Notes under the pieces: generated by a model
Seen by the model: only the letters and a program-made list of their open reading frames with translations
The model's database searches: none
Told to the model about the DNA's origin: nothing
Position numbers and translations under genes: made by a program
NCBI GenBank assembly: GCA_018830905.1
Contig: JAHJRM010000017.1
Location: forward strand, 1 to 24,992
Length of the DNA: 24,992 bases
Direction of reading: 5' to 3'
Source: Nanobdellota archaeon
GTDB taxonomy: Archaea > Nanobdellota > Nanobdellia > Pacearchaeales > GW2011-AR1
Shown: positions 1-24,992 of the stretch, one piece after another
Layout: the number at the start of each line of letters is the position of its first letter
How positions within the stretch are numbered: position 1 is the first letter of the stretch

Positions 1-78
1 TACGGAATAAAAGATCTCAGAGAACTCTACAAGAATGATTTAACTAAACTAAGAAGAATGAAATTCTGGATGAAATGA
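1..78 (+). CDS. pheS: 3' end of phenylalanyl-tRNA synthetase alpha subunit (partial, runs off window)
   Basis: Frame 1 reads YGIKDLRELYKNDLTKLRRMKFWMK*, matching the archaeal PheS C-terminal pattern (YGIxDxRxLyxNDlxxLR); pheT lies 0.7 kb downstream. Not in the ORF track. Confidence 0.75.
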   Translation, partial: YGIKDLRELYKNDLTKLRRMKFWMK

Positions 79-158
79 AACTAAAAGATATACTATTTTG
101 GATATTAATCATTTTACTAATCGGAGTGGGCATATACGCCCTGACAAGACCTTTATAA
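75..158 (+). CDS. 27-aa single-TM microprotein (MKLKDILFWILIILLIGVGIYALTRPL)
   Basis: ATGA overlap with the pheS stop, one hydrophobic helix, stop 1 nt before the next ATG; N-terminus resembles the downstream 89-aa protein. Confidence 0.55.
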   Translation: MKLKDILFWILIILLIGVGIYALTRPL

Positions 159-159
159 A

Positions 160-429
160 ATGACAAGACTAAAACTTGAAGATGTAACATTTTGGTTCCT
201 AATCTTTTTGGTAATATCCCTGATTTTCTGGATGCTCTCAGGTTCTCCGACAGATACAAGTGCAATCATCGCCCTCGCAGCATTTGTATCAGCATCAGAA
301 ATATTAATCTGGAAGAGTCTCTTTAATATGGACAAAAGAACTGCAATAAGTTTCGAGAAAATAAAATTCAGTATTGAAAGATTAGATAATCATTTGGAAG
401 AAATAAAAACTAATAGAAAATCGAGATGA
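160..429 (+). CDS. Small two-TM membrane protein with C-terminal coiled coil, unknown function
   Basis: Two hydrophobic segments followed by a charged heptad-like tail; ATGA overlap with the HIT gene. Confidence 0.75.
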   Translation: MTRLKLEDVTFWFLIFLVISLIFWMLSGSPTDTSAIIALAAFVSASEILIWKSLFNMDKRTAISFEKIKFSIERLDNHLEEIKTNRKSR

Positions 430-782
430 CAAACGACTGCATATTCTGTAAAATAGCGAACAAAGAAATTCCTTCAGAGATAGTATGGGAAAACGATAAT
501 TTCCTGGCATTTGCAGATATCAAACCAATAGAAGAAGGACACACACTCGTAATTCCAAAAAAACATTTTGACACTCTTCCAGATTTAGAAGAAGAAATTT
601 CAAAAGATTATCTTGATGTAATTAAGAAGATTGCAAAAATACTAATAGATAAATATAACGCGGATGGATTTAATATTGTTTTAAATAATGGAAAATCAGC
701 GGGTCAAATTGTAAATCACGTCCACTTTCATATCATCCCAAGAAAAGAAGGGGACAATAAAAAGGGGTTAACCTTAGGTTAA
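426..782 (+). CDS. HIT family nucleotide hydrolase (HINT-like)
   Basis: N-terminal CIFCKI and histidine triad HVHFH with GQxVxH. Confidence 0.95.
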   Translation: MTNDCIFCKIANKEIPSEIVWENDNFLAFADIKPIEEGHTLVIPKKHFDTLPDLEEEISKDYLDVIKKIAKILIDKYNADGFNIVLNNGKSAGQIVNHVHFHIIPRKEGDNKKGLTLG

Positions 783-786
783 ACAA

Positions 787-2439
787 ATGGCAATACTAAC
801 AATACCAAAAAAAACTTTCGAGAAGGATATAGGGAAGCTCGATGAAGAAATGCAGAATAAGATAGCTCAATTCGGAACGCCTATAGAAGATTTAACAAAA
901 GACGAGGTACAAATAGAAGTCTTCCCAAACAGGCCGGACCTTCTCTCCTATCACAGGTTCAAACGTTCGTTCCTCGCGTTCTTAGGTAAGAAAATAGGTC
1001 TAATCACTTACGAAATTAACAAGCCTGAGAAGAAATACGATGTACACATAGAATCCTCAGTAAAAGAAGTCAGACCATACACGGCTTGTGCTATAGTTAA
1101 GGGATTGAGATTCAACGACGAAAAAATAAAGGAGATAATGGATTTACAAGAAAAACTCCATCTCACTATGGGAAGAAAAAGAAAAAAAGCAGCAATAGGA
1201 ATATACCCTCTTGAAAAAATAAAACTCCCAATAACATTCAAGGCAATCGAACCAGACAAAATCAAATTCATTCCACTCGATTCAAAAAGAGAACTCTCTG
1301 GGCTAGAAATTCTCCAAAGGAATCCTGCGGGGAAAGAATACGCCCATCTTCTTGCAGGGAAGGCAAGATTCCCAGTATTCTTAGATTCAGAGAACAATGT
1401 TCTAAGCATGCCCCCAATAATAAACTCTCAAGTGTCCGGAAGAGTGACGGAGAAGACAAAAGACATATTCATAGAATGCTCTGGGATGGAACAATCTGTC
1501 CTGAACAAATGTCTAAATATAATTGTAACAAGTCTTGCTGAAATGGGCGGAAAAATATATCAGATGAATCTACATTACGGCAAAAAAGAAACAACCCCTA
1601 ATCTCTCAACGGAAAAAATCAAAATCTCCCTCGAGAAAGTAAACAAAGTTTTAGGGCTAGAGCTAAATGAAAGAGAGCTAAAGAGATTAATTGAGATGAT
1701 GGGACACGGATATGATTCTAAAGACAAATCTGTCGAGGTCTCTGCTTGGAGAACAGACATCTTACACGAAATAGATATTGTAGAAGATGTAGCAATAGCT
1801 TATGGGTATGAAAATTTCATTCCAGAAATCCCCGATACCGCCACAATTGGAGAGATAAATCCTAAAGAAATTGTAAAGAAAAAAATCTCTGAAATTCTAT
1901 CTGGATTAGGAATGAACGAAGTACTCAATTATCATCTAACAGGAAAAGAAGATCAAATGGAAAAAATGAATGTCCTAGAGAAAGAGTCTTTCATTGAGGT
2001 TGAAAAATCTAAGACAGACTATACTATTCTCAGAAAAACCCTTACACCACTTTTATTAAGAAACTTGGCAGAGAATATAGATTCTGAATATCCTCAAGAG
2101 ATTTTCGAGATTGGGAAAGTTTTTAGCAATGAAGTGGGGACAATTTCTGAAAAAGAATCACTAGCGGTAGCGCTCGCGCCAGGGAACTTCACAAAGATAA
2201 AACAATCTTTAGAATACGTCTTCAAATCAATCGATATTGAAATATCATTTAGAGAATCTGAAAATGTGCCATCACACTTTATAGAAGGAAGAACTGCAGA
2301 TATCATAATGGGGGAAAAAGTAATAGGGCAAGTAGGAGAAATTCATCCTAAAACGCTAATGAGCTGGAAGATAAAAATGCCTGTAGCACTTTTTGAGATT
2401 GGCTTAAAGAAAGTTCTAGAAAAGATTTCTAATTATTGA
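787..2439 (+). CDS. pheT: Phenylalanyl-tRNA synthetase beta subunit, archaeal type
   Basis: EVFPNRPDLLS, QEKLH...RKRKKAAIGIY, LSMPPIINS and B5 motif RTDILHEIDIVEDVAIAYGY; 550 aa. Confidence 0.96.
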   Translation: MAILTIPKKTFEKDIGKLDEEMQNKIAQFGTPIEDLTKDEVQIEVFPNRPDLLSYHRFKRSFLAFLGKKIGLITYEINKPEKKYDVHIESSVKEVRPYTACAIVKGLRFNDEKIKEIMDLQEKLHLTMGRKRKKAAIGIYPLEKIKLPITFKAIEPDKIKFIPLDSKRELSGLEILQRNPAGKEYAHLLAGKARFPVFLDSENNVLSMPPIINSQVSGRVTEKTKDIFIECSGMEQSVLNKCLNIIVTSLAEMGGKIYQMNLHYGKKETTPNLSTEKIKISLEKVNKVLGLELNERELKRLIEMMGHGYDSKDKSVEVSAWRTDILHEIDIVEDVAIAYGYENFIPEIPDTATIGEINPKEIVKKKISEILSGLGMNEVLNYHLTGKEDQMEKMNVLEKESFIEVEKSKTDYTILRKTLTPLLLRNLAENIDSEYPQEIFEIGKVFSNEVGTISEKESLAVALAPGNFTKIKQSLEYVFKSIDIEISFRESENVPSHFIEGRTADIIMGEKVIGQVGEIHPKTLMSWKIKMPVALFEIGLKKVLEKISNY

Positions 2440-2459
2440 TTCATAAAATCATTCACACA

Positions 2460-2538
2460 GCTCGCCCACGGTTCGCTTAAGTTAGCACACACTTTGTTTA
2501 TGGATTGGATTGATAATAACTCTGTAAAATCATACAAG
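2460..2538 (-). repeat. Dispersed intergenic repeat, copy 1 (core on the minus strand)
   Basis: GTAAAATCATACAAG at 2524-2538 is the reverse complement of CTTGTATGATTTTAC; GCTCGCCCACGGTTCGC at 2460-2476 is the reverse complement of GCGAAC-N5-GCGAGC. Confidence 0.8.
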
Positions 2539-2609
2539 TTCATGGTAGATTTATGGTCATCTTAAAAATAAATTGCCGAGTGAAATGAGGCAGTAGCTTT
2601 AACAACCAA

Positions 2610-3098
2610 TCACCCAAAATAACCTTTACTATCAACTTCTACATTATCATCCCATTTACTATCAACCTTTTTAATAACGCTCAAAATCTCTTTTTTTGTG
2701 GAGCTCCAAAAATCAAAATTATCTTTTATGAATTTAGCATCTCTCTCCTCGCTAAACTCCAAATCCAACTCAATAAACACAAGTTCTTTCTTCATCAGGT
2801 CCTTGTAAATGCCCTCCAGCTTTTTCTTATCTTCGGGAGTAATCAATTTTATCAAGGAAAAAATAAACATCGGCGCGTTCACAGGATTCAGAATATTTTC
2901 GACAAATCGCATGTAATTCATAATTTTATCTACTATAAATTTCCGTATCTCTCTCAATAAAGTCTCAGTCTCAGAGTCAGCAACTTTCTCGATACTAAAC
3001 TCTTCATTAAGTACACTAAACTCTGGGAGACCATACTTCTCCCGAAGCCTATTATAATCTTTCTTTAATAATTTCAAACTAGAACATTCATCATCCAT
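2610..3098 (-). CDS. Hypothetical helical protein
   Basis: Open frame; start moved to ATG 3098 because TTTATAAA begins exactly 29 nt upstream (3127), as for other leaderless genes here. Confidence 0.8.
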   Translation of the reverse strand: MDDECSSLKLLKKDYNRLREKYGLPEFSVLNEEFSIEKVADSETETLLREIRKFIVDKIMNYMRFVENILNPVNAPMFIFSLIKLITPEDKKKLEGIYKDLMKKELVFIELDLEFSEERDAKFIKDNFDFWSSTKKEILSVIKKVDSKWDDNVEVDSKGYFG

Positions 3099-3182
3099 TT
3101 CTATCAAGAAACAACTTCTTTTATAAACCTAACTAAGCTGACAGAAGAATCTTTTTATAGTCTATTTATAATAATCATCTAG

Positions 3183-3329
3183 GCCTGTGTAGCTCAGTTG
3201 GTTAGAGCGCGTCATTGGTAATGCCCAACTTTCTTTAGAAAAGAAAGATTCGGCGCTCAAAGAAACTATGTTAGTCTCTACGAGTAACCGAGAATGACGA
3301 GGTCCTGAGTTCGACTCTCAGCACAGGCT
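3183..3329 (+). tRNA. tRNA-Thr(GGT) with a 73-nt intron at 37/38
   Basis: Acceptor GCCTGTG/CACAGGC, D arm GCTC/GAGC, anticodon stem CGTCA/TGACG with TT-GGT-A, T arm CTGAG-TTCGACT-CTCAG, U73 discriminator; CCA not encoded. Confidence 0.95.
3221..3293 (+). other. tRNA intron with a bulge-helix-bulge-like junction
   Basis: TTGG (32-35) pairs with intron CCGA; 3-nt bulges TAA and GAA; the outer helix is imperfect; two internal hairpins. Confidence 0.85.
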
Positions 3330-3389
3330 TATTAATGCTGAGCAAACTAAAGAGGGGGTGACTTGTTAGGGGGATTCTTCCCCATACGA

Positions 3390-3403
3390 CTCAGCACAGG
3401 CTT
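3390..3403 (+). repeat. 14-bp direct repeat of the tRNA-Thr 3' end (att-like scar)
   Basis: CTCAGCACAGGCTT at 3317-3330 and again at 3390-3403. Confidence 0.85.
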
Positions 3404-3408
3404 CTCAA

Positions 3409-3681
3409 CTATCTTCTAGTTCTAGAAATCAATAAAACCATAAGCGCCATCAAAAACGAAAGGGAAACGAACCCAAATATTATTGCCATAATACCAAAGA
3501 AAGTAGAAAACAAGGTAGTATTTGAAAAGCTATATAACAAATAAGACGCCAAAAACAAAATTATAAACAGTAATAAATTTCTCCAAGCAATTCTAATTCT
3601 TGCTGGGAAAGAATCAGATTTATGCGAAACCGTCTTCCTAGAAACCACCTTCTTCTTAGAAACACTCTTCTTTTTAGTCAC
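3409..3681 (-). CDS. Small membrane protein, basic N-terminus and two TM helices
   Basis: GTG start; Lys-rich N-terminus, then two hydrophobic helices. Confidence 0.7.
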   Translation of the reverse strand: MTKKKSVSKKKVVSRKTVSHKSDSFPARIRIAWRNLLLFIILFLASYLLYSFSNTTLFSTFFGIMAIIFGFVSLSFLMALMVLLISRTRR

Positions 3682-3749
3682 CTTTTTTTCCCTACCATTT
3701 TAATAAGATATTTTTACAAAGCAATTCTAGTTTTTAAAATTATGTCTCG

Positions 3750-3989
3750 TCAGCCCGAGCCTGTAGCAAGTTCTCCTTCGGAATAATCATTTAAAGGCAA
3801 CCATTGTGAATTCGCAACATACCCACCAATTTCAGAACCCTGATCAACCACATTATCTATCCATATTGAATACGCATCAATAAATATCGCTCTGTCAGCC
3901 TGCTCCCTCAAATTGAGATCACCATTACTGATTATGAACAGTGCAGATATAAAGAAAAATTTTATTGCAACAAGGATGAAAAATTTCAT
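3750..3989 (-). CDS. Small membrane-anchored protein, paralog of 3986-4288
   Basis: N-terminal hydrophobic helix; C-terminal Y-x2-W...Y-x2-N-x2-W pattern shared with its neighbour; ATGA overlap. Confidence 0.75.
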   Translation of the reverse strand: MKFFILVAIKFFFISALFIISNGDLNLREQADRAIFIDAYSIWIDNVVDQGSEIGGYVANSQWLPLNDYSEGELATGSG

Positions 3990-4288
3990 TCTTCAGTACT
4001 ATTCGAGCCATCTCCTTTCCACTCTTGATTCACCGCATAACTTGATACTCTCATTACACTTGAACCAACCTGGCTGAACCAAGAAAGATAAGTTTTCACT
4101 GCGCCTGAAACTCCATCAACTGTCGACATGTCCACATTTTTTCCAGAGACAACAAAAAATCCTATAAGGAGAATGAAAACAACACCCAAGGTAATAAGAT
4201 AAAACGCTAACTTAGTTCTGATATTATTCCATTTAAGAGCGAGAAAAACCCCCAGAAATGCTAGAACTGCAATAATAATAAAATTCAT
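3986..4288 (-). CDS. Small two-TM membrane protein
   Basis: Two hydrophobic helices and an amphipathic C-terminus; AGGTGA SD-like site upstream. Confidence 0.8.
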   Translation of the reverse strand: MNFIIIAVLAFLGVFLALKWNNIRTKLAFYLITLGVVFILLIGFFVVSGKNVDMSTVDGVSGAVKTYLSWFSQVGSSVMRVSSYAVNQEWKGDGSNSTEE

Positions 4289-4390
4289 TGTTTCACCTTT
4301 GCTAAATCAAAACAGGTATGTATAAAAATCTTTCGAAACATCATAATACACAAGCAAAAAACTTAAATAACACTCCTGCTAAACTATACC

Positions 4391-4678
4391 ATGGAAAAAG
4401 ACATTGGAAAAATAACAAAGAACGATACGACAGATGTAATCTTAAGAGTTGACGATTTCGGTGGGCGAAAAGGTTTAACAATAAGGGAATTCGTCACAAG
4501 CGAAAGATACACTGGATTCACAAAGTCTGGCGTGAGAATACTGGCACCAGATTTTGATAAGTTCAAAGAAATGATTAACTCCATAACTGAAGAAGACTTA
4601 AAGGAAGAATCAAGCGCAGAACCTGAAGCAGAACCAGAAACTGTTTCACAAGGAAATGAAGAAATTCCAGATTACTAA
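4391..4678 (+). CDS. PC4/p15-like (YdbC-like) ssDNA-binding protein with an acidic tail
   Basis: VDDFGGRKGLTIREFV...GFTKSGVRI resembles the PC4 core (vxxFxGxxxvDIRefy...ptkKGIsL); CTTAAATA 29 nt upstream. Confidence 0.75.
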   Translation: MEKDIGKITKNDTTDVILRVDDFGGRKGLTIREFVTSERYTGFTKSGVRILAPDFDKFKEMINSITEEDLKEESSAEPEAEPETVSQGNEEIPDY

Positions 4679-4693
4679 TTAGAAATAAAAACC

Positions 4694-4701
4694 TTTAAAT
4701 A
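4694..4701 (+). promoter_or_regulatory. TATA box with an A-rich BRE, driving the structured RNA / methyltransferase leader
   Basis: AAAAACC-TTTAAATA; there is no ATG 29 nt downstream, and instead the first stem of the RNA starts at 4723. Confidence 0.65.
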
Positions 4702-4722
4702 CTCTAAAAAACTGAGACGAAT

Positions 4723-4807
4723 AATTGATTAGGAGGGGCGGAATAATCAGTTAAATGGATGGTCTTCGGATTACCCGTTTGCTGGCTTCGGACGCCCTCT
4801 TCTAATT
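4723..4807 (+). ncRNA. Candidate structured RNA (pseudoknot or two-state), family unknown
   Basis: Stem 4723-4731/4744-4752; cUUCGg-capped hairpin 4753-4780; 4728-4740 is complementary to 4793-4806; GC-rich relative to its flanks. Confidence 0.55.
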
Positions 4808-4818
4808 ATTTTTCTAAA

Positions 4819-5348
4819 ATGATTTACGAACCTTCTGAAGATTCTTTTCTAATTGAAAAATGTGTTAAACAGTTTGCCGAAGGTAAAAGCGTTCTCGATA
4901 TGGATACAGGCTTGGGCATCCTCGCCGAAGTTGCCCTCACCATCAGAGCAAAAAGCGTCCTCGCCGCAGACATAAATCCAGAAGCAGTTGCTAATTTAAA
5001 ACAAAAAGGGATTCCAACAAGACACTCAGATTTATTCTCAACCATCTCTGAAAAATTCGACCTAATCATCTTCAACACTCCATACCTACCAAAAACTAAA
5101 AACGAGGACGAAGAATCAGAAACAATAACAACCGGCGGAGCCAAAGGCCACGAATAATCCAAAGCTTCCTCCAAGAAGCAAAATTCCATCTAAACAAGGA
5201 TGGAAAAATTCTCCTTTTATTCAGCTCTCTAACAGGTAAAGAAGAAGTTGACAGAATCCTCCAAGAAAACAATTACAAATTCAGATGTCTTGAAACAAAA
5301 AAGCTATTCTTCGAAGAACTTTATGTGTACAGGCTTTCTGTTAATTAA
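4819..5348 (+). pseudogene. Frameshifted HemK2/N6AMT1(Mtq2)-like SAM methyltransferase
   Basis: MIYEPSEDSFL N-terminus; the frame stops at 5157 but another frame continues IIQSFLQEAKFHLNKDGKILLLFSSLTG...LFFEELYVYRLSVN* to 5348 (apparent 1-nt loss near 5154); motif I is DMDTGLG and NPPY is NTPY. Confidence 0.85.
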
Positions 5349-5377
5349 AACTCTCCGATTAAGTTAACAAGAATACC

Positions 5378-5407
5378 TATGATTTTACCTGTTAATTGCG
5401 AGCTCCC
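5378..5407 (+). repeat. Dispersed intergenic repeat, copy 2 (truncated)
   Basis: TATGATTTTACCTGTTAATTGCGAGCTCCC; near-identical to copies 3 and 7. Confidence 0.85.
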
Positions 5408-5454
5408 TTCTCCCAAGTAAAAACCTTTTTAACTCAATTCTGTCTCTCTTTCTC

Positions 5455-7212
5455 ATGGAAACTCAAACTATCAAATCGCCAATAGTAACAGTCTGCGGAC
5501 ACGTTGATCACGGGAAAACAAGTATATTGGACTCTCTTAGAGGTAGCTCTGTCCAAGAAGGCGAGGCAGGAGGAATCACTCAAAAGATATCTTTCACATT
5601 CTATCCTGCAGAAAAACTAAAATCTACCTGTCCCCTCCTAAAAACAAGTGGTATCAATCTAACAATACCTGGATTTCTTTTCATAGACACACCCGGTCAC
5701 GCGGCATTCACTAATCTTAGAAAACGTGGTGGAGGACTAGCAGATCTAGCAGTTCTAGTTGTAGATATAAATGAAGGAATAAAACCCCAAACTGCAGAAG
5801 TCATACAAATTCTCAAACATAACAAGACCCCTTTCCTAATAGCACTTAATAAAATAGATAACATCTCAGGGTGGAAAACTCAAATAGATAAGGGAATCAA
5901 AGAAAGCATTGAATCTCAATCTCCGAATGCAAAACAGACCTTCAATGAAAGATATATGACTTTCATGGGTGCACTACAGAGCCATGGATTCGACTCTGAC
6001 CTATTCTTCAATGTTAAAGATTTCACAAAAAAAATTGCCTTAGTCCCCTGCTCCGCGAGAACAAAAGAAGGAATCCAAGAATTAATTATGATGCTCTGTG
6101 GGCTAAGTCAGAAATATCTCGGGGACAAGATAACACTCGGCAAAGATGCAAAAGGAATAATTCTCGAGATAAAAAAAGACAGGGACAATCTCTACCTAGA
6201 GTCAATTCTCCATGATGGGAGTTTCTCTAAAGGAGACGAAATAGCAATCGCAACACTTAATCCTGAAGAGGAACCAATAATTGGAAAAGTAAGAGTTCTC
6301 GAGGAGATACGACCACTCTCTTCAAAGTTCGAACCAAAAGATAAAGTCACAGCTGCGACAGGTCTAAGAATGCAAATCTCTGGTAAAGCAGACATTCTTC
6401 CAGGAATGCCATTCATTATTTATAAGGAAAACAAGGAAGAGGTAAAAGAAATCTTCAAACAACAGATTATAGAAAACATAAAGACAGGTAAGGAAGGAAT
6501 AATTGCAAAAGCAGATTCTCTTGGGAGCCTCGAGGCACTTCTAACTCTACTTAAACAAGAAGGAATTCCTGTAGTCAAAGCAGGAATCGGGAATATAAGC
6601 AAGTCAGATGTAATCTCAGCAAAGGCGAACATCAATATAAATGAACTCAACGCAATTATCGTTGGGTTTAATGTGTCAAATGATGATGACATCAATGACT
6701 TCCTAAACGGCAACGAGAAAATAAAAATCATAACGGATGAAGTAATTTACAAGCTTATAGAAAACGTGAAAGAGTTCCGAGAAAACAGAAGAAAAGGAAT
6801 TGAAAAGACACGACTTCTTGGTTTAACACCAATAACAAAAATAAAAATTCTTCACCAACACGTATTTAGAAACACTAGTCCTGCAATTTTTGGAATTAAG
6901 ATTGAAGCAGGTAGAATTGTTCCAAGAATGAGCCTTATAGATGAAAAAGGAGAAGACATAGGGCACATAAAAAACCTGCAAGCAGAAAATAAATCTGTTG
7001 AAGAAGCCCAAGAAGGACAAGAACTCGCAATCTCAATACCTGGAATAAACTTCGAGAGAAGAATGAAAGGAGTAAACTTCGCTTACAGCAATATCTCGTC
7101 ATCGCAATTTAAAAATTTTAGGAAAAATAAAGATTTACTATCTTCAAAAGAAATTTTGGCCCTGCAAGAAATCGCAGAAATCAAGAGAAATAATGGAGTT
7201 GAATTGGGTTAA
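5455..7212 (+). CDS. infB: Translation initiation factor aIF5B (IF2)
   Basis: GHVDHGKT, GGITQKI, FIDTPGHAAFTNLRKRGG, NKID, KADSLGSLEAL; 585 aa, no intein evident. Confidence 0.97.
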   Translation: METQTIKSPIVTVCGHVDHGKTSILDSLRGSSVQEGEAGGITQKISFTFYPAEKLKSTCPLLKTSGINLTIPGFLFIDTPGHAAFTNLRKRGGGLADLAVLVVDINEGIKPQTAEVIQILKHNKTPFLIALNKIDNISGWKTQIDKGIKESIESQSPNAKQTFNERYMTFMGALQSHGFDSDLFFNVKDFTKKIALVPCSARTKEGIQELIMMLCGLSQKYLGDKITLGKDAKGIILEIKKDRDNLYLESILHDGSFSKGDEIAIATLNPEEEPIIGKVRVLEEIRPLSSKFEPKDKVTAATGLRMQISGKADILPGMPFIIYKENKEEVKEIFKQQIIENIKTGKEGIIAKADSLGSLEALLTLLKQEGIPVVKAGIGNISKSDVISAKANININELNAIIVGFNVSNDDDINDFLNGNEKIKIITDEVIYKLIENVKEFRENRRKGIEKTRLLGLTPITKIKILHQHVFRNTSPAIFGIKIEAGRIVPRMSLIDEKGEDIGHIKNLQAENKSVEEAQEGQELAISIPGINFERRMKGVNFAYSNISSSQFKNFRKNKDLLSSKEILALQEIAEIKRNNGVELG

Positions 7213-7601
7213 TAACCTCCACGCCCCTTAATCACCTTACATGTAGGATGATTTTTTGCTATCCTATATAGTTTTCCATCCGAACCTTTCCACACATTAG
7301 AATAACCTTTTAACGGTTCCACAAGATAAAATCCTTCACTTCTCCCATCGACAGCCTGAGAAAGAGTCCTTTCTCCACTAGTAGCTTTCTTTTCCAAATC
7401 ATCTGCAAGTTTCTTATTGCCTACACTATTTTCTCCAATAACCTCTGTTAAAGATTCAAGCTCCCCTTCTATTACTTCCTCAGATTCAATCTCTTTCTTA
7501 TTTACGGCCTCAGTCAACATAGAAATTTCATCATCGTCAAACAAATGAAGAACATCTTCCTCTTCCTTTTTATTCCCATTTCTTAATTCATTGTAATTCA
7601 T
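7209..7601 (-). CDS. Hypothetical acidic protein (ORFan)
   Basis: AGGAGGT SD at 7613-7619; overlaps the upstream gene. Confidence 0.75.
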   Translation of the reverse strand: MNYNELRNGNKKEEEDVLHLFDDDEISMLTEAVNKKEIESEEVIEGELESLTEVIGENSVGNKKLADDLEKKATSGERTLSQAVDGRSEGFYLVEPLKGYSNVWKGSDGKLYRIAKNHPTCKVIKGRGGY

Positions 7602-7962
7602 TTTTCAGGCTTACCTCCTTTACTTTCAATTTTGCACGAGATGCCCTTACATAATCATCTAATGGAATGTATAATTCATTAAGAAATCCATTGTGAGTAT
7701 ACAATTCTGCCTCTCTAAAATCTTTATTATCATCCAAAAGTATAAGATATGATTTTATCTCTCTAAGAGATTTTTTGTAACAACTTCTAAATGTATCCCA
7801 CCTTTCAGATGCCCATTCAGGGTTGAGTATGACCGTTCCGACTCCCCCAATCCTGTGATTAAAATGACTCATTGCAATTGGGGACTCTTCATCCTGTATA
7901 CTTCTAATTTTATTATGATATCTCTCCGCAATTTCCTCAAGCATTCCAAGTGTCGGTTTCAT
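7588..7962 (-). CDS. Hypothetical protein (ORFan)
   Basis: AGGAGGT SD at 7975-7981; ATGA overlap. Confidence 0.75.
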   Translation of the reverse strand: MKPTLGMLEEIAERYHNKIRSIQDEESPIAMSHFNHRIGGVGTVILNPEWASERWDTFRSCYKKSLREIKSYLILLDDNKDFREAELYTHNGFLNELYIPLDDYVRASRAKLKVKEVSLKNELQ

Positions 7963-8165
7963 TTTCTAACGTAAACCTCCTTTCCATTTACAAACGTGTT
8001 CGGAACTAATTCATAATCAGCAGGGTTAACGCTCAAAGTACTTTTTGACATAAGTTCCTCCGCAATATAAAAACCACTGACATTTCCGAATCCCTTCTGA
8101 TATCTTATATCCAAAACTACTACAGGATAACCAATATCTAAATTATCAAAATTATATCCTGCCAT
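7959..8165 (-). CDS. Hypothetical 68-aa protein (start corrected to MAGYNF)
   Basis: AGGAGGT SD at 8174-8180 ahead of ATG 8165. Confidence 0.7.
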   Translation of the reverse strand: MAGYNFDNLDIGYPVVVLDIRYQKGFGNVSGFYIAEELMSKSTLSVNPADYELVPNTFVNGKEVYVRK

Positions 8166-8304
8166 TCTTAATAACCTCCTTAAGAAATTTATCAAGACTA
8201 TACTCCACTACATGCGACTTATTTCTAAACTCGCCCTTTTGCACACATCTAGCTATCTCATCCAATTTCTCTTCACTTATCGTGACGCTAATCTTTTTTT
8301 TCAT
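8152..8304 (-). CDS. Ribbon-helix-helix (CopG/Arc/MetJ-like) DNA-binding protein, 50 aa
   Basis: MKKKISVTISEEKLDEIARCVQKGEFRNKSHVVEYSLDKFLKEVIKNGRI: alternating beta strand, then helix-turn (N-K-S)-helix. Missed by the ORF track (<60 aa). Confidence 0.8.
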   Translation of the reverse strand: MKKKISVTISEEKLDEIARCVQKGEFRNKSHVVEYSLDKFLKEVIKNGRI

Positions 8305-8437
8305 CGCATAATATCTTACGATACGCCCTTTTTAAACTTTTCCTTATGTATTCATTCTTCAGTGGTAAAGTTGCAAGAGAAAATTTCAAACCTAAACATC
8401 TAATAAACTTTAAAAACCTTCCAAATCAATAATTAGA

Positions 8438-8956
8438 ATGCCATTCAAGATTAATATAGCGGAAAAATCCGGTAAGACATATCACCTAGAATTTGAAGGA
8501 GAGGATTTTAACGGGAAAGAATTAAAAGATAAAATAGAAGGAAAGATAATAATGCCTGAATTAGAGGGATACGAGTTCGAAATTGCAGGTGCGAGCGACA
8601 ATGCTGGATTCACCTCACACGAGAGCGTTACAGGGATAGGATTAAAAAAAATAATTCTCAGCTACGAAAAAGGAATGAAGAAGCGTCCAAAGAGGGAAGG
8701 AAAATGGAAACGCACTGACGTTAACCCAAGAGGACTTCGCCTTAGAAAAACAGTGAGAGGAAAGTCAATTTCAGCAGCCATAGCTCAGATAAATCTTAAA
8801 ACCTTAAAAGAAGGGGCAAAGAAGCTAAGCGAAATCTTCCCCGACCAGAACCAACCAAAAGTCGCACAAAAAGCCGAGGGTGAACAAGCTCCAACGACAT
8901 CAAAGACAGAGGCACCAAAAGAAACGCCTAAAGTAGAAGCAGTTCCCGCAGCTTAG
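8438..8956 (+). CDS. rps6e: 30S ribosomal protein S6e with a low-complexity C-terminal tail
   Basis: FKINIA...GYEFEIAGASDNAGF and GLRLRKTVRG...QINLK. Confidence 0.93.
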   Translation: MPFKINIAEKSGKTYHLEFEGEDFNGKELKDKIEGKIIMPELEGYEFEIAGASDNAGFTSHESVTGIGLKKIILSYEKGMKKRPKREGKWKRTDVNPRGLRLRKTVRGKSISAAIAQINLKTLKEGAKKLSEIFPDQNQPKVAQKAEGEQAPTTSKTEAPKETPKVEAVPAA

Positions 8957-9028
8957 TTTTCTATTTTGTTACTTCTCCATAATAACTACTTTAGAAAGAT
9001 TTATAAGGAATAATTTTTTAAAAAAACT

Positions 9029-9391
9029 ATGAAAAAGTTATTTGAAATATTAGGAGCAATAGTTGTAGCAGGAGTTGCTTCAATAGGATCAATAAGAGTC
9101 TCTTCTCCTATAGAATTAAAAGATGTTTATTGTACACCATGCGAAACTTTCCAAGGATACAAAGATCTTAGAGATTATGAAGAGGTCATAGGAAGATTAT
9201 ACGCCCTTGATTCCTTAGCACTATCTGAAAGAATTTCAAGAGGAATAAGAAAACCTGAGGTTGAAGTTAGGGGAGAACCAAGAATTCTTAGAAGGGATAA
9301 TCTTAAAATAGGCAACGATTATGTTTTTGAAATCGGAACAGATTTAGAAGGAAACAAAAGATTAATTGAAGCGACTCCCTGTACGAGATAA
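9029..9391 (+). CDS. Hypothetical exported or membrane-anchored protein
   Basis: N-terminal hydrophobic stretch; TTTATAAG 29 nt upstream. Confidence 0.7.
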   Translation: MKKLFEILGAIVVAGVASIGSIRVSSPIELKDVYCTPCETFQGYKDLRDYEEVIGRLYALDSLALSERISRGIRKPEVEVRGEPRILRRDNLKIGNDYVFEIGTDLEGNKRLIEATPCTR

Positions 9392-10078
9392 TTAACTAGC
9401 CAGATACATTTTCCTCTTATTCTCTTCAAATCTTTCAATAGCATATCTCAACATGGTCCTCGGCATAATTTTATGATATTTCCTCAAAAATCTCTCCTCA
9501 GTTTCTAAATCTCTCTTTCCAATCTCTCTCAACATCCAACCAACAGCCTTGTGAATCAAATCGTGCTTATCATTTAATAAAATCTCAGAAATTTTCAGCG
9601 TATCTTCAAACCGATTATTTTTAATAAATCCAAACGTCGAAATAATCGCAATTCTTTTCTTCCACAAATCATCTGACTGTGCAAACTCGTACAAAACACT
9701 TTTATCTTTATCTAAAAGATACTCTCCAATAATCTTATCCGCAATGCAGTCAATCAAGTCCCAATTATTCGCTCCTTTAAGATTATTCAAATAAAAATTA
9801 TAAATTTCCTCACAATTCCCTTTTTCGAACTTGTAAACAAGGATAAAAAATCCTGTCATCCTAAACTCGTGTACCTCACTCTCCAATAACTTTTTAATAT
9901 CATTCATATCCAAGTCAACATATTTCTTAGCCAACGCTCTCTGAAACGGAACCGTCAAACCAATAAAAACATCACCCTCTCCGTACTCTCCTTTTCCCGT
10001 TTTAAAAAACCTCTGATAAACTTTCGCCTTTCCCACATCAGCATTAGAATTCAATTCCCTTATCAATTTCTCTAACAT
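9392..10078 (-). CDS. DNA alkylation repair protein (AlkD-like HEAT-repeat glycosylase)
   Basis: FFKTGKGEYGEGDVFIG, NNWDLID, LWKKRIAI, HKAVGWMLRE, MPRTMLRYAIE; start moved to ATG 10078, right after the MscS stop. Confidence 0.9.
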   Translation of the reverse strand: MLEKLIRELNSNADVGKAKVYQRFFKTGKGEYGEGDVFIGLTVPFQRALAKKYVDLDMNDIKKLLESEVHEFRMTGFFILVYKFEKGNCEEIYNFYLNNLKGANNWDLIDCIADKIIGEYLLDKDKSVLYEFAQSDDLWKKRIAIISTFGFIKNNRFEDTLKISEILLNDKHDLIHKAVGWMLREIGKRDLETEERFLRKYHKIMPRTMLRYAIERFEENKRKMYLAS

Positions 10079-10079
10079 C

Positions 10080-10925
10080 TTATTTCTTGTAAACAATCTC
10101 TGTATGAGGATACGCATAATCAACTGACTTCTCTGATTGAATCGTCTTGAAGATGGCCTCAGTAATCTTAGAGCTGTATTCTTGTCTTCTATCTGCAGAA
10201 ACATAATATCTAATTCTCACGTCAATTCCTGAATTCTGAAAATTAAACCTCATATAAGGTTTAGGGAATTTCTGATAGGATGGGTCTTTTATCTGCTTTA
10301 AAACCTTTTTCACAGCCTTCACACAAACATCTTTCGCTTTCTCTATGTTGCTATTAAAAGTTATCGCAAAAGAAACTTCATCAAGAATATATTCATCTTG
10401 TAGAGTATAATTAATCAAATCTTTCTCAAACAAAACAGAGTTCGGAACCATTATGACTCTTCCAGAAATCTCCTCGCCTCCGATGGTTCCTCCAAATTCT
10501 TTCATATAAATATGAGTCAGAGTTATATTGGAAACATCTCCTCTTACGCCACCAACAATAATTCGGTCTCCAATCTTAAATGGCTTAGCAACAACAACCA
10601 TTATCCACGCAGCAATTCCTGTAATCGGTCTCTGCAGTGCCCAACCCAACGCAGCCGAGAGCAAACCTGCAGTCAAACCAATGCTAAATATATTCCCTGT
10701 GTAAGAAAATATCACTGCAAGGAATCCAACAATGATAAAAATATAAGTTAACAAATTGGCAAAGATAGTAACATTATGTCGCGTACTCTTGGTCTTCGCG
10801 TTGCCATAAAGCTTCTTTTTCGCGAACTCTCGCACAATTACATAAATTATGAACGCAAGCACGAAAATTATAATCGGCCTAAGTTTACTATACACGCTCA
10901 AAATATTCAAAAATGCAATATCCAT
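10080..10925 (-). CDS. mscS: Small-conductance mechanosensitive channel (MscS family)
   Basis: Three TM helices, then LGWALQRP and KPFKIGDRIIVGGVRGDV, VPNS; TTTAAAAA 29 nt upstream of ATG 10925. Confidence 0.92.
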   Translation of the reverse strand: MDIAFLNILSVYSKLRPIIIFVLAFIIYVIVREFAKKKLYGNAKTKSTRHNVTIFANLLTYIFIIVGFLAVIFSYTGNIFSIGLTAGLLSAALGWALQRPITGIAAWIMVVVAKPFKIGDRIIVGGVRGDVSNITLTHIYMKEFGGTIGGEEISGRVIMVPNSVLFEKDLINYTLQDEYILDEVSFAITFNSNIEKAKDVCVKAVKKVLKQIKDPSYQKFPKPYMRFNFQNSGIDVRIRYYVSADRRQEYSSKITEAIFKTIQSEKSVDYAYPHTEIVYKK

Positions 10926-11001
10926 AATCAAAAAAAGTTACCAGAGTTTTTAAATCTTGACGAACCAAAACCTTTTTTAACAGATTCCCTGTCACTTTCT
11001 T

Positions 11002-12201
11002 ATGAACAAAAACTTACCTGAAATAAACGTCGGAGTCGTCGGGCATGTAGACCACGGAAAGACAACTCTTCTTAGTCGGCTGACTGGAAAGTTTACAGAT
11101 ACACACTCTGAGGAACTAAAACGTGGAATTACAATTAAGTTAGGATATGCAGAAACAGTCCTTTACAAATGTGGTGAAAAAATAACAAATGTTCAGGATA
11201 AAGACTGTGTTCCAGTAAGATACATAAGTTTCATTGACGCGCCAGGACACGAAATGCTTATGGCGACAATGCTTTCTGGGGCAGCAATAATTGACGCGGC
11301 AATTCTAGTTGTCGCCGCGAACGAGGGTGTAAAACCTCAAACAAAAGAACACTTCATGGCACTCCAGGCACGAAACCTAAAAAATCTAATCGTTGTCCAA
11401 AATAAAATCGACCTTGCGTCAAAAGAAAAGACCCTTGAGAATTATAAAAAAATAAAGGCCCTTCTTAAGGGAACCCCTATGGAAAACGCTCCAATAATTC
11501 CAGTATCTGCACAGCAAGGAGTAAACATAGACAAAATATTCGAAGAACTCTACAAAATAGAAATTCCTAAACGAGATGAAAAATCAAACCCTGTATTTCT
11601 CGTGGCAAGAAGCTTCGATATAAATAAGCCCGGGAAAAAAATTCCTGAGTTAAACGGAGGAATCCTCGGAGGAATTCTAAAAAAAGGAACTCTAAAGGTT
11701 GGAGATGAAATAGAAATCAAACCGGGACTATACATAAAAAAATCGCGAGGCGAGGCGACTTATAAAACACTAAATACAAAAATACTCTCCTTGCATAAAG
11801 GAAAAAATTCTCTCAAAGAGATTGGTCCTGGAGCAAGCATTTCTATAGAAACTTCGCTTGATACCTCGTTAACAAAAGCAGATTCACTTAGAGGATGTGT
11901 AGTCTCAACAAAAGGGAATCTTCCGGACGCAAAAGAACGAGTCAAAATGAAAGCGATCCTCTTTAATGAAGTCTCCGGACTAAAAGGACATCAAGCCGTA
12001 GATCCACTAAAAACAAAAGAAACCCTAATGCTAAGCATAAATACCACAATCACCGTCGGCACGATTGAGAAAATCTCCAACGGGGAGATTGAAGTCTCAC
12101 TTAAAATTCCCGCAATAATTCTCAAGAACGACAACATTGGAATCGCAAGAAACATCGAGGGACACTGGAGATTAATCGGCTGGGGAACGCAAACAGAATA
12201 A
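11002..12201 (+). CDS. eif2g: Translation initiation factor aIF2 gamma subunit
   Basis: GHVDHGKTTL, DTHSEELKRGITIKLGY, DAPGHEMLMATMLSGAA, QNKID, WRLIGWG. Confidence 0.96.
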   Translation: MNKNLPEINVGVVGHVDHGKTTLLSRLTGKFTDTHSEELKRGITIKLGYAETVLYKCGEKITNVQDKDCVPVRYISFIDAPGHEMLMATMLSGAAIIDAAILVVAANEGVKPQTKEHFMALQARNLKNLIVVQNKIDLASKEKTLENYKKIKALLKGTPMENAPIIPVSAQQGVNIDKIFEELYKIEIPKRDEKSNPVFLVARSFDINKPGKKIPELNGGILGGILKKGTLKVGDEIEIKPGLYIKKSRGEATYKTLNTKILSLHKGKNSLKEIGPGASISIETSLDTSLTKADSLRGCVVSTKGNLPDAKERVKMKAILFNEVSGLKGHQAVDPLKTKETLMLSINTTITVGTIEKISNGEIEVSLKIPAIILKNDNIGIARNIEGHWRLIGWGTQTE

Positions 12202-13380
12202 TTAATCGCTTTCAGGTATTTCTTCTACCGAAAGAAATTCCCACCAAGGTCCGTTTTCTTCAAGCATCTCAATATTTTCTGCGTCAACTCTTTTTTTAAC
12301 ATTCTTATCAACAGGTATAAAGCCTAAAAGTTTTGCTTTTTCTACTTCTTCATATTTATAGATTGGTTTTCCTTCTTCAATTCCAATGTCAATATTCTTA
12401 ATTTCTCTTTTACGCCCCTTTTCTGATATAACTAATTTATCAATATTGTTATCTATCTCAACCTTAACTTCCTCATTTTTTATTATTAATTTTTCATCTT
12501 CTTGTTCAAGGAGAACTCCTTCATCAATACTAATATCTATTTCAACTTTTTTTCCTATATTTTTCCTATTGGTGTTCTTTATTAAAAGAATTCCTTCAGA
12601 ACCAGAAACTTCCAAATTAAATTTATAATCGCCCCAATAAATATTGTCCTCACTAGGAGCGTGTCCTTCTTCCCAACTATCTTCTCCAGTTCCTGCATCA
12701 TCTCCAAATTCTGCAGAAGCATCTGCACATTTTATATCAACAGTACATTCCCAACCCTGTCCAGAAGGACCTCTCACAGGTTCACCATAACAATGTTCAC
12801 ATTGAGCATAACACACATTTTCTTTTTCAGTCCATTCTTCATCACTTAAACAAGGACCAGAATATAAATGCTCACAGGATTTTGCGCATTTTTGGCAAAC
12901 TGCATTTCCTGTTTCCCCTTCTCCTTCAAAAGTTCCAGACGAGCAAATCACACTTGGATCCTCAGCGGCAACACAATGAGAAATACATAATTGCTCTTCA
13001 TCCATCTCGCTCTCATCCGGAGCATCCCCTTTCATATCACATCTTTCTTCACAAGTGTTTCTATTTTCCCTTTGGCATTGGAAATCAAATCCACCACATC
13101 CTTCTGCAACACATTCTTGCATGCACGCTTCTCCCTCATCTGCCGGTGTTGGAGGACCACTAGTATCCACTCCACATTCATCCCCACACATTACAGAATA
13201 CTGTTGCATACACATGGCATCTCCGTAAGTACAACCCGAACAAGTTTCCATACAAGTTACTTGTTCGTCAGTTGGACCTACAAATTCTGGACCAACGACT
13301 CTTCCAGTTAATTGAAGATAACCAAATACCAAAATTAGAAATAATAGAATACTCAAAAAAATTATCATCCCTTTTTTCAT
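12202..13380 (-). CDS. Exported Cys-rich repeat protein with a C-terminal 'PWW' domain
   Basis: N-terminal signal/anchor, 24 Cys in four blocks of six, C-terminal KLLGF...VDAE...GPWWEFL; TTTTTATA 29 nt upstream. Confidence 0.85.
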   Translation of the reverse strand: MKKGMIIFLSILLFLILVFGYLQLTGRVVGPEFVGPTDEQVTCMETCSGCTYGDAMCMQQYSVMCGDECGVDTSGPPTPADEGEACMQECVAEGCGGFDFQCQRENRNTCEERCDMKGDAPDESEMDEEQLCISHCVAAEDPSVICSSGTFEGEGETGNAVCQKCAKSCEHLYSGPCLSDEEWTEKENVCYAQCEHCYGEPVRGPSGQGWECTVDIKCADASAEFGDDAGTGEDSWEEGHAPSEDNIYWGDYKFNLEVSGSEGILLIKNTNRKNIGKKVEIDISIDEGVLLEQEDEKLIIKNEEVKVEIDNNIDKLVISEKGRKREIKNIDIGIEEGKPIYKYEEVEKAKLLGFIPVDKNVKKRVDAENIEMLEENGPWWEFLSVEEIPESD

Positions 13381-13472
13381 TAATAAAACAAGAAATAAGT
13401 ATATAAAAAGTTATTCTTTAATCCTTTAAAATCTAAACGAACATTTTTAAACAATAATTTCTTAAACAAAAT

Positions 13473-14228
13473 ATGAAAAAGGTGACTTTAATTTTATTTC
13501 TAGTTTCATTTGTATTTGGTATTATGCTAAATTCTGCAATGGTTCTTTCTCAAGGAAATCAAAACTTCGCAAGCAACTCCGAAGATAATAGTGATGAAAC
13601 AATTTCTGGACAAGAAAGAAACATGAAACAAGAAAGAGAAAGAGAATTTACAAATGCAAATGGTATGAGGGCCCGTATCCAAAGGCAAGTTCGAATTGAA
13701 GACGGAAAGAGAATAATAGACGTCACGAGAACTATCACAGATACAAATGGAAATGAACAAGAAGTCAAAATAAAGATAGAAGAAAATACAGAAGGAATAG
13801 ATTCTCGGAGAAAGATAACTATTGAAGGCGAGACTGGAAATGAAAACATTATTGAAACAGAACTAGAAGTTGAAAGCGAATTCGAGGGGGAAGAATCTGA
13901 CATAATGGTAAAAACAACAGATGGACAAAGACACGCAGTTAAGATTCTGCCTGAAAGAGTAAGGGAAGTTGCAAGAGAGAGACTAAGAATAAGAGAAGAA
14001 GGTCTTTCAAATCTAACTCTTGAAGAAATTATGGAAAATGGTGTTCCAAGAGTCGTCTATAAGTTAGCTTCAAAACATCCTGGAAGATTCCTTGGAATAT
14101 TCAAGACTGCACTTAAAGCGGAAACTCAAATTGATCCTGAGACAGGAGAAGTCCTTAACGTTAACAAACCCTGGTGGGCATTTCTAGTTAACGAAGAAGA
14201 AGTTGCCGATGATGATTCTGCAGAATAA
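13473..14228 (+). CDS. Exported charged protein with a C-terminal 'PWW' domain
   Basis: Signal peptide, Glu/Arg-rich body, C-terminal RFLGIF...IDPETGEV...KPWWAFL; TTTTTAAA 29 nt upstream. Confidence 0.85.
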   Translation: MKKVTLILFLVSFVFGIMLNSAMVLSQGNQNFASNSEDNSDETISGQERNMKQEREREFTNANGMRARIQRQVRIEDGKRIIDVTRTITDTNGNEQEVKIKIEENTEGIDSRRKITIEGETGNENIIETELEVESEFEGEESDIMVKTTDGQRHAVKILPERVREVARERLRIREEGLSNLTLEEIMENGVPRVVYKLASKHPGRFLGIFKTALKAETQIDPETGEVLNVNKPWWAFLVNEEEVADDDSAE

Positions 14229-14270
14229 AGATGAATAAGTTAAGAAATTATTTCCCTAAAATTTCCCCAA

Positions 14271-14311
14271 TCCTTGTATGATTTTACCTGTTAATCGCGA
14301 GCGCAGCGAGC
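14271..14311 (+). repeat. Dispersed intergenic repeat, copy 3
   Basis: TCCTTGTATGATTTTACCTGTTAATCGCGAGCGCAGCGAGC, 22 nt behind the map stop. Confidence 0.9.
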
Positions 14312-14333
14312 TAGAATTCACTTTCAACAAAAA

Positions 14334-15212
14334 TCAGGCTGTCACAATTTTAACATCTTTTTTCTCAACAAGAATTGTATGCTCTGCCTGACTAACCTTA
14401 CTTCCAGAAATCTCTATAAGCTGATTAAACTGATGCAAATTACCACTTTCTTCCAACTGTCTCAATCCAAAGATCGCTTTGGTTCCAAACTTCTTAATTA
14501 TCCATCTTGAACAAAAAGGTAAGTTATAATATTCTTTTTCTATAAACTCTAAAATTTCACGCGCAATCGAATTTCTAACATTTCTATTTGAGATTAATTC
14601 ATAAATTCCTGAAGGCCTACCGTCTTTAACACGACCGCTCCCGTTGGTCGCGAACGGCTCAACAGCATAAAGCCCTGATTTAATTTCAATGCTTTTTCCA
14701 TCATTAACATTTGGAATACTAATTCCTGTGTGCAATTCATACTCATCCATTTCGTGACCACTAAGATTCATCACCGGAGAAAAACCAAGAGATTCTATTT
14801 TTTTTGAAATACTCTCACCAATCTCAGAAGTAGACACTCCATTTTTTATAAGTGTCAATGCAGAATCAAGTGCTTTTTCCGACGCTTCAATAAGTTTTTT
14901 GTTCTCTTCACTATTCTCCAAATCAACTGAAAAAGCAGTATCAGCTATCCAACCATTGACATGAACTCCAAAATCTACTTTCAATAAACCATGAGCAAGT
15001 GTTTTATCATCGTGTTCAGGAGTGTAATGCGCTGCAATATTATTTATGCTCAAATTCACAGGAAATGCCGGCTTTCCACCCAACTCAACAATTTTTCCCT
15101 CTATATTCTCAGCAATCTCGAGTAAAGGCATGCCTTTCTCAACAATCTTCTTAGCATAAGCCCTGACTTCAGAAGCAATCTTTCCCGCCTTGATAATTTT
15201 CTCTGTGTTCAT
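14334..15212 (-). CDS. map: Methionine aminopeptidase type 2
   Basis: PAFPVNLS, AAHYTP, KVDFGVHVNGWIADTA, NLSGH, AVEPFAT, SQAEHT. Confidence 0.96.
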   Translation of the reverse strand: MNTEKIIKAGKIASEVRAYAKKIVEKGMPLLEIAENIEGKIVELGGKPAFPVNLSINNIAAHYTPEHDDKTLAHGLLKVDFGVHVNGWIADTAFSVDLENSEENKKLIEASEKALDSALTLIKNGVSTSEIGESISKKIESLGFSPVMNLSGHEMDEYELHTGISIPNVNDGKSIEIKSGLYAVEPFATNGSGRVKDGRPSGIYELISNRNVRNSIAREILEFIEKEYYNLPFCSRWIIKKFGTKAIFGLRQLEESGNLHQFNQLIEISGSKVSQAEHTILVEKKDVKIVTA

Positions 15213-15532
15213 TTTAATAATTTAAATTTTATAATCTTCAATTTGGTTTCTGGAACAACTCTAAAACTGTAATACCTAGAGTAAGTATTATACATATCTT
15301 CATCAGACAAAAAACTTTCATGACCTTCCTTATCTTCACTATTCAAGTCATCAAACTTTGTATCTTTTACATTCAATATCTCTGCCTGACCAAACTTCTC
15401 TCCAAGAGCATTTAATAAATCTATTGTCTCACCAACAGTAAGATCTTTCTCATCATTAATTCTCCATGTTGTACTTTTTTGTCTAGAGAGAATTAACGGA
15501 ATTAGTGGTTGTGCAAATTTAATGGTTTTCAT
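15209..15532 (-). CDS. ASCH domain protein
   Basis: KFxxxLxxLILSxxKSTTWR...GETI pattern of the ASCH/PUA-like fold. Confidence 0.8.
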   Translation of the reverse strand: MKTIKFAQPLIPLILSRQKSTTWRINDEKDLTVGETIDLLNALGEKFGQAEILNVKDTKFDDLNSEDKEGHESFLSDEDMYNTYSRYYSFRVVPETKLKIIKFKLLK

Positions 15533-15785
15533 CTTCTAAAAATTCAAAAATTTCTTTTTGCTTATGACTATTCAATCCGACATGAATCTCTCCTGTCGAA
15601 GGTTTAATATTTAAGAATTGTAGTTTTATTAATTCTTTGATTGCCATTTTATGTTCTCTCGTTCCTCTAAGATGTGCCGGCAAACATTTTTGCAGATTCT
15701 TCATCTCTGTGTGACGTCCACCCCAGATATTCAAATTGACTAATTTTCTAAGAATCCTTTTCATAATTGCCACGCACAAATCCAT
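15519..15785 (-). CDS. Small basic hypothetical protein, possibly winged-helix
   Basis: WGGRHT...NL...AIKELIK...KPSTGEIHVGLN; CTTAAGAA 29 nt upstream; overlaps ASCH. Confidence 0.75.
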   Translation of the reverse strand: MDLCVAIMKRILRKLVNLNIWGGRHTEMKNLQKCLPAHLRGTREHKMAIKELIKLQFLNIKPSTGEIHVGLNSHKQKEIFEFLEDENH

Positions 15786-15839
15786 TAACTAAAGAATACT
15801 CCGTGTTTCTTAAGATTTACTCAACAAAAATGAAACACT

Positions 15840-15861
15840 AATGTTCCAAAATAGAAACATT
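15840..15861. promoter_or_regulatory. Imperfect palindrome (candidate operator) abutting a TATA box
   Basis: AATGTTCC-AAAATA-GAAACATT (7 of 8 arm positions complementary) next to TTTAAATA at 15860-15867. Confidence 0.5.
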
Positions 15862-15888
15862 TAAATAAACTCTCTCTTACAATTAGAC

Positions 15889-16185
15889 ATGAAAACACTA
15901 TTCCGACATGCTCTTGGTGACACTCCAAAAATAAGAGTCCTAGAATTTTTAATGGAGGGAAGAGAATTAGACTATAGCATATCTGACATCGCTGAAGGTG
16001 CAGAAATCGGGAGGACTACTCTATTCAGAATATTTGATGATTTAATTAAGACAGGAATGATTGTCCCAACACGTGAGATAGGGAATGCAAAACTCTACAA
16101 GCTAAATCAAAAAAACACTTTCATCAAAAAACTCATCCCAATATTTGACGAAGTCATATTTCAAAAGAAGAAAGTTTCTGCCTGA
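15889..16185 (+). CDS. Winged helix-turn-helix transcriptional regulator
   Basis: KIRVLEFL...YSISDIAEGAEIGRTTLFRIFDDL...TREIGNAKLYKLN. Confidence 0.88.
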   Translation: MKTLFRHALGDTPKIRVLEFLMEGRELDYSISDIAEGAEIGRTTLFRIFDDLIKTGMIVPTREIGNAKLYKLNQKNTFIKKLIPIFDEVIFQKKKVSA

Positions 16186-16186
16186 T

Positions 16187-16666
16187 TCATCCTCTATCCC
16201 GAACCCTTCTTGATTTGGGAATAAAATTACCAATCTTATTCTCAGAAGCCTTGCCAATCCCAAAAAAATCATTTCCATTTTTCATAACCAAAAAACCGTT
16301 CAACCCGGTTCGAATATTCAAATCCCTTCCGCGAATCCAATCGTCCATGCTCTTATCATCCATCTCAAAAATATTTTTAGTTATTTGATTTCTTAGAAGA
16401 CTAACTCCTTCAATACTCAACTTGATTTTATCATCAACCATTTTAGCAAAATAAACTCCAACACGCTCAATAATAACATTTTCCTCAAGCTTCTTCAATT
16501 TCCAACTCTCAAAATTTCCAGAATAAAAATACAATCTTTCTCTGCCTCTCATAACCATAGTCCCAGGAACATCTTTAATGCCAAATCTCTCCTGCAACTC
16601 AGACACAACCCTCTCTCTATCTTTCATTGCAACAATTCTCATAGGCACAAACTTATCAGAAACCAT
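16187..16666 (-). CDS. Stand-alone RsmF C-terminal / NIP7-like PUA domain protein
   Basis: ERVGVYF, KLSIEG, WIRGRDL, DFFGIGK...IGNFIPKSRR; TTAAAAAA 29 nt upstream of ATG 16666. Confidence 0.75.
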   Translation of the reverse strand: MVSDKFVPMRIVAMKDRERVVSELQERFGIKDVPGTMVMRGRERLYFYSGNFESWKLKKLEENVIIERVGVYFAKMVDDKIKLSIEGVSLLRNQITKNIFEMDDKSMDDWIRGRDLNIRTGLNGFLVMKNGNDFFGIGKASENKIGNFIPKSRRVRDRG

Positions 16667-16780
16667 AATCAAGAAAAGCTAAGACCGTTTTTTAATGTTT
16701 GTTTTATCATATCATTGTCATAAAAAGAGACTTCGCTAACGCTCAAAGTTAACTATGAATCTATCTGGAACTAGCATTAA

Positions 16781-16832
16781 CTTGTATGATTTTACTACAT
16801 TATCTTCAAGAAAATTTGCGAACGGAATAAGC
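16781..16832 (+). repeat. Dispersed intergenic repeat, copy 4
   Basis: CTTGTATGATTTTAC...TTATCT...AAATTTGCGAACGGAATAAGC, behind the pyk stop. Confidence 0.85.
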
Positions 16833-16869
16833 AAGTAAATTTAGTATGATTATTAATCTCTAAACAGAA

Positions 16870-17562
16870 TCAGCAAAACCTCCCTAGATTCTTCTCCGCC
16901 TCTTTGATTATGCTCTCCATAACTTTAACCGCGTTCGCAGGATATTTTCCAACAGCAGTCTCTTCAGACAACATCACCATTGTAGAACCGTCGAAAACGG
17001 CATTAACGACATCATTAGTCTCAGAATTCTTAGGGGTCTTATGTCCTTTCAATGAATAAAGCATCTCAGTAGCAGTAATTGAAATCTTTCCTTTTTTCTT
17101 GCACTTCTTCAAGATTTCTTTCTGCCGAATCGGAACTCGCCCTATAGGAATATTCTCTGACAGATCCCCTCGCGCAACCATTATCCCATCGCTCTCCTTC
17201 AGAATATTATCAAAATTCCTTATTCCCTTCTTGTTTTCTATCTTAGCAATTACCATAACATCTTTAGACCCAAGAATTTTCTTAACTTCCTTTATCTGCC
17301 GAGCTGAAGACGCAAATGATATCGCGACATACTCATAATCCCTGTCCTTCATCCAATCAAGAATTTTAAGATTATTTATATCAATCAAGACCTCAAGTCC
17401 TGCCCTCCTTATCAAATCGTAAATCTTAAACAATTGAGCCTTATTAGTATACTTAGTATTTATTCTACCAACATCCATGCCGTTTTTTTTCATCTTTCTA
17501 AGAGTAATCAAGTTGTTACTCGCCGGCCCAATCGTCGCAACAATTTTAGTTTTTGATTTCAT
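16870..17562 (-). CDS. pyk: Pyruvate kinase-like protein, barrel only (no B or C domain)
   Basis: TKIVATIGPAS, IAKIEN, DGIMVARGDL, ITATEML, NAVFDG, MLSEETAVGKYP; only 230 aa. Confidence 0.88.
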   Translation of the reverse strand: MKSKTKIVATIGPASNNLITLRKMKKNGMDVGRINTKYTNKAQLFKIYDLIRRAGLEVLIDINNLKILDWMKDRDYEYVAISFASSARQIKEVKKILGSKDVMVIAKIENKKGIRNFDNILKESDGIMVARGDLSENIPIGRVPIRQKEILKKCKKKGKISITATEMLYSLKGHKTPKNSETNDVVNAVFDGSTMVMLSEETAVGKYPANAVKVMESIIKEAEKNLGRFC

Positions 17563-17760
17563 GATTCTAATAATTACCTTTCATTTTTTAATGTATTGCT
17601 TTTGACACAAGAAATCACGTTCACATACAGACTAATGGCTTTAACCTAAAAAAGTTCGTTATTTATCGGGATGTTTAACAAAAGAAATTTTATTATATAT
17701 TGTTAGTTGCAACTTAGTCCTTCGGACGTATTGCTTCGGCTTCGCCTCAGAAATTTATAT

Positions 17761-17792
17761 TAGAAATAATCTTCCCCCCGAAACGAATTTTC
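17761..17792. repeat. Left hybrid site A'-spacer-B of the prenyltransferase cassette
   Basis: TAGAAATAATCT-TCCCCCC-GAAACGAATTTTC. Confidence 0.8.
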
Positions 17793-18771
17793 ATTCATAT
17801 CTTTTTAACAAATCATAAAACTTATTTCTTTGCGTCATTGTTGTTGCAAATTCAATCATTCTTCTTGCCCTTGAATCTGAAAAGTCTGCAAGAATCTCTA
17901 AACCTTTATCACAATACTCTTGAGCTAATTGTTTTCCTTTTTCTATTACTCCATGTTGCACAACAATTTGTCTAACTTTTTCAATTTGATCAGGTGTTAA
18001 AGTTCTCTGACCAAAAAGTTCTTCTAACTCTTGTCTATCTTTTTCTGGGGCTTCACTTAAAGCAATCATATTTGGAAAAGTATATTTTCCTGCTCTAAAA
18101 TCTTCTAAATCTTTTCCAAAATCCCAAGTATCATTGGCGATTATATAGGCCATCCCTATATTCCTCCCTGCTAAACCTATTGCATCTAATTCTTCATTTG
18201 TGGCTTTTCCCAAAGTTGCTCCCAATCTTAATGCTCTCTCCCAAAAATTATAACCTTTAACTTTTTGTAAATATGTATTCATATCAGGTTCTCTTAAATT
18301 TAAGTCAATTAAAACTGCGTTTGCATTTTCTGAATCTAATTCAGCCAACTCTTCTATAGTTTTTCTAACAAGATTTGCTGAAAAATCTGAATTTAAGTCA
18401 TTTAACATTCTGTAAGACATAGAAGAGAAAATTCCTCCTAGTAGAATTAAGTCTGGATTTGCATGAGAATCAAGAACATCATCATAACAATAATAACCTG
18501 TGTCTTTTGCTTCAACAGAAGCACATGCAGGAATTGTTTTTTGCCAATTATTTCCTCCAGATAATTCATAAGCTATTCTTACTTGAGCAGGTCTTAATTG
18601 TGGTTTTCCAAATCTATACCTTTGCATAAGTTTTTGCATTAATTCTGGATTAGTATCATATTTTGATTGGATAAATTCTTTTACATAATGGTCTACAGCT
18701 TCAGCTGTTTCTTTCAGATATTCAAAATATTCAGTTCTTGCTTGATGCCTTTCTTTACTTTTCTTGCTCAT
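17791..18771 (-). CDS. Isoprenyl diphosphate synthase / class I terpenoid synthase fold protein, atypical
   Basis: GKPQLRP, DDVLD first Asp-rich motif, NDTWD second motif, DFRAGKYT; looks more A/T-ending at third codon positions than its neighbours (by eye). Confidence 0.85.
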   Translation of the reverse strand: MSKKSKERHQARTEYFEYLKETAEAVDHYVKEFIQSKYDTNPELMQKLMQRYRFGKPQLRPAQVRIAYELSGGNNWQKTIPACASVEAKDTGYYCYDDVLDSHANPDLILLGGIFSSMSYRMLNDLNSDFSANLVRKTIEELAELDSENANAVLIDLNLREPDMNTYLQKVKGYNFWERALRLGATLGKATNEELDAIGLAGRNIGMAYIIANDTWDFGKDLEDFRAGKYTFPNMIALSEAPEKDRQELEELFGQRTLTPDQIEKVRQIVVQHGVIEKGKQLAQEYCDKGLEILADFSDSRARRMIEFATTMTQRNKFYDLLKRYE

Positions 18772-18809
18772 AGTGATACTACTATTAAGTTAATATTTAT
18801 AAATCTTTA

Positions 18810-18840
18810 GAAAACTCGTTTCCACCCCAGATTATTTCTA
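18810..18840. repeat. Right hybrid site B'-spacer-A of the prenyltransferase cassette
   Basis: GAAAACTCGTTTC-CACCCC-AGATTATTTCTA. Confidence 0.8.
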
Positions 18841-19010
18841 TTTTTTTAGAAAAAAAGAAACAAAAAAGCGCGTGTGCCCTAAATTTTAGGCATTCCCTTT
18901 GGTCAGACAAATGTAACAGCGATTAAGAGATTCCAAAAACTTACAGGTTTCTCCGACCAAATCGCCTTCGGCTCGTGATTGATAATAAATAACGAAAAAA
19001 GAAACATGTC

Positions 19011-19118
19011 CTTGTATGATTTTACATATTATTTGTGAGTGAGCAATTCCGTGGTAGAGAGTAAAATTAATCAAATTTCTCGTGCGGAGTTGGGAATAGT
19101 CAGCGAGCTCCCCTTTCC
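19011..19118 (+). repeat. Dispersed intergenic repeat, copy 5 (long variant)
   Basis: CTTGTATGATTTTAC at 19011-19025, GTGAGTGAGC, and CAGCGAGCTCCCCTTTCC at 19101-19118 behind the Nop2 stop. Confidence 0.8.
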
Positions 19119-19126
19119 TAAAATAA

Positions 19127-20095
19127 TTAATCCCCAACCTTCCTAAACTTCGCAATGAAAAAACCTTCAGTCTCATCATCCTGAGGATAAATTCTGCAAG
19201 AGTACTTAACATCTTCAAGATACTCTCTCTCCTTCCATTTAGAAATTCCTTCTCGAGATTTAATCGGGATGTTAATTCTCTCAATCTTAATCTGTCCCTT
19301 AAACTCTTCCAAAATGGAATTAACAACACCCTCATTTTCTTCGGGCGAGTGCGTGCACGTGCTATAAACAATCTCTCCGCCCTTTTTCAAAATACTAAAC
19401 GCATTAGAAAAAAGATCCTTCTGAACTCCAGAAAGTTTCCTCACTGTGTTAATATTCCACATTATTGCAGTTTTAGGCGTGCTCCTCAAAGTTCCCTCTC
19501 CAGAACACGGCGCATCAATAAGAATCTTATCAAATCCATAATCCAACTTCTTCAACTTTCTACACAAAGCCGCACCATCCTGTTTTGTAATCACAACATT
19601 AGTCACACCGCATCTCTCAGTATTCGAAGCAAGTATCTTTATCCTTCCAAGACTAACCTCATTTGCAATTATTGTCCCCGTATTTTTCATAAGAGAAGCA
19701 ATCTGCGTAGTCTTACTCCCAGGAGCAGCGCACAAATCTAAAACTAATTCATCAGGTTTAGGATTTAAAGCAATAACAGGCAACATACTCGCAATCTCCT
19801 GAACATAATAATATCCCAAAACGTGCTCAACACTTCTTCCCAACTCTCCGGGCTCCAATTCATTTTCAATAATCATTATCTCTGGATTCTTCTTGAACTT
19901 TTGAGAAAGTTTCCACCCCTTAGCCTCAAGACGCTTTTTCAAATCTGAAGGAGAAATTTTAAGAGTATTACATCTAATAGACCGCGGCGGCTCCCTCTCG
20001 ATCGCCTCAATATAATTATCAAAATCGTCGCCAAGAAGTTCTTTCATTCTCTCAATAAAAAGAGGTTTCAAGTTTGCAGAATCTAATCTTGTCAT
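19127..20095 (-). CDS. Nop2/RsmB/RsmF-family RNA m5C methyltransferase
   Basis: YYVQEIASM, DLCAAPGSKT, DKILIDAPCSGEG, YSTCTHSPEENE, TEGFFIAK. Confidence 0.95.
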   Translation of the reverse strand: MTRLDSANLKPLFIERMKELLGDDFDNYIEAIEREPPRSIRCNTLKISPSDLKKRLEAKGWKLSQKFKKNPEIMIIENELEPGELGRSVEHVLGYYYVQEIASMLPVIALNPKPDELVLDLCAAPGSKTTQIASLMKNTGTIIANEVSLGRIKILASNTERCGVTNVVITKQDGAALCRKLKKLDYGFDKILIDAPCSGEGTLRSTPKTAIMWNINTVRKLSGVQKDLFSNAFSILKKGGEIVYSTCTHSPEENEGVVNSILEEFKGQIKIERINIPIKSREGISKWKEREYLEDVKYSCRIYPQDDETEGFFIAKFRKVGD

Positions 20096-20160
20096 GATTC
20101 AAAAAAGATGAAGTTGTTTTAATTAGTTTACTCTTATATTTGATTAATACCCAAACAGAA

Positions 20161-20232
20161 AATAAACATCTTCAGTATGATTTTACCTTATTATCTCTCG
20201 GATAAATTTGCGAGCGTCAGCGAGCCTTCCTC
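20161..20232 (+). repeat. Dispersed intergenic repeat, copy 6
   Basis: AATAAACATC...TATGATTTTAC...TTATCT...AAATTTGCGAGCGTCAGCGAGCCTTCCTC; ends 6 nt from the stop of 20239-20844. Confidence 0.88.
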
Positions 20233-20238
20233 CTAAAA

Positions 20239-20844
20239 CTAACAACCACAACTCTTTATCTTCTTACCCAAAAAAAAGAAAGGATACAGGATATCACTAA
20301 CACAACAAGGAACAATAACTGCCACAAACGTAATTACAAAAGAAATCACCAAATAAGATACATCAAACTCTGGGCTAAAAGCAAGAAGGTAGAAAAGGCT
20401 TGCAAAAACAGACAATCCAACATGAATAAAATGAGGCATGCTCGTCATTTTTGTTTTCGCTCCAATAAAGCTTCCTACTAGTGCAGAGCCAAGGATTAAT
20501 GCTGGTTCTTCAATTATTGGAAGATGAAAATGTGTGTGAAGACTTAAGAGATTTCCCCCTATCCAAGGAAAAACAACATCGCTAAGACTTCCAATAATTA
20601 TCGCCCCAGAAATTCCAACTAGTAAAGCAGGAATCATTTTAGATTTGTATTTGTAAAAAATACCAGAGGTAACCATCGCAGATGCAAAAACATGCAGAGG
20701 ATGGAAAATCTCAAAAGACCCCTCCGAAACACCCAACTGTAAATAATACTCTATAAACAAAACGACCCCTATCGCAATAAACGTTGCCGCAGCAGCAAAA
20801 GGTACGTGATGCTTCGTCTCATGAATAAGTTCTTTAATCCTCAT
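20239..20844 (-). CDS. Multi-TM membrane protein with His/Cys clusters, unknown function
   Basis: About six hydrophobic segments; HHVPF, FHPLH, HTHFH, HFIH, PCCVSD. Confidence 0.8.
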   Translation of the reverse strand: MRIKELIHETKHHVPFAAAATFIAIGVVLFIEYYLQLGVSEGSFEIFHPLHVFASAMVTSGIFYKYKSKMIPALLVGISGAIIIGSLSDVVFPWIGGNLLSLHTHFHLPIIEEPALILGSALVGSFIGAKTKMTSMPHFIHVGLSVFASLFYLLAFSPEFDVSYLVISFVITFVAVIVPCCVSDILYPFFFLGKKIKSCGC

Positions 20845-20950
20845 TTAAATTATAGAAAATGAATTAGCTTTATAAATCTTGCAGGAATCGCGGTGATGAT
20901 TCCCCTATCGGTTTTGGAATAGCCAAGTATTTCTAAAAAAACTCCCTAAA

Positions 20951-21009
20951 AAATAAACATATCCTTGTATGATTTCACCTGTTAATTGCGAACGTTAGTG
21001 AGCTTCCCC
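20951..21009 (+). repeat. Dispersed intergenic repeat, copy 7
   Basis: AAATAAACATATCCTTGTATGATTTCACCTGTTAATTGCGAACGTTAGTGAGCTTCCCC, abutting the polB stop. Confidence 0.9.
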
Positions 21010-23469
21010 TCAGAAATCCCCCAAACTAGTCTGCTTCTTTCCATCAGTAATTTCTTTTATATTCAATCCAAAAACCTGAAATATATTCTCAACAGAAGGA
21101 AGTATCTGTTTATCAAGATAGTATTCAATATCATACTCTCCTTTCTCTTCAGGCAACTTAACCTTATCCCTAACAAGACTCTTCTTCTCACCCATATTTG
21201 AAATATAATACTCAATCAAGCCCCCTCCGGTAAGAGGAATGTCCTTCTCTTTCATTTTCCGTGCAGCAATCACATGCGGCGAAATCGCCTTATACTCTCC
21301 CAAAGGCTTCTTCAACATAGTCTTAATTATCAAATCCTTCTTGTCAACATCTCGACTCTTAATCTTCTTAACTATATCCTTAACATATTCCAACGCCTCC
21401 TTTTCATTTCCAGACTCAAGAACCTGCATGATTACTTTATTCTGAACCTCACGCGCAAGCGCGCACCAATCTCTCCTAACTGTCTCAAATCCCCTAATCT
21501 TTAACTTCCCATCATGGCCCATCAAAGCATACTTCTTCTTCGCACCAATCGTCCCAGTCCTTTTAGTAACCCATAAACCCCTCTTGAAAAAGTCCTCAAG
21601 CTCAAGATGCATCACCCCAGGCAACTCTGAATTCAACTTATCAAGAAATTTCTTTACATCACTCTTAGATTTACCATTCATCAAAAACGCAACAGAATCA
21701 GTATCTCCAAAAATAACTTTATACCCTGCTTTCTCAACTTTGTCTATAGTTTCCTTATTATATTTTCTAACAAAAGCAAGTATCGAGGCAGAAGCCTCGT
21801 GACTATAATACCTAGCACCAAAAAACGCAACATATCCATGAGCGGAAGCAGACAAAACCTTAAACGCATTACTCTTAGCCTTCGTAAACAAGTTCGGATT
21901 TTTCTTATACTCTGCTTTCGCTTTCTTCCTCAATTCAAAAATTTCTTTCATTAATTCAGGAAAAAAACCAGGCTTCTTGGTAAAATAATACTTCACACTC
22001 TCACCATTCTCTTCAATTTCAGGAGATTCATAAGAATCTTTAGTCTTCTTCTCAAGAAGTGTAGCCTTTGACAAATTATGCGTGATAATTATACTTGTAT
22101 GCATCGAGGTGAAATCAAACATTGCTATATCTTCATACAATCCTGGCGTAGGCTCAAAAACAAACGCCCCCTCGCTCCGGATACCTTTTCTCTCACCAAT
22201 CTCTTCGTGACCAGGCCTTCTCTCTGGGATCTCATCAAACCTATAAAGATTATGCAACAAATAAGACTCAACATATTTCGAAAGACCAGCACGCGACACC
22301 TCATAAACAGGCTCTTTCAAAACGCTAACAAACTCTAACAAATCTGGCCAGAACTTATCAAATAAATCCTTAACCAATTTAGAATCATGAAGATTATACT
22401 CAAAATATTTATCCCAATCATCATCCTTAATCTTCGACGAATGCTTGAACTCAAAACTAACCTTCTTATCTCCTAAGAACTCTTTAGACACCTCATTCAA
22501 AGACAAAGTCTCAGATTGCATATACTGCGCATAAGCCGTCCGTATAAATTTCAATAAATCAATATGGACAATCCCAAAGATTCTTCCAGAAACCGAAACA
22601 CCTCTACTGAACTTAGGCTTAGAACCATCCAGACCCAGAGAAAGATTAACACCGTTATGGTCTGCTCTAGCCCTCAAATAAGGCAAATCAAAACCATCAG
22701 AAAAATATCCTACAAGAAAATCTGGTGAAACTTCCTTGACACACTCAACGAACCTCTCTAAAAGCTCCGCCTCATCTTTAACACTCTCTACATAATCAAG
22801 TTTCTTAGAATTATTCTTCCAAGTTATGACTTTCTTATAACCATCAGAAACAAGCGAGACCATAAGAATCTCTCCCTTCCCAGGAATCAAATCATCCGTT
22901 TCAATATCGTACGAAAGAATTTTAGGCTTGAACATCTTTTCTTTTTTAAGAATTTTAGCAGAATCTAACTTTATACAAACGTCAACATCAAGATTTTCAA
23001 TTCCTTGAAACTCTGGCCCAGCAATCTCCCCCGAAATCTCATACCATTTCAAAGGCAAAATCTTTTTTTCAATAATATAATGCGTAACAAATCCGATATC
23101 ATGACCTCTACGACAATCAATCTCTGGAAATATCAACTCTCCCGCAATATCATGCAAATCCTTATGATTAGTAACAAAGACCTTCAAAACATCTCTCTGT
23201 TTACCCAAGAAATTCTTCTTACAAATCTCAACTTTCTCCACCCGCGTTGCACGACCCTTCACATCAAGTTGTATTTTCCCAACCCTCTCACTAAGCCTCT
23301 TAATTTTCTCATTACTAATCCCTTCCTTAATAACAGCCCAGAGATACACTGAACAAGAATCAAAAACGCAGACTCTTTTGCCTTTTTCATCTCGACCAAT
23401 CATCCTAATATGATTCCTTCCCTCAAAGTCAAAATAATCATAATCCAAAGGCACAAATTCCATTTTCAT
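21010..23469 (-). CDS. polB: Family B DNA polymerase with a proofreading domain and PIP box; atypical motifs A/B/C
   Basis: ExoI YDIET, ExoII GFDLPYL, ExoIII YNLHD, FDFTSMHTSII, KVLSASAHGY, FGDTDS, KKKYAL, RGFETVRRDW, PIP QTSLGDF. Confidence 0.95.
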   Translation of the reverse strand: MKMEFVPLDYDYFDFEGRNHIRMIGRDEKGKRVCVFDSCSVYLWAVIKEGISNEKIKRLSERVGKIQLDVKGRATRVEKVEICKKNFLGKQRDVLKVFVTNHKDLHDIAGELIFPEIDCRRGHDIGFVTHYIIEKKILPLKWYEISGEIAGPEFQGIENLDVDVCIKLDSAKILKKEKMFKPKILSYDIETDDLIPGKGEILMVSLVSDGYKKVITWKNNSKKLDYVESVKDEAELLERFVECVKEVSPDFLVGYFSDGFDLPYLRARADHNGVNLSLGLDGSKPKFSRGVSVSGRIFGIVHIDLLKFIRTAYAQYMQSETLSLNEVSKEFLGDKKVSFEFKHSSKIKDDDWDKYFEYNLHDSKLVKDLFDKFWPDLLEFVSVLKEPVYEVSRAGLSKYVESYLLHNLYRFDEIPERRPGHEEIGERKGIRSEGAFVFEPTPGLYEDIAMFDFTSMHTSIIITHNLSKATLLEKKTKDSYESPEIEENGESVKYYFTKKPGFFPELMKEIFELRKKAKAEYKKNPNLFTKAKSNAFKVLSASAHGYVAFFGARYYSHEASASILAFVRKYNKETIDKVEKAGYKVIFGDTDSVAFLMNGKSKSDVKKFLDKLNSELPGVMHLELEDFFKRGLWVTKRTGTIGAKKKYALMGHDGKLKIRGFETVRRDWCALAREVQNKVIMQVLESGNEKEALEYVKDIVKKIKSRDVDKKDLIIKTMLKKPLGEYKAISPHVIAARKMKEKDIPLTGGGLIEYYISNMGEKKSLVRDKVKLPEEKGEYDIEYYLDKQILPSVENIFQVFGLNIKEITDGKKQTSLGDF

Positions 23470-23553
23470 AAATTTATTAAAGTTCGAAGTTATTTAAATC
23501 TTGATAAATTTTCAAAACAAAAAGTTTATATATCGTTTGCAAGGAATAAAAAC

Positions 23554-23919
23554 ATGGAAAAACTTGAAAGATACCAAAGACTTGATGAAGAATATGACCC
23601 TGAATTAGACATTCTTGAAACAGGGGGAGCTAGGGGAATTGCTTTAGCCGAAGAAATTCTTATGGAACAGAGAGTTGAAAATCTTGTAAACAATGCAGGT
23701 AAAACTAAAAGAGACAGAGTTTATCAAACATTTCTCAGTGAATCAGATAGAATTAGCTATTTTAGACCAGAAGTTCAAAGGAACATTCTTGAAAAATATT
23801 TTCCGGGAAGATTCGGTAGAACAGGAAGAACTCCTGTCTCGCAAATGGATGACCAGCAGATTCTCGGGACATTTAATGGACTAGTCAATTATGCAAGAAA
23901 AAGAGTCTACCATCAATAA
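23554..23919 (+). CDS. Hypothetical 121-aa protein
   Basis: ATG 23554 lies 29 nt after TTTATATA; the upstream extension in the ORF track overlaps polB. Confidence 0.75.
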   Translation: MEKLERYQRLDEEYDPELDILETGGARGIALAEEILMEQRVENLVNNAGKTKRDRVYQTFLSESDRISYFRPEVQRNILEKYFPGRFGRTGRTPVSQMDDQQILGTFNGLVNYARKRVYHQ

Positions 23920-23949
23920 ATTTTTATATTTGCATTCATTCTACAATCA

Positions 23950-24990
23950 ATGGGTCTAAACATACGAGAAATAATTCCAAGAAAAGAAATTGAAATAAGC
24001 GATTTGAAAAACGAAATAGTCTGTGTGGACGCTTACAATATGCTATACCAATTCCTTTCTACAATCAGACAACCTGATGGCACGCCATTGATGGATAATC
24101 AAAAAAGAATAACTAGCCATTTATCAGGGATATTCTATAGAAACACTAACCTCATCTCAGAGGGAATCAAACTAGTGTATATATTTGACGGCAAACCGCC
24201 TGCACTAAAGAGCGGAACGCATTCTATAAGAAAAGAGGCAAGAGAAAATGCAAAAGAGAAATATGACGAAGCTAAACAAACAGAAGACATAGATTCAATG
24301 AGACGTTACAGCTCACAATTTGTCAGAATAGATGATGAAATGTTAGACGAAAGCAAAGAACTTCTTGAAGCAATGGGAATTGCAGTCATCCAAGCACCAA
24401 GCGAAGGAGAAGCTCAAGCCGCTTATCTAAACAAGACAAACAGTGAAGTATTTGCAACAGTCAGTCAAGACTATGACAGCCTTCTTTTTGGAGCTACAAG
24501 ACTAGTAAGAAACCTTGGGCTCTCAAGAAAAAGAAAAACCTATTCTGGATGGGTTGAAGTTTATCCGGAACTTATAGAACTAGAAAAGGTCCTAAATTCT
24601 ATGGAAATAAATTTAGATCAATTAATCTGTATAGGGATTCTTGTGGGAACAGATTACAATCCTAAAGGTATTCCCGGAATAGGTCAGAAAAAGGCCCTGG
24701 ACTTAGTTAAAAAATATAAACAACCAATCTCAATATTCCAGAGTATTGAAGAACAGATAATGAGTATATCAGAGGAGGATCGATTTGACTGGAAAGAAAT
24801 TTTTGAACTATTCCACAAACCAAACGTTGAGAATTTTAAAATAGAATTCCCAGAAGTTGATGAAGACAAAATAAAAGAAATATTAGTAAAAAGACACGAC
24901 TTCTCTGAAGAGCGTGTAGAAAAACAGCTCGAAAGACTCAGAGAAGTTAATGAAAAAAAGAAACAGAAAAATTTAGATAAGTGGTTTTAA
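23950..24990 (+). CDS. fen: Flap endonuclease 1
   Basis: VDAYNMLYQFLSTIRQPDG, YIFDG, APSEGEAQAA, SQDYDSLLFG, GTDYNPKGIPGIG, PIP QKNLDKWF. Confidence 0.97.
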   Translation: MGLNIREIIPRKEIEISDLKNEIVCVDAYNMLYQFLSTIRQPDGTPLMDNQKRITSHLSGIFYRNTNLISEGIKLVYIFDGKPPALKSGTHSIRKEARENAKEKYDEAKQTEDIDSMRRYSSQFVRIDDEMLDESKELLEAMGIAVIQAPSEGEAQAAYLNKTNSEVFATVSQDYDSLLFGATRLVRNLGLSRKRKTYSGWVEVYPELIELEKVLNSMEINLDQLICIGILVGTDYNPKGIPGIGQKKALDLVKKYKQPISIFQSIEEQIMSISEEDRFDWKEIFELFHKPNVENFKIEFPEVDEDKIKEILVKRHDFSEERVEKQLERLREVNEKKKQKNLDKWF

Positions 24991-24992
24991 GA

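Follow-up and report, generated by a model that had tools for sequence, protein, structure and literature searches.

An initial annotation of the window, the whole 24,992-nucleotide stretch analyzed here, reported seven copies of a short polar repeat, most of them lying just behind genes, and raised the question of whether they are non-autonomous mobile DNA or a protein-bound signal at the 3' ends of genes.

The core motif and its copies

A motif search of the window found exact matches to TATGATTT[TC]AC at 2524-2534 on the minus strand and at 5378, 14277, 16785, 19015, 20176, and 20968 on the plus strand, which places all seven cores where they had been reported. When up to one mismatch was allowed there were 10 matches in the window compared with 1.9 expected, and none of 100 shuffles reached 10. 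The genome of the source (598 kb, 89% complete) contained 36 exact copies of the core, spread over at least 30 contigs. Thirty-five of the 36 were intergenic; by our crude ORF calls, intergenic DNA makes up 16% of the genome. The CTTG described as preceding the core was present in five of the seven window copies, being absent at 5378 and 20176, and in 18 of the 36 exact copies in the genome.

The conserved unit was TGATTTTAC-N3-4-TTA together with a GC module. A generalized pattern built on this unit had 66 exact matches in the intergenic DNA of the source genome and 55 in that of its sister species (G042), compared with one match for a backwards control in each. Exact cores outnumbered those with one mismatch by 66 to 17, with a background of 4. 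Copies of the repeat within the source genome were only 70-90% alike, which gives no sign of recent transposition. No match for the element was found in Rfam.

The features of the seven copies are listed below. Full GC modules were found in copies 1, 3, 6, and 7, and those of copies 2, 4, and 5 were truncated or degenerate, as originally described. The neighboring genes pheT, map (M24), pyk, nop2/RsmB, an unnamed gene, and polB were confirmed by Pfam.

Table. Repeat features in the window.
Feature	Position	Strand	Context
Copy 1 mini-hairpin, GCGAA-CC-GTG-GG-CGAGC	2460..2476	-	about 20 nt past pheT stop
Copy 1 core, CTTG-TATGATTTTAC, long linker	2524..2538	-	convergent genes on either side
Copy 2 core, TATGATTTTAC, then CTG-TTAATT and truncated hairpin (GCGAGC only)	5378..5407	+	
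Copy 3 core, CTTG-TATGATTTTAC, short linker CTGTTAATC	14273..14287	+	
Copy 3 mini-hairpin, GC-GA-GC-GCA-GC-GA-GC	14297..14311	+	22 nt from stop of map (- strand)
Copy 4 upstream inverted hairpin, - strand reads GA-GC-GTTA-GC-GA	16731..16748	-	kept in G042
Copy 4 core	16781..16795	+	
Copy 4 degenerate hairpin and conserved 3' flank (GCGAACGGAATAAGC-AAGTA)	16818..16837	+	behind pyk stop
Copy 5 upstream inverted hairpin, - strand reads CGAG-CC-GAA-GG-CGAT	18961..18979	-	
Copy 5 core, CTTG-TATGATTTTAC, then different GC module of TTCCGTGGTAG ('D') type	19011..19063	+	behind nop2/RsmB stop
Copy 6 core, without CTTG, long linker	20176..20186	+	
Copy 6 mini-hairpin, GC-GA-GC-GTCA-GC-GA-GC (GNNA loop)	20210..20225	+	13 nt from stop of gene 20239-20844
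Two oligo-T runs (T6, T7 in polB direction)	20933..20960	-	directly after copy 7
Copy 7 core, CTTG-TATGATTTCAC, short linker CTGTTAATT	20964..20978	+	
Copy 7 mini-hairpin, GC-GA-AC-GTTA-GT-GA-GC (compensated AC/GT stem)	20988..21003	+	6 nt from polB stop

The GC module and the full element

The GC module had been read as a direct repeat, with its GAGC pair likened to the sites bound by AAV Rep. It is not merely a direct repeat, as the two GAGC sequences form the arms of a small hairpin with compensatory changes in its stem. With its flanks the hairpin reads (TT)GC-GA-[2-3 bp covarying stem, GNA or GNNA loop]-GA-GC(AAGTA). Inner stems of at least 2 bp were present in 235 of 487 clamp candidates compared with 69 after shuffling, the stem types being GC/GC (78), AC/GT (28), GGC/GCC (19), GCC/GGC (15), and GT/AC (12), and the loops GAA (45), GTA (31), GGA (14), GTTA (9), and GCA (8). 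In an alignment selected blind to the stem letters, 82.9% of the pairing cells were occupied by pairs compared with 67.3% after shuffling (reached by none of 500 shuffles), and slid controls had a maximum of 39.5%; one stem pair, for example, was GC in eight cases and AU in six. The tandem G·A clamp was found only on the core-bearing strand, on which G·U pairs also outnumbered A·C pairs (approximately 106 versus 42). Nearest-neighbor folding predicted the elements to be no more stable than shuffles (z-scores 0.2 to 1.0), and the evidence for the hairpin is therefore the covariation together with the published chemistry of mini-hairpins, in which GCGNAGC and GCGNNAGC are described as "extraordinarily stable" (PMC13037366).

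On one strand, the unit consisted of an A-rich stretch, the invariant core TGATTTTAC, three to four nucleotides, one or two TTAWY boxes spaced by about one helical turn, and the mini-hairpin. Approximately half of the elements had a second hairpin on the opposite strand, about 45 nt beyond the other side of the core, and therefore the full element is an inverted pair of hairpins around an asymmetric core. A GA-clamped hairpin was found downstream on the same strand in 53 of 114 cases and upstream on the other strand in 54, while the two opposite arrangements occurred in 27 and 13, with a background of approximately 18% per interval searched. The distance from core to hairpin spanned 9 to 82 nt and clustered genome-wide at 9-10 nt and 18-23 nt, confirming the two linker classes first seen in the seven window copies. 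The modules that make up the variable arrays were the core, the GC hairpin, a GGGTGACTTGT unit, a TTCGTGGTAG unit, and a G-rich unit.

Distribution, turnover and placement behind genes

Whole-genome counts were 61 in the source genome, 43 in its sister species, 10 in G005, 8 in G024, and 5 in G046, and the remaining 36 genomes of the genus had 0-3 copies each. Public collections yielded only chance matches or populations from the same site. Only nine of 21 orthologous collinear sites kept the element in the sister species. Indels of 50, 123, 160, 186, and 257 nt were clean and lacked a consistent target duplication. Copy 2 was kept in the sister species, copy 4 lacked its core-bearing module of about 50 nt there with both flanking hairpins retained, and copy 6 had its core there within entirely different flanks and an empty site in G005. 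At several sites shared by the source genome and its sister species only the core and hairpin matched and the flanks were unrelated. The identical 9-mer and architecture were also found in G005 and G024, the genes of which are only about 67% identical to those of the source genome, though the 5' flank differed. A host function, and not decaying selfish DNA, would be expected to keep the core perfect in old copies at orthologous sites.

The best explanation of these observations, to which we give about an even chance, is that the copies are modular, non-coding intergenic repeats of a REP/BIME-like family that is limited to one clade and is read by a sequence-specific factor. This factor would be confined to the family-carrying species and would read the core and neighboring hairpin on one strand, its target most likely being single-stranded nucleic acid; it is possibly an HUH/Y1 enzyme. 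Copies may spread or be homogenized by recombining with one another and by insertion that leaves no target duplication. The sites behind stop codons would be those at which such DNA is tolerated, and the tolerated direction the one in which T-rich terminator sequence falls downstream of the gene. Co-option as a buffer at the 3' end may have occurred as well. The lack of an enzyme gene linked to the copies, the absence of signs of recent transposition, the perfect core of old copies, and the moderate polarity weigh against this reading.

The main rival, which we consider rather unlikely but deserving of weight, is that the element is a signal of the host, the core and hairpins acting as a polar terminator to which a protein binds or as a cassette protecting the 3' end of the mRNA. 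The transcript would pass the first hairpin in its weak (UC) version, then the core, and then a stable GA-clamped hairpin, oligo-T, or both. The placement of the elements is consistent with this. Six of the seven window copies do lie behind a gene, four with co-directional neighbors and two (copies 1 and 3) with convergent ones; the exception, copy 2, precedes the aIF5B/IF-2 gene by 66 nt and has the orientation of that gene. Genome-wide, 25 of 31 cases had the GC-module side toward a stop codon. Hairpins antisense to genes lay 0-34 nt past the stop codon in 19 of 34 cases, and same-strand hairpins were mostly 70-440 nt away from it. The genes that the module follows at this short distance are housekeeping genes. 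Convergent intergenic regions were over-represented, with 28% of the elements compared with 17% of the regions. T-rich sequence followed the core in the direction of the gene, as after polB, and oligo-T is the usual archaeal terminator signal. The core was invariant at orthologous and cross-species copies, and mini-hairpins are reported to shield the ends of nucleic acids from exonucleases (PMC13037366). However, 36 of 41 other members of the genus have three or fewer copies, and therefore the element is not a genus-wide general termination device. In addition, half of the sites have no element in the sister species and no visible replacement, 12 of 94 elements have divergent genes on either side, and the mRNA-sense strand immediately after the stop codon has the hairpin in its weak UC form, with no consistent T-run after the hairpins. 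In co-directional intergenic regions 38 elements had the preferred direction and 18 of the 56 the opposite one, a moderate polarity (68%) that is inseparable from replication-strand bias on these fragmented contigs.

An improbable alternative is that the element serves small or antisense RNAs as a promoter or 5' module; transcription would start near the core and read through the GA-clamped hairpin into the 3' end of the neighboring gene or into arrays of other modules. The G·A clamp and G·U excess favor folding of the core-bearing strand, the core heads arrays of other modules in the source genome, its sister species, G005, and G024, and the A-rich stretch lies 17-31 nt upstream. This region carries only 0.3-0.9 bits per position, however, with no TATA-like box at a fixed distance, and differs from real promoters in the source genome, which read TTTATAAA or TTTTTATA. 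The variable spacing of core and hairpin and the lack of an Rfam match also argue against this reading, under which housekeeping genes would receive antisense transcription from most copies.

Transposases and known repeat systems

The model first proposed for these copies, in which an HUH enzyme resembling phiX174 A, pC194 Rep, or IS91 nicks CTTG beside GAGC direct repeats and mobilizes a non-autonomous element, is very doubtful in that form. In outline, a non-autonomous REP-like element fits the restriction of the family to few species with very different copy numbers, the clean indels without target duplication, and the presence of an HUH (Y1) gene elsewhere in the source genome. Y1 genes were found in four of the five family-carrying genomes compared with 11 of 37 congeners with few or no copies. 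The details of the model regarding CTTG, GAGC, and the enzyme fail. Although CTTG precedes half of the exact copies in the source genome, CGCG, CGTG, or other letters take its place in G005 and G024 while the 9-mer remains constant, and therefore the nick-site analogy lacks comparative support; the supposed GAGC repeats are hairpin arms. The sole HUH (Y1) gene in the source genome, on contig C76, scored 99.5 bits as IS200 (cut-off 55) and 32 bits as RAYT (cut-off 80). The ends of this resident IS200 are different, perfect hairpins (CCGCACAC-TTTA-GTGTGCGG and CCACCGCC-TAAA-GGCGGTGG), and no core adjoined any of the eight tnpA loci examined. No Y1 gene was found in the sister species despite its 43-55 copies, and no TnpB gene was found. 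Searches for Rep_1 and Viral_Rep were also negative, but these are weak blanks as the controls for both were negative everywhere. An integron-like array with attC-type sites behind each gene, suggested by direct-orientation repeats following successive genes between 14 and 21 kb, is scarcely credible, as the flanked genes are core housekeeping genes, the copies are scattered over many contigs, the core is asymmetric and not an R''-L''/L'-R' inverted structure, and no tyrosine recombinase was found in the source genome at 89% completeness.

The REP/BIME-type reading draws on similarities with the REP, BIME, and REPIN repeats of Proteobacteria, which are likewise short, GC-rich imperfect palindromes found extragenically behind stop codons in dozens of copies, form inverted doublets and mosaics with other modules in lineage-specific families, and keep old copies intact with no target duplication. 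Those repeats are maintained or mobilized by RAYT (a Y1 HUH enzyme), whereas here there is no RAYT and the sole Y1 scores as IS200. The host also differs, being archaeal (DPANN). In place of the GTAG head there is an invariant, non-palindromic 9-nt core located 9-80 nt from the hairpin, and this mini-hairpin has a 2-3 bp stem, a GNA loop, and a clamp of tandem G·A pairs. The module arrays resemble BOX elements of Streptococcus pneumoniae and other repeats of that modular kind, in which short modules (A, B, C, and others) form variable intergenic arrays, but their sequences are unrelated, their module sizes differ, and a single module with a strictly invariant core and polar placement is particular to the family described here. 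The ends of IS200/IS605 and PATE-type miniatures are similarly strand-specific, with a short conserved motif and subterminal hairpin and neither the usual inverted terminal repeats nor target duplication, but the resident IS hairpins are unrelated to the GC module and the cores are not at IS ends.

Mini-hairpins of the GCGNAGC/GCGNNAGC type are found at the phage G4 origin, at ssiA and ssiB of RSF1010, and in the promoters of the phage N4 virion RNA polymerase (PMC13037366). Their core classes (GCGAAGC, GCGTAGC, GCGGAGC, GCGCAGC, and GCGTCAGC) are identical to those of the repeat, and ssiA and ssiB are paired signals on opposite strands as in the element. Those examples are single phage or plasmid origins or promoters, whereas the present family has 60 copies on the chromosome, located behind genes and linked to neither a primase nor a phage polymerase, and a role as single-stranded DNA is putative. 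The family, carried by a tiny groundwater DPANN archaeon and a few of its close relatives, behaves like the REP/BIME repeats of bacteria. An IS200-type element with miniature copies was also present in both the source genome and its sister species, and the miniature in the latter holds a core and hairpin as internal cargo.

Core and copies in the genome

A repeat with the core TATGATTT[TC]AC had been described at seven positions of the window in the initial annotation, and all seven were confirmed. Allowing one mismatch, 10 matches were found in the window compared with 1.9 expected, a number reached in none of 100 shuffles. The flanks also behaved largely as described: the GC module, a GC-rich segment linked to the core, was full in copies 1, 3, 6, and 7 and truncated or degenerate in copies 2, 4, and 5, there were two linker classes, and the Pfam matches of the neighboring genes bore out the names given to them. 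The CTTG said to precede the core was present in five of the seven copies and absent from the other two. Searches of Rfam with the entire window (E ≤ 1) and with the surroundings of its tRNA gene (E ≤ 10) returned only tRNA.

The intergenic position noted in the window held across the genome to which it belongs as contig C83 (G000; 598 kb in 98 contigs, 36% GC, from groundwater). Thirty-five of the 36 exact cores in G000 were intergenic, that is, outside our own ORF calls, by which 16% of the genome is intergenic. The aligned copies shared only the core, a TTA(A/T)(T/C) box located 4 nt, sometimes 3 nt, downstream of it, and an A-rich stretch upstream, and the remainder was variable. The invariant part of the element was the 9-mer TGATTTTAC. 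In the intergenic DNA of G000, TGATTTTAC-N3-4-TTA occurred 66 times exactly, compared with once for the reversed pattern, and 17 times with one mismatch (background 4), so the core showed no decay. Two other explanations of the conserved box were rejected. Stems that could form a hairpin around TTAAT were no longer than in re-paired controls, and a five-codon mini-ORF (ATG ATT TTA CNN NNT TAA) is disfavored because the TAA is out of frame in the 18 copies with the box at 3 nt and because the first letter of the NTG varies among copies.

Repeat copies and associated features (neighboring genes of copies by Pfam, where named)
Feature	Location	Remarks
Copy 1	window 2524-2538 (-)	pheT
Copy 2	window 5378 (+)	upstream of aIF5B/IF-2
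Copy 3	window 14273 (+)	map (M24 methionine aminopeptidase)
Copy 4	window 16781 (+)	pyk (pyruvate kinase fragment)
Copy 5	window 19011 (+)	nop2 (RsmB/Nop2 methyltransferase)
Copy 6	window 20176 (+)	unnamed gene 20239-20844
Copy 7	window 20964 (+)	polB
tRNA gene with 75-nt intron	window 3183-3329	within 3183-3402
Insert after tRNA gene	window 3330-3389	60 nt
Pyruvate kinase ORF	window 16870-17562 (-)	230 aa; matches only second half of barrel (profile 182-328)
C-terminal end of unnamed gene	window 20239-20300	compared with L003 (G005)
Extra DNA in sister species	G042 C39:6828-7830 (L002/L047)	about 1 kb from polB to next gene, with small ORFs; orthologous to window 20883-21010
G-rich subfamily	G000 C1:4054, C34:5069, C36:5488, C65:15211, and others	
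IS200-type loci, G000	C76:38-493, C94:9486-10113 (L128, L129)	C94 copy with in-frame TGA
IS200-type loci, G042	L026, L028, L039, L062, L075, L090, L096	

Hairpin module and orientation at gene ends

The GC module had been interpreted as a direct repeat, but the inner letters of GC-GA-[NN(N)-loop-N'N'(N')]-GA-GC pair and covary, and by this covariation the module is a hairpin. An inner stem of 2-3 bp was found in 235 of the 487 clamp candidates from G000 and its sister species (G042), compared with 69 after shuffling. The Watson-Crick stems were of five kinds (GC/GC 78, AC/GT 28, GGC/GCC 19, GCC/GGC 15, and GT/AC 12), and the loops were nearly always G-N-A or G-N-N-A (GAA 45, GTA 31, GGA 14, GTTA 9, GCA 8, and GTCA 6). 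Covariation was assessed in 19 sequences downstream of cores, chosen blind to the stem letters. Pairing was found in 82.9% of the cells, compared with 67.3% after shuffling (82.9% was reached in 0 of 500 shuffles) and at most 39.5% in slid-alignment controls, and one stem pair was GC in 8 sequences and AU in 6. The long-linker copies had the same clamp with longer covarying stems (CAATTG/CAATTG, AGCCCTGT/ACAGGCTT, and GAAAAC/GTTTTC). In G005, another congener carrying the family, the long-linker stem was AAAATC/GATTTT and was also clamped, and some hairpins in G005 and in a further congener, G024, had perfect GC stems with loops of GAA, AAA, or GCCA.

The clamp of tandem G·A pairs, in the context C-GA-G, was confined to the core-bearing strand, the opposite strand having TC/TC, and on the core-bearing strand G·U pairs outnumbered A·C pairs by about 106 to 42. 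There were 176 GA-clamped hairpins in G000 and G042. Hairpins with a GNA or GNNA loop closed by two G-C pairs are defined as mini-hairpins, include the "extraordinarily stable mini-hairpin" sequences GCGNAGC and GCGNNAGC, and are found at the phage G4 origin, RSF1010 ssiA, and the phage N4 virion-polymerase promoters (PMC13037366). Judged by its sequence, the GC module would belong to this class, having the same kind of loop and closing pairs and, as its commonest stem, GC/GC. Nearest-neighbor DNA folding of eight element strands, with a model that has no terms for these motifs, gave stabilities no greater than those of shuffles.

GA-clamped hairpins were located downstream of the core on the same strand in 53 of 114 cases and upstream on the opposite strand in 54, compared with 27 downstream on the opposite strand and 13 upstream on the same strand, where the background is approximately 18% per search interval. 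These counts indicate that the full element is an asymmetric core between an inverted pair of hairpins, and about half of the cores had such a pair. The downstream hairpin started 9-10 or 18-23 nt from the core, sometimes more.

Six of the seven copies in the window had been described as lying behind stop codons in one orientation, and among the exact copies in G000 the hairpin side faced a stop codon in 25 of 31 cases. Because convergent regions make this trivially true, co-directional intergenic regions are the fair test, and in those of G000 and G042 the preferred direction was found 38 times and the other 18. Position gave a sharper signal: of 34 hairpins with the GA strand antisense to the genes, 19 lay 0-34 nt behind the stop codon, and same-strand hairpins were mostly 70-440 nt from it. 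The order in the gene direction is stop codon, hairpin (its weak form in the mRNA), core complement GTAAAATCA, and T-rich sequence, sometimes followed by a second hairpin (strong form), and finally the TTTATAAA-type promoter that belongs to the next gene. Elements were enriched in convergent regions (28% of elements vs. 17% of regions) and depleted in divergent ones (13% vs. 18%). The direction of the element also matched the majority gene direction of its region 47 times and opposed it 17 times. The polarity may reflect a gene-end rule or a replication-strand rule, both of which hold at about 70% and are confounded on short contigs.

Distribution and turnover among related genomes

None of 40 relatives, a set without the sister species, contained a match in a 15-mer search. 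Over whole genomes, a generalized pattern was found 61 times in G000, 43 in G042 (85-92% nucleotide identity to G000), 10 in G005, 8 in G024, and 5 in G046, and 0-3 times in each of the 36 remaining congeners; counted only in intergenic DNA and with a 3- or 4-nt spacer, there were 66 in G000 and 55 in G042. The family is confined to a few congeners, the five genomes with at least five matches. Two chance matches were found in the genome_contigs collection, none in viral_contigs, and 13 in metagenome_contigs, of which about five were true, all five from samples Ga0180007 and Ga0180009. The sequencing runs listed with the DNA were four groundwater metagenomes, and no RNA run was among them.

In G005 and G024, the genes of which are approximately 67% identical to those of G000, the 9-mer was identical and the layout of box, linker, and hairpin was the same, which suggests that the core has been read in a sequence-specific manner since before these species split. 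The 5' flank was CGCG, CGTG, or another sequence, compared with CTTGTA in G000, and so CTTG, likened earlier to the cut site of HUH enzymes, is outside what is read.

Comparison of orthologous sites showed turnover. The flanks of 21 G000 copies were collinear in G042, where nine of the sites had a matching core and 12 had none, and there were clean presence/absence differences of 50, 123, 160, 186, and 257 nt. No consistent target duplication was found across these five indels, which argues against a MITE, with its terminal inverted repeats and fixed-length duplication; one had a 7-nt TCAGAAA repeat, for which a microhomology deletion is just as good an explanation. In G042, the copy 4 site retained both hairpins as a coreless doublet, and nothing but the core module of 50 nt was missing. 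Several shared sites, including that of copy 6, had the core and hairpin in both species within unrelated surrounding sequence, which on sequence comparison suggests that copies were exchanged or that insertion recurred. At the copy 7 site, G042 contained other DNA of approximately 1 kb. With G005 as the outgroup, gains and losses could be read only at the copy 6 site, which was empty there; elsewhere this genome is too divergent (about 67% identity outside one gene). Copies within G000 were 70-90% alike, indicating that there was no recent burst.

Between G000 and G042, which have the element, and G005, which does not, the unnamed gene at copy 6 differs in its C-terminal end; the element may have reshaped the 3' end of this gene when it arrived. 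The pyruvate kinase ORF may be truncated or split.

Candidate readers and relation to known repeats

A family of REP/BIME-like repeats fits these data: the elements are small, structured, extragenic, modular, and private to one clade, they are tolerated behind stop codons, where they may also have a role at mRNA 3' ends, and exchanged or lost between sister species, and their recognition core is intact. Like REPs and REPINs, the elements are short extragenic imperfect palindromes in many copies. In REPINs the unit is an inverted doublet, which the hairpin pairs described here would match if the doublet moved as one. RAYT-associated REPs are known with a RAYT gene that they typically flank, whereas the Y1 (HUH) transposase of G000, which has two genes, is of the IS200 type (NCBIfam IS200 99.5 bits, cut-off 55; REP_Tyr_transpos/RAYT 32.2 bits, cut-off 80) and is flanked by other hairpins. 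These IS ends are the perfect hairpins CCGCACAC-TTTA-GTGTGCGG and CCACCGCC-TAAA-GGCGGTGG, unrelated to the GC module.

The suggestion that copies might flank HUH genes did not hold, as there was no core near any of eight tnpA loci in seven genomes. Y1 genes were present in four of the five genomes carrying the family and in 11 of the 37 others, a weak association among related genomes. In these five genomes no match was found to TnpB (PF07282), or to Viral_Rep (PF02407) and Rep_1 (PF01446), for which the controls were also silent and the blanks say little. No tnpA was found in the G042 assembly (90% complete), which contained at least eight miniature IS copies of approximately 370 nt in which tnpA was replaced by repeat modules (core, hairpin, and a GGGTGACTTGT unit). 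This shows that the modules travel as cargo; the cores were internal rather than at the IS ends, and with resident ends unrelated to the GC module the family is not an IS200/IS605-derived miniature.

The strand-specific clamp and the chemistry of mini-hairpins make it plausible that the core and hairpin are read in single-stranded form, by a reader that may act on DNA or on RNA. By analogy with RSF1010 ssiA/ssiB, which are paired signals on opposite strands like the paired hairpins here, the core and GNA mini-hairpin could form a paired, opposite-strand single-stranded DNA signal for a clade-specific primase, HUH nickase, or hairpin-promoter polymerase, a reading that we consider very improbable. 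It would place chromosomal strand-specific initiation or nicking sites at the gene ends of a DPANN archaeon.

Other known classes were rejected. An intrinsic terminator is inconsistent with the stable GA form of the stop-adjacent hairpin being on the antisense strand and with the hairpin being followed by AAGTA rather than Ts, T-runs occurring after the core in some copies only. A general termination device is unlikely, given that copies are nearly absent (0-3) from most congeners. In an L7Ae-type kink-turn a canonical stem and tandem sheared G·A pairs would be separated by a 3-nt bulge, which is absent here, where the tandem G·A pairs run into Watson-Crick pairs on both sides. Integron attC sites are imperfect inverted repeats (R''/L''-L'/R') that follow cassette genes and go with an IntI integrase. 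By contrast, the core here lacks symmetry, the genes beside the copies have housekeeping functions, and no tyrosine recombinase (Phage_integrase) match was found in G000 (89% complete); its relatives had one or two each.

DPANN genomes are tiny, with very little non-coding DNA, and G000 devotes a visible share of its intergenic DNA to private modular repeats that alter the 3' ends of genes and, with many copies at contig ends, break assemblies. Some reader must exist for a 9-nt core that is invariant across species a third divergent in gene sequence, and its identification would yield either the first archaeal counterpart of REP-RAYT or a novel type of 3'-end signal. The GC module, as a natural high-copy GCGNAGC mini-hairpin with a tandem G·A clamp, makes it possible to ask whether such a structure functions in vivo as DNA or as RNA.

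The most repeated 12-mers of G000 could be sorted into a few short modules, namely the core, the GC module GCGAGCGTAGCGAGC, GGGGGTGACTTGTTAGGGG, GCGACTTCGTGGTAG, GGGAACGAAGTGAAC, CCATACGAATTG, and a G-rich GGGCTGGGCGGG block. These recurred in repeated orders within intergenic DNA, often at contig ends, indicating that the core element belongs to a wider mosaic resembling BIME or BOX repeats. In one subfamily the GC mini-hairpin after the core is replaced by the G-rich block GGGCTGGGCGGGNGGG, which has four G-runs, resembles a G-quadruplex, and on the gene-sense strand takes the form of a C-rich stretch located 16-34 nt behind the stop codon. The insert behind the intron-containing tRNA gene of the window is one copy of a genome-wide GGGGGTGACTTGTTAGGGGG...CCCCATACGA module, which elsewhere lies between GC mini-hairpins that often share a variant, and the insert is followed by a second copy of the last 13 nt of the tRNA (CTCAGCACAGGCT).

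Follow-up and report, generated by a model that had tools for sequence, protein, structure and literature searches.

The forward strand of the window, by which we mean the whole stretch of 24,992 nucleotides that was analysed, holds at 4723-4813 what we are confident is a stand-alone gene for a structured small RNA (sRNA), one member of a larger family. On balance, and with modest conviction, we favour the fuller reading that this is an independently transcribed sRNA gene of a new family, acting in trans, whose modules would dock a protein. The RNA belongs to a new family of orphan structured archaeal sRNAs. Its modularity recalls H/ACA sRNAs or sponge RNAs, and it is neither.

The genome that contains the window (hereafter G000) comprises 598 kb in 98 contigs, has 36% G+C and is about 89% complete. 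The RNA locus stands out as a G+C island, with 45% G+C versus about 29-33% in its flanks. Its minimum-free-energy fold is a single long hairpin that consists of a lower stem of 15 bp (P1), an internal loop of 6 x 7 nt, an upper stem (P2) and a cUUCGg cap. Folding of 4716-4818 yields -36.9 kcal/mol versus -22.2 +/- 3.3 kcal/mol in shuffles (z = -4.4), and none of 200 shuffles folded equally well. The elements of the locus are the following, with the basis of each assignment in brackets:

4687-4701 (+): promoter, a BRE-like purine-rich stretch followed by a TATA box (sequence reading)
4694-4701 (+): TATA box TTTAAATA (sequence reading)
4723-4813 (+): predicted sRNA transcript with one module, about 90 nt (ends inferred from promoter spacing and T-run)
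4726-4740 (+): 5' strand of P1, purine-rich (minimum-free-energy fold)
4741-4746 (+): 5' strand of the internal loop, GAAUAA (fold and column counts of 57 distinct sequences)
4747-4785 (+): P2, the upper stem, 4747-4764 with 4769-4785 (fold and alignment of homologues)
4765-4768 (+): apical UUCG of P2 (fold)
4786-4792 (+): 3' strand of the internal loop, CUUCGGA (fold and column counts)
4793-4808 (+): 3' strand of P1, pyrimidine-rich, with a bulged U at 4798 (fold)
4809-4813 (+): run of five T, likely an archaeal terminator (sequence reading)
4819-5348 (+): frameshifted gene for a small-domain SAM methyltransferase (match to Pfam MTS)

Homologues were collected by BLASTN in 60 relatives, which showed that at least 14 genomes of the genus carry the core of the RNA (4733-4800), 72-98% identical. 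From a first alignment, with 15 sequences, a consensus structure of 26 pairs was derived, and compensatory changes occur in 14 of them. Two covariance models were used, R1 for the whole RNA and R2 at the level of the module. R1 assigns 96.1 bits (E 9e-26) to the locus in the window and finds a single copy of the RNA in G000. The resulting homologue set contains 57 distinct sequences from genomes and 34 further metagenome loci.

The 57 distinct homologues uphold the fold. Standard pairs are found at 90.8% of the pair positions versus 70.7% in shuffles, and controls in which the pairing partner was slid by one to three columns reach 36-51%. Compensatory changes on both sides occur in 23 of the 26 base pairs; a look at covariation among homologues had been proposed in an initial annotation of this DNA, which had been made from the sequence alone. 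In P1 both sides change in some homologue at all 14 modelled pairs, and the pair that closes P1 is G-C in some sequences and covaries to A-U in others. In helices 2-4, where compensatory changes also occur, 85-100% of positions are paired. Many pairs are G-U, which on the other strand would be A-C mismatches, and this places the RNA on the plus strand.

The initial annotation had described a promoter-driven structured RNA with the potential to form a pseudoknot or switch. All sequence elements that it listed are present, among them TTTAAATA at 4694-4701, CTTCGG at 4786-4791 and ATG at 4819, and so are the cUUCGg hairpin (4760-4773) and a local pairing of 9 bp between 4723-4731 and 4744-4752. 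Reading of the sequence also bears out that GGAGGGGCG is complementary to 4793-4802. The two alternative folds fared differently in the homologues: the long-range helix, in the form 4726-4740/4793-4808, is conserved, whereas the local hairpin is not, since it is paired at 45.6% of positions, no better than shuffles, and is specific to this genome. What had been taken for a pseudoknot pairing is the inner part of P1. Given that the local hairpin is not conserved there is no conserved switch either.

Transcription signals accompany the RNA throughout the family. Of the 38 loci that could be scored, 29 have a YTTAAAWA box whose start precedes the first paired base of P1 by 28-31 nt (mode 29), and in the homologous loci a purine-rich stretch comes before this box. 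At the other end, a run of at least four T begins within 10 nt past P1 in 36 of the 57 homologues; this oligo-T run likely serves as terminator. The spacing of the TATA box is constant across genera and, together with the T-run after the stem, sustains the description as a promoter-driven structured RNA. It predicts a start at about 4723-4725, which fits the start near 4723 that had been suggested. An own BRE/TATA, an oligo-T stop and a covarying structure are what a generic stand-alone archaeal sRNA displays, and all three are found here.

The genes around the RNA vary. Of 88 distinct loci at least 36 are followed by a gene on the opposite strand, and there is no consistent downstream gene across loci. 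Recurrent neighbours are the gene for aIF5B, a 95-aa ORF, a 98-aa ORF and an MFS transporter; a conserved neighbouring RNA-binding gene was not found among the loci. The aIF5B gene is located within 2.5 kb in 33 of the 88 loci, and within one family of the order (f1) the RNA is syntenic upstream of it, with a separate TATA box for aIF5B between the RNA and the aIF5B ATG. This syntenic place leaves some room for a local role. One genome has the RNA inside a tRNA/5S gene cluster; usually it is not beside 5S.

Two of the neighbouring ORFs deserve a brief description. The 95-aa ORF, which in the window occupies 4391-4678 (+), has an acidic tail and no match in Pfam; it immediately precedes the RNA in 22 loci. 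The conserved ORF of about 98 aa is divergent from the RNA in 26 of 88 loci (e.g. L025:1133-1429 and L027:1139-1432, both on the minus strand) and matches only the first 60 of the 302 positions of Pfam Diphthamide_syn. Judged from this partial match, it may be a stand-alone N-terminal Dph2 fragment or part of a split gene.

Behind the RNA the methyltransferase gene is found in just two of the 88 loci, those of G000 and of its 98%-identical sister G029. In both genomes its ATG is found 6-10 nt behind the stem. As had been annotated, the ATG at 4819 has no upstream TATA box of its own, and the gene is probably read through from the promoter of the RNA in these two genomes. In G029 the gene is whole and encodes 176 aa (L002:147-677). 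In G000 it is broken near 5154 (5150-5157) into two pieces in different frames, which are 80% and 72% identical to the G029 protein, and its motifs are altered, with GTGSG changed to DTGLG in the SAM-binding motif and NPPY changed to NTPY. The G000 copy would represent either a decaying gene or an assembly error.

These data bear on the reading of the RNA as a cis-acting 5' leader or riboswitch, SAM-responsive or other, that controls the downstream gene, the methyltransferase here and aIF5B elsewhere. The close ATG that lacks its own TATA box in G000 and G029 agrees with a leader, as does the same-strand aIF5B gene downstream in many loci of one family; tandem aptamers, moreover, are known among riboswitches. 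However, the methyltransferase is restricted to two loci and frameshifted in one of them, the next gene is on the opposite strand in many loci, aIF5B has its own TATA box, a T-run follows the stem, and neither a conserved alternative helix nor, at E <= 10, any Rfam riboswitch was found. The inconsistency of the downstream gene is not what a riboswitch shows. A leader function of any kind is thus very improbable. Since the methyltransferase occurs behind the RNA in G000 and G029 only and the next genes are variable, the more specific idea of a SAM methyltransferase leader fails. Of the two options offered initially, a leader or a stand-alone sRNA, it is the latter that stands. The position of the methyltransferase behind the RNA is incidental, and the gene is not part of the RNA family.

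The distribution of the RNA was determined by means of R1 in 151 sampled genomes of the order, whose records carry the names Pacearchaeota, Woesearchaeota or Nanoarchaeota at NCBI. The RNA was identified in 24-25 of these, representing 12 of 84 genera and four of the nine sampled families. Five genomes that belong to other genera of the same family and are 93% complete or better gave no match. A further 150 genomes, from elsewhere in the phylum, yielded one weak match. A pattern scan of 185,579 species genomes gave 101 stretches, and all those that pass the covariance model are from DPANN archaea. To these come 34 environmental contigs that pass the model. As far as these searches reach, the family does not extend beyond a single order of DPANN archaea. 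Such a lineage-restricted and patchy distribution suggests an accessory RNA and argues against a universal housekeeping role.

Pattern matches outside the archaea were scrutinized and rejected. The bacterial ones all fail the covariance model. A 65-nt match that recurs in Bacteroidales (L051, L053, L059, L082, L096, L116, L121 and L124) lies inside a conserved coding gene and is due to chance; the gene looks like a mannose-6-phosphate isomerase. Three matches on viral contigs also fail the model, and a virus or plasmid origin was discarded.

The most constrained part of the RNA is the internal loop, which in the family reads GRRNAA opposite CUUCGGA, with B as the fourth letter of the 5' strand by the column counts. 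Five positions are invariant in the 57 sequences, namely both A's and the next U (A29, A30 and U31) on the 5' side, and the C at the start and the G one before the end (C113 and G118) of the 3' strand; the remaining loop positions are mostly at least 90% conserved. About 11 near-invariant nucleotides are thereby gathered at one junction or loop. Rare variants of the 3' strand are CUUUGGA, CUUUUGA, CCUUGGA and UUUCGAA. These are compatible with an unbroken non-canonical helix where G opposite U or A opposite U takes the place of A opposite C, and also with a mini-arm of one C-G base pair, U-A in G001, that closes UUCG.

The RNA is encoded at a single locus per genome, where one promoter is followed by one, two or three modules in tandem. 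The usual form is the single module. Three tandem modules are present in G041 and two in G160; other genomes add further cases, and arrays of two and three modules also occur in metagenomes. The loop is identical across modules. Stem lengths, in contrast, are free: P1 measures 4-17 bp overall, with 14-17 bp in single-module forms and 4-9 bp in arrays, and P2 varies between genomes from about 8 to about 20 bp. R2 finds only the single locus per genome, hence no copies of the module elsewhere in the genomes. One locus (L038) scores 39.6 bits with R1 and 46.4 bits with R2.

In three genomes of the same genus P2 contains an extra, nearly identical UUCG-capped hairpin (L026:169-282, L028:1501-1616 and L184:720-830), and it looks as if the small UUCG hairpin of P2 duplicates in place. 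The apparent duplication of UUCG hairpins inside P2 in some genomes is what a neutral or selfish hairpin element without a function of its own might display. Yet such an element is hard to reconcile with one locus per genome in a syntenic place, with an own promoter at constant distance, and with covarying stems around a loop that is invariant from family to family within the order. We regard it as very improbable.

The RNA does not correspond to a described class. Among the 4227 models of Rfam 15 none matches in the window at gathering score, none matches in 4600-4900 at E <= 10, SAM and other riboswitch families included, and none matches at the position of the RNA in 20 other member loci. 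The Rfam search that had been recommended thus detects no described family, and the SAM riboswitch suggested along with it is left without an aptamer. A full-text search of the literature found no description of the RNA. ARAGORN detects neither a tRNA nor a split tRNA, and a cloverleaf is lacking; over the whole window (1-24992) no tRNA is reported by ARAGORN or by Rfam at gathering score. Identity with 5S, SRP or RNase P RNA was rejected, as all three are encoded on other contigs of G000. Mimicry of rRNA or another stable RNA was rejected as well, given that R1 with filters off scores at most 12 bits in the LSU of G000 and G079 and in the 5S, SRP and RNase P loci of G000. Box C/D sRNAs were discarded because boxes C (RUGAUGA) and D (CUGA) are absent in the aligned members.

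The stable RNAs of G000 show peculiarities of their own. The SRP RNA match (G000:C55:2341-2602) ends at a contig end and scores 60 bits, below the gathering score of 96.5. The LSU rRNA match at G000:C39:12013-15583 comprises 3571 nt versus 2987 model positions, which suggests that the LSU rRNA carries an insertion or intron. A second, partial LSU rRNA match is located at G000:C42:5860-7973.

A ribozyme role had also been put forward, and it receives no support; there is no match to a ribozyme family. The broader proposal is a trans-acting RNA that is either an aptamer for a small molecule or ion or a self-cleaving ribozyme. Its appeal lies in the about 11 near-invariant nucleotides, a size comparable to the cores of small ribozymes and aptamers. 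It lacks, however, a match to any family and a link to any metabolic gene, and the essential letters of a hammerhead-type core are missing when the loop is read by eye. We consider it highly improbable.

A close architectural likeness is with archaeal H/ACA sRNAs, which are also encoded by independent sRNA genes, are built as hairpins with a large two-stranded internal loop and occur with one to three units in tandem. The one to three hairpin units per RNA, the two-stranded pocket of 6 + 7 nt and the location in a tRNA/5S cluster in one genome speak for an unusual H/ACA-like guide RNA, the loop strands of which would pair with an rRNA or tRNA target. Several features disagree. Single-module members have no ACA or ANA box 14-16 nt 3' of the top of the pocket, because that position falls inside the 14-17 bp of P1; the lower stem is too long for an H/ACA sRNA. 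The upper stem has no K-turn or K-loop; it is simply a helix, variable in length, that ends in a UUCG cap. In G000, a genome 89% complete, a search for a bipartite site complementary to both strands of the loop, which could serve as target, found none. Finally, unlike in H/ACA sRNAs, one and the same loop sequence recurs in every module and every species, and guides would have no use for identical loops within one RNA. A guide function appears very doubtful.

The loop was also compared with the kink-turns (K-turns) bound by L7Ae. The arrangement of a stem followed by GAA and NAA, opposite GGA and a stem, resembles on paper Kt-7 of the 23S rRNA of H. marismortui. With that K-turn it shares an asymmetric loop, rich in purines, that adjoins a G+C-rich stem, as well as the GA dinucleotides that neighbour P1 on either strand. 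Tandem G-A/A-G pairs beside P1 are conceivable. The RNA could then be an L7Ae-type K-turn RNA that acts as decoy or scaffold for L7Ae or a paralogue, which is a special case of the docking of a protein. Two registers were tried by hand on the column counts, and neither holds in all members. In one, position 1b is not consistently G (C in 22, G in 29 and U in 6 of the 57 sequences) and four extra nucleotides reside on the opposite, non-bulged strand. The other needs an A at the second loop purine, where 17 of the 57 sequences have G. Since the loop breaks the canonical K-turn rules, binding of L7Ae is not to be assumed, and we deem it unlikely that the bound protein is L7Ae-like.

The Hgc RNAs of Methanocaldococcus (HgcC, HgcE, HgcF and HgcG in Rfam) provide a further comparison. 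They likewise form G+C islands in an A+T-rich genome and are stable hairpin RNAs with their own promoter and an orphan function. The RNA described here differs in that it has no match to them in sequence or structure, belongs to a DPANN lineage and has a modular repeat architecture.

An invariant loop and inner stem, free helix lengths and a unit that multiplies lead us to read each module as a protein docking site. The module would be the functional unit, in which the GRRNAA/CUUCGGA loop and the four inner pairs of P1 form the site. RNAs with several modules would bind several copies of the docked protein, and the RNA would act as scaffold or decoy for it. From conservation patterns we place the chance that the RNA works by binding a protein a little short of even; the invariant loop equally fits binding of a small ligand or of another RNA. 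More tentative still is the proposal that the family is a new class of modular archaeal RNP RNA, of which one to three modules titrate or scaffold a lineage-specific DPANN protein.

A parallel for such titration is offered by bacterial sponge sRNAs of the CsrB/RsmZ type, in which one short conserved module is similarly repeated with a count that varies between species. There the module is a GGA hairpin loop, whereas here it is an internal loop, in an archaeal RNA. The comparison concerns a possible mode of action and not common descent, and the protein partner here is putative.

DPANN genomes measure about 0.5-0.9 Mb and have almost no room for non-essential DNA. Apart from rRNA, tRNA and the RNAs of RNase P and SRP, the non-coding RNAs of these archaea are hardly charted, and no counterparts of bacterial sponge RNAs or Y/6S-type RNAs are known among them. 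The present analysis shows that annotation as the leader of a SAM riboswitch type, however tempting, would be a mistake, and the covariance model with about 90 sequences is ready for an Rfam-type family. With its own strong promoter, a loop that is invariant over at least 12 genera and variable arrays, the RNA is a testable candidate for a lineage-specific RNA-protein system. If this is true, the modular RNA would be a functional counterpart of the bacterial sponge or Y/6S-type RNAs.

Follow-up and report, generated by a model that had tools for sequence, protein, structure and literature searches.

The 24,992-nt stretch examined here (the window; contig JAHJRM010000017.1 of assembly GCA_018830905.1) comes from a Nanobdellota archaeon, a small-genome DPANN archaeon whose related contigs are labelled Woesearchaeota, Nanoarchaeota or Pacearchaeota. 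The assembly to which it belongs (G000; G, C and L numbers denote genomes, contigs and loci) comprises 598 kb in 98 contigs and is 89% complete. A single minus-strand gene in the window, predicted to encode a 326-aa protein of the polyprenyl synthase family (PPS), is bracketed together with its TATA box by two composite sites, each consisting of an outer arm (A or A'), a C-rich spacer and an inner arm (B or B'). No recombinase gene lies between them. The features of the locus are as follows.

17611..18961 (no strand): stretch absent from the closest relative (G029) between the RsmF-type methyltransferase and pyruvate kinase genes; boundaries approximate (contig joint 17570 to 18962)
17625..17680 (+): left copy of a repeated hairpin-rich intergenic module, the S-block (CAGAC..AATGG.., ..CGGGATGTT), inferred from alignment by eye
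17713..17760 (+): left frame, with two small hairpins (TTCG-type loops) and TTTATAT just before A
17761..17772 (+): A arm, TAGAAATAATCT, left site
17773..17779 (+): C-rich spacer TCCCCCC, left site
17780..17792 (+): B arm, GAAACGAATTTTC, left site, overlapping the stop codon of the gene by 2 nt
17791..18771 (-): cargo gene, 326-aa polyprenyl synthase-family protein
18794..18803 (-): TATA box of the cargo gene, TTTATAAATA on the minus strand
18810..18822 (+): B' arm, GAAAACTCGTTTC, right site
18823..18828 (+): C-rich spacer CACCCC, right site
18829..18840 (+): A' arm, AGATTATTTCTA, right site
18841..18880 (+): right frame, with a T/A hairpin, an A-run and the GC-rich block GCGCGTGTGCCC (right copy of the outer inverted repeat, 18869-18880)
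18900..18990 (+): right copy of the S-block (CAGACAAATGTAACAGCGATTAAGAG ... CGTGATTGATAAT), part of which is also present in the relative's 'empty' locus

The original prediction described two such hybrid sites around one gene, and this observation is confirmed as written. The A arms are complementary at 12/12 positions and the B arms at 12/13, whereas the spacers are C-rich on the + strand at both sites and are thus direct rather than inverted. These are the only two copies of the composite in the assembly. Because the window contains 44 exact 12-nt inverted pairs within 8 kb, a single arm means little, but only this pair has a second inverted arm beside it. None of 300 first-order Markov shuffles gave such a composite, and the inner arm alone reached 0 of 500 shuffles.

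The match of the cargo protein to the Pfam polyprenyl_synt family is weak (E 3e-12). The protein keeps the first DDxxD motif (DDVLD) but its second motif reads NDTWD, and its named relatives come from Patescibacteria as well as DPANN.

In the genus, the conserved gene order is family B DNA polymerase, (a membrane protein), an RsmF/NSUN-type methyltransferase, (a short pyruvate kinase), a PUA-domain protein and methionine aminopeptidase, and the gap between the methyltransferase and the kinase is about 0-30 bp. In the window this gap is 1564 bp. The methyltransferase (19127-20095, minus strand) lacks its PUA domain, which is encoded by a separate 161-aa gene (16187-16672, minus strand). These two genes are adjacent in most genus members but are separated here by a 230-aa, barrel-only pyruvate kinase gene and by the cassette.

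Among 60 relatives, the polyprenyl synthase was not found in 57, and the three hits are distant paralogues. G029, the closest relative (94% amino-acid identity in the methyltransferase), has a 270-bp spacer at this locus that aligns with window positions 19195-19102 and 19039-18962 and then jumps to 17601-17547. A contig of such a relative in the source sample, approximately 89% identical, shows the same joint (17570 to 18962). The difference from the nearest relative is therefore about 1.36-1.39 kb, rather than the 1.08 kb between the A arms. Deletion at this locus cannot be excluded, however, because the relative's 'empty' locus still holds part of the hairpin module.

Cargo and frames in related genomes

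Homologues of the gene at 80-82% identity in other metagenomes (L047 and L053) carry the same architecture. Their A arms are identical, G/C-rich spacers sit in the same relative orientation and the inner arms have drifted, and the flanks outside A are also conserved down to window position 17713. The L053 homologue (L053:90-1070; 80% identity) has an in-frame TAG where the window's protein has Trp (DTWDF), which may reflect a pseudogene, a sequencing error or recoding. A 72% homologue (L049-51) has decayed versions of the sites, and homologues at 77%, 68% and 65% identity (L048, L054, L055 and L058) keep the promoter and leader but have no arms at all. The promoter and leader are likewise conserved in the homologues with arms. 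The sites are therefore not the outer limit of what is inherited together, and the gene does not need them.

Other cargo flanked by the same arms had been named beforehand as a test of the original prediction, and this came out positive for the A arms plus C-runs. A scan for the right frame and follow-up found the same left half (hairpins, TTTATAT, A and C-run) and right half (C-run, A', T/A hairpin, A-run and GC-rich block) around unrelated cargo of 0.8-6.9 kb in other Woesearchaeota-type genomes. L106 carries one 235-aa gene. L131 carries three genes, for a methyltransferase, a QueF-like protein and a Vut_1 transporter. L091, which equals G113:C4, carries three genes, for an APH-like kinase, a radical SAM/SPASM protein and one unknown. 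G113:C1 carries eight genes, including those for a glycosyltransferase, a radical SAM protein, a methyltransferase, an oxidoreductase and a NUDIX protein. G029:C49 carries seven genes, with a winged-helix regulator, two AdoMet decarboxylases, spermidine synthase, a radical SAM protein and a TehB-type methyltransferase, and the same cargo occurs in L214+L120. No cargo encodes a recombinase. Cargo genes lie on either strand and have their own promoters.

The A arm is invariant or differs by 1 nt in all related units, and A' is conserved in about a dozen DPANN contigs. A C-run lies on the same strand at both ends in almost every instance, although it is weak on the right in L131. Where units differ in cargo, homology often ends exactly at the inner edge of the C-run (the PPS, L213, L106 and L131 types). 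However, the commonest inner arm (CAGACTCGC / GCGAGTCTG) and an adjoining T/A hairpin are shared by units whose adjacent genes differ (L091, G113:C1, L143, L160, L129, L128 and G029). The inner inverted repeat is significant in the window, L047 and L091, whereas L106 and L131 have no inner repeat. The inner arm therefore belongs to the frame, or to an older layer of it, and not to each cargo.

The frames extend well beyond A. Two further exact inverted repeats lie outside A at fixed offsets, GGGCACGCGC at about -60/+34 and TTGAGTTT(GAG)TTTTA at about -78/+78. In L131 the same positions hold different but again complementary sequences (GTGAGCCGCC and TAGAAATTGTTGTA), which is covariation of two blocks. 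The two small hairpins of the left half also persist while their sequences differ between units. To the right follow about 250 nt of conserved hairpin modules ending in CGATGTTA, and the same module often precedes the left terminus. The window's copy keeps the right GC block but has lost the left outer repeats. No Rfam 15 family matched the frames in covariance-model searches, even at E up to 1-5. The first 9 nt of the outer GC block equal the 5' end of a tRNA-Gly(GCC) at G000:C76:2152-2269, but the match does not extend and we treat it as coincidence. This tRNA has a 47-nt intron and is missed without an intron search; a plain ARAGORN run found only 19 tRNAs in the assembly.

Other hairpin families occur in these genomes, which are full of intergenic hairpin modules. 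An abundant intergenic motif, CTTGTATGATTTTAC, followed by GC-rich hairpin units (GAGCGAYTTCGTGGTAGAGAG...CTCGTGCGAAGTYGGGA), sits just behind stop codons (window 16776-16806, 19009-19035, 20948-20991, 14271-14301, 2515-2544 on the minus strand and 20175-20216). It occurs on many contigs of G000 and G029 and forms a 58-nt tandem array on C5 (G000:C5:1237-1430), in agreement with the polar intergenic repeat family noted in this window alongside the original prediction. A second T/A hairpin family (GGGTTTCTTTTTTAGAAAAAAAGAAACTAC..GGTAGAAAAAAC; G000:C3:767, C4:2545 and C74:39) differs from the one in the right frame, and on C74 it lies between tRNA-like sequences.

The genes outside the frame are different in every genome. 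In G029:C49 (1630-7557; L059), a frame-plus-cargo unit of about 5.9 kb, running from TGTCCAATTGAG... to ...AAATCGCGATGTT, interrupts a gene for a roughly 380-aa protein that is intact in G000:C64 (1050-2200), and the protein alignment resumes exactly across the insert. The termini are defined by this single filled/empty pair, with no clear target duplication. G113 holds two units with different cargo that share 329 nt (95% identity) at the left and 348 nt (89% identity) at the right. The left site is rare, occurring in 4 of 301 sampled genomes of the order and in 2 of 42 of the genus, and the right frame was found in no viral contigs.

We also looked for the products that recombination in the spacers would leave. 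A search for an empty site (A, 3-14 nt, A') gave no hits in 401 genomes of the order with up to 2 mismatches, and exact scans of metagenome and genome contig collections gave only four unrelated hairpins. A partial search for a circle-type junction of the common inner arms turned up only unrelated bacterial hairpins, with none among DPANN contigs. In public assembled contigs, the cassette is in place without differences in three groundwater studies, with no sign of excision, although contigs cannot show rare forms. No empty frame or tandem array was seen.

A candidate recombinase

In G113:C1 the unit starts about 100 nt from the start of a gene for a 267-aa XerA-family tyrosine recombinase. 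The associated recombinases are 265-271 aa long; they score above cut-off for the NCBIfam model XerA_Arch but below cut-off, and in two separate stretches, for the integron integrase model TIGR02249. Between the recombinase gene and the unit lies a perfect 12-6-12 palindrome, AGATTATCAATA-ATAAAC-TATTGATAATCT (palindrome P; L348:5813-5842). The second unit of G113 keeps the palindrome and an internally deleted remnant of the same gene. G065 has the same recombinase class with ACATTATCAAGA-ATAAAC-TCTTGATAATGT (G065:C13; L358:360-389), in which both arms have changed together and the spacer is unchanged, as is the behavior of a real core site. A weaker version lies just upstream of the gene in G029 (G029:C71; L350:2328-2357). 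This class occurs in only 4 of 42 genomes of the genus, whereas a second, 41-48% identical class is common.

A' matches the arm of palindrome P at 9 of 12 positions, which is suggestive only. Judged by the polarity of the palindrome's arms, the spacer side of A and A' would face away from the C-runs, which does not fit a simple core site at A-C-run-B. The recombinase link rests on two genomes, and three genomes of the genus have the recombinase class but no A/C-run site. No tyrosine recombinase or P-like palindrome was found in the 89%-complete G000 assembly. This assembly does contain one serine recombinase and two IS200-type Y1 transposase genes (C76:101-463 and C94:9523-9885), one with an in-frame TGA, which share an end hairpin (CCGCACAC-TAAA-GTGTGCGG) unlike the frames and lie next to tRNA genes. 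No DEDD transposase (PF01548) of the IS110 type was matched in G000 or G029.

Interpretation of the frame and its cargo slot

Our analyses show that the sites are real and conserved, that they bracket a variable cargo slot inside a larger structured frame, and that frame plus cargo behaves as a rare mobile or lost-and-gained block. That a XerA paralogue with its own 12-6-12 core site handles these elements, that the A arms are its binding half-sites and that cargo is exchanged at or beside the C-runs are inferences from sequence. We tentatively favor, at somewhat less than even confidence, the reading that the two sites are the inner edges of the left and right halves of a conserved non-coding frame belonging to a rare, patchily distributed, recombinase-associated gene carrier of Woesearchaeota-type DPANN archaea. 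In this view, a complete unit would consist of a left terminus TGTCYAATTGAG, two outer inverted-repeat blocks, two hairpins, A, a C-run, (B), cargo of 1-8 accessory genes, (B'), a C-run, A', a T/A hairpin, the partners of the outer repeats and about 250 nt of hairpin modules ending CGCGATGTT. The whole unit would move or be lost as a block, with the cargo slot delimited by the two same-strand C-runs. The window's copy, which lacks the left outer repeats and any recombinase of its own, would most simply be a decayed, non-autonomous resident copy.

The interpretation offered in the original prediction is partly supported. That the locus is part of a mobile or variable, non-autonomous element is supported, and a tyrosine recombinase link is plausible. 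Taken literally, however, the model of a 1.08-kb single-gene cassette that entered by crossover inside the C-rich spacer, leaving attL/attR-like hybrids of a palindromic target (A-spacer-A') and a palindromic cassette site (B'-spacer-B), appears unlikely. The site geometry of 12-7-13 and 13-6-12 fits a tyrosine recombinase core, the similar same-strand spacers and the XerA-family gene associated with the element family are consistent with it, and the model remains possible for cargo exchange, its best support being where homology breaks. Yet neither predicted product was found in the searches above, the B arm and its hairpin are the same beside different cargo, A and B are unrelated half-sites with A oriented backwards relative to the arm of P, close homologues of the gene exist without any arms, flanks outside A are conserved together with the gene and the indel against the nearest relative is larger than the cassette.

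It is also possible, though less likely still, that the sites have no role in mobility and that the frames are conserved regulatory or structural DNA or RNA (promoter, terminator, insulator, or long-range pairing of flanking transcripts) travelling with a variable island, the arms being protein- or RNA-pairing sites. TTTATAT lies just before A, about 26 nt upstream of the start of B, T-rich runs and hairpins with TTCG-type loops flank the sites, all on one strand, and the hairpins are kept with changed sequence. On the other hand, the frame is single-copy or absent per genome rather than a general signal, it matches no Rfam family, cargo genes have their own promoters on either strand, a perfect inverted repeat would serve symmetric signals better than same-strand C-runs, and the unit interrupts a coding gene in G029.

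A classical cut-and-paste insertion, in which B and B' (12/13) are terminal inverted repeats of a small transposase-less element with a passenger, the C-run (CCCCCC on both sides) is its 6-7 bp target-site duplication and A/A' is a palindromic target, would explain inverted arms with a direct spacer without any special recombinase, but it is doubtful because at least five unrelated inserts would have to have hit the same few bases of the same frame, the spacers are not exact duplicates (7 versus 6 nt, one mismatch), the B-type sequence is shared by units with different cargo, no second copy of the B arms exists in G000, no IS110 enzyme was found and the two IS200-type genes have unlike ends. 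Replication-origin ORB-type repeats were ruled out because the C-runs are direct rather than mirrored, and the chromosomal dif because 40 of 42 genus genomes lack the frame. A mirror model with crossover outside the A arms was not favored because the 6 nt outside A and A' differ (TTATAT versus TTTTCT or TTTTTT).

Among described systems, the element would work most like pdif modules, integron cassettes or IMEX elements. The pdif modules of Acinetobacter plasmids are gene modules bounded by XerC/XerD-type sites in inverse orientation, in which one or a few accessory genes without a recombinase lie between two composite sites, each with two different arms and a roughly 6-nt spacer and with mirrored arm order at the two ends, and for which the enzyme is thought to be a host Xer-type recombinase. 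Here, the spacers are on the same strand, the arms are unrelated to each other and to known dif arms, the sites are embedded in a 130-400 nt conserved frame with further nested repeats, the host is a DPANN archaeon and no array of modules is seen. A Xer/dif core site has two 11-13 bp arms that are inverted copies of each other around a 6-8 bp spacer; the 12-7-13 geometry fits, but A and B are unrelated within a site, whereas palindrome P is a perfect 12-6-12.

Integron cassettes and attC sites, including those of archaeal integrons (Ghaly et al. 2022, PMC9668308), share with the element diverse accessory cargo, patchy distribution, a tyrosine recombinase gene next to the insertion platform (here in one genome) and paired arms around an unpairable central spacer. 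However, the recombinase lacks the integron-specific additional domain, the sequences as read have no RYYYAAC/GTTRRRY boxes of the kind found in 57-141 nt attC sites at the 3' end of each arrayed cassette, cargo genes keep their own promoters, there is one slot per unit rather than an array, and the palindromic partners lie kilobases apart across the cargo. Like IMEX elements (integrative elements exploiting Xer at dif), the element is recombinase-less DNA flanked by hybrid Xer-type sites with a common spacer, but its frame is not the chromosomal dif, occurs in non-syntenic places and even inside a gene, and no intact target site was found. IS1111/IS110-type insertions share the formal layout of palindromic target arms, a short direct core and subterminal inverted repeats, but no DEDD transposase was found in G000 or G029, the cargo consists of ordinary metabolic genes and the inner arms are shared between different cargos.

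A more far-reaching possibility, which we consider unlikely on present evidence, is that Woesearchaeota-type DPANN archaea carry an undescribed gene-capture system in which a XerA paralogue with its own 12-6-12 core site would load and exchange promoter-bearing gene cassettes into a structured platform at composite sites (A arm, polar C-run and inner arm). Such a system would be functionally like an integron or pdif system but unrelated in its sites and in how the cassettes are built.

DPANN archaea have tiny genomes and depend on hosts, and how they gain accessory metabolism is poorly understood. A conserved, structured frame that carries different metabolic genes (here including a polyprenyl synthase, a polyamine synthesis cluster, radical SAM enzymes, methyltransferases and a queuosine-precursor transporter) and lands in different genome places would be a concrete vehicle for gene flow in this group, with defined DNA sites and a candidate recombinase that can be tested in vitro. 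If the frames prove to be only regulatory, they are still an unusually conserved non-coding element of these genomes.

What the first reader, a model, noticed from the sequence alone, without database searches (positions are those of the whole stretch)
21690..22130. PolB with a coordinately remodelled nucleotide-binding pocket, including the steric gate
Canonical DFxSLYPSII, KxxxNSxYGY and YGDTDS appear here as DFTSMHTSII, KVLSASAHGY and FGDTDS. The catalytic aspartates, the three Exo motifs and the PIP box are intact. The motif A Tyr is the established ribonucleotide steric gate in family B polymerases and is His here. Inference: altered sugar/base selectivity or fidelity (e.g. rNTP or modified-nucleotide use) rather than inactivation.
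Basis: partly seen in the sequence, partly recalled or inferred. Interest (0 to 1): 0.6.

Follow-up and report, generated by a model that had tools for sequence, protein, structure and literature searches.

The report
Archaeal DNA polymerase with histidine sugar gate
The only family-B DNA polymerase of this tiny groundwater DPANN archaeon is intact, but it has replaced the near-universal Tyr/Asn/Tyr that hold the incoming nucleotide's sugar with His/Ala/His, a conserved, recurrent natural redesign whose effect on DNA-versus-RNA building-block choice is still untested.

Summary
The 819-aa PolB (window 21010-23469, minus strand) reads DFTSMHTSII, KVLSASAHGY and FGDTDS. Its catalytic Asp residues, Exo I-III, KKKYA and a C-terminal PIP-like QTSLGDF are intact.

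The change is clade-wide. All 120 nearest database homologues carry SMHTS plus SAS[AVI]HGY, and so do 14 of 58 typed genomes of the same GTDB family.

It is a wider, coupled set of substitutions (Tgo numbering): L408M, Y409H, P410T, N491A, Y494H, T514L and I521N.

New here:
- None of 48 orthologues in this family keeps the canonical L-Y-P triad. They carry MHT, MHA, S/CYG, MY[A/S/G], MYP or [Y/F]WP.
- The fingers/palm segment (aa ~441-600) has a different tree from the rest of the protein.
- A separate small clade (LHP + AAGFHGY + L514) reached His/Ala/His independently.

The genome also encodes PolD (His gate kept), PCNA, RNase HII and a class II RNR. FEN1 lies next to polB.

Best reading: an active, proofreading PolB with a His-based sugar pocket. 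Whether sugar selectivity is kept, relaxed or retuned cannot be decided in silico.

The scan found the same His/Ala/His swap before on other DNA (e1-1496689). I found no published description in the library searched.

The parts
21010..23469 (-). polB gene, 819 aa (P0001): family-B DNA polymerase, Thermococcales (B3)-like. It is the only PolB found in the genome.
   Evidence: Translation. Pfam PF00136 (1.8e-49) and PF03104 (7.2e-26). PDB hits Pfu/KOD/Tgo at E~1e-109. AF2 pLDDT 90.8 and TM 0.83-0.90 to KOD/9N/TgoT. Single PolB hit in the genome.
22087..22116 (-). Motif A, DFTSMHTSII. It holds catalytic D452 and the triad M456-H457-T458 in place of L-Y-P. The H457 codon (22099-22101) is the steric-gate position.
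21832..21861 (-). Motif B, KVLSASAHGY. K537 is kept. A541 (21847-21849) replaces Asn (Tgo N491). H544 (21838-21840) replaces Tyr (Tgo Y494).
   Evidence: Roles of N491 and Y494 in KOD/TgoT ternary complexes: PMC5718519 and PMC7763228.
21757..21780 (-). Second-shell palm positions coupled to the pocket: L564 (21778-21780, Tgo T514) and N571 (21757-21759, Tgo I521).
   Evidence: Clade-specific invariant substitutions. Coupling table. Numbering derived from the alignment.
21694..21711 (-). Motif C, FGDTDS, with both catalytic Asp residues (D589, D591). The leading F/Y is polymorphic in the clade.
22894..22908 (-). Exo I, DIETD.
22678..22710 (-). Exo II, GYFSDGFDLPY.
22384..22398 (-). Exo III, YNLHD.
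21526..21540 (-). KKKYA (KKxY) primer-binding motif of the thumb.
   Evidence: K645 and Y647 are invariant in alignment A1.
21013..21033 (-). C-terminal PIP-like box QTSLGDF-COOH, with a single terminal aromatic residue.
   Evidence: Q813 and L816 are at least 90% conserved. Family members end Q..L..F/W/Y. PCNA is present.
23950..24990 (+). Divergently placed FEN1 (flap endonuclease), ending in the canonical PIP QKNLDKWF. The FEN1-polB neighbourhood is conserved in relatives.
   Evidence: Pfam XPG_N and XPG_I. C-terminus. Synteny in G281 and G397. Co-location on the same contigs in many family genomes.

Best explanation
This is the orthologue of the archaeal B3-type PolB in a PolD-containing DPANN archaeon. 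It is a functional, proofreading, PCNA-tethered DNA polymerase. Its likely work is gap filling and strand displacement with FEN1 (Okazaki maturation, ribonucleotide-excision and other repair), while PolD does bulk replication.

Its nucleotide pocket has been rebuilt as a co-adapted set. The ring that stacks under the sugar is His instead of Tyr (Tgo Y409). The second pocket Tyr (Y494) is also His. The Asn that hydrogen-bonds the beta-phosphate and 3'-OH (N491) is Ala. The neighbours L408, P410, T514 and I521 are M, T, L and N.

Inferred mechanism, not shown: the imidazole at the gate still blocks a 2'-OH and can hydrogen-bond the 3'-OH, as proposed for PolD H931. That would compensate for the lost Asn. 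The enzyme would then still prefer dNTPs, with retuned affinity or selectivity.

Shown: the sequence state, its conservation, its coupling, its recurrence and the genomic context.

Inferred: activity and substrate preference.
For: - Integrity: all catalytic and exonuclease motifs, KKxY and the PIP-like C-terminus are intact. The full-length PolB fold is modelled with confidence, pLDDT 90.8, TM 0.83-0.90 to KOD/9N/TgoT.
- Purifying selection: His/Ala/His is invariant in 120 homologues at about 68-96% core identity. In the pooled alignment it is linked to L514 and N521 in 129 of 129 sequences.
- Recurrence: a separate clade of 6 sequences has LHP + AAGFHGY + L514. It groups with canonical LYP relatives both in the whole protein and in the 441-600 segment.
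- Coupling: T514L occurs only where Tyr494 is replaced (His, once Thr) or in the MHA type (gate His, Tyr494 kept). It is never seen with canonical Tyr at both 409 and 494.
- Sole PolB: it is the only PolB found in an 89%-complete 0.6-Mb genome, and no Y-family polymerase was found. It is therefore the only polymerase found besides PolD (primase was not searched for).
- Replication and repair partners in the genome: PolD DP2 and DP1, PCNA, RNase HII and a class II RNR. DP2 was found in 58 of 61 family genomes.
- FEN1 is adjacent and syntenic. This matches the archaeal RNase HII - PolB - Fen1 pathway (PMC13492167).
- Precedent: His is an experimentally proven steric gate in PolD and the proposed gate in family C (PMC7708050; PMC13492167).
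Against: - There are no biochemical data, and no ligand-bound model could be built here. Model coordinates are not exposed, so His-to-sugar geometry was not measured.
- His is smaller than Tyr, and losing N491 removes a triphosphate and 3'-OH contact. In KOD, N491S lowers DNA synthesis and favours TNA (PMC9738464).
- The changed positions coincide with engineering hot spots for altered sugar or template specificity: 408/409/410, 491, 514 and 521. Examples are KOD RTX T514I/I521L and RT521 I521L. A real change of specificity is therefore plausible.
- From memory, not verified here: Leu to Met at the residue before the gate raises rNMP incorporation in yeast Pol alpha and Pol delta.
Confidence: 0.5

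Rival explanations
1. Relaxed or inverted sugar selectivity. The His/Ala/His pocket, with Met before the gate, lets the enzyme incorporate rNTPs or other 2'/3'-modified nucleotides efficiently. An example would be gap filling when dNTPs are scarce in a host-dependent cell, with RNase HII and FEN1 cleaning up later.
For: - The gate residue is smaller and the Asn contact to the 3'-OH is lost.
- The changed positions (408-410, 491, 514, 521) are those mutated to make RNA, XNA or RT-capable PolBs.
- RNase HII with a PIP-like tail and FEN1 are present.
Against: - His is a competent steric gate in PolD. There, only small residues (Ala, Ser, Val) opened the gate.
- Engineered RNA synthesis by PolB needs Gly or Ala at position 409.
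- The genome has a class II RNR, so dNTPs can be made.
- The proofreading exonuclease is intact.
Confidence: 0.22
2. Diversifying selection on the pocket. The motif A triad and its partners are alternative 'pocket alleles' that are selected and exchanged within this family, because something targets the pocket. Candidates are nucleotide-analogue chain terminators or pocket-binding inhibitors from hosts, competitors or viruses. The His/His type would be one resistant solution.
For: - None of 48 orthologues in the family keeps L-Y-P. There are six alternative triads, each conserved within its group.
- Different types occur within one GTDB genus: G000 is MHT and G281 is SYG, with conserved synteny.
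- The 441-600 segment gives a different tree from the rest.
- An AU test rejects monophyly of the MHT rows on non-pocket columns, p=0.013.
Against: - No inhibitor or analogue-producing system was identified.
- The incongruence could instead reflect convergent second-shell changes, or weak signal in 137 columns. Most branches in the segment tree are unstarred.
- The AU group was named after the tree had been seen.
Confidence: 0.15
3. Altered primer or template specificity rather than altered incoming-nucleotide choice. The T514L and I521N changes, with the pocket changes, would adapt the enzyme to RNA-containing primer-templates: RNA primer extension, RNA-templated repair synthesis, or displacement of RNA primers.
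For: - T514I and I521L are among the mutations that turn KOD or Tgo PolB into reverse transcriptases (RTX, RT521).
- The gene is linked to FEN1.
Against: - The RT variants need many further mutations.
- Here I521 becomes Asn, not Leu.
- The main changes contact the incoming nucleotide, not the template strand.
Confidence: 0.08
4. Decaying or non-polymerising PolB, kept only as an exonuclease or a PCNA-binding scaffold because PolD does all the synthesis.
For: - PolD is near-universal in the family.
- From memory: PolB is dispensable in some PolD-containing Euryarchaeota.
- Two near-universal pocket residues are lost.
Against: - The new residues are invariant over more than 120 diverged sequences.
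- All metal ligands, K537, R514 and KKxY are kept.
- The same solution arose twice.
- No other repair polymerase was found.
Confidence: 0.05

Closest known systems
Thermococcales B3-type PolB (Pfu, KOD, Tgo, 9 deg N)
   Same: The domain order and fold are the same (TM 0.83-0.90). About 30% identity overall, E~1e-109. Exo I-III, motif A Asp, motif C DTD, K487, R460, KKxY and a C-terminal PCNA-binding tail are shared.
   Different: - L408/Y409/P410 become M/H/T.
- N491 and Y494 become A and H.
- T514 and I521 become L and N.
- W504 becomes Y.
- The second gate, E664, is Thr here. Alignment A1's consensus suggests this is common among the DPANN relatives, but it was not tabulated.
- The uracil-pocket prolines are replaced.
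- The source genome is a small DPANN MAG (earlier scan notes call it a groundwater organism).
PolD (family D) and PolC/Pol III (family C) histidine steric gates
   Same: A histidine faces the sugar of the incoming nucleotide. In PolD, H931 both excludes rNTPs and is proposed to hydrogen-bond the 3'-OH (PMC7708050, PMC13492167).
   Different: The folds are unrelated (two-barrel and Pol-beta-like). The resemblance is functional analogy only. This genome's own PolD keeps its His, read as APHN.
Engineered PolB variants for RNA, XNA or reverse transcription (TGK/TGLLK Y409G; 9N/KOD 408-410 triple mutants; Kod-RS N491S; RTX T514I/I521L; RT521 I521L)
   Same: The same positions are changed: 408, 409, 410, 491, 514 and 521.
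   Different: The natural residues differ. They are His, not Gly or Ala, at 409; Ala at 491; His at 494; Asn at 521. The exonuclease is intact. The set is naturally selected and conserved.
Sister PolB types in the same DPANN family (S/CYG, MY[A/S/G], MYP, [Y/F]WP and MHA triads) and the independent LHP + AAGFHGY clade
   Same: The gene is orthologous, the FEN1 neighbourhood was conserved in the two relatives compared (one SYG, one MHT), and the canonical triad is non-canonical in all of them.
   Different: Most sister types keep the gate Tyr or use Trp, and keep N491 and Y494. Only the MHT clade and the LHP clade combine His409, Ala491 and His494.

Membership tests
Family B DNA polymerase (Pfam DNA_pol_B + DNA_pol_B_exo1) | Profile match above the curated cut-offs, and the overall fold. 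| tested here: met
   PF00136 at 169 bits (cut-off 23) and PF03104 at 91.5 bits. Foldseek TM 0.83-0.90 to KOD/9N/TgoT.
Family B DNA polymerase | 3'-5' exonuclease motifs Exo I (DxE), Exo II (Nx2-3F/YD) and Exo III (Yx3D). | tested here: met
   DIETD..SDGFD.. and YNLHD. The Asn of Exo II is replaced, as in most DPANN relatives (GYFSDGFD).
Family B DNA polymerase | Motif A DxxSLYPS, with the catalytic Asp and the steric-gate Tyr. | tested here: not met
   Asp452 and Ser455 are present, but L-Y-P reads M-H-T. The catalytic part is met. The gate Tyr is not.
Family B DNA polymerase | Motif B Kx3NSxYG. | tested here: not met
   K537, S542 and G545 are kept. Asn becomes Ala541 and Tyr becomes His544.
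Family B DNA polymerase | Motif C YxDTDS with two catalytic Asp residues, and the KKxY motif. | tested here: met
   FGDTDS and KKKYA. D589, T590, D591, K645 and Y647 are invariant in A1.
Archaeal PolB group B3 (Thermococcales-like) | Closer to B3 than to B1 (Sulfolobus Dpo1) or PolII-like groups. | tested here: inconclusive
   PDB E-values: Thermococcales 1e-109, Pyrobaculum 5mdn 1.6e-80, E. coli Pol II 2.7e-42, S. solfataricus PolB1 4e-32. No formal tree with labelled B1, B2 and B3 references was built.
PCNA-binding replicative/repair polymerase | C-terminal PIP box Qxx[LIM]xx[FYW][FYW], and PCNA in the genome. | tested here: inconclusive
   QTSLGDF-COOH has only one aromatic residue. PCNA is present. 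FEN1 and DP2 end in the full QxxLxxWF. Binding was not tested.
Histidine-steric-gate polymerases (PolD, PolC) - functional analogy only | The His side chain lies against C2' of the incoming nucleotide and excludes rNTPs. | not testable with these tools
   H457 aligns with the Tyr that stacks on the sugar in KOD/TgoT. Geometry and discrimination need a ternary structure and kinetics.

The most novel reading that the evidence does not exclude
A whole family of DPANN archaea treats the most conserved part of the family-B nucleotide pocket as a swappable, selectable module. At least six alternative 'LYP' triads exist, and a fingers/palm cassette is exchanged between lineages. The His/Ala/His form would be a natural family-B polymerase with substantially changed sugar specificity: efficient rNTP or 2'/3'-modified nucleotide use, or resistance to nucleotide-analogue poisons. 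That would make it a natural counterpart of engineered XNA and RNA polymerases.
Probability: 0.2. Interest if true: 0.85.

Novelty: new variant of a known kind. Interest (0 to 1): 0.62.

Why it matters
The motif A Tyr is treated as the family-B steric gate (Tyr, or Phe per PMC13492167), and it is a main lever of polymerase engineering. This work shows three things:
- A large natural clade has swapped it for His, together with the motif B Asn and Tyr and two second-shell residues.
- A second clade found the same solution independently.
- A whole archaeal family has no canonical triad at all.

This gives ready-made, evolution-tested pocket designs. They can be used to test how sugar discrimination is built in B-family enzymes. 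They offer new scaffolds for RNA and XNA synthesis or modified-nucleotide sequencing chemistries. They also raise the question of what PolB does next to PolD in ultra-small archaea. Every step is directly testable with recombinant protein.

Tried and rejected
- Literature: searches for Y409H, Y410H, Y412H, Y416H, Y254H or Y494H polymerase mutants found nothing relevant. Searches for 'steric gate' with DPANN and for the RB69 Y567/T587/Y391 network also gave nothing usable. The idea that T514 hydrogen-bonds Tyr494 therefore rests on memory only.
- Kazlauskas et al. 2020 (PMC7544198) does not discuss the gate in DPANN PolBs.
- A DNA pattern for DF.SMHTSII matched one genome outside the family (G298). 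It proved to be a chance match in a frame full of stops.
- The AF2 model gave fold confirmation only. Coordinates are not exposed, so His-His and His-sugar distances could not be measured.
- A careful IQ-TREE run with bootstraps timed out. Quick trees were used instead.
- I considered that PolB-type differences within one genus meant simple horizontal replacement of the gene. Synteny is conserved. Flanking proteins are somewhat closer to the same-genus genome, while PolB is closer to another genus. FEN1 identity does not sort by PolB type. Whole-gene replacement is therefore not required, and segmental exchange or convergence fits better.
- I did not cross-tabulate RNR or RNase HII presence against PolB type. 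PolD shows no association; it is near-universal.
Full report
**1. What is in the sequence**

The minus-strand ORF at 21010-23469 encodes an uninterrupted 819-aa protein, P0001. Pfam assigns it DNA_pol_B and DNA_pol_B_exo1. Its best solved relatives are the Thermococcales PolBs (Pfu, KOD, Tgo, 9 deg N) at E~1e-109. Pyrobaculum PolB, E. coli Pol II, Pol delta and Sulfolobus PolB1 follow well behind.

- DFTSMHTSII, aa 452-461, window 22087-22116.
- KVLSASAHGY, aa 537-546, window 21832-21861.
- FGDTDS, aa 587-592, window 21694-21711.

The HMMER alignment to Pfu puts M456-H457-T458 on the L-Y-P triad, Tgo 408-410, where Y409 is the steric gate. It puts A541 on Tgo N491 and H544 on Tgo Y494.

These features are all present:
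- Exo I (DIETD), Exo II (..SDGFD..) and Exo III (YNLHD).
- The two motif C aspartates and the motif A aspartate.
- The finger residues equivalent to R460, K464 and K487.
- The LELE acidic pair and KKKYA.

The protein ends in QTSLGDF-COOH, a PIP-like box with one aromatic residue. An AlphaFold2 model built on 102 homologues is confident (pLDDT 90.8). It superposes on KOD, 9N and TgoT binary and ternary complexes at TM 0.83-0.90.

**2. The change is clade-wide and wider than reported**

All 120 best database homologues carry D-F-x-SMHTSII and SAS[A/V/I]HGY. They are 68-96% identical in the core and come from 'Nanoarchaeota' and 'Pacearchaeota' MAGs. The leading Phe of motif C is polymorphic, split about evenly between F and Y, so it is not part of the signature.

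I compared 110 clade members with 131 more distant PolB3-like representatives. The following positions are invariant in the clade and differ from a strong outgroup consensus, given as P0001 number and Tgo equivalent:
- M456 (L408), H457 (Y409), T458 (P410)
- F536 (I486), A541 (N491), H544 (Y494)
- Y554 (W504), S560 (A510), L564 (T514), N571 (I521)
- W633, plus E416, T529 and G122

Some of these (Y554, W633, E416) are shared by the whole family. The set M/H/T, A491, H494, S510, L514 and N521 is specific to this type.

Published ternary complexes explain why these positions matter. In KOD the sugar packs on Y409, with C2' closest to the ring. N491 bonds the beta-phosphate and can bond the 3'-OH, and the nascent base pair stacks on N491 and S492 (PMC5718519). 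[quoted passage not shown] Positions 408-410, 491, 514 and 521 are also the classic engineering hot spots (PMC11828419, PMC9738464). Examples:
- Y409G/A for RNA and XNA synthesis.
- 408-410 triple mutants for 3'-blocked nucleotides.
- Kod-RS N491S.
- RTX T514I and I521L, and RT521 I521L.

**3. The family picture**

The genome (G000) is 598 kb in 98 contigs and 89% complete. In a sample of 401 genomes of its phylum, the DNA pattern for DF.SMHTSII occurred only in its own GTDB family: 7 of 27 other members. The one outside hit is a chance match in a frame with stops.

I then typed the PolB of 58 of 60 sampled family genomes:

| Motif A triad (with motif B) | Genomes |
|---|---|
| MHT + SASxH | 14 |
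| MHA + canonical motif B (ANAYY) | 2 |
| S/CYG | 13 |
| MY[A/S/G] | 10 |
| MYP | 1 |
| [Y/F]WP | 9 |
| Canonical LYP | 0 of 48 orthologues |

(The 14 MHT genomes include G000, so the rows sum to 49; the 48 orthologues exclude G000.)

Ten further genomes lack this orthologue. They carry instead a distant PolB (about 35% identity) that does have SLYPS.

So in this family the most conserved triad of B-family polymerases is a hot spot with at least six states, each conserved within its group. A same-genus genome (G281) carries SYG, although the locus is syntenic. The locus order is FEN1, a small ORF, polB, a membrane protein, then a Nop2/RsmB-type methyltransferase.

**4. Coupling, recurrence and mosaicism**

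In a pooled alignment of 410 sequences, the combination MHT / A491 / H494 / L514 / N521 occurs 129 times without exception. T514L never occurs with canonical Tyr at both 409 and 494. It is found only in these states:
- His494: the MHT type, the LHP type, and one MYP/S491/H494 sequence (P0124).
- Thr494: one sequence (P0262).
- The MHA type.

A separate small clade (P0126 and five relatives, 69-100% identical in the core) has LHP + AAGFHGY + L514. Its nearest relatives, at 62% identity or less, are canonical. It groups with canonical LYP sequences both in a whole-protein tree and in a tree of the 441-600 segment alone. This is a genuinely independent second origin of His409/Ala491/His494.

Within the family the picture is mosaic. 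On the 776 non-pocket columns:
- The main MHT clade (100% SH-aLRT) is nested among SYG sequences (96%), and then among WP sequences (100%).
- One full MHT/SASIH/SLN sequence (L016, G428) lies outside all 29 others (100%).
- The MHA sequence groups with MYA and YWP (97%).

Holding all MHT rows together costs 88.9 log-likelihood units, AU p=0.013. The caveat is that the group was named after the tree had been seen.

Sliding windows show that L016 and L015 are closer to the MHT clade only between about aa 441 and 600, even with the pocket columns removed. A tree of that segment puts all Tyr/Trp-gate types in one clade (96%) and leaves the His-gate types outside it. Either the fingers/palm segment has been exchanged between lineages, or many second-shell positions converge with the pocket. 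I cannot separate these two at protein level.

**5. Genomic context**

| Item | Finding |
|---|---|
| Other PolB | None found |
| Y-family polymerase | None found |
| PolD DP2 and DP1 | Adjacent on contig C50 |
| PolD in the family | DP2 found in 58 of 61 genomes |
| DP2 steric gate | His kept; motif reads APHN instead of the reported invariant PHT |
| DP2 C-terminus | QEALEKWF |
| PCNA | Present |
| RNase HII | Present, ends SQKKLF |
| Ribonucleotide reductase | Class II, B12-dependent |
| FEN1 | Next to polB, ends QKNLDKWF |

In Thermococcales, PolD is the main replicase. PolB performs strand-displacement synthesis with Fen1 in ribonucleotide excision repair and primer removal (review PMC13492167). 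The conserved polB-FEN1 linkage fits that role.

**6. How it most likely works**

The integrity of all catalytic elements, the strict conservation of the new residues, their coupling, and their independent re-invention argue for an active enzyme with a co-adapted alternative pocket. They argue against decay.

Histidine is a proven steric gate in PolD. H931A abolishes discrimination, and His is proposed to clash with the 2'-OH and hydrogen-bond the 3'-OH (PMC7708050). It is also the proposed gate in family C.

My best reading, at about 0.5, is this: H457 still stacks under the sugar and excludes the 2'-OH. H457, H544 or both take over the hydrogen bond lost with N491. L564 and N571 repack the space left beneath Tyr494 and near D542.

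The main rival, at about 0.22, is truly relaxed sugar selectivity. The points in its favour are the smaller gate, the lost Asn, a Met before the gate, and the overlap with positions used to build RNA, XNA and RT enzymes.

Diversifying selection on the pocket (about 0.15) would explain the six triads and the mosaic segment, but no selective agent is known. Altered primer or template specificity (about 0.08) and loss of polymerase function (about 0.05) are less likely.

**7. Comparison with what is known, and novelty**

The protein is a member of family B and is closest to the B3 type by similarity. It fails two textbook motif features: the gate Tyr, and the motif B Asn and Tyr. It works like, but is unrelated to, the His-gated PolD and PolC.

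I found no paper in the searched library describing a natural family-B polymerase with His or Trp at the gate, or this DPANN clade.

The scan itself reported the same His/Ala/His swap on another genome (e1-1496689). It also noted the SSYGS type (e1-4359018) and the fen1-polB module and minimal PIP tails (e1-1170880, e1-2569286). My results were obtained before that look-up and agree with it. They add the family-wide triad diversity, the T514/I521 coupling, the MHA state (gate His with a canonical motif B), the segment incongruence and the genome context.

Verdict: a real, conserved new variant of a known kind. Interest is moderately high, and the function can be tested directly with recombinant protein.

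Noticed in passing
G000 contig C50 (outside the window), DP2 ORF of 1167 aa: The PolD large-subunit selectivity motif reads CMAPHN. The steric-gate His is kept, but the Thr of the 'invariant' PHT (PMC7708050) is Asn. DP2 ends in the canonical PIP QEALEKWF, and DP1 lies next to it.
   Followed up: partly
Loci L057-L067 (G403, G411, G436, G450 x2, G417, G442, G453, G444, G445, G409): Ten of 60 sampled genomes of the same GTDB family lack the B3-like PolB orthologue. They carry instead a distant PolB (about 35% identity) with canonical DFKSLYPSII and motif B K..MNSFFGV (Tyr to Phe).
   Followed up: partly
window 23080-23450 (-), PolB N-terminal domain aa ~12-127: The residues that form the archaeal read-ahead uracil pocket are partly replaced: Pfu P36 to V41, P90 to H102, V93 to L105, P115 to G126. 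Y7, Y37 and F116 are kept. Uracil stalling may therefore be altered or lost.
   Followed up: no
window 23410-23919 (+): A small ORF (up to 169 aa, probably starting at an internal Met) lies between FEN1 and polB. It has no Pfam match and no BLASTP match (E<=1e-10) in the two relatives compared.
   Followed up: partly
window 20239-20844 (-): A 201-aa multi-pass hydrophobic protein with no Pfam match, ending in KSCGC, sits directly downstream of polB.
   Followed up: no
window 19127-20095 (-) and 16187-16666 (-): A Nop2/RsmB-type RNA m5C methyltransferase and a separate PUA-domain protein lie downstream of polB on the same strand. Both are syntenic with polB in G281 and G397.
   Followed up: partly
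Proteins P0057, P0124, P0127, P0134, P0151, P0275 and others (1170-1730 aa): Many PolB homologues of this group carry inteins (Pfam PF14528/PF14890) that split the polymerase domain. The window's gene has none.
   Followed up: no
Proteins P0123, P0129, P0145, P0281, P0311, P0322, P0339, P0377, P0380; loci L025, L026, L028, L031, L033: A Trp at the steric-gate position, always preceded by Tyr or Phe ([Y/F]WP) and paired with a canonical motif B, recurs in several Nanoarchaeota PolB lineages inside and outside the family.
   Followed up: partly
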